From positions 20,584,001 through 20,648,000 of the forward strand of contig CM119379.1 in assembly GCA_051294905.1 (NCBI GenBank): a stretch of DNA of 64,000 nucleotides. The letters run 5' to 3'. Every line of letters begins with the position of its first letter. Position 1 is the first letter of the stretch. The position numbers and the translations under genes are program-made. Below are positions 1-64,000 of this stretch, in pieces. Below the pieces are notes generated by a model. That model worked only from the letters and a program-made list of their open reading frames with translations, was not told the DNA's origin and made no database searches. The stretch comes from Botryllus schlosseri (lineage: Eukaryota).

Positions 1-31
1 TTTCGATGACGTTTGTTCCGATATTTTTCAG

Positions 32-2078
32 ATTATGTACAGATCAACACAGCAGTGTTAGAACCCATCCTGATTTTTCTTACGTCGGGGAAAATTTGGC
101 GACATTCTCATCCAATTGGCCACGCAACACTCTCGTGCGGGATGCAGTTAATTTATGGGTCAATGAGGTAAACTGACTAATTTGCAGAGGGAATTCTGAT
201 TCAAAGCACTGACTAGGCATGGGCATAGGCTAATTTTCTGTAGATATGCGGGTTCGCCGACGTCACAAAGTTGTGACGTCATGATGTGGCATAGTTGATG
301 AATGAGCTATATAAATGCCAAATATCTACTGCGTTTAATATAACCAATTACTCAAACACACGATACTATCAGCTGAGAAAAAAAAGGGGTTGAATAAAAT
401 GCTTTAAAATATTTTCCAATTTATCGAGTCGCATCCATTTATTGAGGTCAGGGGCATGCGTATAATGCCTATCATACATGGATAAGTGAAGTTTCTTGTG
501 TTGATGAACTTGCGTATATAATTTATGATGTATATAGTTCCGGTATACGCCGCACTTTCGCACGAATACTATAAGAACTCGAAGACAAACAAAGATGCTA
601 CTTCATTTGCACATCAGCTACTGGCGAGATGCGACGTGCCAATATACCGCGCTCATATCAAATTACAAACAAGCGCTCCATTTGCCGTACAAATGAACAC
701 ACATGTCAGCAGGATATATTCTAGAGAAAGAGAGAGAGATAATTTACCTGGTTCCACCAAAAAAAAAAAGAATTCAATGTTATAATTCAATGTAAAACCA
801 GGCTGTAGCGAAGTGATCGGTAGATCATCAAGTCAACTACAGCCTGAATGGACGCTTATGAAACTCAGTGCATAAAAATAACACATCCCTAAATTAAGCC
901 ATTCATTATGTAACAAAACAGAGGTAAATGAAATATACCTTCGTCCGGTTCTTAAGCGCATGGGGATTAGAGTACTGGTTCTCGAGTAGGGGTATTCAGT
1001 GAGATGAGTCGAGTGGTGTGGCTGCAGATGATGTTTTCCACTCTAGGAAACAAGCTCAATTCCAACCACTAGAAGCGAAGTTATTGCAGTAGAAAAATTT
1101 GGATTTGAATAAAGTAGTATTTACGGTGACTAACTCTTTTATTATTTATTATAAAATCATAGAATTATAAATTTTTCTACTGCAATAACTTTGCTTTTAG
1201 TGGTTGTAATTGAGCCAAATTTGGTGTGCATCATCTCTACCGACAGCCTAACAATTTTATGGGGTCGGCAGAAAAATTTTGAAATTATATTTTTTTTGTT
1301 TTTTAATGATAAATTCAAAACTTTCTACTGCACGAATCTCGCTTCTACTGGTTGGGATGGATCCAAAGTTGGTGAGCAGCGTTTTTTTCAACCAACCTAA
1401 CAATTTTATCATGTAGCCAGTGAAATCTGACAGAAATTTTTTTTTGAACACCCCTTGGTATGTATATCATGAGGCGGTGCATATGCCGCAAAAACATCAA
1501 GGACAAAAATAAACTACGTCCTTTCCTTTCCAATAAAGTTTGTCGAGCACAATGAGCTTTCCTTCATTCATTCATCATTCATTGGTTTATTAGCAATTTT
1601 ATCAGTTCAATACACCACAAAAATCCGATACAATGAAAGATAGGAAGGTGTCGAAGATGACTTGGAGTAGTCTATAAAATCGGACACCCACCTTGGCCTA
1701 CCTGTTATTGGAGAAGTTGAGAAAGCATTCAAATCGATTACGAAGGCGCATTTTACTTTTCAGATACACGATTACAACTACACTGCCGGGATCTGTTCAT
1801 CGTCAGTTGTGTGCGGGGAGTGTACCGACGTATGCGGACACTACACACAGGTCGTTTGGCACAATAGTTACGCCATAGGCTGCGGTATAGCCGATTGCGG
1901 AGGTGACATCCAGCTCGGTTGCCAGTATGGAGAAGGCGGGAATTATCAGTAAGCTTTGACTTTGTCCAAGGTACAGGGGATGCAGTGTGTTCTTTGCAGG
2001 GGTCAATATCCTTACCAACAAGGCACTCCATGCAGTAACTGTCCTGCTGATTTTACCGAGTGCGATAATAATATATGC
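32..2078 (+). CDS. CAP/SCP domain with Cys-rich hinge (exons 32-167, 1764-1948, start of 2000-2232)
   Basis: Translation: LCTDQHSSVRTHPDFSYVGENLATFSSNWPRNTLVRDAVNLWVNE | IHDYNYTAGICSSSVVCGECTDVCGHYTQVVWHNSYAIGCGIADCGGDIQLGCQYGEGGNYQ | GQYPYQQGTPCSNCPADFTECDNNIC. It contains the GENL, GHYTQVVW, GC..C.Y..GN and PY..G.PCS.C motifs. Confidence 0.95.
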
Positions 2079-5000
2079 GCGGAAGCAGGAGGTGTAACTT
2101 CACCTTCTACCCCGGAGCCATATGTCACAACGGATGCAGTCGATGCATACGAGACAACGTCGCCATCGGAAACAACGGCGACACCGGAATCAACAACGCC
2201 ACCAGAAACAACCCCCTCTGGAGAAACCACTGGTAGTTTGCTTTGAGAATCTTTTGAACTTGATGCCATTTGGCAGCAAGGAAGTGATGGTCCTTTAGTG
2301 AGAGCACTAGAACTATCGACCTTTATAAACCCACAACTAACATGAAACATAATTAACTAGATTGAGTTCTGAGGCAACTTAACAATGATAATACGGATTT
2401 CTAAATTGTAAATGAGCAAAGATATATTGGAGATGGAATCGGCATTTCAAAAGGATGGGGTTTCAAGTTTGAAAGTTTTAATCCTCAAAAATCCACTCCC
2501 TGGCCATGCCACTGTTAGCAGTGATGACTCTTGTGTTTTCTAATTTTTCGGTGACTAAACTTATTTCAAATGCGCAACTAGAACTAGATCTACTAAAAAC
2601 AATAGTTGGTTGACCATCAACTATCTAGAGGGGTAATTTGTACAAGTCTTGGTGAAGTCGATTGAACAAATGCCACTGCCTCTGTTGCTATGACTTTCCT
2701 ATGTTCCTAAACGGACTCGGGCATTTATTATAAACATATATCTGGCATTTAGAGTGACTATGGCATTACTAAGGCAAACACCTTTCATGGAGCTATAATA
2801 CACAAGTTAGATGTGTATTTTCCGTGGCAGTCCTTGGTTAAACGCGTGATTTTGCCTGATATTATTTTTGTAATGCAATCCGGCTATTGCTACACAATCT
2901 CACAAAACAATAACATAAAAGTGAACTAACCTTTTTCGAAATCCATTTCAGTTATTGAGCTTTCTACCTGCTTCACTCCGATCGTTACCAGCATATCCCC
3001 CCAATTTGGAACCGTAAACGATACCATACAAATCGAAGGTACTGTGGTTGTTTTTTTGCCGTGCAGTCTGTTATAGCCACGATTCACAGTTATAGCGTCT
3101 GACTTCATCCAACGAGTAGTTGCGATGTATTGCATGATTATAGCAGTAGTCACCGCTGGTGAAAAGAAATACTGGGTTTGTATTTGAATTAGGCTGTTCC
3201 TGAATTTTAGTGTTATTTTTTAAATCGGAAAATCAGTAATATTCATGCATGAAACCAGAATTGCATATTTTTTTATGTTGTCAAATCACCATTAGAGTAT
3301 TGTGGGTGATGCTTTCTTTAGGTTTGGATTTTTGACTTGGAAAATATCAAAATTTGAAATATCAGCAATGTCCTCTTTTGAAGGTGACAGATATTTATGG
3401 AATACGGTGGAGTTTTGACAAAGTCAAAAGGTTCCAATTCCTTTTTTGACTCAATTTAAGTCGAGTTATTTCAATTCGTCAACGACTGAATGCCAAGCAC
3501 ATTTTGTTGCCCAAAAATGATTTGTGTCAATTTTCAGGTTTCGTAAGGTTTCAGACAGATTTAGTCTGAAAATTCTGTAACATCGTCGTTTATATCACCT
3601 TACATTTAATTACTGATACATATATTTATGGGCTGTCAAAATATTGGATGTCACATTGATGTTATCAAGGTACTGGATTCGGAGACGACTCATGCCGAGT
3701 CACGGTTAGCATGGAAGGAGAAATTGACTGTGTGGTGACTTTTGCAAACGAAACTCTCATCCTATGCGAACCGTCACCAAACGCAGACTCCAGGATCCTG
3801 ACATCGTTGGAGGTAGTTTAAGACCAGCCTTGATCAATCTATGTTTGTGTGACTGTGATTTGTATTGCATTCTTTTTTAAGTCAACACGCATGATGTCTT
3901 ATACCTCTGCACTAGGTCGAGGTTGAAATTCTTGGATATGGATACGCTTTTATCGACATCGAAGAAGACAGTCTGAGACGATTCGCTCTCGTTCCGTCGT
4001 GGGATTCAATCCTTCCTAGTTCAGGGTCTATCGAAGGAGGAAACACCGTCTCTATAAATGGTATGTCACTACTTTTAGTCGTAGAAAAGGCTGAATCATA
4101 TTGTGGGGACATGGATTAATCCCGTGTGACTGCAGCTTCAAGAACTTTTACACCCTAATCCTCACACCGAAATACTTTTCTCTTCTAAAACAGAGTTAGT
4201 ATAATGCTTAGCTCCAATAACCCTACCACTGGCAACAGGACTTTGGAATTGATTCCCTATGTGAGCCGTGAACCTATGCTGTTAAATTCAGGTACTGGCT
4301 TCGTGATGGGCGATGTTGTTGTGGTCTTTGGCGGAGCAGAATGTGTGGTTACCCATCACAGCTATTTCTATATAGAATGTGTGACCTCAAAGGGGACTGA
4401 AGGAGTGCAAACGGTCAAGTAAGATAGAAACCAGCCCTGTGGACTTTTCTATTTTAATTTGTCTGGTGTGTAGACGGCAAAATAGTGACCTTATATCGAT
4501 TAATATATCAAGCTGAATTTTATCCAAATCAGATTCATAGTGTTATATGCGATGTACATTAGGGCTGTTCAAATAAACTTTTTTTCAAATTTTACTAGTT
4601 ACTTGTTGAGATTGTTAGGTTGCTTAGAAATCGCTGGGTATCAAATTTGGGTCAATTCCAACCTGTAGAAGAATTGTTTTGCAGAGTTTTGGCTTTCCGA
4701 AGTTATTTTTTATCAGCCCTAATGTACATCCACCAACGCACTTTTCATTTGGGTATGACATCTTCCCAGCTATTATCGAAATTTTCACAGTGTGCTTGTT
4801 GGCGAAAATCTTGCCGAATGCGACGCTTGCGAATATGAATACGCCGATGATATGACTCCTGACGTAACAACGATTGATCCGGTCGTGATCACGGCGGAGA
4901 ACACTCAGGTTCATTTTACCGGCTCGAAATTTCTTCCATCTGCACATATCTCTGCCGGTGAGACAGATTAAAATGCTATATGTGATACTGGCAAATGCAG

Positions 5001-8000
5001 ATAACATGCCTGTATGCTAATTTCTTCTACCATTTGGGATTTCAGGGGGCTACGAATGTCAAGTAGATTCGGAATCCGATACCAGTGTGAATTGCACTTT
5101 TCCTTCATTGCCGGCTGGCGATCATGAGATTGTGTTTCATGTACACGGAAAGGGATACGCACGTCTGTCAACGCTTACGATAACCGGGTGGGTGTTGGAT
5201 CATCAAACATTCGTACATATTCATGCCTTATCGTCAACATGGCTGCCGGTGATGTGCAACCGGGGTTCTGTGTACTAAATCGAGGGCGTGCAATCTTTTT
5301 GACAAGCAAGCCACTTATGAATATGGCTGCACATTGGGGGCCTTCAAAAATGACTTTTTTTCTCAAATTGTACTGTCTACTTGATAAAATTGTTAGGTTA
5401 CCTAATTTGAGCCTACACACCAAATTTGGTTCAATTCCAGCCAGTAGCCGCATTGCTACAGGAGAACAAAGTTTCTATTTATAATATAAAAATAAATTAA
5501 CAAAAATTTCAAAATTTTCTGTTCACCCCATGAAAGTGTTAGGTTGCCTAGATAGAAACGATGTTCACCAAATCTGGCTCAATTCCAACCAGTGGAGGCG
5601 GAGTTATTGCCATCGAAAAATTTGGATTTGAAGAAAATAGTATTTACGGTGGGCACACCTATAATAAATAATTAAAGAATGTTCAGCGTAAATACTATCT
5701 TATTGATGATCCAATTTATCCGACAGCAATAACTCCACTTCCACTGGTTGGAATTGAACCAAATCTGGTGAACATCGTTTCCATGGACAACCTAACACTT
5801 TCATGGGGTGAACAGAAAACTTTGAAATTTTTGTTGAATTATTTTTATATAATAAATAGAAACTTTGTTCTCCTGTAGCAATGCGGCTACTGGCTGGAAT
5901 TGAACAAAATTTGGTGTGTAGGCTTAAATAGTTAACACCACAAGATTGCGATAATATGAGTACATAGAAAGGAGTCGAAAAGACCTGAAATAGCCTTACA
6001 ATCACACAACCACCTTGGCTCAGAATATGTAAATAACAGGCCCGTACGCAGAATGACAAGTAACTGAAGATCTGATAAAAATGAAAAGTGATGAAAATTT
6101 CAAGTGGCATGCTGGTTTAACAATGGCAATTAGCGATAACAGATTATAGGTAACAGGATATAAATTACGTAAGATTATAGGTTATTATGAAGTACGTGCT
6201 TGTGTTGCCAATAAGCATATTCATAAGCATATTTGATTAAAAAAAAACAGCATTCATGACTGTTTCTTTGTTGCACAATATTAACTAACAACTCAAACCG
6301 AGGTATGATGTCTTTTCCCCAACTCAGTTCATCATGGATCGATGTGTGTGATTGAATCTTTCTGCCGATATTTGATTTCACACGAACAAGAAAAAACGTC
6401 ATTTCGCAAAAACACATTGTTGGTATTTGAATAATCATGGAAAGGTTTGGTACATTTAGAAGCTGCACCTGGAGATCAATTAAATCATCAATTTTTCCGT
6501 GGTAGGCCCTTAGTGTTGTAAATTTGTGATGCTCCCGCACATACCTTTTCATACTGGTAAACTCCATGTATAGTATGGCGCATCCCGGCACTGTCTCAAA
6601 GAGTCACGTCTAGGGCAAGATTTTGTTGCGGTCAAATCCGTGGAAACTTGCACTTATTTTTCACAAAAGTTGCAGTAAAAATATTTCCAGGTAAAAGATA
6701 GTTTCATGAAAAATCGAAAAAGTTGCAAAAAGTTGTATGAAAAAAAGGAGAAAAGTTGCAATGTAAGATTCCTCCAAGCAGCTTATAACAGCATACTACA
6801 TGACTTCAGAGTATTTAGGTAGCTACCGGAAGCCGTAAAAAAAGTTGCAAAAACTTGCCCTAGTCATGTCTTATCAAGATGAATCTTTCTTGGTGCATCG
6901 ACATATATTCGGAAAAATCTCATCGGAAATCACCATTAGGCTCACTAGCATCTTCCGTATATTCACATTGTGTAAAAATTCTCTTCTGGTCTACATCTCA
7001 GCAGCTGACCACCAAATTTTGTTCATTACAGATTGTTAACAGTGGACGGTTTGAATCCATCTGTTGGAAGCACGGCTGGCGGACTGAGCGTAGACGTGAC
7101 CGGGTATGGATTTAATACTGAAGACTTGAGCGTCACAGTTGATTCGATGGAAGCTGAAATTGTGGACGGTTCCGTTTCGAACACACAGGTTTCTATTATG
7201 TTTTCCTTTAAGAATTAGAGACAGGGTAGAATTCAGTTTGAATCAATGCAATGAATGCAGGGATTGTCGCTAACAAAGTATTTCTATTTTTTTGAAGTAC
7301 TAGAATAGATTTTGCCTCCTTGCGCTACTTACTCAAGTGGGGATGATTTTAGGCTACTTTTTACTTCTACTTGACAGTTTTCTGTTTTTTGAGCAAAACT
7401 AGGTGTGCAATATTTTTGCTTATTCGAAAATCGCTACATCTGCTTCAGTAGAAATTTATGAGATCGCTACGTTGACCACCTCTGGTTATCTTAGTTGAAA
7501 AACTGGAAAATTTTCAGCCTAGCCAGATTATACTAAGATTAGAATTACAGCTACACATATTTTCTAAATTAGGTTAAAATTAAAATTACTGAACTCACAA
7601 AAAATCTCCAAGTTTACTTGCTATGGCCTTGAGTCGAATTGATGAATTTAGTACGTTTTTCACGTTAGCTCATATGTTGGCTTAAAAAGTAAACATTTTC
7701 TCCAGCGGCCTTGTGCTGAATTCGGCATGACTTTTCCCCACATTGTAGCAATCTGGTTGAAAAGCTGTCACAGGCCCAACGAAATCGTGTGGCGAGCCTC
7801 ACTTTATCAGGGGATGGAATATCTACGGAAGGCATTTAAACATACAGTTAAAAATCCATAAAAATCATAAACTATAAAAATCTAAAAACCTTGTGAACCC
7901 AGTGTATCTTCCGATACAACCCTAAAGCGAGATTCCCCCCTAAAATGTTCAAAATTCCCCCGGTTGGGAACCACTGGCTTTGACTGTCTCGGAATGCTTA

Positions 8001-11000
8001 TTTTTATGTCAATCTTACTCATACAATTGCAAAGATTTACACGATCCTCTTAAACACATGCAGGTTGGCATGAGGCTGTAAAGATTTTCAAGTGTAATAA
8101 TTGTTTCCATCAGCTCACGTTCATTACGCCGCCGGGTGCCGCTGGGACACAGACCGTAATGGTATCGTCGTCGAATGGTCAATTTGCAGTCTCGTTGTTT
8201 GACTACTCAAGCGATATCACTCCCACCGTCACTGCTCTTAGTATTTCTGAAGGTATGTGGAGGATCGTTCATTCTTTCTGTAATATAGTTAGTAATTTTA
8301 TAAATTCAAAACACGATAATGTTGCAAGATGGGGCAAAGATAGAAAGGTGTCGAAAGGTCTTGAAGTAGTATTAATTGGACACCAACCTTGGCCCTGGAA
8401 ATGTAAATATGGAGCATGCACACTGAATGAGACGTAAAAGAAGATAAAATAATAGGACAAGCGACTGTTGCCCAGTTGTGACATACCTGATGTGTTTTCA
8501 TGTAATGCGTGCTGAACGTACGGTAGTTTGATGAGAATGACCGCGTGTGCTGCACTTGTGCGCTTTTGATTCCGAGGTGAAGAAGTCGACGAGTTTTGTG
8601 GGTATAAATATCTCGGGAATGGGACCTGAGACGTTTAAGGTGCATATTTTTAAACTGCTCGAAGCCCTCGCCACAACTTCATTTAAGGGACGAATCGTTT
8701 CAAGTTTTAGTGATGGTAAAGCATTATAATAGTGCCGGAAGAAGTTGGAAGAATATAATTATGTATACAATTTTTCCAGTTCTGCCATACATAGTTATCG
8801 TTGGGGGCCACAACGACAAAGTTATTGTCTGCATACTGCTGAATTGGTGACATTCTCCCTATTGTGTGTACATCTTCTGCCGCGACATTGAAAACGTATT
8901 GCTAAAATCAGTTCAATATAGAAATATATGCCCATGCACGATTTTAAGCTTTGATTATGGCATCCATAATTGGGTAGTGACTCGTGTGCTCTCCACCGAA
9001 TTCCACTACATCTGTGCCCATTATAAATATTTCTGAAATTATCATGGATATGCTTGCATTCATTTTTGTTATGTGACAGAAATAAATATGATTTTTTTTT
9101 ATATATAACGCCTTGCGTTATGACTTCCATGTATTTTTTGGTTCAGGATTTGTGGGCGATGCCATCACTCTCACTGGGACTCATCTTAACGGAACAGCGG
9201 TTGTGTTTTTTGGTGATGCGGAATGTGAGATCGCGTCTCAAAACGCTACTTCGATCACGTGCGATGTTACGGAACCTTCGTCAGGCGGTACTTACGAGCC
9301 GATGGTGTCAATTGTTGGCGTCGGATATGCCGAGACAAACGGTTTATCATTCACTTACATCATTGAAATCGTGTCCTTCTCTCCTACCGAAGGTAAAATA
9401 ATTACTGTGTCTATGTCATTGAAATACTATTTGATTAAGGAGCGTGGGTAATCGTTGAGTCTATTGCATAGGACTGCTTAATTTCAAATTATCTCCAACA
9501 TTGTGACACAATGAAGAGATATGAATTATGCTTCGGTGGTCAAAGTATCCTTGATAATTGAGTAGATGTAGATTGTTTGTTTGTTTGTTTGTACTATTCA
9601 TGGTGTTTGTCGACTACAATGGTCAATTACACCAGGCCGATTGTCTTTATTTTGATTCCGTAGTGTAGTACGGACCACCTCCAAACTGTGACGTGAAAGA
9701 AATATAGCATTCAAAAAGCGTTTTTTCAGTCAGGCTCGGAATTGAGTCACAGCTAGTAACGATCGATTGTTTCGTCTATTTGGATGTTTCGTTCTTCTTC
9801 ACGTTGCGATTCATGGCTCATTTGTCTGGTTTCATTTTCCAGGCAGTGTGGGTGGAGGCAATACTTTGACGGTTTCGGGAAGTGGATTTCATGTTGATAG
9901 CAACGTCTACGTCGGGCGTGGCATTTGTCACGTCACACAAGCCAATTACAACTCCATTGAATGTGAAATTGAACAAAGTAGGTGGAGGAATAGGAATAGG
10001 GCTCGACATATTTTTTCTGCATATATACCGACTCATGATATACATACACACGATCTGTGCATGTGAGTGCATGATGTGCAAACACTGCTGGATAAGAAAT
10101 ATGCTTATGCTCTTAAATTGCTCCGAAAGTCTTAAACTATTCATCAAACTTCACTATCACATCAATTGCAAACGCTACCATGCAGTGGAACATTCACTAT
10201 TTCGCCTCATTTCCAATTCATGATGACAAAACCGGACTCTTGGACGATTCTAAACTGAAATTTGTGAGTTGAACTTGGACGCAACCTTCTTAGAATTACT
10301 CAGACTCGGGCTAACTCGATGGCAAAATCAAAATGACTCGAGTGGACTTGAAGTGACTCGGAATGCCGTAAATTTGTTAGAACCATGGACGCAACAAACT
10401 AATCGCGTATCGGGGAAATAGTAATAGATCAGAAGGTCGCATCTTGGTATTTCGCTAACGAAGCAAGTATAGTTATGGCAACCATTGGCAATCTGTTAGT
10501 TATACATCTTTGGTCGCTAAACCATGTTATTAAGGCCACTTAAAGGTACCGAGTACTGAAGTGGTACGCTCCAACGATGTAACAGCAATGGGCCGTTCGT
10601 TGTTCCGACATTTCAATCACTAGGACACATTCATTCATACATTTATATTATATTTATATTTTTTTCTGCTCCTATATTTGAAGATATTTGGCCATGAGAT
10701 TAATAGCCTACTTATCAGAAGTATACCCGAATCCTGGATTGGAATTACAATGCTGAACTTGAAAATGTTTTGATATCAAATCAGTCTCTATTATCAATCT
10801 GTTGGATTCAAAATATTCATGGTAGCTGAAAATTATAACCCGATAGCTTTTATGATGGCATCATACATTTTCCATATGATCCATATGGTGTCTATATCTT
10901 ATAGTTAATATATATCAAGTACAACAACAATTCTATTCAAATAGTTATAAATGTGATGATACTTTTCGTGCCAGGCCTAAATTGATGCAAACGTAAATCA

Positions 11001-14000
11001 CATTTTGTGTGTTTACAGTCAGTCTGCTGGATCGGCTCACTTTCAACAGGAAAATTCATTCCCGCCAAATAAGGCCTACTTGGAAGACATAGAATACCCT
11101 TATAAATGCTGCGGCCCGCGGCGTCGTCAAAACTGGAAAACTGGCCCGCAAGCACATTTGAGTTTGAGACCTCTGCTGTAGATCATTATCAAGACCATTC
11201 AACTTTTTATTTGGCAGTGCTGTAACATTATTTGCGCTCGACCGTTGTGAGATCCATTCAATATCCCTAATACAAGTGCTAGTGTCGTGGGGCTGCTGAT
11301 TTTTGTAGCGGCGGCAATCAATCAACAAGATGATGAAATCTTAAACATTTTTGATCAGCGCCATCACTCTCAATGAGAGAAGACCCGGTGACCTCACACG
11401 AAGTTGACATTGGCGGCGACGGTGTCACAGTGTTTCAGTCCGACCCATACGATTTTCATTGGACACTGGGCCAAGCAGCTGAACACTGCACCGTAAGCTC
11501 ATTCCATTATTGATATTTCATATGTCAACTGACGTGGTGTCTCATTCCTCCATTTCTAGGATTGTGATGACCAGTGGACTGGATTGCCTACGGCTAGCGG
11601 CGATGAAGCGTTACAATCACCCGATGGTTATTTGACTGAATCTATGGGGTCTGTGTCAATCTACACGCCTCAGTTTATATCGCCAAGTGAGTAGGAAAGT
11701 TTGTTGCTGCCTCACAGTCGGAGGTGACATCAGACTGTTATGAATTGATGGAGTTATTGCTGTCTATGACTTGCTGTGTTCAACTCTTTTGAAGGCTATG
11801 TGTGTCTCGGAAACCTACTGCTGGACCAAGATCCACCTGAAAATTTTGCTTGCGTGCACCATATGCTGGTCGAAGAGACTAGCCCTACCCTGTTCGCAAA
11901 CGTGGGCTCACTTTACATGTGGAAGGCGGGTGGCACCCCATTTACTATGTTCACGACTACGGCAGATCCACCGACTATGTACAAGCTCAAAGGTATGTAA
12001 AAAGTGCAGTACTTCATGAATACTCAGAGCGGGTGAAATACTCAAAGCAGTCTGCGTTGCTACTTTAGTAGAAGTAAAAGTATGACTAAAATTTAACTCA
12101 ATTACAAGTAGAAGTAGCATTTTGAGAAATATGTCAAAATACTTCTAGTAAAAGTAGAAAATAAGTTCTTAAAAGTACTTGAGCATTTAGTTTAAAAAAT
12201 AGATTTGGTCTAAGAATCTCATATTTTTAACAGTTCATTTGAGGTGGTTACTTTCAAAATTGCATGCCAGTGAACTCGTGATCACAATGTGCAATGAATT
12301 AGGTGTGGTTCAAAAATAGCAAATATTCTTCAATGTGATGTGGAAGTGGCATTATATATTCTTTGTAGTCGCATAAAAGGTAGATATTTGAAGTTTTCAC
12401 GTCATTCGTACTGCTGTGAAGTCATAATGTGTGATGCTCGACTCAAAGCTTGATACTTGATTAAGAATTGTATCTTTCAGCTTCTCGAAATTCCCAGACC
12501 TAATAATAGGATGTGTGAAACGCAGGTAAAGTCAGTTCACAATTACAACCCCTCTTTTATTTGCCGCTCCGTGTGCTAATTCTCTCTGAATATTTGATGC
12601 AAATTCTTTCAGACCTATCGCAACCGATTGCCGACATTTCCGTTCCTGTAAAAGTAAAACTCTTCAACGACGATTGGGAGGAGCTGTATTCTGTGACGTC
12701 ACCAAGCAACTATACCTTCACAGTTGCTTTGACGCCGGTGGTTAGCTCTGTGTCGCCGGCGCGCGGCGGCACAGGGGGCGGTACCCTTGTCACTATTGGC
12801 GGATCTGATTTCTCGGATACTATGAGTGAAGTAAGAGTTGCATGTAATGTACTGATACAGAAAATCATTTTCAACCTCAGATCGTACATGTTGGAAATAG
12901 TGTTGGGACGACTCGTGTCATGAATTGACTTGAGTTACCTCCAAAAATCTGGTGATTTGACATATCCAGTCACATTAACAAATCTAAAGACCTGTCTTGA
13001 CTCGAGTCAAAAATATGCAATGATTCCTTATGACTTGTGACTCGAAACTAGTGACTTGTTCCCAGCACTGGCTTGCAATGATTCTAGTGCAGACCTACCG
13101 TGTTATCATGGAATTCACGTTATTCGCCATGCATTTTTCTGACCGTGTCAGAAATGTCTGATTGAATCTAATGAAATATGACAAAGTATACGGTCAGTTA
13201 TTTCATCGCTTGTTAGCCAGCAGCCATATTGATTGAAAATACCGCTCCTAATCTGGCCGTTAAGTACATAGTTTCATTCACCGGAAGATTTACAACACTA
13301 GAGAAGTAGTATTATCCAATCATTTTGCAACCTTTCTCAATACGTCCTCTACATTTACAATTAACATACTTTCTTTCATTAGGACATCGTCGTAGAATAT
13401 TTAAGAAAATTGTTGTACTTTAAAGCCACATATTACCTCTATATAAGAAAACTTTGTTGAGAACCAACTTTTCGTGTACTCAAATAGACGGGCTAAATAT
13501 GTCAGTTGAAATCTAAGCCTTTTCACAAGTTCGGGAGATATAGTCTGGTAACCTTGTTTGTTGTATTACGCTTGACAGAACACTGTTAGCATCAATGGAG
13601 TCGATTGCGTTGTGCAAACGGCCAGCAACACGGAGATTACGTGTATAACTGGACCCAGTAATGGATCTGTCAAGGCATCGGTGACTGTCAACGTTCTAGG
13701 CGCTGGGCAGTCTTTGGGTGTTGAGTCTCAATTTTTCTATGTCGGTGAGTGTATATGTAATGACTCTTATAGATGTGCAGAATTTTTAGTGTACCTTACT
13801 GTTGTTGTTGCAGAACCCAAAATATTTATCCACTGGTCTAGCTGTGAGACTATTCGCATGGTGATTGCGTCTTCTGTGTTTTAATCTGAAGTTTGTTTGT
13901 ATCTAGGACATCAACAAAATGGTACACTAAAATACCAGGTTTACACTTGCCTAAAAGAGGAGTGCAGTCTATGACGCCCCTAGCAGTTCCGGCACCTTAC

Positions 14001-17000
14001 ATAGCTATTTCGCCTACCAACACTTCACCACTTCATTTCATTGCTTGTCCTTTTATGTTGCCTTTTGTTTCTTTCCATGTGCGTTATTTACATATTCTAG
14101 GCCAAGGTTGTTGTTTACTTGGAAGACTACTCCATGTCATTTCTGCTGCTCCCTGTCTTTTCGTTTTATCGTATTCTAGATGTGCTTCGAAATGATGAAA
14201 TTAATAATAATCTAAACTGAAGCTTACCAACTCCAAACAAACTTGGGCCCCAAGCTTTCTTAAATCTTATTATCACAGTTATATAACGTGTAAATGATGT
14301 ATATATGATAGTGATTGAATAATTGTCCGAGTCCAAATAAGTTATTTACCACTGCTACAGTTTTCTGAAAAGTCCTGTCTTTGAATGTACATTAGTCTCA
14401 TATCCAAGTGTTCTACATTGCTGAGAGTGGATTCCTTGATTGGTCTGCAAATTCAAATATCCACAAGACGTCACTAAAACAAGCGGAATATATTACCCGA
14501 TCCCTCTTTTCAGACGTATGGTCATCCCCATATACTTGGGGCGGGCTAGGAGTGCCAGGCGAGGGCGCTTTCGTGGTGATTCCGGTGGGACAAGACATCA
14601 TGATCGACCAAGACGTCGACACTCTCGAGATGTTGCTCATCGAAGGAGGACGGGTTTTCTTTGACCAGAAAGACATCGAATTCAATGCTAACTACATACT
14701 TATCATGGACGGAGGAAGATTAGAGGTAGAGATTATTGCCCGCGGACTTGACACAGTCTTTTTTACTTCTCTACTCAAGCAGAAGTGGAAGACTGTAAAT
14801 GTCTACTCAATTACAGGAGTAGTTATATATAAGTGCTTGAATAAAAAGTGCTTTCTAGTTTCCAAAGTGCAAAAAGTCAATAGTCATCGTAGTCAATGGA
14901 TTAAACACACAAACACTTGAGCGATTAGGGCGAGTACTTGGAAATCTTTTTAGTTATCAGTATCTCGTTACTGACCACCTAGTTATACAGCCTAGTTGGG
15001 CTCATGTCAATGATGCGAGTATCCCTCATTACGACGTCGGAACACTATGAATGATGTTGATATTTCTATCATGTGCCTTTTATGTTGCACACAAAGAATA
15101 TGATACCCGTTCTATATCGCATTAGATATGATTTGGTATTTTTTCGACCGTACCTAATGCATTGCACTTTGTGACGATGATGGGCTTTGATCCTGACTTC
15201 ACAGATGTGTCATTGAATAGTATATTCGTATTGAAATGAACCCAAATATTTTCGGCTGAAACTCATCAGGGGTAATCGTGAACAAGTAACAGAGAATCGG
15301 AAAGAACATTGTATTCTCTACTAGTTGCTGACGATTGCCCCTGACGAGTGTCAGCCGAAAATATTCGGGTTCATTACAATAGGAATATACTATTCAATTG
15401 TATATTGAAGTACTGTAACCTCCAAGATGCTCTTCAGATATCTCATTGTGTAGCCTTGTATTACATGTTTATAGACATCCGCAGTGGAAAATAGTATCGG
15501 AACTGTAATTCTGATCGATAAATTAACTCTTTCTGGCAAGGGGCGTAATATTTCAGTACTTGAAAAACTCGTCTTCTACTACTCGACTCAAATCAATGTC
15601 GTCATCCCTAGTTATAATATGTTTTGAAAGTTCATGTCAGAAATGTAAATGTAAATGCCGCAAACATTGTAAAGTGTGAAAAATCAGTAGTGGAGGTAGT
15701 CTACAAGAATGCATACTAGGGTAGGCAGTGAAATAAATCACTGCCAGCCTCATATATTCTTCACACCTTTGCCGTGATAGGTTGGGACTGAAGACGAACC
15801 ATTTCAACACAAAGCCATCATCACATTGCACGGGCACGTCAGATCGACCGAGATACCTATTTATGGTACAAAAGGCATCGGTGTGCGAGAAGGCACTCTG
15901 GATTTGCACGGGCAGTATGTTCCTGTAACGTGGACCAAACTCGCCCAAACTGTGGAGGCGGGAGAGTCCATCATTGTAGTCAAGCATCCCGTCACGTGGC
16001 AAGCTGGAGACAAAATCGTGATTGCCAGTACAGGTCGGTACATTTGAGTTACGAATTCAACAGAGGCAGTAGCTATCGTTGGTCATTAAGTAGAAATAGA
16101 AATAATGTCATAATTTTCTACTGTAGTGCTAGTAGAAATAGCAATTTTTCAGTAATTAAAATGTTATGTATTCGGGAGTTCTAAGCATTGGTTTGTCTAA
16201 AAATCTAAAAAGGGTACAGTTGGTCTAAAACAGGGACGGGCAACACACGGCCTGCGGGCCGGATCCGGCCCGCAAAGGGATTTTGTCCGGCCCGCGGACT
16301 GTTTTCCGTCTTACATGATAATGTGGCTCTCGGCCCCAGTCTGCAGAGATTCCCCACTACTTGCTTACTAGGTCCAATGTTGGTGACTGTACGTAATTAT
16401 ATACACCTATGAGCAGCGTGCGAGAGTGGAGCTTACGCGTAAGCTCGTCGAAGCGAGAAGACTTGCATTATCGGCATTTACGATGTACTCAACACTAATG
16501 TCGTTTGTGGTTATCATTGTGTTTGTCGACTACAATGGCCATTTACACCAGGCTGATATTTCTTATTTTTGATTCCGTAACTGCCGACATGTCGCACGGC
16601 ACACTTCTAGGCTTTTGTAAGACACCGTTTATGCCAGTGGTTGCCAACTCAAAATGAGTCGCGGACCACTATTCAAATTTCGTAGAGGACGAAGGCTGCA
16701 TGAATTCAATATCGAGAATAATTAGACCACACAGTTGAACAACGACGCTATCTCGTCACCTACTCAGCCCTAATGAATTGATATATTTGTAAGTTTGGGG
16801 CACTGGACTTATCGAACGCCTTGAAATCTTAATGAAGGATTGCTCCGTGTGTTGATTGATGAGAGAGAAGCAGAGACGGTGACACGTGTATGACAACGCT
16901 ATTCTCAAATCCACATTATCTTCGTCATTATTGGCGAAAAATGGCTGTGAAGTGACATTGCTGTCGTTAAAATACATTCATTAAGTACGATTTATTCCTC

Positions 17001-20000
17001 GTATATGCGGATAAATGGGCGAATAATGTATCGATTCAGCAATCCGGCCCGCCAAGTCTTTAATTTTCCTATATCTGGCCCGCCGACTGGAGAAGTTGCC
17101 CGCCCCTGGTCTAAAATATACCCACTTAAGGAGGTTGTGTAAGTACGTGAAACCATTCAAGTTCTTTGAAAAAGTAGAAGTTCTTCGTTACTGGACACCT
17201 TTGGAAATCGATTGTGCCTATTATTTCCTCACGAAACTTGATTTCTTCACTTTTTCAGTGTTATGCTTGCCAGTTGTGCCACCGCATTTTGTCGCTTGTC
17301 CTTTTATATTAATGTTCTGACCTAGAGATAGGCTTTATTAAACTTATTCTGTAACAAATGACAAATGAGATACACAGTAGTAGCAGTTCAAATACGATAA
17401 CGCAAGACCCAACACCTAAAGCAACTGACAAGGGACTACCTACTCACAACACTACGTAAGGAGAGTGAGCGTGATCGATCAAACAACTAATGATTGCAGT
17501 ACAGATAAGGAATGCCTCCTCTATATATCGCCTAGGCCAGTGGTTCTCAAACTTTTTTAGGCAGCTTCGCGCCCCCTTCAGGTGCTTTCCCGCCCCGCAG
17601 TTTGAGAACCACTGGCCTAGACCACTGGCCTAGAACTACTGGTGTCCGATCTCAAAGGCTACTCCAAGTCGTTTCGACTCCTTCCTATCTTCTCATTGTA
17701 GCGCAGTCTTGTGGTGTTTTGAAATGATGGAATTTTAATAATAAACTGAACTGAATTGTAATACACTGATCACAAAGGTTTGCTGTTTTATTTTGTGTGT
17801 GGATATTAACTTTTCCTTGAATGGATGTCGACTTCTGTCGAGATTAGGTGCAGGTGGACTACATAGACAGAATTTAAATATGATGACAAACACAACATAC
17901 AAGAATTAGACTAATACTCGGGGCGTATAGAGTGACGAATTGCTGTGGACTGATAGTTTTGCGTAAAAACTAATCCTCTATAAGCAAAATATGCATACAA
18001 ATTAATTTTATTATTAACCATGTGGATTTGTTTCGGATAAAAGGTGACAAATTCAGTCAAAATGAAAATGAAGAGGTTACTATCGCATCAGTGGCTGCTG
18101 ACGAGGTCACGATTACTCTTACCGATCCTGTCGAGTACAGGCATTGGGGGATAGAAGAATCGTTGTCAGGTGCGTCGAATGCTGCTTATCATCAAACGAC
18201 TTGAACAATAACTTGTAATCTGACATATTCCGTAGATGGCACTGTACTTCCCGCACAAGCGGAAGTCGGACTCTTGACCAGAAATGTTGTGGTCCGAGGT
18301 TCGAGGCATGCGGATTGGGACGAACAGATCGATGCTTGTCCGGACGGTTTCAATCCAGGCGAATTTGCAGTGCAGACTTGTTTTCTGGTAATGTCAGAGA
18401 TCTACCATGCATTCATTGTAAAGAATGTTGATCTTTACAAGACACAATATGATGTAATAAAATTGGTTTTACACGATGAACATGCACAAAGTGTGCCTAC
18501 AATGAGCCATGTCTAATTCTCTTATCGGTCATACCAGGGACGGCACGGAGCAGAAAGAGGATCGGACCAGTTTGGTGCGCAAATCATGTTCCACCATCCC
18601 TCTCAATCGCTCCAGCAAGCTTTCGGGCGTTTGTCTTATGTCGAATTCTATCACATGGGTCAGGCTTTCCGACTCGGGAGATATCCGATTCATTTTCATT
18701 TGATGGGCGACATGCAGTACAGGAATTACATCAGGGGATGCTCCATACACGAATCCTTCAACAGGTATCAGATTTAAGTCCTCAATTTCAATTATGCATG
18801 GCTATTTCACGTGGTTCTTATGAGGATTTTTCTCATTAAAGCTATCCATACTCAATATAAAACTGCTTTAGCACTTTGTTTCTGACCTCTGGTCATAAGC
18901 AATCGTTGAAATATTTGCTACAAAAATAGAATTTGTGCCCGGTTTTCAATTGCGTGCGTGATTTCTTCTCCAGAGCCGTGACAATTCACGACACTCACAA
19001 AGCTCTGGTTGAGAAGAACGTGATATACAACGCCATGGGCGGCGCCATGTTTATCGAAGACGGCATAGAGACCGGTAATATACTCCGGGAAAACCTGGTG
19101 GTATTCTGCCGACAGAGCACGTCGTTGCAAAACGAAGATATCACTCCAGCCGCGTTTTGGGTCACCAATCCGGACAATATAGTTGAACACAACGCAGCAG
19201 CTGGTGAGCATTTATATGTGTGCAGATGCGTAACTTACAAAAAAGCTTACTTCACTGGCATTACTAGACTCAAACATGTCCTGGAAGAGTCACATTCAGT
19301 CGCAGGAATAAAAATTATCAAAAAACTGTGGTTTGTTCTACAGCCTCAGAGACTACATGCCAGTCTGGGTCCTTCTGATACTCCTCAAATCATTTTTCCT
19401 ATCGAAGTTACAATATAACATCATCTGTTGGAGGGCTGCCAGTAAAGCTGCACTGAAGCCGCTACAAAAACTACAACACCAGGTCCTCCATATCATAGCC
19501 ATGGCCCCAAAGGGACCAGGATGTGTGTCCAACAAATCACTGCTCAAAAGATTCGGTGTCCTAAACATAAAAGATATCCGGAAACTAGAAATTGCAAAGT
19601 TTATGTATCAGTTCCACTGCGGCCACTGCCCCGAAAACTTCAATTGATTCTTTACCTCGGTATCAAAAGTGCATAAGTACGACACACATGAGTCCAAGTC
19701 GTCCAACTATCATATGGTGGACAAAAAAATATCATCGCTCTATCGAATATGCCAGACCTGAAGTGTGAAACAGTATCTCGCTGGCTATCCGACAGTGGTC
19801 GAGCATGTCCACATTCAAGTCGAAATACAAGCAATTTCTACTGAATGAATACTAGTCAGCCCTCACCATTTACCAGACCACTACCTGACGTATCGATCTC
19901 ACCTTCTGCAACTTGCCCCCTGATTTTATCACTTTCCATTTTATATTATCATCTTTTACTTTCATTCAGTGTGCACGCCTCCTCTTTCCATCGCCTAGGC

Positions 20001-23000
20001 CAGTTGGATGTCTGATCTCAAAGACTACTCCTATCATTGTATTGCAGTCTTGTGATGTTTTGAAGTGATGAAATTTTACGAAAAAACTTGAATTTGAACT
20101 TGAACTTTTAGTGCAATAGTGATTAAATTGTTAGGTTTGACTGAAAAGCACTGCACATTAAATTTATTTCAGTTATATCCAGTAGCAGCGAAACAATTCC
20201 AATTTCACACATTTTACAAAAAATACAGTCTTTTCAGTGGCAAATTTCGTTAGTTCGCGATGACCCAACATTATGTTGCAGGCTTGCCGAAAAGGAGAGT
20301 GCTGCGTTTTTTCGTGCGCTGTCATCTTGAGAATGATCTTTGATAGAGTTTGAATAAATACATCGTTGATTATCGGAAAAAAATTATGATTAGCTGTAAA
20401 TTAGTCAACTTCATTAAAATAACATTGTTGGAACAATGGTGATATAGTTTGTTGATGTTGTTTCATAAATTGTCATTCACGATCTTACGTCTCGCTAGTA
20501 GCGGGGATAATCTCGAATTCACAGACGCAAAGTCTTAGATTTGGATTCACCGATTTTGACACGGATGCATGTTTTTCACACAAGGCTTTGATTGCTTCCT
20601 TACGTGGTAATATTTGTCTGCCTTTCTAGGTGGAACACATTTTGGATATTGGTATCGAATGCACGAGAATCCGAGCGGTCCATCGTTCACCAATTCCATT
20701 TGTCCGAGGAAGATTGAACTCACAAGCTTCTACAATAATACCGCTCATTCGTTAGGATGGTTCGGACTTTGGATTTTCCCGGTATGTAAATTCAGAATCG
20801 TTTAGTATAGCTCGGTCTGATCACAGTTCAATATCTGTATGTTTTCACGGGCTTTAGTCTCATGAATGCAAACATATAGAATACAGTTGTTTTGAAATTG
20901 TACTGGCTGTAATGGAAATGACTGTCCAGCTCAGTCATTACACTGACTTTTCAGAATTAGGGGATCATATTACTATAATTTACATAGGATATGACGTCAA
21001 ATATACTGCTTTAGCACTCATTTTGAAGTCTGCTATGCTCACGTATGCTCGTTCCTTGGAGAAGAGTTGTTGTAGCTACGGCAATCCTAGTTCATGACAG
21101 CGACTTTAGCAACGTCGCTTCCCTACCATGTTGTCACTAACATCTGATTTTGTGACACAGGAATACACCCCGAAAGCTGGCTCATGCTGTAATTGCGAGG
21201 GAAACGGTATTGCCGAAATACGTAACTTCACCGTTTGGAACGCCGATAAGGGGGTGGAATTTGTCAACACCGGAGCTGTTCAAGTTCGAGACTCGCTGTT
21301 TTTTAACAACCGATTCGTGAGTATTTACGTTTGTCAGCTAGTCGATATTATCAGGAATTTAAATTGAATCACTGTCCAACAAAGCTAATATCACTTCTTG
21401 GTGCCATGAGGTGTTGTCCCAGAATATCGCCCATCAAATACTAAGTGGTGCATTTTTTTTGCAAAATGGCTGTAGCTCCGACGACATACCCAATTAACAC
21501 ATGTTGATAGACTAAACAGGATTATACTAAGGCGTAAGTTGCTTCATGCTACTTACATGACCATGAGGCAGACATTTCAAACGAAGTTGGAGTCTGGGGC
21601 TGGATTACGACCTGCAGGACGAACCAGTAAACTAATGGTAACACAGCAGCTCCCAATTATAAACAACATTGTCTTTTTTAAGGGGAAACTTGGCTTACCT
21701 TATTAGAAATTTGCTATGCTATTTGTGTTCAAAATGTTCTATATTTAGTCTTCTCTTTCTTTCTCGCTACTCTACTGCGGATGATGATCATTCAAATTTT
21801 CGGTAGCCCTTTCACCTACCTAGTCCGTGTCGTCTTTTGGGGATGAATGACTTATCAAGTTTATTTTGTCATGTTTCCTGCTCTGATTTGTAAAAAAAAC
21901 CGAAGTAATGTATGCCGGTAGACTTTTTGCTTGCTGACAGAGGACTACAACAGCTGAGGAAGGATAAGAAACGCTATTCGAGATTCTACAATATGTTTAA
22001 TTGTTCATTGGCTCGGTGTATTGTGAAAATAATCAGCTTGTTTCATGGAAATTCATATTGCAGGCTGGTGTTGAAGTGAAAATGATGATAGACCCACTTT
22101 GGGGTGAAGCAGGAATTTACGATTCTGTGATCGCTGGCCATTCTTCCATCTCGACACCGAGTAAGTTCATCAACTGTGTCTTATGCTGAAATATTATGGA
22201 ATGAACCACGCTGAACTTAATATTGGGTGGATCAATCACATTAGCGCTAATGCAAGCATTGAATATTCGCTTTTTCCAAGACCTACGTTTTTCCAAGAGC
22301 ACGATGATTGGAAAAAGTATTAGTTGAATTCAAATGTAAGAGTTTCGCATTCTTCAGATGATAAAAAAGGGAGCGCCATCGTATTGCCGTACACGGACGG
22401 TTGGGAAGTGAGCGGCGTCACCTTCATCAATTTTAACGATCCCGGAGAAGCCGTGCTCTCTACGACTACCATTGTTGGCACATGTGCGGAATATTGTGGC
22501 GCATTTCACTCAAAGTTCAGCAGCATAGGGCACGTCGCCGTTACAAACTTGGGAAAGTTCAGGTTGGTTGAACATATCATTTTATTAAAATTTTCATCAT
22601 ATCAATATACCAATCAATACAAAAATGAATGCTGCATGTGTCTGTAGGCAAGGTCGATATGTCAAATTGTCGTACGGTCATCTTGAGGGCTGACTAATAT
22701 TGATTCAGTAGATATTGCTTGCATCTCGATTAGTATACGTTGAACAATGTGACAGCTTCCATTTTAGCTGTGTAAAAAAGTATTCGCCTTCAACAGTAGC
22801 ATAAAAACATGCCAAGATTCCATTGAATCATCACATCAGATATCAAATGAAGGCCAAATCATTGATCCGCTTTTCCACCGTAAATTTAAAAATCAATTGA
22901 CTCCCATCTCTTATCCCATGTTGCTAATATTCTAGGCTAGCATGATTTGTGACAGCATTATTCTGTATGAGTTTGTTATGGTTGCTTTGTACTCCTATTG

Positions 23001-26000
23001 TCATTGGTAGGGCAAATTTGACAAATTCGGCAAGTTATGAAATATGTATTCCGAGTTACAGTCTAGTAGGAATATGTGACGTTTCAGGGTGTTACTGCAA
23101 AATTCGTAATTAGGTCAGGTATTCTTAGACTGGTTTTATGAAGTCTGTGAAATGACAATGTTGAAACTACAATTATAAAGCATAAAATTTCATTTTCCTT
23201 TATTCATAAGATCTGTCCTTATTTTTAACTTAATTGAGTGTGACGGGGACTCAGCGGAAGTGTTGACCATTTTTTCAGTCACCCGGTAGCTATACAACTA
23301 GTTCATATGTCAATCATGGTGGTAGCTCAAAGTGATGACCGCTGTTTTAGTCTTCAACTTCCCAAGCTTTATTCGGAATTTTGTGTAAATACAGTAAATT
23401 TTGGGGGCACGACCACCAAAATAATTTAGGAGTGTGCGCTGAAAATGTTTGAGAACCCTGGTTTAAACGATGTCCATATTTGAAATTCTTGATTTAATCG
23501 CATCATTTTGTGTACAGGTGGGAACACGAAAACTTCATTGAAGACGTGGACGGGAGTTTGACTGGTGCTGGAATGGCTAGAGTTGTCATACCGTCCACAG
23601 ACACTGCTCCATCAAGCTGTGTGGAGAAATCAGAGTGGAGTGTTGGCGGATATCCAGGTTTGATATTTCTTTTTTTAATGTGCCGCACACTAGCTATGCT
23701 GTTGTAATCTATTTTCTGCGATTTTCCTGCATGAGTTCATGGGGTTGCGACTGTTCCAGGTATGGAATGCCCGGATATGCGCCTTCACAGAGTGGCGTGG
23801 AATAACGCATTGCCAACGTCGCTGGACGGTTCATCGGCTAACCTGACTAATCAGCATGGCACAACAGAAGTGTTTTTTACGTGAGTGTTTTGTTGTGTGA
23901 CTTTTACACTCCGAGTACATCAGTAATAACAGTAGTGGTCTAGTAGCATATGCATATACAGTCATTAAATAACGTCGTGAAGCTGTTAAGCAGTAGTGGT
24001 TCAGTAATAAAGATATACTGGTTTGATCATAGGACTGAATTGCAGTAGTGGTTAGGTAATATATATAATGGGACGTAATACAGCAGGGGTTTGGCAATAT
24101 ATATGTAGTCATTAATCATCATGGAACCATGATACAGTAGTGGTTTGGTAATGGCCATGGAAATGTAATACGAATACCTGCGTTACTAGTACTGGCGCAG
24201 GCACGAATATTTAATACTTCAGTTGTTTTGTATGGTCGAGTTTGACAATTGGAATATTTGGTTGTATCAAGTCAGCAACGTAAGTAGAACTAACGGCTTT
24301 TTCAGATTTAAAGAAAGATATTGACAATATCTCTCTAAGATTCATCGTCTTGCTTCGTAGGAAAAAAGGAATGACGCATCCGTTAGGATGGAGGGCGTTG
24401 CTTTTCGACGGCATAAAGTACGAATGGCTGTTCGATCATTTGCCGCTACTGTCCAACATTACGTACTCTGCCATGTTTTCCAATTATCGGGTGAGCGATA
24501 CGGTTAATGTTCTTTCAAAATACACGAGACTATTTTTTTGGACTGTATCTTATCAAAGAGTGGACCTAAGAACGATAAACATGTTTTTCAAGCTGTTCAA
24601 ATGTTTGGTTGTAGCGGTGATTGTGTCATCTGGTGGTTTTTCCTATGGTTGTAATGTTCCCTGTTCAAGAAACTGCGTTTTTTTTTATAAAAAGGCTTAA
24701 TATTGGTATGTAAATGGCATATTTTTATCATAATAACAAATGGTGGTTCTAAATTATAAATTTGCGAGTATGACATACGCATGTAAGTACCAATTTCCTC
24801 TACCATCACGCACTGGCCTGTTTCGAAGCAAGACATTCCAAACTATTTCAATTTGAACCAGCATCTGTGTAAGCCACCAACCCCCAATTCAATGATTTGA
24901 AATTGACTCAAAACCTCCATTAGACTCATCAATGAATTTGTAATACTGTCAATCAAAATTTATTCACACTTTTTTCTTCGTGTGACTCGAGTCGGAAGCC
25001 TCCACAAAGTTTGTGGCGTCATGCTGGAATTTATAACAATACGTGTGATGCAGGAAATTCCATTACTTTTACAGTCTTCGGAATGCAATATCATCTCGCA
25101 CACGTTTACTTCCACCCCGGATCGTTTCACGATTGTGGCGGGGCAAGACAAAAATAGCACCGACGCTCCATTGTCCTGCTCAGATAATGAGCACGGAGAT
25201 TATTATTTTGACGAAACTACAAAGACACTGGAATATATCGGTAAGACTTTGACTCCACGCCAGCGGATCGCATTTAAGTTTGCGGATGCCTGGAATCCTG
25301 TTTTTGAATTTAGTGAAGGGAGAGAGTCTACTCTCAAGAAAGAAACGTGCGACGCAATCTCCGGATCCAAGCGCCATCAACCGAGATGTCAGCATCAATA
25401 TGTATCGATGTTTCTTCGAGGTACGTTAATTTCTTTCAAGACTGCATTCATTGCATGTAATTTATTACCTCGAAGTCTTTTTGGCACGATAACAAGCATA
25501 TAAACTGTGATCTGAGAAGTATGGTGTGGTGAAGTATGGTGAAGTATGGTGTGGCAATGTAGTTTTAAAAGAACGCCAAACGAAGTCAGCTGTACCTGGC
25601 AACTATGAGGTGGTCATAACAAGGAAACGTGAGAGTAAAAATTATGCAACACAAGGAGAGACCATAAACAGACGTATAGCAGTATACAATATTGAAAAAA
25701 TTTGAAATTGATTGGACTTGAAAATTTATATTTTGTCTCTTTGCTCTTCACAGGATTGTATACCTCCGCCAGATCCAAACACGGTCCCACCTGCACTCGA
25801 AAGGCCCAGAGATTTTGATCGGTGGTCGGACGCGGCCTACTGGCCGACAGGCACTGTGCCAGCGGCCGGAGAAGACGTCACGATACCTTCAGGTTTTTTT
25901 CCACATCAAATTTTCTCAGTCAACGAATAGTAGGAATGGAAAATAATTTGAAATTTTAATCGCTGATCACTAGGTCCGGCAAGGTCGAGTGTATCTTTCA

Positions 26001-29000
26001 TATAATTTCCTTAGGCAAACAATGCTGGATATTTTCTATGTACTCTCTGAGCGTCGTGTGGGAATATCTTTTCAATTTTACTTACAGGAGATTGGGTTGT
26101 GGTAGACGTTCCCACTTTAGAGATCGATACGTTCCTTGTTTACGGCGTGGCGGAATTCGAAAACACCGTACAAGACACTGAAATACCAAATAATTTCACT
26201 GTGAAGGCCAGGGTTATTTTCATTCGGGTTCGTATTTGAATTTTGCCGATTTACAAGTGCTGATTTGTATATCAAACAGTTTTGTAGTTGACGTATCAAA
26301 ATAATGGCCTACCACAAACTATTTCCCTATGCATCACACTATCTCCTGACTTGTGAGATGTAGCTTTGGATTTTGGAAAGCAGAATTTATCACTGTTGGG
26401 TGCCATTGCTGATTTAGAGATATGGAATTTGATTTCAAACGGCAATGAATCATGACTATTCCTGTTGCTGATTTAGAAATTTAGAATTTGATTTAAAACA
26501 GCAGTGAATCATCATTTTACCTTGAGCTACCTTTGATGAATATAGAAATTGAGAATTTGATTTAAAACAGCAGGAGATCATTCATTACTGTACCTTGAGC
26601 TAGCTTTGAGTACAATGCAGCATATCACGACAACTCATTTTCTTCGATACTTTCCAGGGTGGTAGACTCATCTTAGGCTGGGAGGACGATCTATTCCTTG
26701 GTCTCGCTGAAATCATACTCACTGGCGATATAAGCGACGATGAGTATGATCTGACGCAAGATGTGACTTTGGGTACGAAGGCTATAGGTAATTATAACTG
26801 CATGGGGTATATTAGTGTAAACAGTTCCAATACAAGATCATCTGTTTCAAATAGGTGCGTTCGGGGGATTAGATCTCCACGGAGCGGATGTAGCGACTGC
26901 CTGGACCCACCTACTCTACACAGCGATTCCTGGCGAGAGCACCATCATGCTGGCAGAACTAGTGGATTGGGTCGAAGGTGAGACAGTGATTTTATTTAAC
27001 CGTGTATTTATAAATTATTTTTCCGGTTCTTAGCCCACAGTGCCTGTTGAAGTCGTTTTTCTTTGATTTTCTTTACATTGAATGCTACCTTCCCAATAAG
27101 GGTACATTTGCTTTGAAGTGACACACGATTCTTTTCGTGCAGGGAACGAAATTATGATCACGCCGACTGCTTTTGATCCTTGGGAGGCGGAAATATTCAA
27201 GATTGAATCGGTGTTTGTAAATGCGGGAACCAACACTACCATGCTGCAACTGAACGTAACTCTTCAATATAAGCATTTGGGTAGGTTAATCGAATATAAT
27301 ACCACAGACAGTGTAAAAATGGTGTGAATATGGTTTTGTAGCGAGTGATTACACGTTCGGCAATGCCGACTACAGGATCGCCGCTGAAGTTGGGCTCTTG
27401 ACTCGAAATATCAAAATCCGATCAGATTGGAACGATGACTCCAGCGGGCAGTCTTTTGGCGGCCGTGTCGTCGTTGGAACGGTGAACTATCTGCTTTTAA
27501 TATAACTGCAAAATGAAAACATCCTTACTATTCGTTGAATATTTCGGTATGCCAAGTCCATTGGTAGCCAGTATGGTGTATTTCTACTAATTCAGAAGAC
27601 TCAAAGAAGGCATTGCTGGCTTGCGTCACTTACTTAAAATGGCTATTGATTTTATTGGTTTCGAGCTTTTAAGGTCAAACTAGGTCCTGCCCAACTGATT
27701 TTTTTACCTTCTTGGAAATCACTGCTACTACTATGGTAGAAACTTACAATCTTACTTCTACTTGTTGATGATAACTGATTAGACCACCTCTGTTCAATTC
27801 CTGGAAAGTATGTGGTTATCCGGAATACAGTAATAAATAATATTATTCCTATATGTAGCGATATATTAAATTCATTCGCCAAATATCTCATCTTCTTGTG
27901 TTTGAATTTAGATCAGTATTGGACGGCCTGGGTTGACATGTACATACTGATTTATAACGGTGTAATTCCTTGCATTTTTATCAGTGTCAGTAGCCTTACA
28001 CTCTCCGTTGTCAGCCTCGTGTGATATAGCAATAATTCTATATATTGAGTGCATGATTGGACAGGGGACACTGTCTTATCACCTGATTTTGAGCGGCAAT
28101 TTATCTGTTGTTGTAGATTCTACTGCAAAACACACAGTTTATCGGTTACGCCCGCGTTCAAAACGTTGAATTTATCGGGATGGGGCAAGAGGGATACTCC
28201 GATCGCAGGGACCCGAGATATGCATTTGTGTATTCCGAAACAGGTTTCTCCATCGTGTGATACATTTCTTGAATTGGGACTAGCCGATTGATTTGCGGCA
28301 GGCACACAGAACGGGATACGTCCGTCGTATTTGAAGAAATGCTCCTTCGCCCACAATTACAACACTGCGGTCGGGGCGTTCGGAGCTAACTCGATTACGA
28401 TGAGCGACAATGTTATCTACCACACTGTCGGTCCTAGCATACGGGTCCAAGGCGAAGATAACAGGTACAATTACCCTCAGATTTCGGGTTTCGTAAATTT
28501 TATCCCACTTGTAGCTTGAGTCGTCATTTCAAATGTTCAGGAATGCTATGGCAGAGTCGTATAAATACTAGGACTGGGCAATATCCAGTATTTGAGTGAT
28601 TCAATTATTAAGTTTCGTGTGATGTCAAGGTCCCGAGAGCCACCTATCATGACAATATACGCAATAATAATGACTTTAAAACATCACACCTGTATCTCTT
28701 TCGTGGCCACCAGGAACTTGTGGCCATTTAGATGTCATCCAAAATCTCCTATATCTGGACCAACAGTATTTCCCAAAGCTTTGTGAATATAACGAGGCTT
28801 GATCATTACTTGACGGAAGTGTGATTTCATAATAATTTGTAGTCTATGGAACCTATTTTTTATTTCGAGACTCCAGAAGTGGAGAGGAAGTATTGCATCT
28901 ATATATTTGTTATTAAATTTTTACTCTTGGTGCGAATGCTAGTACTTCCGTTATGTGACAAAATTGGCTGTCACAACTCTGCTCGAGTCAACGCGATTGA

Positions 29001-32000
29001 TACCTCATCTCGGACTGGAGTACTGGAACTTCTTTGCTCAGCCCCAGTTAATACACAATTATGAAGAAGATATTTGATTTTAAACGCTTTCAATTCTTCT
29101 CTCGCTGTAGAGTTCTGGATAATCTGGTGTCGCTCATGATCAACCCAGGTACTTATAACGGTAAAACAAATTACATTTGGGACTGGTTTGGCGCTATCCA
29201 GGTGGGTTGTACGTATGCTTAGTTTTGACTTTTGCGACATCGTGTCTCTGCATATCCAAGGTGTTTGCCGCGTCATCAGTCACTCTTCAAGGCAACGTAG
29301 TGGCCGGGTCAGAGCGTTCTGCTTACTGGTTGGGCGGTGAACCGTGCGATGAGGAATGGTTTTCTGGTAACACGGCCAGATCAAGTGTGTACGGCGTATA
29401 TGTGAACAAGTTTGGTATGTAGTCCACTTCTTTTACAATTGTAAATTCATCCTGCTGTCATTTCTATCCTTTATGCTGCTTGTCATTCGGCAATATTGCT
29501 TCATTCACTGCAAATAGCTCGGTGTATAGTCTTTTGCATTGACTTGATTTTATCCATTTTACCACACCGAAAGCCATATGCAAGCAAGGCTGTAGATAGA
29601 CCTATGTCTGTCTCTGTAGTAATGTAGGTATCGACCTATTGAACTTGAAGTACTAGTTTCTTCCTCAGCCGAAGTTTTGCTGTAAATCAATGATGTTCAT
29701 GTCGGATATGTTTTCCGAATTGCCTTAATTATAAGCAAATATAGATTATATAGACCAGTGGTTCTCAACTGTAGGACCGTGGCAGGCTCTACCGGACTGC
29801 CAAATATATTAGACTTTTTATATCTCAGATCCAAAATGCATAAAGTTGGACGCCGGTCTAATAGGTAGAGAAATGAAACATCGAATTTTAAATTGATTTT
29901 TAAATTTCGATTGGGTGCTGTATGAAACTTTTTAAAAGTAACCTACACCTTGTTTACCAAAGTTTATATGTGAAACTATAAGGAGACCTGTAAACTAAAT
30001 TTTGACAATACAACTTTGCGACATTAAGCAGTAGAATAGAGGCTAGGAAACAGCAAATTCGCATTTATTTCAAGGAAACCGAACAATTCAAGTTAGTGGT
30101 TTTCAACACCACTTTTATTTGAAGAAACTTCAATAAAACCACATATAACACGACTAACATCAAAAGCAGCATTAAATGTAGTTTGCAATTATTGAGGTTT
30201 GCCGGTCCGCAAAGTAAAAAGACTGAAGATCGCTTCAATACAATATAATGATACGTATCAAAATTCTGATATTAGTCTGGTTTTGGTTGTAGATAATAAT
30301 TTCAAAAGTATAGATGTGGCTGAGACTGGTAGATTTCGAACCTGAGTGTCTCCAACTCGTAACTTGCGCTTGGAGCTTACCATACACACATCATCATTTG
30401 CAAATTATGAATGTGTCAATTTTTGTTCTCTATTTTATGTGTTCCCGTGTTTAATTTCAGGCCAAGGCTTGTGCTCGGCGATTCGCGATTTCAACATCCA
30501 CTACTCTTATTATTTCGGTATTTACTTCCAAGACAGTAGCAATATCGAAATATCCGACTGCCTCATTACCGACTCTGGAGTCGGTATCTTGACACTGTTC
30601 AACGGGTGAGTCTTTTAATATGTTGATGAAATTTCTACATTTTTGTCATAGCCCTAAGAATCATCGCGCAACTCTCGAATTTTTTCTCAATGACCGAATC
30701 AAACCTGGTACCGACATTCATACGGCCACCCAATCCGAGTTTTGTTGTCACAATGGCGCTTATGCCACTGTTTTCTTATACAAGCAGATAGCAATTTAGT
30801 GAATTTATGAACAGATTTCGATTGAATTTTCCATTACATGCAGACATTCAATTATCCATATTGCTGCAATAGTGTTATTTGCAACACCTCGAATTGCTTA
30901 CATGAATCTTGTGTGAAATGACCATGATTGATTAACTATCGGCGGATATTGAGAATAGCTTATAGTCCTTCATGAAATTAGCCTGTGTTGTTGATGAAAT
31001 TTATTAGCTTGTGGTACAATAGACATTCGTAATTCTAAGTACCATAATATGATTTTAATAATTATAATATCTCAAATCCAAAGAATAATCAATCTGCCAC
31101 CACACTTCCTAGGACATTTTAAGAATGTCTACTTGAATATTTTCTCTCCTTTTCACAGACCATCATCCACGACTCATCTCTACCAAGAGAAATACGGCTC
31201 GATTACCAACGTCCAAATTGTCGCCGTCACTGAGCCAGGTATATATTTTCACTTTCAAACCCCGAGACTTCGTCACCACCTTTTTCGTGTTATCAGGAGT
31301 TTGCCCGCAGCTGGATACTTCCGCCGGATACATATTGGCAAGCTCAAACGCTCAGACCCCTAATGACGTTCGCAGTAGCACAGTGGGAATCATGGCACCG
31401 TCGTTCATGTCTGCTCATAATGCCGCTCCGAAAAAGCCCTTCCCGGGCTTGATGCAATACCCTGCTCTGGGCGGTAAACTCACAATCCAAGGTACGAATT
31501 TTTGTTTATTCTGATCCGGCAGCATTCAATATCTCTGCAGTCAACACTCCGAAGAACGCTCCATACCATAATCGATATTATTCAACGGTTCAACAATATT
31601 CAACCGATTATTCAATCATTTGTTTTCAAATGTCTTTGTACTTTTCCAATTTTGAGCATGAATACAGGTGAGGGATTTTATTCCTACCATGACAAGTCCA
31701 AAAATGCAAATCCTAAAATATTTCAATCAATCCACTAAAAGTCCTGGATCTGCTATTCGTCCAACTGTTAATGAAGGCGCAAATATTAAAAGGTTGGCAC
31801 CAGCTCAATGCCAAAAACGAGTCCTTGCTATTGTTTATTAAATTATAGACGCCAACTTTAATTTTAATCTAGGCGATACTACTCCATGTGTATCGATTCG
31901 CAGGCGCGTCTTTTGTGAATTTTGGTGACGCAACGTGTTCTGGTGTGGATCACACCGCCATCACTATGAACTCGAAGAACGAAGACTATCACCATCCCGT

Positions 32001-35000
32001 ATTCGTTAGTCAGTCGACATTTGTCAATTCCCCAACGGGAACGCGCGTTTACTACAGCAGGCCCAGTCTAGGGTGAGTTGAAATTGGGACAATTATGTTC
32101 GTATGCAGATCGAATTTTCTGCGGGAAGAATTGTAGGCAGAGAATGCAAAGAAAATTATTTGGATTTGGTTATTTTTATTGGATCTTGATCTGAGGAATA
32201 TGAGTGTATGCCTTGGCATATGTATATCTTGTGTTTATATTGGATCGACAAGCTACAAAAGATCCAAAACATCGCTGCTCGTTTGGTAACTAGGTCAAGG
32301 AAGCGTGATCACGTAACACCGATTCTTAGATCCCTTCATTGGTTACCCGTGAAATTTAGGTCTGAATACAAGCTTCTTCTGTACGTCTTCAAATGCATGG
32401 AGGGAAGTGCACCAGCGTATCTTCGTGAGCTAGTGACAATGTAAAATCCCGGTAGAGCGCTACGTTCTCAGTCGCAAAAGCTCTTGTCCGTTCCAAGAGT
32501 CAGAACATCGACCTACGGCGAGAGAACCTTTTCTTCCTCGGCCGCCATTCTGTGGAACAATCTTCCAATTTCTATCAGACTATGTGACTCGCTATATGTT
32601 TTCAAACGCAAAATCAAGACCGTTTTATTCGCACGAGCGTTCGAACTAGAGTAGTGTTCATTCCGCCCTACAACTATGCACTTCGTCTTTTATACATATC
32701 CTTTGCTTTTATATTTTATTGCCTTTTATGTACAGCGCCCTAGTGTTGTAATGATATATTGTTATATTCGGCGCTCTATAAATTATATTATTATTATATT
32801 CTTTATTCACAGTAAAACTGGTACATACACACATAATCCGGGGAGCAACCTGCCCCCAAAGGAAAATGGCGAGATTGGAGTAAATTTTTTAAAATTTCAG
32901 TTATACATTCAAATTGTTATTCCTATGCAATACACGGAGAAGTCAGATTACAGAATTGCAGCAGATGAAGAATTGGCAAGGGTTACAGAGCAGAGGTAGA
33001 GATGATTGAAGATGAACAATCGAAATTACAGAAATTATGCTGTGATTCACAAGTGTAATTTTAGTCCAGTGGAGCATTCAAGGCCTTCCGAAGAATGTGC
33101 ACAGTCCCCAATAATGTGATCTTTTGGATCATGTCGAATCGAACGTTACCCGGAATTTGTTGGATATGTCTCATGAGTTTTTTGCTCACGACCCCTGTAG
33201 CGCCAATGACTGTCGGTACAATGTTTATTTTGCATCGCCACATTTTCTCACATTCCATTTTGAGGTCTGCGTATTTGGAGTGTTTTTCTGATTCTTTTTG
33301 CTGTAGGTTGTGATCAGCTGGGACAGCCAGTTCAATGAATAAGCATTCTCTTTTTCTTTTTAGTTTGACGATTATATCCGGGCGGTTGCTTCTGATTTCG
33401 CGGTCAGTTATAACTGGTACATCCCACAGAATTTTTACTTGTTCGTTTTCTGTCACTGGTGCTGGGCTGTAATCGTACCAATTTTTTGTCTAAGTGGTGA
33501 TGTCAAAATGTTTGCATAATTCAAGATGAATGTAGTGACCAATCCTATTGTGTCTCCATGTGTATTCGGTAGCTGCAAGTGCACCACAGCCGGACATGAG
33601 ATGTGCTACAGTTTCATTTTGGTTGTGGCACATTCTGCATTTGCCGTCCGTGTTTTGCTTCAGAATATTATTCAGAAATATTATTATTATTATTATTATT
33701 ATATATTTAGTGTGCCCCAATTTGTTTGGCTTGATTGCCTCGCCATTACAATGATTTTGTGTTGTCTTTCGAGTGATCAAAATCTAGAATCTTTTCGAGA
33801 AACTTGAAACCCCCTAATATCTTCGCCCAATCTCATTCCTTTTCAGTAAGTGTAGAGCTCAACTTTGGGTTTTCAGGCTAAGAGCCTGAACCATCCCCCT
33901 TCTGCAGTGAATAGTATACTCTGTCAAGTCGATGTCTTTACTTCAGTAAGATCAACCCATCCGACTGCGTTGATATGGAATGCGACGGCCACAAGAATTT
34001 CATAATCACCGATCTTGACGGAACGTTCCTGGGCACTCCGGGAGACATTATACCTGAGGTATCCTATGATCTTTCTCCTTTTGTAAATCTGAGGATTCCA
34101 AACTTTGCATCGCTCATATACCGTGTACTAAGTCATTCCAAATTGATGACAGTTTTCATGTCAGGTAATGAGGTCAAGTTTCTATTTAAGATGTTCAAGT
34201 ACAAAGCATGCCCTTTGTTTGTGTGTGTGAAATTACCATGATTAATGCAGTTATTTTCGATTTTTTCAAATTTACAAGCTCCATAAAACACAATGCTTTC
34301 ACGCAATTTCTCATGTTCCGCTGCTAGTACTGCATCGATCACCCATCATTTGATGCTTAATTTTGCGACAGGCCGAATTTGAATGGGACGGTGACAAGGC
34401 TAGGGGTCTGGGAGACTACAACATTCCCGAAACTCTTCTGACTTATCCAAACGGAACTAGAATACCAATCGACAAAATCGCGCCCAACAAAGGAATTATG
34501 CGGTAATATCTCAACGTTATGAGTGTAATGTAGAACCGAGTCGCCTTGACACCGTGTTTCTCCGGCCTAGGGCTGATGACGCCACCAGGAATTGTGTGTA
34601 TCAATCGGCCTGGCAAGCGTACGAATGTCATGGGTATGATCATCAATTGTTTTTGTTGGAGAGTTTGGATATCGACAGCGAGACAAGGAGGATTGCGCCT
34701 GTGGCGCTTCTCACCGACGGATACGTTGATCTCGAAAATGGTATGTCTGCGACATTTTGGCTGAGACGATCCGGTACATGACACTTTTAAAAATTGAAGC
34801 AGTCAACTCAAATTTCAAATTGGAAACCCCCATGCTATAGCAAAATAGTGTATTCGCTTGCTTTTACCACGACTAAGTGACATCAATGACTACAATCGGC
34901 TGTATCTAATAGCGATATGCTGTTGACATTATTACCGACTATAAAAAATGACTTTGCGGCGATTATTGGTAACACGTCTATCATTCTCCCTGCAACTTAT

Positions 35001-38000
35001 CAGTTTGATCCATTTTGATTTCAACAGGACCCCAAGACCATGGATGGTGTGCGGGTTACACCTGTCAATTGAGACTATCGACTTTCTTTACCACTACCGC
35101 TATCGGCTCTGTTTACGAGATACACTTCTCTGGTGGGTAGCTGTTTTGGATAAGGATTTTTTCATCGTTTGATTCCAATTAATATTGACTAAATGCACAG
35201 ACTGTGTATCCTACCGACCAAGTAGAGTGAGATTAAATGCTATTATTTTACTCAGCTGCGTGCAATCCGATGTTTATAGCCGATTCAATGCTCACATTTG
35301 CAATATTCTGTCTCTAATATTGAACAAGACAAGTCGTAATTCTTTGCGCAATTAGGCATCACTGGTCTTGTAGTCTGCGAATGTTGATTGCCCGTGTTCT
35401 GCGATTGATCGAGCTCACCGTCATTGCTTTAACTTCAGTTGGCTTATTTGGGCTATTAAGTATATGTCCGTTCGTTAATTTGTATTACTTTGTATAGGTT
35501 TGTTTCTTTTAACCGCAAGTGACCGCAAACCTAGTTTCATGAACAACGTTGTCTTGTGATATACATTATATCCTTTCTGTTACGCCATTTATTTGAATAT
35601 ACCACCCTTTATCAATGGAGCTCCATTTTCTCAAGCTCAGTTGCTGAATTCGAGTTTTATTTAGAAAGTAGCAATCACAGCTATCCTAAGAATCAACAAC
35701 ACTGGCCTTGCTAACTATTGAGCATGATAAGCTATTTGTGATATTATACCTTCCAAGGTCTTTGTTTGACTGAACTGAATTAGGCCTTCGTGCGTGGGCT
35801 TCCGTGTACTAAATAGACGGTCACTGCTTTTGAGTTTTGCGCATATACGGAAGACAACGTTCGTGCGTTATGGTACTTTTCATTGCGCCGCAGGCACCAA
35901 CCCAACTCAGTTGCGTCTCAGACTACCTCACGCATCTGCGAACGACGCTATTGTGGCTTGCATTTTCTATTCTACATCCAATCGTCTGGATGTTTACTAC
36001 GATGATGCGTACGTCATGCCAACAAACGGTTATGAGCAAAATGGTAAGAAAAACTAGGTGTTGTCTGTTAATTCCATTTTAATAGACAGACAGACAGATT
36101 CTGTATTCGTACGATGAGAGTTCACACAAATATGTAAAAAAGACAAACACAGCGATGCGACCACAACAAGATGTGTAGTCTTCAAGTCAGCTGTAGTCAA
36201 AGTACATTTATATCATGCAACTGTCGGTCAGTAACACTTCAACAAAAGATTAAACAACAAAACGCAAACGCAAAACAGTGGTAGTAGAAAAAAAAAAACT
36301 GTAACACTAGTTCAAAATAAATACCGGATCATACTCTTACATCTCAATATGTATAAATGAGTGTAGACTTAAAATTCCGACAGAATGATGCAAATGACAA
36401 ACCTCTGTGCTCTATTGATAAGGAGTTCCAAATCCTTGGACCAACAGAAGTTAAGGATCTCTGGCACACACTAGCGGCTAAATTCTGTATAATTTTTAAT
36501 AGCAATTAGTACGGTAGCCACACCATGGTAAGTCTGCTATTTTCTTATAACATTCGTAGCTCATGTTCACATCAAAAACCAGTAATATTGTGGCCAATGA
36601 TAACATAAGGTGAAATACTGTATTTGATCATTATGCAGTCAACAAACCGCCGTTGAAATCGATATTTGTTGGCAAAATTGTGAGAATATTGTTCTTGACG
36701 TGATAGCAACATCTTGATTACGATATGAGCTAACTGTAATCATTTTTTCGCAAGATTAACGTCCGGAAATGGTACTATAAAGTCTTTATCTAATCTTGAA
36801 TCCGAACATTATGTTCTAACAGAAAATTTCAATCGAATTTCGAATCCACTGCACCGCTTTTAATAAAGCCTAATCCAAAAATTATATTAGCGTTGACCTT
36901 ATATAGTGATTGTGAAAGTGAAAAATTCATATCAAATTTCAGTTCTAGTGCACCGTACAATCTTTATCTGGATCTATTACCCGCCACTTTCGTCACATAT
37001 GCGGCATTAATTGTACAGGTCAAGTGCTGACAGACGCTCCGCCCGAAGACCAGCCTATGTTGTACATGCCAAATGTCACGAGTCCGGCTGCCTCCAATTT
37101 CTACAGCAGATACACCAAAACTATTTGCGTCACTGTGAGAGGCCCGCTACCGATGGACGTAGTGGTAAATGCGCACCCAATTTCTGTGTTTACTGTACAA
37201 ATGTAGCGTAATGCTTCCTGTCTTTGCATGTTAGTCTTAATCCGTGTCATCAGCAGAGGTGATCAAAATACCCATCGTTGTACAATGATTTTTAAGTAAT
37301 TAAAAAGCACATATACTAAGCCTAGTTTTTATTGAAAAAAAGCGAAAAATGTTTAGTATACGTGAAAGTACTATAAAACCATAACCAGTTGACGAAGTGC
37401 AAGTAGAAAAAATGTACTTGAGCAGGGTCGGATTCTCCTGGCCTGGGTGGCTAGGCTTTGATGACACTGTTATATTGAGCCTCCTGTCTATCCAGTGCTT
37501 ATAAGATAGCGATTTCTATACCTTCCGTGTCCAGCGGCATCTGTACATTATGGATCATGGTATGTATATGCACAGATCATGTTTATGTATGTCATTAGTC
37601 GGTGTGTATGTCGCAAAAATGTATAATGTGCTATTCCGATATGTATATTGCGATTCGCCGAATTCCGTTTTGCTATACATTTTGTTGATTTGCGCGGTTG
37701 GCAATAAAGATTCTCTCTCTCCATAACCTGCCATGCCAATGAACCAGTTTAGTATCGTAATGAATTTGAATATATGTTTCGAGAAATGATTGTTTCTTGT
37801 CGGCTATTCATTTCCTGCGTTTGCCTGCATCTTTTCTCTACGTTACCAGGTCTCGGCAGCCATCTTTTTGTCCTTCAACGTACCCTCAGTCACGGTGGAC
37901 GAGTTTTTCGACAAAGCACGGAAAAATCTGGCTGCTCTGCTTGGCGTAAGAACGTTTTTGTGGAGTCGTTGAGTGCAAATTTACCGATATCAGATCCTGT

Positions 38001-41000
38001 TCTTTGTCAATTGGTTTCTACTTATTGCGTGTTGGCAGTCCGTTCCACGCTCCGTCCGACTCACTTGTTTATCTCTGGCATGCGTTTCCAGGTCACTGAA
38101 GATCGTATATGGATTGCAAATGCTGTAAGCGAGTTATCGGGCCGGAGGCGAAAGCGGGAAGGCGAATTAACTGTTACGTTTGGGATCGGTTCGCAGCCAG
38201 CGACAGCGTCGCCAGTCGTCGAGAGGACCATTCCTAGAGCGGTACATTGCAAATTATGTCATGGTTTGCTGATGAAGTAGGCCTGTACGGAGAGTTGGTC
38301 AAAGTAGTTAGTGTTGCTACTGGAGTTGAGCTGTAAATGATTCTCCAATGCATGTAGAAGTATCGATTAAGTAACATTAGTGCAAAAAGTAATACGTCCT
38401 GCCTAAAATGATGTGAGTAACAGAAGGGGAAATGGTATAAAAACATGACCGCCGGAATAGTTTGTAAAAGTAGGCAAATATATTTTGAGTACCCTGAAAA
38501 ACCGGCCGCATCCGCAGACGATGAGGAACATTCTCTCACGTGGATGCTTAAATGTATTCTGCTACGCTGTGCGGTTATTCGGTTATTAGTAGGGCAAGTT
38601 TTTGCGACTTTTTTTTACAACTTCCAGCGGCTTCCTAAGTACTCAGAAGTTTTGTAGTATGGTGTTTTAGGCTGTTTGGAGGAATTTTTCGTGCTACAGT
38701 GCCTTGGATACGGAACGACTCGAGTATCTCATACCCTAATAATTTCAAGGAACTTTTCCATAAATGCAACTTTTTAGTGCAACTTGTGTGAAAAATAAGT
38801 GCAACTTTCCGTCGATTTTACTGCAACAAAAACTTTCCCTAGTTATTAGCAATCCTTACTGTACATACGTAGGTTGTAGAGGAGTCGGACAATGGGACCG
38901 TGACCATCATAAGTCCTGGTGAGCCCGATGAAGCCACCGAACTTGCGACCGCGGCGGATGAAGCCGAAAGGGCTGCACTGTTGGCGGTGAGAATTGTCTT
39001 TATCTGTAACGATTTGTAGATTGGTATTGATGTTTTGTTATCGACGGTGCTATGTGCAGTGTGGGGTGTCAAATTTAATAATGCCCCTGTTCGAATTTTT
39101 GGCAATGACCGACATAGTTGGCGCTTAAAATTGGCTGGCTGTGTCGGTCAGACTTGCTGAAGTATATTCCGTATATTCATAATGAAGGATAGTGGATCAC
39201 TGCAATGTATTACGATTGTAGTAATACGGTCAGTTGCGACAATATGCACATGCGTACAATCGTATAATGGATCGTACTAGAACAGTGGTTCTTAATCTGA
39301 GTCAAGACCAAGAACCCGAGACACACGCCCAACACATGAGATTCGTGAATACATGCCCATCTGAGACATCAATGGCTAAAGGGTATAAGGTGCGAGCAGT
39401 ATATTCGAATTGTGTTTCTATAGATTAATAATACAGGGCACACAAATAACATCCAGTCGTGATAAACTCTCAGCAATGTGTCGCGCTGACAATATATCAA
39501 TTCGAAACTGAAATCGCAAGAAATAGTAGCAGTCTTGAAAACTGATAGAGTTTACTTCTCGCGCAGAACATGGAAACGATAGCCGCCGTGGTGGAATCGG
39601 GACAGGCGACTGAGTTAATCACAGATGGGGTACCAATATCAGGAATAGCACTCACACCACCACCGCCGACGCCTACCACTGACACTGAGGTAAGTTGTGT
39701 CACCGAGCCATCATTTAAAACATGATATCATTTGGCATCAGCCATGGGTATTTGAAATTGCTCAATTGGTAAAAAAGAAAACACTTTACTTTTCAGAACG
39801 GAACAGACTCAGTTGAGCCGATTGTGCTGGTTGAAGTGGCCAGTTTAGCTACGGTCGCTTCACCTGATCCTATGGGAGGTCGGGCTGGAGTAGCGTTTCA
39901 AGGAGCGGCAGTGGTGAGTGGCTGTGGAGTGGAGGGGGGAAATAATTTGGAATCTGACCGTGGCGTTGCTATCTTTTCTAGTATCAACTTCTCGATGTAA
40001 ACGGGGATGTTGCTTCTCCGCTGGCACATTGGGTGGTGAAAGCCTCTATTTTCGAAGGGGATGACGAGACCGCCAGCATCGTAAGCGGATCCGAGGAACC
40101 AATGGTCGATGGTATTGCACGGTTTGAGGGTACGTTTATTTACTGGTCAAACCTATGAATTGGCCATATTTTTATTCAAATACTCGGGACAGACTTAGAC
40201 AACTAGATAATCCTAAGTATATTAATTAGAGCAAAATGCCATTAATCTAATTGTAATCTAATTTGTTAAATGATTCATAGCTATAATTCCAATCGAATTT
40301 CCGTTTCTCTCGAAAATGCCACAGGAGAGCTGTACATAGCGAAACGAGTCAAGCTTGTTGTACAGATGTTTGTCATCCGCGTGCTTATGGGAAGGAACTC
40401 TCATTTCATATGAAGTGAACCAGATTCAATTTCCAAATCTTCGTTAATTCAGTAATTCGAACTCCAATCTAATTTGAGAAAAACTGTAGCTCTAATTCTA
40501 ATTGTAATCTAATTTGGCCACATTGATCCGTTTGTTTATTTCAAGATTTTCATCAAGATAGAAATAGAGAGAAATAGCATAACATAACATTGCTTTCTTT
40601 CGTCTGGTCTTTTACTGGGCTTTTTTGTCGCCGTAAGAACGGCAACGGCGGGGGAAGAGGAGCCCCGATAAACCTCCGACGGGAATCGAACCCGGTTCGT
40701 CAGATTGGTGGGTGCTTATCGTAACCACTACACTATCTCCCCCAGCATACATGCAATTGAAATGTGATTTATAGATAAGCAAGGTATAGACTGGCGGCTC
40801 GATATAGCAGTGGAAGGGTTGTAAGCAAGTCACAAGGTTCCGAGTCACAGGTCGATTTTGCTTTTATAGTTTTGACTCGAGTCAATGAATAAACTAAGGT
40901 CATTGCAAATACAATTTAGCAGTCGCTTGAAAGCAGAGATTCAAAATGTTGTTTTCTTGTGCTCACAAGAAAGTAAATTAGTGCTTTCAGGTGGTAAGTG

Positions 41001-44000
41001 ATTCCACATACAACCACCAACACAGGTTTGCGATAAAATGAAAAGATAGGGCGAATGTCGATTTGGTGAAAGTCCGACCGCTTTGGTAAGCGGATTCTGT
41101 TTTATTTACAGAGTTTTTAAAAGGTTTCGATTTCTACGAGATTTCAATACGTAATTTGTCATTTCGAAAACCTGTGCCGCCTGGCTGCTGGCGCGGACAC
41201 TTGTCTTATGTTTGGCTGTTTCAATTTACGGCAGATTTGACAATTGACAAAGGCGGGAGATACGTTCTGCAATTCGTAGCCGAGTCTGGAAACATCAGCA
41301 GCGGTAACACCAATTTCATAGTAACGGCGCCTGCCATCAATGTAAGATGATTTTGCTTGTTTTTATCATAGGCGCACTTAACAATCCCATTTCTTTCGTT
41401 TATTTTCGAATTTTTAACTATTCAAAACAGCACAAATTTCGTTTTGATGAAAAAATGGGAGTGTGCCGAAACGACTTGGAGTAGTCTTGTATTTAGACGC
41501 CCAGCTTGAACCCAGAATAAATAAGTGCAATGTGTCAGTTGGCGGTGTCGATATGTCCGGTTGTGGTCCAGTAATTGCGATTATGTGGTCTTGGACAATC
41601 TGCATTGACCTCTACAATCACTCGATCTGATAAAGGAGTTCAATAGCGATCTTAGCTTTATCGCATATTATCGTTTAAACGGCTCTTGTTATGATTTATA
41701 ACAACCTATGCCCGTATTACGCTTCAGCTGAGACCACCGCGAGTGCCTACCGAATGTACGGACGAAGAAGGGGACGATTTCTTCGACAAGGAATATATCT
41801 GGGAACAAGACAATTGTACTCATCTATGCACCTATAATTGTGACGGTATGCATTTTTCCCTTGACGTGATGATTGTCCGTATTCGAGCTGTCGTCTTAAC
41901 AGTGTGACAGATTTGAAAAGTCTAAATATGCACCGGTTCTGCATCACATTCTAATTTGTTATTTTTTCGACCATGCCTATTTCATTCACGGTTTTTGGTT
42001 GAACACGACTTCGCGGATACGTCATTCAAACTAACTAGCATTAGGATGGAGTAAAAATGACTTTTTTTTCTCGAATCAAAAAAAGCAGGTTCGTAAATCC
42101 CGACAAATGACCTAAACTTCAATAAAAATTGACTTTAGGGGACTGCCCCCATTTTCAAGCCGGCAACCCCCCAATTTCTGCGCGCGAGTGGGCAAAATCG
42201 CCCATCTCGGCAACCGCAGGTCGTAGAGTCATGAAATATAGCTCAAAAGCTGCTAAAAGGTCGTGTTTCTATCCGTCCTTTGAAGAAAGTTCGATCTGTT
42301 GTGCACACAAAGCGAGTTATAGCCAAAAATGCAGTATAATTCGATGCGGGTAAACTGCGGGAGTAACAACATCGCGCGTAGCTTTGGGCTACATGTTTCA
42401 TGGGCCTATGATACGATGCGACCAATGGAGGTTTCAAGGCTTGCACAATTGAAAAATCCTATCAGCACTTTAATTTCCGTGAATAAATTACCCTTCAGTA
42501 CTCGAAAAGATCATCTGTCACTACTTGGTTCGAATTATTAGTATTAATCCTCGATTCAGATTTGAGTACTCGAACCATTGTGCCCAACCCCATTTATAAG
42601 CCTACAATGTACTTAAGCTCCAATTCTATTCTCACACTCCATGTAGGTTCCGGTGAGCGCTGCAGAGATATGACGTCGTGCGGCCCACACGCAGAGTGCC
42701 TGGACCACGAGTGCGTGTGCGGCATTACTACGTTCGATCCGAATCTTCCTGAGAATCTCGAGGCTACTTTGTCTCCCGAGATAGAATGCGCTTCCAGCTA
42801 CATTGAGTTGACGTGAGACGCTTGGCTATTTTTGACGCGCTGGGCGAATGTTGAGAGCAATCATGTACATTAGAGAAGAATTATCCAACTTGTAAATGTT
42901 TCGATGTGCATGTGCAACGCTTTACTCGTTACACCGAGTCCTTCATACACGCCATCCCTGGTTTTGCATTGTGTCTTGTGTGTATCGCATTGTGATCCTA
43001 CATGGTTGATTACTATGTGAAATAAGTTGCAAAAGCTACCAAGTTCTTACTTTTATTGTACATTGTGTGCTTTGAGCGGATGGCTATTCATGAATCGATG
43101 CAAAATGTAACTACAGGCATGAATAATCGAAACTATTGATATTTTCAAGTTTCATGGTGATATATCATTGGTGTTATGCCTGTTTTTTTGCCATAGTCTG
43201 CTAAGGAATTAACGGGTATTCACTGAGAAATTGATGTCTTGTTAAACAAAGTGCTATCAGTCAACTTCTATGGGACTTATGCCAATAATTGTCGGAACTG
43301 TTCATTCTTTTTCATTTTTGCCGTATAAGCTATCTGTCAAAATATATCTTAAGTTTCTGACTGATATGTCGGGGGTGTCCTGGTTATTTTTGCCGTACTC
43401 TGCTGAAGAATTGGTGGGTATTCGATCATAAATTAATGTCTCGATGAAGTATATAGTCCACCAGTATACAGCCATAACATAGTGATGATTCCATGACAAA
43501 GCACTAGAATATGGTTTTTCGGTGTAATGTTGATCATAAACTTGACCCCAATGCTGCAATTTCTCAACCATAGAATCTTGTTCATGGCAGGATCGATAAG
43601 TGTGGCGCGAACGCCATCGGTTTTAATTTGGCCAAACTTTTCCTGCGGGGTGAAGGACTGAGGCTGCGGCGCGCCGCTGTGGAAACCGTGTTTCCAGCGG
43701 ACAGGTCGTGTTCGGGGAGAGTGATAAATACCTTTGACGGAATCAGGTACAGCTTTAAACTGGAAGGAAACCTGAACGAATGCGATCCGGAAGTAATTGT
43801 GAGTAGTGTTCCGAGGGTTCTGGACTTTGGTGGCGTGTATGTGTATGAATTGTTGTAGCAAAGTTTGGCTAGGCCTGTGTTCTCTACGATAACAAAATAT
43901 GTCATACAAAATACAAATACAAATACAAAATAGTTATAATCTTCGAAAATATACTCAGCAGCTTCTGTGGTTATTAGATGCGGTTCTTACGTCGATGTCA

Positions 44001-47000
44001 CGCCTAAAACTGATGTAAATTTACCTATACTACTTTTCACAATACAAGGTATAGCCCAAAAAGCGAGTGGGTATGCCTAGGAAACTGTTCAAGCAGAATT
44101 GGAAATAGTATGAAAACACAACCACTAGAGTAAGTAATGTACGTACGCAACACCTAAAGTACTCTAAAAAGGGAGTACTTCATTACTGACCATGTCTGTA
44201 CATAATCTCTAAATACAACTTCTAAATTCGTGCTGCGAGCATGGTTTCGAGTCGATAATATGAAGCATATTCATTTGAAATTCGGACGTTAATGTGAGAT
44301 GCCACTAATTTCAAATATATTCGCAGGATAACGGAACTCACATTCAGTATTACCATATCATGCACGGCTACAAACCTGTGCGACACGGTAACATCATCCG
44401 CGATCGCCCGATTGAAGTTGAATTCATGTGTGCTTACCCGAGTATGTCCAAGGAGACGTTGGACACGCCAATCCTGCCCTACATAAGGTAACGATTTTGT
44501 AATTTCGGAGACTTGGTGGTTGTTGGTAAGGTCTGATCGATATTTTGGCCGATATCTGTCACTGTAGGACTATAGGAGAATAAGAAAAATTGCTATGTCG
44601 TTCCCCTACTAGAATGACACGGGATGATTTCCCCATGGCAGTACATAGAATATCTACTGATGGCACGATAATTTGATATGGCGCAGTCGATGAACATTGC
44701 TAGTACTAGTGATTTAATGATGACTCTCACAAGTCTGACGTGTATGCTGTTAATAACTACATATATTGCTCTATTCTTTGTTTCGTTTATGATATGGCCC
44801 TTATGATTGTAATCGTTCTTTCATAAGGCAATCGGTTATGTATGCAAAATCAGTATGATTACTTGACTATGTAGTATTTGTCATAATTGATTACAATTAT
44901 ATATTGCTATGTATGATTATGAAATGATTATCTTTGTGATATTTTGCTCACGCTTTGATTTTGAGCAGGGCTCTGGAGTAGGTATAAATGTTAAATTGCT
45001 CCAACTCCAGCTCTGCAGCTCTTTTTATAAACTAACTCCAGCTCCGGAGCACCTTTTCCATTTGAATACCTCAGTAAAAATTATCAACTGGGTCAGTCAG
45101 TAGTCGTAAGCTAATGAATGGTAGAGCAGTAAAGATATTTGCCGCTCGACACTTTTGCCAGTCTACACTCCAAGTCTGCAGTTTTGTGCTCTGCAATCTT
45201 TTGAATGATTGCCATGCACATTGTATCGCTTGGTCTCTAATCTTTTTCCTCATTTCAGTGTGATTACGATTGGCGTCGAATCGCAAGGCTCTTACAATGT
45301 GACGATGAGTTTGTGGACAGACAGCGATTACACCGTTCCGTTGCAGTCGCCGGCGTCAATTCTGGTTTGTAAAATGCTTGCGATTTTTTGCACTTTAGCG
45401 TAACTATAGTGATCGACGCTCAAGAAAGTTCATACTCAAGTAGAAATAGAGGTCCCACCGTACATTTTTATACAAATAAAAATAGCAATTTCCAAGTAAC
45501 TAAAAAAGTAAGTACACTAGGCTATTTTTCCTAAATATTGAAAACTGCTTGAGTGAGTGCGAATCTTAATTTGTCAACCGTATAAATCAATATGATATAT
45601 AACGAAAATGCAGTTGGGTTAAATGAGATATGCATACCGGTATCAAAGGCATAGATGGCAGGCTTCATATAACGGAGTCATCAAAGCCAAGCCATCCAAG
45701 AACAAATAGAGCAAGTGGGAAAAGCGTACTTGAGTACTTTGAAAACGTGATGGCATCCAGGGCTGTCCATTTAGAAAATTTGCTGGACGCAAAAGTGATT
45801 TAGTATCATCGTGGAACATGCAAGCTGTCAGTGTGAAACGAGGTTTTCTACAATGTAAATCGGACTTTGGCAGGACTGTTTGATTTTTATTGTCTTGTCG
45901 CTGATAAGCAAGCTCAGTGTTCTTATTCATTTCGCGGTTAATTGAAAAACGCTGCTATATTATTTTATTTGTTGTGTCACAATAATGACAATATGCCTGT
46001 GCGGCCATATCATCACTGAAATTAATTCGTTCTGCCAGACTCGCGTTTTGCACTGCAGTGATACTGAGCTGGAGTTACGGTATAAAATTATCGGAATCCA
46101 TACTTCACCCTGTTTTAAGTGCTGAGATTATGGTCACGTTTGTCATATACTCTTCATTCTTTTCAATGCCAGGTTCCTGATCCGCTGCATGTGTCTGTGA
46201 AAGCCGTCGGAGCTGACAGCGTCGTGGTCTCCCTTGACAAATGCTCGGCTTATTCGTCGCAGGACACGGACAGTGCGCTCTCCGTAGATTTGATCACAGA
46301 CGGGTAGGCTGTTATTCTCATACTTTCCTTCATGTATATTTTCATACCTTCAAAACACCTAAAGACTGACATAAAATGAAAGGATAGGAAGGAATCGTAA
46401 CGACTTGGGAGACATACACACAGCACACATAATGAAAAGTGTGCCAATCATGATTATTTCACATTGAATCCATTTCCATTGCAGCTGCCCGAACACTCTT
46501 ATCGATGTCGAAGTCACGCAGATTGGTACATCCAACGAGGCGAGGTTCAGGTTCCCATCGTTCGTTCTTTCCACCGAATCGACCGAAGGCGGTTTAGACG
46601 GAGAACTGTACTTGGAGTGTTTCGTTGTGATGTGCACGGAGAACTTGGAACCTTGCACACCGGTAAAGGAATTAATATGCCAACTGTTACTGCCTTTGAT
46701 ATTTGTCGTTTTTGTATTGCTGCTGCTATTTGTATATCAGACGGTGTTAGACTTCTAATGTTTCAGACTACTAAGTAGGTTTCACCTACGTACAAGTAGA
46801 TATAGTATAGTAGTTATACTTTCGGCTAATTTGCTGTATACTTGGCACTTTGTTCAGCAAAATTACTTACTTTTTGCTCTTTGTGTATTGTAAAGCGAGT
46901 AGTTAAAGTTTTGAGATGTTTTCATCAATTTTACGAGTGAGATTATCATGCCGAGAGGGCGAAATAGCCTCCGTATCACGATATCTGGTCATTGTCATAA

Positions 47001-47105
47001 TTGTATCTTTCAGGATTGCGGTGGACTAAGGAAAAGGAGAGGTTTGCCCGGTAATACAATAACCCTAGGACCAATACCGGTTGGAGCAGTAGACCAATCT
47101 CAAGG
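32..47105 (+). CDS. PKHD1L1-like: Giant multi-exon chimeric gene: CAP - linker - 7xIPT/TIG - G8 - beta-helix - G8 - beta-helix - C-terminal region - Cys-rich/EGF - ZP (fibrocystin-L-like); 5' end outside the window, terminal exon unresolved
   Basis: 68 GT-AG exons with matching phases and no stop: 32-167, 1764-1948, 2000-2232, 2952-3038, 3670-3812, 3916-4060, 4292-4418, 4791-4957, 5046-5187, 7032-7188, 8114-8252, 9147-9392, 9843-9977, 11359-11492, 11560-11686, 11795-11992, 12613-12830, 13579-13744, 14514-14725, 15781-16033, 18044-18169, 18236-18387, 18538-18764, 18974-19203, 20630-20781, 21161-21316, 22064-22160, 22358-22562, 23518-23657, 23760-23880, 24361-24490, 25075-25240, 25314-25420, 25754-25892, 26088-26227, 26658-26787, 26855-26977, 27143-27280, 27342-27481, 28117-28243, 28302-28464, 29111-29201, 29261-29414, 30461-30605, 31159-31238, 31297-31491, 31904-32072, 33947-34058, 34372-34502, 34571-34740, 35028-35132, 35894-36043, 37019-37164, 37850-37945, 38092-38241, 38873-38986, 39567-39689, 39797-39913, 39982-40129, 41235-41341, 41728-41845, 42647-42812, 43591-43798, 44327-44487, 45259-45364, 46173-46303, 46485-46662, 47014-47105. 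Fibrocystin-L hallmark motifs include GQAFRLGRYPIHFH, FIEDGIETGN, TPAAFWVTNPDN, KINPSDCVDMECDG and GPQDHGWCAGYTCQ. Confidence 0.9.
2079..2232 (+). CDS. Thr/Ser/Pro/Glu-rich mucin-like linker
   Basis: AEAGGVTSPSTPEPYVTTDAVDAYETTSPSETTATPESTTPPETTPSGETT, ending at a phase-1 donor (g|gtagt). Confidence 0.85.
2952..13744 (+). CDS. PKHD1L1-like: Seven IPT/TIG domains, equivalent to fibrocystin-L TIG8-TIG14
   Basis: Repeated P.I.SISP..G...GG..ITI.G.GF....V.VG...C.V......I.C pattern, e.g. TPIVTSISPQFGTVNDTIQIEGTGFG, PSWDSILPSSGSIEGGNTVSINGTGF and TPVVSSVSPARGGTGGGTLVTIGGSDFS. Confidence 0.92.
5405..5929. repeat. Foldback: ~240-bp inverted arms with ~38-bp spacer
   Basis: 5405-5648 is the near-perfect reverse complement of 5687-5929 (caccaaatttggttcaattcc family). 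The same family occurs at about 1050-1500 and 4560-4740. Confidence 0.9.
6611..6862. mobile_element. hAT-like MITE (TIR tagggcaag); second copy at 38590-38841 in the opposite orientation
   Basis: TSD gtcacgtc / gtcatgtc here and perfect gttattag at the second copy; shared aagttgca subrepeats. Confidence 0.85.
11359..11992 (+). CDS. ~153-aa three-exon insert inside the sixth IPT domain
   Basis: Exons 11359-11492, 11560-11686 and 11795-11992 bridge phase 1 to phase 1 between the two halves of IPT6 (..CEIEQ / DLSQPIADISVPVKVK..). All are open with canonical splice sites. Confidence 0.75.
14514..16033 (+). CDS. PKHD1L1-like: G8 domain 1
   Basis: DVWSSPYTWGGLGVPGEGAFVVIPVGQDIMIDQD...GGRLEVGTEDEPFQHKAIITLHG...GTLDLHG. 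Confidence 0.95.
15236..15279 (-). ncRNA. Second, inverted minimal hammerhead ribozyme
   Basis: Reverse complement reads acgattaccc-CTGATGA-G-tttcagc-C-GAAA-ATAT-TT-gggttca. It is part of the inverted repeat 15212-15398. Confidence 0.65.
15328..15375 (+). ncRNA. Minimal type I hammerhead ribozyme (Penelope-like-element type)
   Basis: tgacgattgccc-CTGACGA-G-tgtcagc-C-GAAA-ATAT-TC-gggttca. Full core, 1-bp stem II, palindromic ATAT in stem III, UC cleavage site and a bulged stem I. Confidence 0.75.
16231..17108. mobile_element. Non-autonomous hAT (Buster/Charlie-type) element
   Basis: TIRs cagggacgggcaac / gttgcccgcccctg; perfect 8-bp TSD gtctaaaa. Confidence 0.9.
17538..17614. mobile_element. 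77-bp hAT mini-MITE inserted in a LINE 3' UTR
   Basis: TIRs cagtggttctcaaact / agtttgagaaccactg; TSD gcctaggc / gcctagac. Confidence 0.85.
18044..25420 (+). CDS. PKHD1L1-like: First parallel beta-helix (PbH1/CEMIP-like) region and inter-G8 linker with RKKR site
   Basis: AEVGLLTRNVVVRG, DQFGAQIMFH, GTHFGYWYRM, RWEHENFIEDVDGSLTG; SRKKRA in exon 25314-25420. Confidence 0.95.
19345..20100 (+). mobile_element. CR1/L2-clade LINE 3' fragment; clearest copy of the most abundant repeat in the window
   Basis: YNIICWRAASKAALKPLQKLQ...LEIAKFMYQFH, then 3' UTR cctaggcca.g.tgg.tgtc.gat.tcaaagactact. Other 3' UTR copies lie at about 1562-1700(-), 5930-6060(-), 8290-8740(-), 14030-14200(+), 15625-15765(-), 17500-17750(+), 46330-46430(-), 51450-51905(-) and 51940-52037(-). 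Confidence 0.88.
23925..24160. repeat. Degenerate minisatellite with cagtagtggt core
   Basis: About five units beginning acagtagtggt or gcagtagtggt, at 40-60 bp spacing. Confidence 0.5.
25754..26977 (+). CDS. PKHD1L1-like: G8 domain 2
   Basis: RWSDAAYWPTGTVPAAGEDVTIPSGDWVVVDV...GGRLILGWEDDLFLG...GAFGGLDLHG. Confidence 0.93.
26400..26615. repeat. Degenerate ~65-bp minisatellite (about 3 units)
   Basis: Recurrent gatttagaaat.tagaatttgatttaaaacagcagtgaatcat..taccttgagcta. Confidence 0.6.
27143..38241 (+). CDS. PKHD1L1-like: Second beta-helix region and conserved fibrocystin C-terminal region, with GRRRKR site
   Basis: AAEVGLLTRNIKI, GQEGYSDRRDPRYA, FMSAHNAAPKKP, EFEWDGDKARGLGDYNIP, ESLDIDSETRRIAPVAL, LSGRRRKRE. 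Confidence 0.95.
32241..32800 (+). mobile_element. L2-clade LINE 3' end (5'-truncated) with (ATT)n tail
   Basis: KLQKIQNIAARLVTRSRKRDHVTPILRSLHWLPVKFRSEYKLLLYVFK...LWNNLP..IR; 3' UTR ends ggcgctctataaattatattattattat. Confidence 0.92.
32801..33680 (-). mobile_element. R4/Dong-like non-LTR retrotransposon 3' fragment (CCHC knuckle plus restriction-like endonuclease)
   Basis: KCRMCHNQNETVAHLMSGC...YTWRHN; ILWDVPVITDREIRSNRPDIIV...IELAVPAD...KESEKHSKYADL...VIGATG. Flanked by (TAA)n on both sides. Confidence 0.88.
38873..41341 (+). CDS. PKHD1L1-like: Acidic/Pro-Thr spacer plus terminal Ig-like module of fibrocystin-L
   Basis: Exons 38873-38986, 39567-39689, 39797-39913, 39982-40129 and 41235-41341. 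The segment ..DGIARFEDLTIDKGGRYVLQFVA.. resembles the last fibrocystin-L module. Confidence 0.8.
40612..40742 (-). mobile_element. tRNA-derived SINE head; related copies at 48600-48840(-) and 57650-57930(+)
   Basis: ggagaTAGTGTAGTGGttacgataagc...ccgGGTTCGATTCCcgtcgg gives Pol III A and B boxes with no acceptor stem. Shared body gctcctcttc..cgc...gc.gttcttacgg. Confidence 0.8.
41728..42780 (+). CDS. TILa/VWC-like Cys-rich module followed by a uromodulin EGF-IV-like repeat
   Basis: ECTDEEGDDFFDKEYIWEQDNCTHLCTYNCD|GSGERCRDMTSCGPHAECLDHECVCGITTF. Confidence 0.75.
42781..47105 (+). CDS. ZP module (ZP-N + ZP-C), consensus furin site RKRR and external hydrophobic patch TITLGPI
   Basis: IECASSYIELTIDKC...RSCSG...NECD...DNGTHIQY...NIIRDRPIEVEFMCAYP...GSYNVTMSLW...LDKCSA...ITDGCPN...EARFRF...LYLECFVVMC...CTPDCGGLRKRRGLPGNTITLGPI. 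The ZP cysteine pattern is complete. Confidence 0.93.
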
Positions 47106-47684
47106 GTGAGAAGTTGATAATCTTGAATGATTGATTTTGCATTGTGTAGCTTGATAAATCGGAGTGGTGAGCTTTGAAGCCACTTAGGCATGTGGCTTGA
47201 TCAATTCCCGCTATCGGAGGTTCACCTGGGTTTATGGCGTCAAAAATGCCCAGAGAAAGAACCCAATGTAGGACGGAAGTAATAAATCGAACGAAAATAG
47301 CAAGATGGAACTGTGTGAAAAATGACAGACGCGAAAAGATCACCATCGGGCAACTGTTACATAGGGCACTAGGCCTAGGGGGTGCCAGCATTTGTACTGC
47401 TTTCAGTATAATAATGAATACAACAAACAAGCTTCGGCTGTTTGCAAATTCAATGCATCGTTAATTTTAACATTTGAAAGTATCACGAGATCGCAACAAT
47501 AATAGTAATAACCCCGAAAAGTATTTGACACTACCTGGGGTTGTATGTAAACAGTGAACCCCTTCCATGTCAACTATTTATTAGAATTTTCAAGGATTTT
47601 TTTTTTTCGAATTATCATCTCAATGTCAAGCATAAATATTTACCTTCATTTAATTTGCTTATATTTTTTAAATATGTTTTCCAG

Positions 47685-47751
47685 GCAACATGCAAGGAAA
47701 AGAGAAGTTGGTGAAGGAGTAGGTTATGTCGAGGCGAAGTGGGGGTTCTAG
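47685..47751 (+). CDS. Candidate terminal exon of the giant gene (no transmembrane helix)
   Basis: Strong acceptor ttttccag|g, phase-compatible with the 47105 donor, reads GQHARKREVGEGVGYVEAKWGF*, followed by AT-rich sequence. An alternative candidate is 47365-47464. Confidence 0.35.
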
Positions 47752-48964
47752 TTGTTGAGCCTGTATCATGTAATATTGTATCCTATATTTTTTAACGGAA
47801 CTTGTGCTTCTCTTTGATAATTTTCAATTTATATCGAGGACTATGTATTTTAATATAATATTTTTACATCTTGATTTCTGTTTGATATCTGCATATTGAT
47901 AATCATCGTGAAGGGCTGACAGAAAGAGACTGCTTTGTAGTGTCCATGTTGATTAGGTGACGTCATACTGGAAAGGATTTGCTACTGCAGGAGATACCTG
48001 TTATCATCCAACCATGAAATGTATATCTCGTAACCGAGAGACATCCTGTCCTAGAGTAATTTGCCTCTAGTATAAAACTCCTGATTCGAGAGAATCAGTA
48101 GACTCATTTGCTAAACCTACTGTTATCAACGTCTGAAATATATTCGTATGTCTTGTGTAATGTTGGCGTCTTAAGAATATCTCCCCAGGAAACAGGATTC
48201 CAGGTTAAGTAGTCAGCCAGCTAAACCTATAATACTTTGGTTAGCTATACTTCTACTCCCAGGAACATTAACTCTGTATCGTTGCGCTACTCACGCTGAC
48301 AGGATTGAAATTCTCGAGCACTGTGTGGCGAGATGACGTTTTTCATGAAATAGATGTGGGATCCAATTCATGACGGCGTCGTGAGCACGCTTCGCTAATC
48401 ATTGTAATCAGTCAACATCATGGTCAATCGGTTCGATACTGTCTGTAAGAGTGAACAATATGTAGACGGACTTTGTCAAATGATGAAATTGTCACTTCGA
48501 GATTCGACGTATCGTTGGAATTTCGACAGTAGATTTGAAGGAACGGTGATGGCAGAACAATGAACAGACACACCACGGCGACTACCTCGATTGTAACTAT
48601 CAATAATCGTCCGTTAATATTTTCATCTGAACAAGACGCACACAACGTACAATGCGATGCAATGGACAGATAAGAGGATGCCGAACGACCAGTTGCGGTC
48701 TCTTAAACTGGCATCCACTTCGGCCTAGTACTCGATGTCACAGTTCCGTAAGAACAGCTAAGCGGGACAAGAGGAGCCCAGAATACCCTTCCGACGACTC
48801 GAGCAGCAGGCGCTTATCGTCACTACTACACTATGTCGTCGTTTTAGAGAACCATAATTAGCTTATGATAGGGAAACTCCGTCTTACGTAATGGTAAGCC
48901 GAAAGATACTATATAGCTTTCATGTAGGCGATGATCACACTTCGATGCATATGCTTATTCATAG

Positions 48965-51190
48965 ATCGATATTCAATTAAATTTATTGCTAATGATTTCA
49001 TCATCGCAAGACTGCAGTGCAATGAAAGATAGGAAGATGTCGAAATGACTTGGAGTAGTCTTTGAAATCAGACACACACCTGGCCTAGGCGATATAAAAA
49101 GGAGCACTGTAGCCTACTACACTGAATCAAAAGTAAAACAAGATAATATAAAAGGACAGGTGATAATGTTCGATGACTGTCCGATAGCCGGCGAGATAAT
49201 GTTCCATAAATCAGGTCTTGCATATTTAATAGAGCGAAGATCTCTTGTCGGACGGACCTAATGTGTGGAACAGTATCCCGCCGGCCATCCGGCAGTCGAC
49301 GAGCATGTCCAGATTGTCCACATTCAAGTCGAAATACAAGTAATTACTACTAAATAAATACAGTCCATCCCCAAGATTACCGGACCACGACTGACCTATT
49401 GACCTCGCTTCCCATGACATGCCGCCCTATTTCTTGTCGCTTCCTTTTTCTATGCTGTCTTCTTTACTTTCATTCAGTGTGCATGCCTCCTCTTTACATC
49501 GCCTAGGCCAAGGTGGGGGTGTCCGATTCCATAGACAACTCCTAGTCGCTTCGACATCTTCCTTTCTTTTCATTGTATCGCATTTTTGTGGTGTATTGAA
49601 CTGATAAAATTACTAATAAACCAATGATGATGATGATGATGACTGCGTCCACCATATGGTATAGTTGGACGACGTGGGCGCGCTTGTGTCGTACTTATGC
49701 ACTTTTGATACCGAGGTGAAGAAGTCATTGAAGTTTTCAGGGAATTGGCAGCAGTGGAACTGAACTGAATATAAACTTGGTAATTTCTAGTTTCCGCTTC
49801 TCTTTAATATTCAGGACACCGAATCTTTTGAGCAGTGATTGTTGGACACACCTCCTGGTCCCTTTGGGCCCTGACTATGACACGGCCGGGAGGACCTGAT
49901 GTTGTAGTTTTTGCAGCGCTTTCAATGCAGTTTTACTGGCAGCCCCCCAACAGATTTTTCCATACTGTAACTTCGATTGGACACAGGACATGTTTGAGTC
50001 TAGTAAAACCCCAAGGTACTTCGCATTTTCCGAGTTGGAAATAGGTTGACCAGCGATATTAACGGTTAGGTTTTCTTCGGAGTTTAAGGCCAATAACTGG
50101 GATTTTCCGGCGTTGACGGAAAGATTATTGCGGGCCGTCCACTCATGCACTTTGTGCTTTCGTTCACTGGTCTGGTCACGGCACCTAACTTCGCCTTAAA
50201 TGATGAGTCAGAGAGGAGGTGAGTATCATCTGCGAACAGTCTGATACTCAATGAGGAGGACTCAAAAACGTTGTTGACATACAAGGTGAACGAGGGCCGA
50301 CCCAAGCACTAAGCCTTGGGGTAGGCTACACCACAGGTAACTAGTTGAGGAGTGAAAAAGATGTTAAAGATTGAGACCATTTGTTGGCGTCCAGTGAGGT
50401 AGCCCTTCCTGAGCTCCAGTTGTCGGAGTTGTGGGCCCTGAGATCTGTAACGCACCAATTCTGAATCGAGAATATTATGATCTACGCAGTCAAATGCTTT
50501 TTTTAGATCAAGGAGCTCAGCTCACATTTGGCGACTCCAGGATATCGTAGTTCTGCTCGGCCACTGTAAGGAGGGCATGTGAGGTTTGGTATTTGTTACG
50601 GAAGCCAAATTGGTGAGGGTGAGAGATATTTATTGATTTGTCCAATCGCAAAGAAAACATCATTGGCACATGAAACAACAGTAAATGAACTTAACGGTAT
50701 AGGACAGGGTGTGACCGATATGACTCTGGGTAGGGTCAATTGGTCTGATCACACCCTGCAATAACAAATACAGATATTGTGTCATAAATATGGGTGCATT
50801 TGGTTGGGATCAATCAATTCAGCTCAGCATAATAATAAAATACTAAAGAAACTACAAATTTGGTGTGAGACAAGCGGATCATTGGTAATGGGAGATGAGG
50901 TGACTGAATACATTAAGGCGAGGTATTAAGATATCACCTCGATGACAGTGAAGTAATAGTGTATTAACACAAATATTTTCGCAATAGTTTGCCTCGTGTG
51001 TCTGATGACTTCTTCATACCCGCTAAAAATGTGCACTCTCATTACACGAGATCCACGTCAAAGGGAAATATCTGCTCAACCCCAGTCCCCACCCGTTAGC
51101 AATCTAAATAAGAGATCTAACGACTGCTCAGGACCTCTGTCATTTGGAATACATTACCACAACATATCCGTGAATCGCCTTGTAATAAAT
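48965..51190 (-). mobile_element. Degraded CR1/L2-clade LINE (RT region to 3' UTR), interrupted by a + strand copy of the same family at ~49238-49640
   Basis: Minus-strand ORF remnants with SIRLFADDTHL, WTARNNLSVNAGKSQ and KYLGVLLD. The inserted copy ends in an (ATG)n tail. Confidence 0.85.
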
Positions 51191-52037
51191 TAAAAAACGA
51201 CCTACCTAATTAACTCATGTCGCCATACTATCACGCCCAGACATTGATTCACTGATTTGGTACCATCTTTCGACTTTCTTTTTCATTTTCCTTTTTCAAC
51301 TAACATTTGTTACCGCCAGACTGTGTAGAGACAAGTGTACCTGCCTGATCGATTCGGGTGTGATCCAGTGTTGGGATCAAGCCACTACCTTTGAGTCATT
51401 GCACATTTTGACTCGAGTCAAGTCATAATTTTGAAGTATGAGTGATGATTCGAAGTCACTGCGATACAATGAAAAGATAGGAAGGTATCGAAACGACTTG
51501 AAGTAGTCTTTGAAATCAGACACCCACCTTGGCCTAGGCGATGTAGAGAAGAGGCAAGCACACTGACTGAAAAGTAAAGCAGAAAATATAAAAGGCAAGC
51601 GACAAAACGTGGTGGAATGTAGCGAAAGGCGAGATCGATACGTTAGGTCGTGGTCCGGTAATCTTGAAGGCTGACTAGCATTCATTTCAGAAGAAACTGC
51701 TTGTATTTCGACTTGAATGCGGACACGCTTGACGACGGCCAGTGAGATGCTGTTCCACAATTGGGTTCCAGCATACTTGATTGAGTATTCCGTCCTGACC
51801 ATATATGGTAGTTGTTCTTCGTTGACGCGCGTACGCCGCAGCTGTGCGCTTTTGACTCCGAGGTGAAGTAGTCGTTGAAATTTGCGGGATGATAATGACC
51901 GCAATGGTACTGATACGTAAACTTAGCAATTTCTAGCTATCAATTCAATTTATTGCTAATAATTTCAGCATTTCAATACACCACAAGACTGCGATACAAT
52001 AAAAGATAGGAAGGTTTCGAAAAGACTTGGTCTAGGC

Positions 52038-53088
52038 CAGGGGTGGGCAAACTACAGCCCGCGGGCCGCAACACCGTTCTGTGCGGCCCGCGAGAGTCTA
52101 AAGAAACTTTTAAAATATATTGATAAAATGCGTACTAAAATCTAATTAATGCAGGGACTTGATTACCTGTTCTTAGTATATATATACCATGATAATTCTA
52201 CGACAATGGTTCTCAAACTGGTGGGCGCGCCCCCTGGGGGGGGCGTGAAAGCATCTGAAGGGGGCGCGAAGCTGAGCTCAACTGAAAAAATTTTCGCGCA
52301 CGGCGCGATTTACTTCCAATCCAAAGTTATTGCTGTATATTTAGTCTCTCATCCACAGTCGTAACCTTCCATGCCATCAAACAACCCGTTGAGTTTGCTA
52401 GCATCCTGGTTGCGTTTTGTGATATGACGGTAAGGGGGCGCAAAATCTTTCACCAAAGGGGGAGTTTGAGAACCACTGATCCAAGGTAAATACTTAATAT
52501 CACAGCAGGATAGCTGCAACGAGATTGACATAATTTGGATCACGAGTGGGATTTCAGATTGGTCACTCCATTTTAACTATTTCAGTGTAGTGCTTATAAA
52601 AAAGCGATTCGGGCGTGTCTTAGGCAGAGGTGGTCAAAGTAGTCACCGTCGCTACTCAAGTAGAAGTAGAAGGAACGCTGAGAAGTAGAAGTAGAAATGG
52701 TGGTTCACAAGTAAGTAAGTAAGTAAGTAAGATGCTGTCAGCATTGTGTGTCCGGGAACTGAACCAGAAGTGGACAGATCGCTGCTCAGTGCTCACAGAT
52801 TTCAATTTCAATCCTGTTCTAACAATCGGGCCAACAGACTTTCATCTCTATAGTTTTAACAAATTGATGATTGAGGTCCGGCAGCCTATGAAATCTCGCC
52901 ACTATATGTTTCTGACGCGCGTACGATATCATAAAAGCAATGTTTGGCTTGTTTTAAATAAGCACATATATTATCTCAATGTCCTCACTATGTAATCAAA
53001 TATCAATATTGCGTTTGACTTAGTGCGGCCCGCGAATGGATTCAGATGTTGAATGCGGCCCGCGAGCTCAAAAGTTTGCCCACCCCTG
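52038..53088. mobile_element. Non-autonomous hAT element carrying a nested MITE at 52204-52478
   Basis: TIRs caggggtgggcaaact / agtttgcccacccctg; perfect TSD gtctaggc. Inner TIRs caatggttctcaaact / agtttgagaaccactg. Confidence 0.9.
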
Positions 53089-53196
53089 GTCTAGGCGATA
53101 TAAAAAAGGGGGCAAGAACATTGCACACTAGGGTTGTTCAGATTTGACAATTTGTCAGGAAACTACGACCATTGTGATCCAAATGATGGTTTAGTA

Positions 53197-53893
53197 CAGC
53201 GGTTCTCAACCGCTGGTCCGCGACGACTTAACCTACCGGTCTGCGAGGTATATAAGGATTTTATATCTTCATTTAAAGATGCAAGATGGTTGAGGCTTGT
53301 CCATTGTTTCAATAAGGAGGTAAGATTAGGCCCGGAAACATGTTCGATTTGACGATAAGTTCAAGCTGTCTCCAGCGACGACACACGATCGACTCAGCAA
53401 GTACCAGCTGACTCGCTAAGCCACGCAATTCGTACGATCATTCGTTTTCGATTCGTTAATTTTGTGGATGGCCACTGGCCAGGTATCGCTGTTGCCAGGT
53501 GTTTTCGTGAGGCGTATTGCATTCCTAGACCATCCCAGTTATTATTCATAACATGACCACTATGTAGCGTTTACGGTGCGTGTAGTAAGACGATATGAAA
53601 AAGTATATTAGTCCGGACTTCACTAGAAATTGACATGGACAGCTTAACATGGGTATTTTGCGTCAAGTTGGTTCATTACGACTATGTCCTATAATGCGGC
53701 CGTGCGCCATGGAAGTAATCGAAATGAGGTCGTGAATAGCAAAACGGTTGGTTACCCCTATTCTAGTACCATACTCGTAGACGGCTGCATAAATTACATT
53801 TGGGGTTGATTTCAATTTTGAAGGTCCACCGGTCCGCCAAATATCTTTTCAACTTTTACCAGTCCGTGAGGTGAAAAAGGTTGAGAACCACTG
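53197..53893. mobile_element. Non-autonomous hAT element
   Basis: TIRs cagcggttctcaacc / ggttgagaaccactg; perfect TSD gtttagta. A related partial copy starts near 29756. Confidence 0.9.
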
Positions 53894-53904
53894 GTTTAGT
53901 ACAC

Positions 53905-55095
53905 AAAAAGACTTTGAGCAATTTTGGTCACCTTCATCGTGATAGACACCGTTTCCTATTATGAAGTTGAAAAAATGAGCAATAAACTGTTTAATGCGCA
54001 AGCTGATCATTTTCAGAAACCATGACAGGATCATAGCTGATGGCCTTGTTGGATTTCAGTTTGTGGATGGCCATTGGCCATACCTCTACTTCGGCGTGAT
54101 TGGTAGGCTCGAGCATAACAGACCGAGATAGCGATCTTACCTCCGGCATGGATGACGCAGGTTTCGTAATAGTAGAGGCACTGTCAGGACCTACGTTACA
54201 AAAATATTCATTGCAATGATTCTCGACGATCGGCATGGTTGTAATCAAGTCACAAGGCTCCGAGTCACAAGTCAATCTCACTTTTATAGTATTGACTCGA
54301 GTCAAGTCGAGTCATTTTCAATTCACCACCGAGTCAAGTCCGAGTCCAAGTCATCGGGCAGAGGGTCGAGTACGAGTCAAAGTCATTGTGTTGGCTGCTG
54401 TTTCCAGTTGAAGTCTTGTAAAACCCACTTTTGTAACTATGTTTGGTGATATGGAATGGTTCGCATTTATAATATACTAATTTCCCTCGCATTTAGCAGT
54501 GTCTGGTCCCATTTTCAAGTATCAGTACACGAAATCCAAAAACGGTGGTTACTTTACGATTCTTCAAAATTACAATGAAATGTCGGTCTTAGCCGTCCGA
54601 GTCTCGAGTCATATGACTTGGTTCGAGTCCAAGTCGAGTCAATACACAGATTGACTCGAGTCGATTCATTTCCGTATTTTGGAAAATATGTCTCGAGTCA
54701 AGTGGAGTCATCAGAAAATCGTGACTCGAGTCATTACAACCCTGACGGTCTGATAGTTTTACTCCGGTTTCGAATTCACAATTTGCCGGAAAGACTTGTG
54801 ACATGTGACAGAGTCAAGTCTTGACCGGATTTTGCGACTGCCTTTTTTCCGTGTCAGTTGGAAACTCTCTCATTGTATTCTTTTTTTGCCTTGATAATGA
54901 GATGCGTGATGCGATTTCTGAAGATTCGAAATCTTTCTCGTTCCTCTTCTGAACACTCCTTGGTTTCCAGTCTGTGGTGCCACCGGGTTCGTTTACGGGT
55001 ATATTGTACCAACTCTGTAGTCATCCACGGTTTTTGCATCCGCTTTTTTTGACTCCTCGATAGATGCTGTAAAGGCGGATTCACACACAACTGGT
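53905..55095 (-). mobile_element. CR1/L2-clade LINE ORF2 fragment (endonuclease-RT linker), split by a MITE at 54234-54744
   Basis: QKPWMTTELVQYTRKR..FRNRITHLIIKAKKEY; NEYFCNVGPDSAS..LEPTNHAEV..HKLKSNKA. Confidence 0.85.
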
Positions 55096-55152
55096 TCGTA
55101 CGGGAAATTCGCGTGCTACACTGGACGCGTTCTTCAACGCACCTACACCTAC

Positions 55153-55953
55153 CTGTACCAAATGACTGTCATCAAAGTGTCTTCTCATCTTCCCTGCATC
55201 AGCTGGGTTCACGATATTTGTTTCTCGCTCTGAAGTATCGTCTTCTAAAGCAAATCAACCAAATTGAATTTACAGCGACGCCTTCGGAATTAAATAAATG
55301 AAAAAGTTGACATTATGCAAACATTAATCGCAAAGAATATCTCATGCAGCCACTTCAACTTATCAGAACTTTGAGCAGTGCAATCAAGTGTGTTCTTAAT
55401 GTTTTTCTGTTACATGTAGAGCGTAGTGGCACAAAATATATTCAACTTACTCATTATGACTGAGGGGTCTTCTTCTGGAGCAGCAACCAAACTATCTGAC
55501 TGCGGACCTTCTTCAAGTTCTGGCAGGTTGTCGACGGTGCTGAACACATGGGTATGGTCATTAATAAGGAGCTAAAGATTTATGATTGATCACGACGTAC
55601 TCCAAGTATTTGATATATGGTCCAAGAAACATCATCTGCTGATAGTATGGCCACTTGTCTTGTGCAACTGCAGAGGATCCTCTTGGGCTATTTGCAGAAA
55701 TTCTACATGTTTCCAAAAAATTGGTCCTCAAACTCGCCCATAGAATTTTCACAAGCTCCACTAAATGAAATTACAGCAGTAAAACTAAAATGCCGTTTGG
55801 AAATGAAAGCATACCAGATGTTCTTAGTTCACAAGCAATCGATGACCATGCAGCATCAACAATTGGCCTGTTTTTCCTGGCGTGGTGGAACGGATGATAG
55901 AGCACTTCTTGCTTTGAAACCAAATCGATCAACTTTGCATTTAAATCAGCCAT
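55153..55953 (-). CDS. MADF/Myb-SANT DNA-binding protein gene of the Harbinger element (4 exons)
   Basis: Exons 55953-55815, 55760-55601, 55539-55451 and 55244-55153, GT-AG and open: MADLNAKLIDLVSKQEVLYHP...DAAWSSIACEL..VELVKILWASLRTNF...KWPYYQQMMFL. Confidence 0.8.
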
Positions 55954-56078
55954 TTAGAAGGATACCGGTGTATCAGACAATATTACACTTGCTGTAAACA
56001 AATGTAGAAGGGTTGAAAAGACAGCAAATGAGCCCGTACACATTCTAGGACTATACACGATACTTCAACATTAATTAG

Positions 56079-57660
56079 TTACACAAAGCGCCAGTAACCC
56101 TTGAGATCATCACGATATTTACGAGCAGCTGCACTTGGGAAGTTCGATCTTGACACAGGCAATTGCCGCATGTTCCAGAATAGTGGCAACGATCTGCGCC
56201 GATTTCCTTCAATCAAATCACCTTGATTATCAATAGCATCACCATGCATATCTGATGCAGGACTATTCTCTGCTTGCAGATAATTATGAAGTACAACACA
56301 TGCCTGAACAATCACGCCAGCCAAATCAGGAGCTGCATTATTTGTCCTATGGAATATTTGCCACCTGCTAGCTAAAATATTAAATGAGTTCTCTACCACA
56401 CGCCGACCTCTACTAAGTCCGAAATTAAATATTTTGAGCTCAATTGATTTATGTCGGATACAGTAAGGCTTCATCGGCAGCGAAGAAAAATGGCGTAAGA
56501 ACATCAGGAAGATTAATGGCGTCCTAGTAACAGGTATTTTAAGTGTGCCATTTTCCAGGCCTCTTCCAAATCTAGAATCACTCTGACGCCCATGGTCCAC
56601 AATATTGACAAAAATGAATTTGTTGTGGACATCACAGGCAGCTAGGATAGGGTTGCCATACGGTACGTCCGGAATGTCACTGTTCAAATTGCGTCCAGGA
56701 GGAAATTCCAAAATATATACCTAAATGTCCGGAATTTTCAACGTTTGAAATATAGGATCAAAATATTTTCGTAAACTAAAGTAAACGATATTATTTTTGG
56801 ACAGAGTTATGCCACTTGAATATTTTCTTCGCGGTGCGAGCGATTTCGTATCACAATCGTTGATTTTAATATGTGAACCACCGCTCCCGCAAACATGAAA
56901 TCAAAAATTAATCACAATAATCATCATTTACCGAAATAAGGCTATTGATTGTAATCGCGATTATATGAGAATGCTACCAAAATTAGCCTTGATTAAGTCT
57001 GGGAAACGGTGTTTGAGTTGGGCCACAGAACATTTTTAAATTATAAATGCAGTCGCGACCATAAACAGTTTAAAACCGCTGGATGAGCAACCTGCTGGTG
57101 TGGACTGGCATTTACACTGATAAATAGTTTCATCCGTGTGACATGACAAGTATATATTAACGTTCCTGCTTTATCGAAGTCATCATCCTCCACCAGCTCT
57201 ACCGCTAACTACGATCATGTGGGCAGAGAAAGGATCAAAATTTTATAGTGATACATGGAAGAACCAATATTATATAGACAGATTTCATTCAGAAAATAGA
57301 AACCAGATAAATATAATAAGCCCCCAAAAAGTTGCATCGATAACCTTACGGTGGGCTCAAGATAAGTGTATATTTCTACGGTGAAAAAATTGTTGTTTCA
57401 GTCCTGGTTACAAACACGCAAGCAACCACATACATGTACCGACTCAACAGTCCTGTCCTGATACGCATCGTCACAATCTCTGGTCGATAGGCTAAGCTTT
57501 GCTAGTGTGATGTCACATTCACAGACAGTGTGTCAAATATCTCGTTTTAATATCCGTTAGCAAGTGCTAAAGAGTGTCCGGGATTTGCCCTAAGCTCGGA
57601 TCACGATTGAAAAGTATCCTTTTTTAAGTATAAAAGCCACTGCCACTTTCAGGAGGTGCT
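56079..57660 (-). pseudogene. PIF/Harbinger DDE transposase, decayed and interrupted
   Basis: PPESGSGFY..KGYFSIVI(R)A [insertion] ACDVHNKFIFVNIVDHGRQSD...IFNFGLSRGRRVVENSFNILASRWQIF...IVQACVVLHNYL. Frameshift present and the expected GD.AF motif is lost. Confidence 0.88.
56648..57592. mobile_element. hAT-like non-autonomous element splitting the Harbinger transposase
   Basis: Left end tagggttgcca, degenerate right end ttgcccta; TSD agctagga / agctcgga. Transposase reading resumes across it. Confidence 0.75.
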
Positions 57661-58200
57661 CTCCCTCCGCGTCGCTGTTCTTACGGCTATTATTAAAAAA
57701 ACGATGAAAGAGCGTAGGAATCACTAGGAATGGAAAGAGCAAGGAAGAGCTGCGGAATAGAGAATAACATTGAAAAAAAAAAATAACTGTGATATCGGGC
57801 ACTAGGCCAAGTTTAAGAGACCGCTACTGCAACCGCCACTGGTCGTTCGGCGTTCTCCTATCTGTTCATTACATCGCATTGTACATTGTGTGGGTTTTGT
57901 TCAGATGAAAATGTGATCCGACGATTATTAATATTATTGATTACTGCGTGGCGATAGCGTAACCGAACCAATGTCTCAACAATGCAGACTGCAGAGCCAT
58001 ATTTATTAAAAGCTAATCTAATTCAAGCGGCCGGCAGTTGTTTTGGAGAATTTAGATCATGGCGCGACGGTAACCTAATAACTGGCGTGGCGTCCGCATA
58101 CACGATACAGTTAAATTTCAGCGTTTTCTACCTACTTGCCAGGCATTGCAAAGAACATATTTCTTGCAGTATTTAGCTGCAGTTGATGAGCTGAATAAGG

Positions 58201-61200
58201 ATGCCGTCGGATGTCAGGGACCGAACCGAAATAACACCATCTGGTCATGACAACGGGGCTATCCCGAAAAACAAAAGAATGAGACCAGGAAGTGGCAATA
58301 ACTCCCGAAATAAAGTAAGTACCGGCACTTCATATAAAGTACTTCAGTGTCTCTACTCATTCAAACGAAATCATCCGATATCAATGACTATATAAAATAA
58401 TATGCGATTTCATTTAGGCGCATTAATTCCATACCACAATGCCATCGTGTACCAAGGGTACCCTTTACCGAGATTCCAGTAGGGACGTGGTATTCAGTAT
58501 GGTATTGTTGTCTTGAATTGTCTTGTAAACTGATTTAAACTGAACTAAACATGTTCTTCACTCAATATTATCCAATTCATATCATAAGTATAGTTGATGA
58601 ATACTTTACTAGTAAGGCCTATGTAAATTTAAGTGTAGGCCCTAATAATATTCGTGTTTTGAATTTATAATAGTAGGCCTATCTGTAAAATTGTTCAATC
58701 GAACACTAGCCTATACTCTGCACCGTACTCTCTAACTCTCTCTTCCGAATAGCCTATACGATAATTATCAGGTCTGGGGAACAATAACACGGCTGACATG
58801 ACACTGACACTGCAACAACAGTACCGTGTGCTAGTTTCGTTACACTCGTTCTGTATCATGAAGTGAAATCGCTGAATCAAATACTCTGGGTCTATCTGAA
58901 ATAGTCAGCTTAAACATAAAAACTGAATGTGAATACACTTTTCAACAAGCATATAATTAAGGAAAAGCTATTTTTTACTTTTATGCAAAACGCTAGTATA
59001 TACTTCTTGGAACCTGGTGGCTGTCATGCAAGTTGTGGTCAGGCTACAGATACCCCATCATATTTGGATTCATGTTCAGATGGGACCGGTAACAGTTGAA
59101 ACAGTACGAAGAATCGTTGCTCAAGAGGGCAGATCTGCGAGAAATCTCATATCATGGAATGCACCGTTGGATATCAACGACAGACCAAAGCCATGTAAAA
59201 ATTATTGATGCACGGTGTTTATTGAACAGAATTACTCAACAACCATGGAATATATTAATTCAGGGGTTGCAGAATCCAAGCCAAATGTAAAATCCACGAA
59301 AATCCATGTGAAACGTAGATCAAAATCCTACGATGTTGGAACATTGGAAAAGCAGAAAAACTCTGACACAAAAACAGGTATGCTTCAACCTGTAATAAAT
59401 TTTGAGATGGAGAAAAGTTCTGTGTCGAACAGGTACTCCTGGAAATTCAGTGAAAAGGCAAGTCAGCATCCGTGCAAGATACTGGGCGTACCTTTTCGAT
59501 AATCTGCGTCGGGCCGTCGATGAGATTTACGCGACTTGTGAAACTGATCAAAGCGTCGTCGAATGCAAGGTATCTTCATGTCTGTTTATTTTATATAATG
59601 AACGTGTAACGAAAACATTTTTTCTTGCATCAAGGAAGTTTTGCTGGTATTGGATAATTACCGACATGAATTCCAGGCTCTTATCGACTGGATAAATCTT
59701 GAGGAACGTTTGAATTCGACAGACATAGCCAATAGGTTTGTATTCATTTTTATCCTATTTGAAATTCGAATTCCCTGGGTGCTGTGGAATTCTGCGTTTA
59801 GATTTTTAGAATATGTTTTGGTGTGAGGTAAGTTATGTACAAAATACTTCTATTTTGTTTGGGTATTCAAGTACAGCCAAAGTATTTGATTTCCACTACT
59901 TCAATTTTGTCAATGAGACTACTGATCATTAGATATGTTTGACCCGATTTTCAAACGACAGAATAATTGTTACAATTATATGATTGCTATATAATCGAGG
60001 ACATATTTTGAATGTTCGGCTATTTGTAACCCTATGAACCGTTACGCACATAGCAATAACGAAGGCTTGTAGGCTGTTGTCCCGGCGTGGGGGAGTTACT
60101 GCATCAATGTAATCAGTTGCAAGCAATGAAGTTCACAAATCCGGTGGTGTTTATGCTCTCAATAACTTGGTATATCGCAATATCTCTTATCAGTTTATAC
60201 AACATAGTCCTTGTAACACTAAAGAATATAGTAATTGTCCTTTTACAAAGCAATCGATTATATATAAATGCATCATATATGGCGATTACGTTGTAATTTT
60301 TTCAAAGGTAATCAATTACATTTACAACTTACGATTACCCTATGTCTGGTTGAAAATCATTTGTATTTCCCTACTGGTGGTTTGGACCTGCTCCATGAAT
60401 TGTTAACTATATTTGAGCTCAATCGGTGACTGCTATATAATATATATCTATGATTTGACTCATAGGCCGACGTCGTTAGCCTGGGAGGTTAGAAAGTCGT
60501 CTCCGGGCCGTCCGCGGCAGAGGATGCCGTCGCGCGGCACACCAAACACCGGCGCCAGAACGCCCGAGTCGCGTCCAGCGACAGCCAACAGCGTCGCTAC
60601 GTCCAGCCGACCCAGTCCAAGTATCAAAAGGTGTTTGAGATTCAACGATGTGTCCGCGACAGAGAACCGTACTAACCAGAGTGTGTCTGCTGCACGTGCT
60701 TCTAGCTCGACGTATAGTAATCAAGCAAATCGGTGTGTTTGCATTTTTGGTGATGTAATTGTGTATTGTAGCTTTGTCACGTGTTGCTTTTTCTTTCATA
60801 TTTCTCTCCGAATCAAGTATTAATTGTAGTGATTTGAGTTGAGTAGTGAGTGGTAACTTTTTTGAAGTTCTAGCAACAGTTATATTATCAACGAGAACTA
60901 GCCTATAGTTTCGATTTTTGATACATTCTTCCCACTGCTGTAGGCTTGAAACAGCATTCAATACATAGTACAAAGTTTCGCACGGCAGTGAAAGCGATCA
61001 TTCTATGAAGTCGGGACCATCTCCCAGCAATGTCACAAAGTTTACCATATTATCTTTAATGTCGTGTTGGCATAATTTGTTCTTTCCAATTCTCTACTAG
61101 CTGCTGACGATTACCCCCTGACGAGTGTCGGCCGATAAGATGCGGGTTCATTTGAATATGAATATGCTTTTCAATTGTATAATTGAACTTTCTCCATTGT

Positions 61201-63814
61201 ACATACTGTTACGCCAGCATAATGAGAGGTACTCGTCTCGAAGTCTAATTCTCAATTTGCAATCGAATCACTCAGGCACTCGATTTTGCCCAGCACTAGT
61301 TCTAAGTATTTGGTTTGACGGATTTCTATAGATGCTCAGATGTTTCTGAATGTCTGTTGCTGAACGTATTCGTCAGTGTAAAATCACTGTCTGGATCGAA
61401 TGATAGGTGTACAGTGTACACAACTGTTTTAATCACTTTTTACTTCAATGATGTTTGCCGTAGCAATCAATGTCAGATGTGTTCTGTGTAATTTGGTATT
61501 TTTTCAATAGAGTGTTCACTTATTAATCTTGTTTGGCGTCTGTAAAGCGTAATCGTGCATGTTTCGTAGATATCCACGTCTTCAAATTAAACTGGAAATA
61601 CGGCCGCGACCAAAAGGTTGGGGATCACTGCATTATGCTATATGTTTTGGCTCGTATGGTTAGCACATTTTGACGCTGTTGTGTTGAAAGATGATTGTGC
61701 AGGCCATTCACGCTTGATGTAACGGAATTTACACGATGCAGTCCATTTTGGTAGTGATACCTTCACACTTTGCATGCTTAGCGGATCCATTTCGAACGAA
61801 AGTATCGTGATAAAGTAAAGGTCGCGCTTTATCCAGATCTGACTCGGAGGTCAAAGCCGAGCCCACTCCCGGTAACGTGACGTGGGCCGACCGCGTCAAG
61901 GGCGTGCCTGTTCAATCTCAACGATCACCGCGGTCACATAATAGAAAATTTGTCAAACCGCAAAACGCTGTCAATGGGAACACTGCAAATAAACCCGAGG
62001 AACATCGTGACGCTGATGGTAATCAACGTTTCTCGTCCGTCTTTATCTGATAAGATAGGGGTTCTTAAAGTGGGGTCTGTGAAAGGCAAACATTGAGTAA
62101 CAAATATAAACTACGCTACATTGTCCTATATTTATAAGATATGTCCTTATTTTTGACTGCATTGACAGTGACAGGGGTTGGTCTGTATTGTTGACTTTTT
62201 TATTCGCTACGTATCTCTTCAACTAGTCAATATCTCAATGAGGCACCATTGGCGAAAGTGATGACCCTATTTTTCTGTTATTTTAGTTATCATGTCGCTT
62301 GAATTGATGAGTTAATTTTTGTGGAGAATTTCACAAATTTCGGGGCGATCCACGCGACTACTACTGGGGGTCCGCTCTGAAAAAAGTTCCTTACGGTTTG
62401 CAGATGAAGACGGTTGGGAAAAAGTGTCGTCGCGCGGCAAGCAGGGGAAGAAGTCTTTGAAGGATCACGCTGTCGTCGATAATACGAAAACTGTGAAATC
62501 TCTGTCTGATCAGACTCTCGCCGACACCGGTAGGTTCGAGCCTCAGGATCAGTCATCACCGACCCAGGCGAATAGAACGGCGAAACAACAGAATTATTCG
62601 GGAATCGTCGTTGAACGGTTCATGGGTGAGTTGAAGTTTTGTTCTGCGTACTCGAGTCTCATTGTTACAGGACGCGGTCGGCTGGTCTGTACTGGAGTAC
62701 TTTAACGGAGCACTCTAGTAAGTTTTGCCTACTTGGACCAGGGTTGTAATGACTCGAGTCACGACTCATCTCAAGTTTTCGTTGACTCGACTTGAGTCGC
62801 GTCATATCATCAATTTGTGTATTGACTCGACTTGTACTCGATTGATTGCGCACGACTCGACCAAGTCGTTTGGCTCGAGGCGTTCGATATGGTTTGTTCA
62901 AGTCTCGTATCTCAGGACCGATAATTCAAGAATAGGCGATAGGCCCGTAAACTGTGTTTTGTCTGTTTGAATAATCATGTTTAGAGTGAGAATAGTATAG
63001 GGCGAGGCTTTCGAAATCACCCAAGAGTACTGAACAGTAAATACTATGACTTGGACTCGAGTCTTAACACTATGACTCGGACTCTACCCGTTGCTCCTAG
63101 ACTTGGTGGTGAATTGAAAATGACTCGACTTGGCTCGAGTCAAAACTATAAAAGTTAGATTTACTTATGACTTGGGACCTTGTGACTTGGTTACAACCCT
63201 TACTTGCACTTCTTCAGTAGCAATTATTTTGGAATACTTTTTCTAGTACAGTTTATTCGGCAAAACTGGATCTAGAATTCTTGACTTTCACTTACTTGGA
63301 AGTGCTACTACTACTGTTACTTGCGTGGATATTTACATCATTGCTTCTACTTCTTCTTGAGCGCCGACAATGAGTACTTTGACCATCTCGGATTGTTACC
63401 CACATTAGGTCGTTTCAAGACTGCAACAGCCTTTGTGGGACTTGGCATTTTCTTGAGGCGGTCAAATGTACAACGCCTGCATCGTAGGATGTGCCAGACC
63501 TGACCAGCACCGATTGGCCAATGGTCTTTTCGCTTGACATACCAATACATGGAATGCTTCGCTGTAACACGAGTGCTGCGCAGAAACTAGTTTTGCTTGT
63601 GAATAGTTGTAGAAGTGTCGCGCATAGAACTTTTTATCTCACATTGCGATTTCTTTGCTTTTCGTAGGAATGTACGGCAGCAATCCCTACCCCGTAACCA
63701 GTAAGAGTGCAACTGTCATCAGCAAAGGTATCATCGAAAGACCCGGAACCAGTAAGGGTAAAGACCTCACGCTGCAAACATTGGACGATGTCGAAGCGGA
63801 ATTCTTCAAAGCCG
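58201..63814 (+). CDS. SCAPER: SCAPER (S-phase cyclin A-associated protein in the ER), 5' exons; gene continues past the window
   Basis: Exons 58201-58314 (tentative), 59080-59194, 59264-59377, 59433-59569, 59635-59735, 60466-60711, 61837-62018, 62404-62625 and 63668-63814 (tentative). Motifs: [82 protein letters not shown]. Confidence 0.93.
61090..61185 (+). repeat. Degenerate copy of the hammerhead-bearing repeat in a SCAPER intron
   Basis: ttctctactagctgctgacgattacccc-CTGACGA-G-tgtcggc-C-GATA-AGAT-GC-gggttcatt. Same flanks as 15311-15398, but the core GAAA and the UH site are mutated. Confidence 0.7.
62739..63201. mobile_element. gactcgagtc-rich hAT-like MITE family; another full copy at 54234-54744
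   Basis: TIRs cagggttgtaa / ttacaaccct(g); near-perfect 8-bp TSD acttggac / acttgcac. Partial copies at about 10235-10370, 12915-13070, 40815-40885 and 51365-51440. Confidence 0.8.
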
Positions 63815-64000
63815 GTATTTGGAGATGCTAGAGATAGGTTTACTGTCGCGTGGTCAAGATTTTTTTTAGATGCATAGTTTCGATATGCGCTTGACCCGTT
63901 TTTGACTCTTCCCGGGCTATGTCGTTTCATTGCTGGGACAAAAAGTACATAACACTTCACCCAAGTTTTGTGTTTTCTTGTGGATAAATCTATCATGTTT

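What the first reader, a model, noticed from the sequence alone, without database searches (positions are those of the whole stretch)
32..47105. One open reading frame joins three unrelated extracellular families: CAP + fibrocystin-L + uromodulin-type EGF-ZP
Seen in sequence: 68 GT-AG exons join in frame from CAP motifs (GENL, GHYTQVVW) through a fibrocystin-L core to a complete ZP module. There is no stop, start codon with signal peptide, or intergenic gap at either fusion point. Established: fibrocystin-L/PKHD1L1 is IPT-PA14-IPT-G8-G8, while CAP proteins and ZP proteins are normally separate gene products. Inference: this is a >3,400-aa chimeric secreted protein, an architecture I do not recognise. 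It may be a ZP-polymerised filament or matrix (mucus net, egg coat, cuticle or sensory cupula) whose subunits project a long fibrocystin stalk tipped by a lipid- or metal-binding CAP domain.
Basis: partly seen in the sequence, partly recalled or inferred. Interest (0 to 1): 0.93.

Follow-up and report, generated by a model that had tools for sequence, protein, structure and literature searches.

The report
Fibrocystin-L gene with CAP and ZP
An animal gene (a sea squirt's, by another agent's note) for the giant surface-coat protein fibrocystin-L carries a CAP domain in its middle and a filament-forming ZP module where the membrane anchor normally is; RNA shows these parts are spliced together, a combination found in no other fibrocystin-L examined.

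Summary
My own gene model gives 66 GT-AG exons in one open frame across window 32-47751. Spliced RNA contigs cross all 16 junctions I could test, including both fusion points.

The interpretation needs two corrections:
- **3' end.** The gene does not end at 47105. One more exon (47685-47751) carries the stop.
- **5' end.** The gene very probably does not start in the window. About 1,500 N-terminal residues of fibrocystin-L lie upstream on the same strand, colinear with the family. They begin with an ATG and a signal-like peptide at window -45321.

So CAP plus its mucin-like linker is a clean internal insertion, not an N-terminal swap or tip.

The C-terminal module has ZP-C support, an RKRR cleavage site and a hydrophobic patch, but no membrane anchor. 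ZP-N and EGF are unproven.

None of 286 fetched fibrocystin-L-family proteins shows CAP or ZP.

Verdict: a real, RNA-supported new variant of a known family. Function is inferred only.

The parts
32..167 (+). CAP exon 2 of 4 (GENL motif at 87-98). CAP exon 1 lies upstream of the window at -793 (or -726) to -535 and carries RKRR and RQKR before the CAP start.
   Evidence: RNA joint 167|1764. Sequence. CAP exon 1 hits Pfam CAP profile positions 1-30.
1764..1948 (+). CAP exon 3 (GHYTQVVW at 1836-1859)
   Evidence: Pfam PF00188 positions 82-117, 23.4 bits. PDB CAP proteins at E 1.6e-7. RNA joints on both sides.
2000..2232 (+). Cys-rich CAP hinge (2028-2081), then a 48-aa Thr/Pro/Ser/Glu-rich mucin-like linker (2088-2231)
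   Evidence: Translation and composition. RNA joints 1948|2000 and 2232|2952.
2952..13744 (+). Second part of the IPT/TIG array (16 exons). Colinearity with PKHD1L1 resumes here at about residue 1490.
   Evidence: Pfam TIG on exons. tblastn and blastp colinearity. RNA joints 3038|3670, 4418|4791, 4957|5046.
14514..16033 (+). First G8 domain (two exons)
   Evidence: Pfam G8 positions 1-65 at 54.7 bits and 66-124 at 61.5 bits. Genome scan.
18044..25420 (+). First beta-helix (CEMIP/PbH1 type) and the following conserved region
   Evidence: Pfam CEMIP_beta-hel, 76.8 bits, on 18975-19202. tblastn at 60-75% identity on single exons.
25773..26977 (+). Second G8 domain
   Evidence: Pfam G8 positions 61-101 on 26658-26786. 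tblastn.
27143..41341 (+). Second beta-helix and the rest of the fibrocystin-L ectodomain. Homology to canonical proteins runs to about residue 4017-4152 (window 39570-41246). An RRRKR site lies at 38146.
   Evidence: Pfam on 28304-28462. blastp. Furin-like sites. RNA contigs of 3.4-4.5 kb reach from upstream of 41234 through the 3' end.
41728..42780 (+). Cys-rich stretch with one EGF-like Cys spacing (42661-42720). The family is not verified.
   Evidence: Translation. No Pfam family at E<=1. RNA joints 41341|41728 and 41845|42647.
42781..44487 (+). Putative ZP-N and the interdomain linker
   Evidence: Four-Cys pattern. Weak Pfam ZP-N positions 63-101, E 0.13. No support from PDB or Atlas. RNA joints.
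45259..46662 (+). ZP-C (three exons)
   Evidence: Pfam PF00100 positions 2-25, 32-73 and 86-132 in order, 12.1+19.2+20.1 bits. phmmer to this genome's own ZP-C exons at E 1.6e-6 and 1.5e-4, against none in 30 shuffles. Atlas nearest clusters are ZP at 0.92. RNA joints.
47014..47105 (+). Dibasic consensus cleavage site RKRR (47029-47040), followed by a hydrophobic patch-like strand (47041-47091)
   Evidence: Sequence. RNA joints 46662|47014 and 47105|47685.
47685..47751 (+). Last coding exon: a hydrophilic 22-aa tail and the stop TAG at 47749-47751. The 3' UTR runs on to about 48020. It lies outside the finding's coordinates.
   Evidence: The RNA loose end after 47106 maps to 47686-47715 with 1 mismatch. 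Sequence.

Best explanation
This is one very large gene of about 93 kb, about 100 exons and about 5,200 codons. It is a fibrocystin-L (PKHD1L1) family member that has gained two foreign modules. Order along the protein: a signal-like peptide; the IPT/PA14/IPT array colinear with PKHD1L1 residues 31 to about 1517; two dibasic sites (RKRR, RQKR); a CAP domain with a Cys-rich hinge; a 48-aa mucin-like linker; the rest of the IPT array; G8, beta-helix, G8, beta-helix and the remaining ectodomain to about residue 4000-4150 of canonical proteins; a Cys-rich/EGF-like stretch; a ZP module; RKRR; a hydrophobic patch; and a short hydrophilic tail. No fibrocystin material is lost at the CAP insertion. 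The canonical C-terminal transmembrane anchor is missing, and the ZP module sits in its place. Shown: both in-window fusions are spliced in RNA. Inferred: the upstream half belongs to the same mRNA. Also inferred: the product is secreted, is cut at the ZP cleavage site and joins a ZP-type polymer, so that a coat protein normally held by a membrane anchor becomes a subunit of an extracellular filament or matrix. The pre-CAP dibasic sites may split the arm into two pieces.
For: RNA contigs join CAP exons to the next IPT exons (32-167|1764-1948|2000-2232|2952-3038|3670..). They also join the fibrocystin core to the ZP exons and 3' end (40129|41235 through 47105|47685). These come from four runs of two studies. 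The full model aligns with fish PKHD1L1 as model 28-265/442-1728 to subject 31-238/225-1517, then model 1966-2543 to subject 1490-2070, then model 2683-4623 to subject 2054-4017 (41% identity, 1,525 bits). CAP and the linker (model 1729-1965) have no counterpart. The upstream half is intact: an ATG and a hydrophobic N-terminus at -45321 aligned to residue 5 onward of PKHD1L1, and a stop-free GT-AG chain of 33 exons. CAP exon 1 has no in-frame ATG before the CAP core. No convincing signal-peptide exon lies in the 1.8 kb upstream of it. Two in-frame GT-AG routes link the last upstream exon to it. Domain calls: CAP (33, 49), PA14/G8/beta-helix/TIG (45, 48, 69), ZP-C (32, 60, 73). No 19-residue stretch exceeds a mean hydropathy of 1.8 anywhere, whereas canonical homologues reach 2.1-3.8 at their anchors.
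Against: No RNA read was laid on the stretch between the upstream exons and CAP exon 1, so the single-mRNA claim for the 5' half rests on colinearity, frame and the lack of an alternative start. Several upstream exons of the model are doubtful. They add about 180 aa with no homology. If the intron after -2329 is retained, a stop follows at once, so a separate upstream product is possible. ZP-N, EGF and the hydrophobic patch are not verified by any tool. Each ZP-C exon scores below Pfam's cut-off on its own. Many ZP proteins need a membrane anchor to polymerise (general knowledge, from memory), and none is seen here. Assembled contigs show each junction but not that one molecule carries all parts.
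Confidence: 0.65

Rival explanations
1. There are two transcription units. The upstream fibrocystin-L N-terminal half is its own product, ending by intron retention or polyadenylation after -2329. A CAP-first mRNA (CAP, core, ZP) starts at an internal promoter or at a spliced-leader acceptor, which is possible if this is a tunicate. In that case CAP really is the N-terminal tip.
For: Reading through the donor at -2329 gives an immediate stop, and AATAAA/ATTAAA signals follow. An out-of-frame ATG in the small exon at -2153 could give a short peptide of modest hydrophobicity (mean hydropathy about 1.45) spliced to the weak acceptor at -866, in the CAP frame. Another agent's note says this genome trans-splices and has operons (not tested here).
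Against: That peptide is a poor signal peptide, and the -866 acceptor scores 0.7 against 1.4-7.2 for confirmed acceptors. The cassette interrupts fibrocystin-L without losing any residues. The upstream half keeps an open frame and its own signal peptide. CAP exon 1 has no in-frame ATG before the CAP core.
Confidence: 0.25
2. The joins are artefacts or rare read-through between neighbouring genes. On this view a CAP gene, a fibrocystin-L gene and a ZP gene sit in tandem, and the assembler or an occasional conjoined transcript links them.
For: The runs are assembled contigs, not single molecules. The CAP-side junctions rest on one contig of depth 6.5 in one run, and another run holds an unspliced contig at 1920-2291.
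Against: Every joint is an exact GT..AG intron removal that keeps the frame. The ZP-side joints appear in four runs of two studies, at the same depth as the flanking exons. No alternative first exon, start codon or signal peptide exists for a ZP or CAP gene at the junctions. The CAP cassette lies inside the colinear fibrocystin-L gene.
Confidence: 0.04
3. The C-terminal module is ZP-like in sequence but does not polymerise. The protein would be a soluble secreted or loosely bound giant, and the ZP part would serve as an interaction domain, as in non-polymerising ZP proteins such as endoglin or betaglycan (from memory).
For: There is no transmembrane or GPI-like tail. ZP-N is unverified. The per-exon ZP-C scores are lower than for other ZP genes of this genome.
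Against: A dibasic site followed by a hydrophobic strand sits where polymerising ZP proteins have their cleavage site and external hydrophobic patch (the comparison is from memory). Fish egg-coat ZP proteins polymerise without an anchor (from memory).
Confidence: 0.25

Closest known systems
Fibrocystin-L / PKHD1L1 (vertebrate and invertebrate deuterostome orthologues, e.g. P0220, P0014, P0006, P0176)
   Same: The domain order is the same: signal peptide, IPT, PA14, IPT array, G8, beta-helix, G8, beta-helix. The alignment is colinear from residue 31 to about 4017-4152, with 41% identity over about 1,950 aa of the core.
   Different: It has an internal CAP-plus-mucin cassette at about residue 1500. 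It has no C-terminal transmembrane segment and carries a ZP module instead. Canonical members scanned or listed have no CAP or ZP Pfam domain.
Polymerising ZP-module proteins of the uromodulin / GP2 / tectorin type
   Same: There is a C-terminal ZP-C with a matching Pfam profile order. Cys-rich sequence lies ahead of the ZP part. A dibasic site is followed by a hydrophobic strand containing LGPI. From memory this resembles uromodulin's external hydrophobic patch; that is a lead, not a test.
   Different: No GPI or transmembrane anchor is present. No D8C domain was seen. No Pfam EGF hit was found. Single exons gave no PDB match. The passenger is a fibrocystin-L of about 4,800 aa.
CAP superfamily proteins (PR-1, GLIPR1, CRISPs, Ancylostoma secreted proteins; PI15/CRISPLD type from memory)
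   Same: The CAP core motifs are present, with Pfam and PDB matches. A Cys-rich hinge follows the core, and dibasic sites lie upstream, as in propeptide-bearing CAP proteins (from memory).
   Different: The domain is embedded in the middle of a giant multidomain protein rather than being a small secreted protein. It has no close paralogue in this genome.
Giant ZP-anchored apical matrix proteins (Drosophila Dumpy, C. elegans FBN-1/NOAH; from memory)
   Same: It would work the same way: a very long extracellular arm attached to a C-terminal ZP module.
   Different: The repeat families in the arm are unrelated. No membership is claimed.

Membership tests
Fibrocystin-L / PKHD1L1 | Long array of IPT/TIG domains | tested here: met
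   Pfam TIG on exons 3672-3812, 4294-4416, 5048-5185 and 9149-9391. Colinear alignment.
Fibrocystin-L / PKHD1L1 | PA14 domain near the N-terminus | tested here: inconclusive
   An upstream exon (L005:6895-7110) hits PA14 positions 32-77 at 19.1 bits, below the cut-off of 24. The region aligns colinearly with the PA14 part of homologues.
Fibrocystin-L / PKHD1L1 | Two G8 domains, each followed by a right-handed beta-helix | tested here: met
   First G8 at 54.7 and 61.5 bits, and CEMIP_beta-hel at 76.8 and 22 bits. Second G8 at 22.3 bits. Genome scan.
Fibrocystin-L / PKHD1L1 | End-to-end colinearity with family members | tested here: met
   blastp of the model against P0220, P0023 and P0176.
Fibrocystin-L / PKHD1L1 | Single C-terminal transmembrane anchor with a short tail | tested here: not met
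   No hydrophobic 19-mer above 1.8 in the model. The tail after 47105 is hydrophilic. Homologues reach 2.1-3.8.
CAP superfamily (PF00188) | CAP fold signature motifs and profile match | tested here: met
   Pfam CAP positions 1-30 (21.3 bits) and 82-117 (23.4 bits) on two exons. PDB CAP structures at E 1.6e-7 to 1e-5. HNEAR, GENL and GHYTQVVW seen in the translation.
ZP module | ZP-C domain | tested here: met
   Three consecutive exons hit PF00100 at positions 2-25, 32-73 and 86-132. The sum is 51 bits, but each is below 24.6 alone. Matches to this genome's ZP-C exons. Atlas ZP clusters at 0.92 with 181-188 shared features.
ZP module | ZP-N domain with four conserved Cys | tested here: inconclusive
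   Only Pfam ZP-N positions 63-101 at E 0.13. No PDB or Atlas support. The Pfam ZP-N model finds only two exons in the whole genome. The Cys pattern is present.
ZP module | Consensus dibasic cleavage site after ZP-C, followed by an external hydrophobic patch | tested here: met
   RKRR at 47029-47040, followed by a 17-aa Gly/Pro/Ile/Val-rich strand. Its role as a patch is inferred.
ZP module | C-terminal transmembrane or GPI anchor (typical of polymerising members) | tested here: not met
   The frame ends 22 hydrophilic residues into the last exon.
Uromodulin-type EGF-ZP proteins | Recognisable EGF domains (and D8C) ahead of the ZP module | tested here: not met
   No Pfam family at E<=1 for 41728-41844 or 42649-42810. 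Only an EGF-like Cys spacing is present.

The most novel reading that the evidence does not exclude
The fusion is a 'Rosetta stone'. In vertebrates PKHD1L1 coats hair-cell stereocilia (PMC6707252), and the overlying tectorial membrane is built of ZP proteins. Here the two functions sit in one polypeptide. If this protein forms the coat or cupula over mechanosensory cells of this animal, it would show that the fibrocystin-L coat and the ZP matrix are an ancient physical partnership. It would also predict a direct PKHD1L1-tectorin link in vertebrates. A lipid- or sterol-binding CAP domain would be an added, lineage-specific function.
Probability: 0.12. Interest if true: 0.8.

Novelty: new variant of a known kind. 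Interest (0 to 1): 0.55.

Why it matters
Fibrocystin-L is a giant coat protein whose partners and mode of action are poorly understood. A natural version has swapped its membrane anchor for a polymerisation module and carries an embedded CAP domain. That gives a concrete, testable hint that the family works together with ZP-type extracellular matrices. It is also a clean, RNA-supported example of domain gain by insertion without loss. Finally, it corrects a companion note on the same window, which read the CAP cassette as replacing the N-terminal 1,550 residues.

Tried and rejected
- **Word-index protein search with CAP exon 1.** The aim was to find transcript-derived fragments spanning its 5' junction. 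Nothing was found.
- **PDB sequence searches with single ZP exons.** No matches. The exons are too short.
- **Atlas look-ups for the two ZP-N exons.** No usable hit.
- **Rfam on the whole window.** No hits.
- **Second round of self-training of my exon chainer.** It overfitted and filled introns with tiny exons, so I discarded it. Later runs used a stiffer intron penalty, and forced RNA junctions served only as a bonus.
- **Membrane-anchored isoform by read-through of the donor at 46662.** The intron frame encodes an 18-residue hydrophobic run. I rejected this for the sampled runs, because depth drops to the exon share after 46662 and only the spliced joint is seen.
- **Separate signal-peptide exon for CAP or for the ZP part.** None was convincing.
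- **Steps not possible.** Structure prediction, Pfam, PDB or complex prediction on the spliced CAP or ZP modules could not be run.
- **Organism.** I did not try to name it. Other agents' notes call it a sea squirt. The genome size of 495.5 Mb and at least 16 large scaffolds are compatible with that.

Full report
**What the window is.** The window is G000:C9:20584001-20648000, plus strand, in a 495.5-Mb assembly. Its composition is about 40% G+C, with short stop-free blocks on the plus strand typical of an intron-rich animal gene. Notes by other agents on this genome call it a sea squirt with spliced-leader trans-splicing. I did not test that.

**Checking the observation.** No exon list came with the finding, so I built my own model. 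I seeded coding statistics from tblastn matches of fibrocystin-L proteins. I then chained GT-AG exons in frame by dynamic programming.
- The model has 66 exons and about 3,372 codons between 32 and 47751, with a single stop at the end. The exon table is in notebook entry 3.
- Public RNA runs give exact GT..AG joints. One 753-nt contig of run X1 joins 32-167, 1764-1948, 2000-2232, 2952-3038 and 3670 onward. Other contigs give 4418|4791 and 4957|5046.
- Contigs of 3.4-4.5 kb in runs X25-X27, and shorter ones in X1 from another study, join 41235-41341, 41728-41845, 42647-42812, 43591-43798, 44327-44487, 45259-45364, 46173-46303, 46485-46662 and 47014-47105.
- The unmatched ends of those contigs map to 40099-40128 and 47686-47715. 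So the contigs continue into the previous fibrocystin exon and into one further exon.
- All 16 testable junctions agree with the in-frame model. Both fusion points are therefore real at the RNA level.
- One run also holds an unspliced contig at 1920-2291, which I read as pre-mRNA.

**The three families.**
- *CAP.* Pfam PF00188 matches profile positions 1-30 and 82-117 on two exons. PDB CAP proteins match at E 1.6e-7. The HNEAR, GENL and GHYTQVVW motifs are present.
- *Fibrocystin-L.* Pfam gives G8 twice, CEMIP-type beta-helix twice and TIG. There is also a single 1,525-bit alignment at 41% identity to fish PKHD1L1 residues 2054-4017.
- *ZP-C.* Three consecutive exons hit PF00100 at positions 2-25, 32-73 and 86-132. 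The spliced module matches bona fide ZP-C exons elsewhere in this genome, at E 1.6e-6 and 1.5e-4, with no hit in 30 shuffles. Protein-language-model neighbours of the last ZP-C exon are ZP clusters, at score 0.92 with 181-188 shared features.
- *Not verified.* ZP-N has only a Cys pattern and a weak hit. The 'EGF' stretch has no Pfam hit at E<=1.

- *The 3' end.* The frame does not end at 47105. It splices to 47685 and stops at TAG 47749-47751, after a short hydrophilic tail.
- *The 5' end.* The window cuts the gene. I fetched 50 kb upstream. Fibrocystin-L proteins align there colinearly on the same strand.
- The upstream part starts with an ATG and a hydrophobic N-terminus at window -45321, aligned to residue 5 onward of PKHD1L1.
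- A stop-free GT-AG chain of 33 exons runs from that ATG to -2329. It aligns to PKHD1L1 residues 31-1479 at E 1e-153.
- In the joined model, homology runs to subject residue 1517, skips the CAP cassette (model 1729-1965), and resumes at subject residue 1490.
- So nothing of fibrocystin-L is missing. CAP plus linker is an insertion, not an N-terminal replacement.

**The link between the upstream half and CAP exon 1.** CAP exon 1 lies just upstream of the window, ending at -535.
- It has no in-frame ATG before the CAP core. It begins with the dibasic sites RKRR and RQKR.
- No good signal-peptide exon lies between -2329 and it.
- Two in-frame routes link the last upstream exon to it. One is direct, to an acceptor at -726. 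The other goes through a 53-nt exon (-2170..-2118) with strong splice sites, to the acceptor at -793.
- I could not test this link with RNA, because both read-laying runs were already spent. It is the main open point.

**The C-terminal end.** Homology to canonical proteins extends to about residue 4017-4152 (window 39570-41246). That is about 275 residues before the anchor of the sea-star homologue. The model holds no hydrophobic segment that could be a transmembrane helix, whereas homologues do. The Cys-rich stretch and the ZP module follow. An RKRR site lies at 47029-47040, followed by a Gly/Pro/Ile/Val-rich strand. From memory, this is where polymerising ZP proteins have their cleavage site and external hydrophobic patch. 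A further dibasic site (RRRKR) lies at 38146.

**How it most likely works (inference).** A secreted fibrocystin-L of about 5,200 aa would have its membrane anchor replaced by a ZP polymerisation module. Cleavage at RKRR would release the hydrophobic strand and let the ZP part join a filament. Long IPT/G8/beta-helix arms would project from that filament. The CAP domain sits about one third along the arm. If convertases cut at RKRR/RQKR, CAP would instead sit at the new N-terminus of the distal fragment. The lack of an anchor weakens the polymerisation idea but does not exclude it.

**Is it known?**
- The exhaustive profile search with a G8 exon found no protein closer than 63%. So this gene's product is not in that collection.
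- None of the 120 best fibrocystin-L relatives lists a CAP or ZP Pfam domain. Two canonical members scanned directly have neither.
- phmmer of my spliced CAP and ZP parts against all 286 fetched family proteins found nothing.
- In this genome the other G8 loci (C14 at 11.7-12.0 Mb, C4 at 23.39 Mb) are more than 1 Mb from any ZP-C hit. The CAP exon has no close paralogue.
- Literature searches found no paper describing fibrocystin-L joined to a ZP module.
- These searches cannot exclude orthologues in unsampled relatives. DNA runs labelled as two other organisms share many exact words with the 3' region.

**Verdict.** The feature is real and RNA-supported, and the architecture is unrecorded. 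It is a variant of a known family in a lineage where domain shuffling of large extracellular proteins is common. I therefore score interest as moderate.

Noticed in passing
window 1459-1528 (intron between CAP exons 2 and 3): A segment of about 70 nt is matched by very many RNA reads, at depth up to about 18,000 in contig runs and hundreds in raw reads. The reads continue into poly(A) after 1528-1531. Upstream they share a sequence that is not in the window. It looks like the 3' end of a repeat family, or of an abundant transcript made elsewhere. Rfam finds nothing.
   Followed up: partly
window 1000-1400 and 5200-6000: Intronic repeats with very high summed contig depth (hundreds to thousands) and many partial matches. 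They are probably transposable-element families expressed elsewhere.
   Followed up: no
window 42494-42586: A short stretch in the intron before the EGF-like/ZP exon has depth 44-133 in four runs. Unrelated sequence flanks it on both sides in the contigs, so it is a short repeat transcribed at other loci, not an alternative first exon.
   Followed up: partly
window 56082-56720, minus strand: A 213-aa open frame matches the DDE_Tnp_4 (Harbinger/PIF-type) transposase, E 1.8e-8. It is a transposon remnant downstream of the gene.
   Followed up: partly
window 46663-46755: Reading through the donor at 46662 stays open and encodes an 18-residue hydrophobic run before a stop. That would give an anchored, truncated ZP-C. 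No read-through is seen in the four runs laid.
   Followed up: partly
window 1920-2291: Run X2 holds a 374-nt contig that is colinear with the genome across the 51-nt intron 1949-1999 and past the donor at 2232. It is unspliced pre-mRNA or a retained-intron form, and it would stop the frame at 1950.
   Followed up: no
upstream of the window, about -38398 to -38256 and -43936 to -43900 (G000:C9 about 20,545,600 and 20,540,100): My chain used a Gly-Val dipeptide-repeat open frame and a few other blocks with no homology to fill long introns of the upstream half. They are probably not real exons.
   Followed up: no

Follow-up and report, generated by a model that had tools for sequence, protein, structure and literature searches.

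A fibrocystin-like tunicate gene carries a C-terminal, anchorless ZP module resembling that of uromodulin

ZP modules are a general filament-forming unit of animal extracellular coats. Alpha-tectorin, DMBT1, and Drosophila Dumpy each combine a C-terminal ZP module with a very large modular extracellular arm and are tethered to the membrane. Their arms are built from NIDO/VWD, SRCR/CUB, or EGF/DPY modules, and we know of no G8 or beta-helix units in any of the three. Fibrocystin-L is a giant surface protein that is poorly understood and needed for hearing.

In uromodulin (UMOD), N-terminal arms project from a filament core (PMC7486124, PMC7737619), and the N-terminal regions of ZP proteins can far exceed the ZP module in size (PMC7737619). 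Assembly of UMOD and of mammalian ZP2/ZP3 requires membrane anchoring, and an anchorless UMOD that ends after the external hydrophobic patch (EHP) does not polymerize (PMC7737619). Stickleback ZP1/ZP3 have lost the transmembrane (TM) domain (PMC8362008), and amphioxus BbZP2-5 are without one (PMC3543715). Among fibrocystin-like proteins, PKHD1L1 sheds its ectodomain and carries, close to the membrane end, a predicted cleavage site that is conserved (PMC11527881). In Oikopleura dioica, oik14 is a fibrocystin-like, secreted house protein of a cellulose-associated matrix, with a TM segment probably absent; the ZP house protein oik20 comes from the same giant Fol cells (PMC3390340). This species has eight fibrocystin homologues, four of which are expressed in the house epithelium (bioRxiv 10.64898/2026.03.31.715263).

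Here, we describe a gene that brings a fibrocystin-like body and a ZP module together in one polypeptide. In the window, the 64,000-nucleotide stretch of Botryllus schlosseri DNA analyzed here, we model one tunicate gene on the + strand, with about 70 exons and a predicted product of about 3,300 aa (~3,313 aa in the model). The domain order runs from CAP through a mucin-like linker, TIG/IPT repeats, two G8 + parallel beta-helix units, a four-Cys exon, an EGF-like stretch, ZP-N, a linker, ZP-C, RKRR, and an EHP-like patch to a hydrophilic tail. The features are as follows:

1671-40129, + strand: upstream body with CAP, mucin-like linker, TIG/IPT repeats, and two G8 + beta-helix units (Pfam matches; rough ab initio model of ~60 exons)
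41235-41341, + strand: last fibrocystin-like exon (...GGRYVLQFVAESGNISSGNTNFIVTAPAIN), phase 0 end, spliced to the graft (RNA junctions 40129/41235 and 41341/41728)
41728-41845, + strand: first graft exon, four Cys (C-x19-C-x3-C-x3-C), TILa/VWC-like by pattern alone (RNA junctions)
42647-42812, + strand: five-Cys EGF-like stretch, followed by the first part of ZP-N (IEC..., Cys C1) (RNA junctions, translation)
43591-43798, + strand: middle of ZP-N with the extra Cys (IDKC), C2 (RSCSG), and C3 (NEC) (RNA junctions, exon of a relative)
44327-44487, + strand: end of ZP-N (NGT sequon, fg-loop R-D, C4 in FMCAYP) and first half of the ZP-N/ZP-C linker (Pfam ZP-N, PDB matches)
45259-45364, + strand: remaining half of the linker, containing the hydrophobic stretch SVITIGV, and first part of ZP-C (Pfam ZP-C 2-25/133; RNA junctions)
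46173-46303, + strand: ZP-C, Cys C5 (DKC) (Pfam ZP-C 32-75/133, E 4e-4; RNA junctions)
46485-46662, + strand: ZP-C, Cys C6, C7, Ca, and Cb (DGC, LEC, VMC, EPC) (Pfam ZP-C 86-132/133, E 7e-4; RNA junctions)
47014-47105, + strand: last ZP-C Cys (PDC), RKRR furin-type site, and EHP-like TITLGPIPV, ending at a GT donor (junction 46662/47014)
47685-47751, + strand: last coding exon, 21 hydrophilic residues with a second dibasic motif (ARKR) and TAG at 47749-47751 (loose-end consensus of X1 and X3 contigs, matching 47694-47715)

The upstream body appears to be fibrocystin-L/CEMIP-like. TIG/IPT (PF01833) is matched in six exon stretches, and G8 domains at 14396-16044 and 26610-26978 are each followed by one beta-helix (CEMIP_beta-hel at 18930-19415, E 4e-25, and at 28292-28516; all Pfam). 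Over these 40 kb the gene model combines ab initio prediction with Pfam matches, with RNA support for the last exon only. As to membership in Fibrocystin/PKHD1L1, the TIG/IPT arrays and the two G8 + beta-helix units are present, and the C-terminal TM helix and cytoplasmic tail are absent.

Its presence on the same mRNA as the fibrocystin-like exons makes the ZP module a genuine C-terminal graft, as the earlier note had proposed. Three runs, belonging to two studies, yield RNA contigs in which exon 41235-41341, the last of the fibrocystin-like part, is spliced in frame to nine further exons. From 41341/41728 onward, all junctions are GT..AG and in frame, and the exon borders are RNA-confirmed. 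Junction 41341/41728 itself lies inside contigs of 4,458 nt (X1) and 3,959 nt (X3) and inside second-study contigs (X5), with even depth; no competing loose end was found at 41341 or 41728 among the RNA contigs. The X1 contig reaches 2.85 kb further 5', where the adjoining 30 nt match exon 39982-40129, and a contig loose end at the 5' side of 41235 matches 40104-40128. The RNA junction sets the start of the preceding fibrocystin-like exon at 41235, and not at ~41111. Separate expression of the ZP exons, also considered in the earlier note, is contradicted by their shared transcript with the fibrocystin-like exon and by the translation of the first graft exon (41728-41845), which contains neither its own Met nor a signal peptide.

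Variation within the module shows that it is under purifying selection. Between the RNA contigs and the window, 24 of 27 module variants are synonymous, and the other three are conservative (D>E, I>V, R>K). This pattern marks the module as constrained, functional coding sequence rather than a gene apart.

The two graft exons that precede or begin ZP-N resemble known domains by cysteine pattern alone. That the frame runs on past the fibrocystin-like part is confirmed by the RNA splice; the TILa/VWC label first given to exon 41728-41845 finds no profile support, as neither TILa (PF12714) nor VWC (PF00093) gives a Pfam match in 41728-41844 at E up to 10. Likewise, the EGF-like pattern in exon 42647-42812 is there (C-x5-C-x5-C-x4-C-x-C, with five Cys vs. 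six in the EGF profile), and the EGF label finds no Pfam profile match at E up to 10. The sixth EGF cysteine may be the extra ZP-N cysteine, as in EGF IV of UMOD.

ZP-N is recognized by profile in its last third. The sequence IECASSYIELT continues across an intron into IDKC at 43591, and the domain closes with ...VEFMCAYP. Cysteine count and spacing fit a four-Cys ZP-N, with the extra Cys 11 residues after C1, as in uromodulin and GP2. Exon 44327-44487 matches positions 63-101/101 of PF23344 (ZP-N; 13 bits, E 0.13), which cover the last third of the domain only. All seven of its PDB sequence matches are uromodulin, GP2, or choriogenin H, at an identity to uromodulin/GP2 too low for significant single-exon E-values (0.4-1.2). 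The exon aligns without gaps to UMOD 412-442 and conserves the equivalent of R415-D416. In a PDB match, the N-x-T sequon of ZP-N is aligned to a uromodulin N-S-S sequon, which we take to be that of N396. The N396 glycan of UMOD is conserved, and the R415A mutation abolishes UMOD polymerization (PMC7737619).

The first two thirds of ZP-N went unrecognized by any profile or PDB search; exons 42647-42812 and 43591-43798 gave no ZP match in Pfam or the PDB, nor did a two-sequence profile of the latter exon. A protein search with the 69-aa ZP-N exon (43591-43798) gave two matches. The real one is a 99-aa ORF fragment on a relative's 1.5-kb genomic contig; this orthologous exon is 75% identical, with an invariant core and one variable loop. 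The other match, a coiled-coil protein, is spurious, and no annotated full-length homologue was among the matches. A metagenome scan found no orthologous loci. The two-sequence profile of the exon retrieved only FGFR Ig domains, weakly (E 0.017), which we take as generic Ig-like similarity. Similarity to VWD (ESM Atlas fragments, low score 0.59; Pfam VWD E 0.23) is attributed to a chance match with a TFDG..Y.F motif.

ZP-C is matched piecewise along most of its length. Three successive exons correspond to positions 2-25, 32-75, and 86-132 of 133 in PF00100 (ZP-C), at 12.1, 20.9, and 20.1 bits for exons scored singly against a ZP whole-domain cut-off of 24.6 bits. Together with the ZP-N match, four successive exons thus fall on collinear segments of the two Pfam models, ZP-N and ZP-C, which is more than chance would give. 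There are six Cys in ZP-C and ten ZP cysteines in all. The FXF motif of ZP-C may be FRF, or the aligned F-V-L. The cleavage region reads PDC-GGL-RKRR-GLPGN-TITLGPIPV, with RKRR four residues past the last Cys. ZP-N with its extra KC cysteine, ZP-C, RKRR, and TITLGPI, all listed in the earlier note, are found in place. The interdomain linker appears to be of UMOD-like length, and the gapless alignment spans its first half. A PDB sequence search with exons 43591-43798, 46485-46662, 42647-42812, and 46173-46303 returned no match. With uromodulin, GP2, and choriogenin H as the sole PDB sequence matches, the proposed uromodulin/GP2 likeness is upheld, and among solved structures the module appears to resemble uromodulin most.

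The RNA-defined C-terminus has no membrane anchor. The earlier note ended the frame at 47105, where a GT donor in fact closes the exon; the TGA at 47107 is intronic, a contig loose end leads from 47106 to 47685, and the further exon at 47685-47751 supplies the TAG stop. Neither a TM nor a GPI-type tail is found at this C-terminus (hydropathy maximum 0.97 in the last 444 aa). Nor does the ~3,313-aa model contain any TM-grade segment, its hydropathy maximum of 1.68 falling within a TIG domain. A minor membrane-anchored isoform may exist, since RNA contigs drop rare isoforms. Thus, the claim that all elements needed for polymerization are intact stands for the cleavage site, the EHP-like patch, the ten ZP cysteines, the R415 equivalent, and the ZP-N sequon, and fails for the anchor. 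Because the protein is without a membrane anchor, filament formation rates no higher than plausible.

Comparison with described proteins places the fusion between several systems. It shares with uromodulin/GP2 an EGF-like stretch directly before ZP-N, a six-Cys ZP-C, and a basic cleavage site that separates the last Cys from the EHP; the R415-D416 equivalent and the sequon in ZP-N are conserved as well. In contrast to uromodulin/GP2, the GPI anchor is absent, the site is a furin-type RKRR instead of a hepsin site, and the arm consists of ~2,900 aa of CAP, TIG, G8, and beta-helix instead of EGF I-III + D8C. At the domain level, the protein is also like vertebrate PKHD1L1, whose giant ectodomain comprises TIG/IPT arrays and two G8 + beta-helix (TMEM2/CEMIP-like) units. 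However, the C-terminus of PKHD1L1 consists of a MAD/SEA-like domain followed by a TM helix and a short tail, whereas the end here is four-Cys, EGF, and ZP without TM; the N-terminus is apparently replaced by CAP and a mucin-like linker. By domain type, it corresponds to oik14 and oik20, which are separate polypeptides in Oikopleura and one polypeptide here. Teleost ZP1/ZP3 and amphioxus BbZP2-5 likewise have a ZP module without TM, and several keep a furin-type site (PMC8362008, PMC3543715), but these proteins are small, their N-terminal parts are short, and they act in the egg envelope. We found no description of a fibrocystin-ZP or G8-ZP fusion in the literature on these domain pairs. The fusion is not new in principle: huge N-terminal arms and anchorless ZP proteins are both already known.

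We estimate a probability of roughly 0.55 that the product is a secreted, anchorless matrix protein of ~3,300 aa that a furin-type convertase cleaves and that becomes incorporated into ZP filaments. The secreted precursor would be soluble, with the EHP strand blocking ZP-C. A furin-type proprotein convertase would cleave RKRR in the late secretory pathway or outside the cell. Departure of the EHP would then allow ZP modules to link up head to tail, either among themselves or together with other EGF-ZP proteins of this genome. Such filaments would bear beta-helix-rich arms of ~2,900 aa, presumably glycan-binding, in an extracellular matrix such as the tunic, mucus filter, or egg coat.

Absence of an anchor also suits a different assembly, in which the protein forms no filaments of its own and serves as a minor, chain-end, or cross-linking subunit of heteropolymers nucleated by anchored EGF-ZP proteins, for example in the vitelline coat. 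UMOD needs anchoring (PMC7737619), the ZP proteins of urochordates are rich in EGF domains, and the egg coat of Ciona contains 11 ZP proteins (PMC3543715). On the other hand, teleost ZP proteins without TM remain egg-coat proteins (PMC8362008), and we consider this alternative possible but somewhat unlikely. An anchorless protein could also be a soluble secreted factor whose ZP module is a non-polymerizing dimerization or ligand-binding unit, as in endoglin or betaglycan. We regard this as improbable, because the furin-type site, kept exactly between the last Cys and the EHP-like strand, the R415 equivalent, and a linker that is gapless against the first half of the UMOD linker accompany polymerizing members of the family.

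A further alternative would dissolve the fusion altogether, making it a fibrocystin-like gene and a neighboring ZP gene joined merely through read-through or assembly artefact. A contig that spans two genes does not prove a single transcript, and the raw-read run X18 has almost zero coverage. Yet a precise GT..AG splice keeps the frame at the junction and recurs at even depth across the three runs and two studies, without competing loose ends on either side. Moreover, neither a stop codon nor a TM closes off the fibrocystin-like part, and the first graft exon lacks a Met and a signal peptide. We judge that such an artefact is almost certainly not the explanation.

Being natural, expressed, constrained, and anchorless, the fusion allows one to ask whether membrane tethering is dispensable for the assembly of a uromodulin-type ZP module. 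It is also an example of an EGF-ZP cassette shuffled onto different arms in tunicates, and it hints that fibrocystin-like ectodomains can act as matrix components and not as receptors, as the Oikopleura house proteins already suggest. A more far-reaching proposal, which we hold to be quite unlikely, treats the fusion as a 'Rosetta stone': fibrocystin-like beta-helix arms and ZP filaments would form one machine in tunicate matrices. Self-assembly would be anchor-free, and the ~2,900-aa G8/beta-helix (CEMIP/TMEM2-like) arms would bind or remodel polysaccharide (cellulose, sulfated glycans), organizing the tunic, feeding mucus net, or sensory cupula. If true, this would be a hint that PKHD1L1-type coats and tectorin/uromodulin-type ZP matrices share an ancestral functional link.

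The fibrocystin-like body and the ZP graft form one gene. The graft comprises the C-terminal exons at 41728-47751 (+ strand), which follow the PKHD1L1-like exons in the series ...40129, 41235-41341, 41728-41845, 42647-42812, 43591-43798, 44327-44487, 45259-45364, 46173-46303, 46485-46662, 47014-47105 and 47685-47751 (TAG). Graft exons were identified by three-frame reading and splice-site inspection, then confirmed with RNA. All graft introns are GT..AG, and the open frame runs uninterrupted across the chain, encoding 444 aa 3' of the last fibrocystin-like exon. Two Logan RNA contigs, one from run X1 (4,458 nt) and one from run X3 (3,959 nt), contain every junction; separate contigs of run X5, from a second study, contain the 41341/41728 junction and four later ones. 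The X1 contig extends a further 2.85 kb 5', the first 30 nt of this extension matching exon 39982-40129. Depth is uniform across the contigs, neither 41341 nor 41728 shows a competing loose end in them, and the first graft exon (41728-41845) has neither a Met nor a signal peptide. Expression of these exons as a separate gene, which the earlier note had named as a refuting outcome, was checked against these junctions, the depth and the missing Met and signal peptide; the graft belongs to the same transcript.

The same contigs revise the C-terminus. The frame had been thought to end at 47105; this position is a strong donor (CAAGG/GTGAGA), the TGA at 47107 is intronic, and the X1 and X3 contigs continue into the exon at 47685. 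That exon contributes GQHARKREVGEGVGYVEAKWGF before the TAG stop, includes another dibasic motif (ARKR), 17 residues beyond the EHP-like patch (after the external hydrophobic patch, EHP, of ZP proteins), and contains a QHA/TRKR polymorphism (A in the window, T in the RNA contigs). Within the 4-Cys/EGF intron, ~35-nt segments at 41952-41986 and 42494-42586 reach depths of up to ~120 in RNA contigs and raw reads. The RNA sequences covering them are flanked on both sides by unrelated sequence, and these segments probably belong to a short repeat with copies transcribed at other sites rather than to the exons of this gene.

Features of the graft, in order (all + strand)
41728-41845: four-Cys exon, 39 aa
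Second in order: EGF-like stretch, five Cys
Third in order: ZP-N, with C1 in IEC, C2 in RSCSG, C3 in NEC and C4 in FMCAYP
Between ZP-N and ZP-C: linker with hydrophobic SVITIGV stretch
ZP-C: six Cys, spacing C-x20-C-x43-C-x4-C-x6-C-x3-C
Four residues past the last ZP-C Cys: RKRR
After RKRR: TITLGPIPV (EHP-like), then hydrophilic tail

The graft is under coding constraint and resembles ZP modules beyond chance. Within the module, RNA contigs and window differ at 27 positions, 24 of them synonymous third positions and the other three D>E, I>V and R>K; the module is thus functional coding sequence. An orthologous ZP-N exon in a relative's genomic ORF fragment is 75% identical, with the core CSGRVINTFDGIRYSFKL invariant and one loop variable with indels. 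Four consecutive exons, scanned singly, match collinear portions of the Pfam ZP models: ZP-N 63-101/101 (13 bits) and ZP-C 2-25 (12.1 bits), 32-75 (20.9 bits, E 4e-4) and 86-132 (20.1 bits, E 7e-4). Each falls below the domain cut-off of 24.6 bits, and their combined score lies well above it. When the ZP-N-end/linker exon was searched against the PDB with phmmer, all seven matches were ZP proteins (uromodulin in five chains, choriogenin H and GP2), and this exon aligns to uromodulin (UMOD) residues 412-442 without gaps; the matches are individually weak (E 0.4-1.2) owing to the short query of 53 aa. The N-terminal two thirds of ZP-N went unrecognised in every profile and PDB search. The extra KC-type cysteine reported for ZP-N is present in IDKC, 11 residues after C1; the uromodulin motifs quoted for comparison are LECGANDMKVSLGKC and VLNLGPI, and in uromodulin a disulfide joins EGF IV to ZP-N. 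The TILa/VWC and EGF labels reflect cysteine patterns only, as these exons have no Pfam match up to E 10.

A long series of short exons runs on the + strand from ~1670 to 47751, in a eukaryotic window of ~40% GC. Pfam scans of stop-free exon stretches gave the following features.

Features of the upstream body (all + strand)
3-173: GENL and W..E motifs of CAP already visible
1671-1949: CAP domain (Pfam CAP, E 2.5e-5)
Within 3-173 and 1671-2243: CAP exons, then a Thr/Ser/Pro-rich mucin-like exon
Within 3916-13881: TIG/IPT domains, six stretches (Pfam)
14396-14917 and 15781-16044: first G8, in two pieces (Pfam)
18930-19415: CEMIP-type beta-helix (Pfam, E 4e-25)
26610-26978: second G8 (Pfam)
28292-28516: second beta-helix (Pfam)

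By sequence, this domain order is that of a fibrocystin/PKHD1L1-like body plan. A rough exon-chain model of the whole gene has ~70 exons and ~3,313 aa; it recovers 7/10 RNA-confirmed exons exactly and is no more than approximate across the upstream 40 kb. The 5' end of the gene and its signal peptide probably lie at or before the window start.

The window also contains probable repeats and transposon remnants. Downstream of the gene, a 213-aa open frame (56082-56720, - strand) matches DDE_Tnp_4 (E 1.8e-8) as well as Plant_tran, and resembles what remains of a PIF/Harbinger-type transposase. An ORF-like motif (...HRLGQGGC.../...SPRPRWVSDF...) recurs on both strands in numerous introns and beyond the 3' end of the gene (5128-5481, 8272-8634, 13890-14192, 17027-17317, 19845-20065, 49395-49601 and 51380-51922, the last without a Pfam match), suggesting a dispersed repeat family, e.g., a SINE or LINE tail. 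Broken open frames at 49700-50700 (- strand) resemble a non-LTR retrotransposon reverse transcriptase by eye; two pieces of this region had no Pfam match.

The protein has no recognizable membrane anchor. Because exon 47685-47751 is used and the TGA is spliced out, the product lacks a TM helix or GPI-type tail: hydropathy detected neither in the RNA-defined C-terminus or the whole model, with 19-residue maxima of 0.97 in the last 444 aa and 1.68 overall, the latter within a TIG domain. This anchorless state is shared with stickleback ZP1 and ZP3, egg-coat components that have lost the TM domain (PMC8362008), and with amphioxus BbZP2-5, egg-coat components shown with no TM domain (PMC3543715).

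Most determinants of uromodulin polymerisation are kept in the module. The R415-D416 pair of uromodulin aligns with a retained R-D pair, and its N-S-S sequon, which we take to be the N396 position, with N-G-T. Also kept are the cleavage site, the full set of ten ZP cysteines and the EHP-like patch; however, the membrane anchor of uromodulin is absent. The claim that all elements for polymerisation are intact therefore stands for the R-D pair, sequon, RKRR, patch and cysteines, but not for the anchor. Two cryo-EM papers provide the uromodulin background. In both uromodulin and ZP3, the final strand of ZP-C is the EHP. Proteolysis at the consensus site sets the EHP free and triggers head-to-tail polymerisation, with N-terminal regions projecting from the filament like arms; R415 of ZP-N and the FXF motif of ZP-C are both essential (PMC7737619, PMC7486124), and a conserved N396 glycan is described (PMC7737619).

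Polymerisation of uromodulin needs a membrane anchor, and soluble uromodulin that stops after the EHP undergoes neither cleavage nor polymerisation (PMC7737619, PMC7486124). The main rival reading is that the Botryllus protein joins filaments that other, anchored EGF-ZP proteins have nucleated. The cleavage site here is furin-type RKRR, not a membrane serine protease site, which makes it plausible that soluble cargo would be cut at RKRR in the late secretory pathway. We therefore regard the architecture (fibrocystin-like body plus ZP module) as near certain and secretion as likely, the signal peptide lying beyond the verified part of the gene; predicted self- or co-polymerisation gets a likelihood of about 45-70%, which varies with the strictness of its definition.

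The combination appears to be new, while its parts are not. ZP modules after very large arms, ZP proteins with no anchor and fibrocystin-like matrix proteins secreted by tunicates are already well known. Full-text literature searches found no description of a ZP module joined to a fibrocystin or G8 ectodomain, and no annotated protein with the module's ZP-N exon turned up in an exhaustive protein search. Vertebrate PKHD1L1 has a different C-terminus: a MAD/SEA-like domain, in which a cleavage site is predicted and conserved, then a TM helix and a short tail; its ectodomain is sheddable (PMC11527881); in Botryllus this end is replaced by the graft, predicted to be another protease-released terminus. 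In Oikopleura dioica, the house protein oik14 is fibrocystin-like (IPT, G8 and PbH1, TM probably absent) and oik20 has a ZP domain; both are products of the giant Fol cells, which build the cellulose-based food-concentrating filter (PMC3390340). Four of the eight O. dioica fibrocystin homologues are expressed in the house epithelium (bioRxiv 10.64898/2026.03.31.715263). Whereas Oikopleura has two proteins, the Botryllus gene places both kinds of component in one polypeptide. As fusion-type evidence, this hints that fibrocystin-like and ZP components may act together in the matrix.
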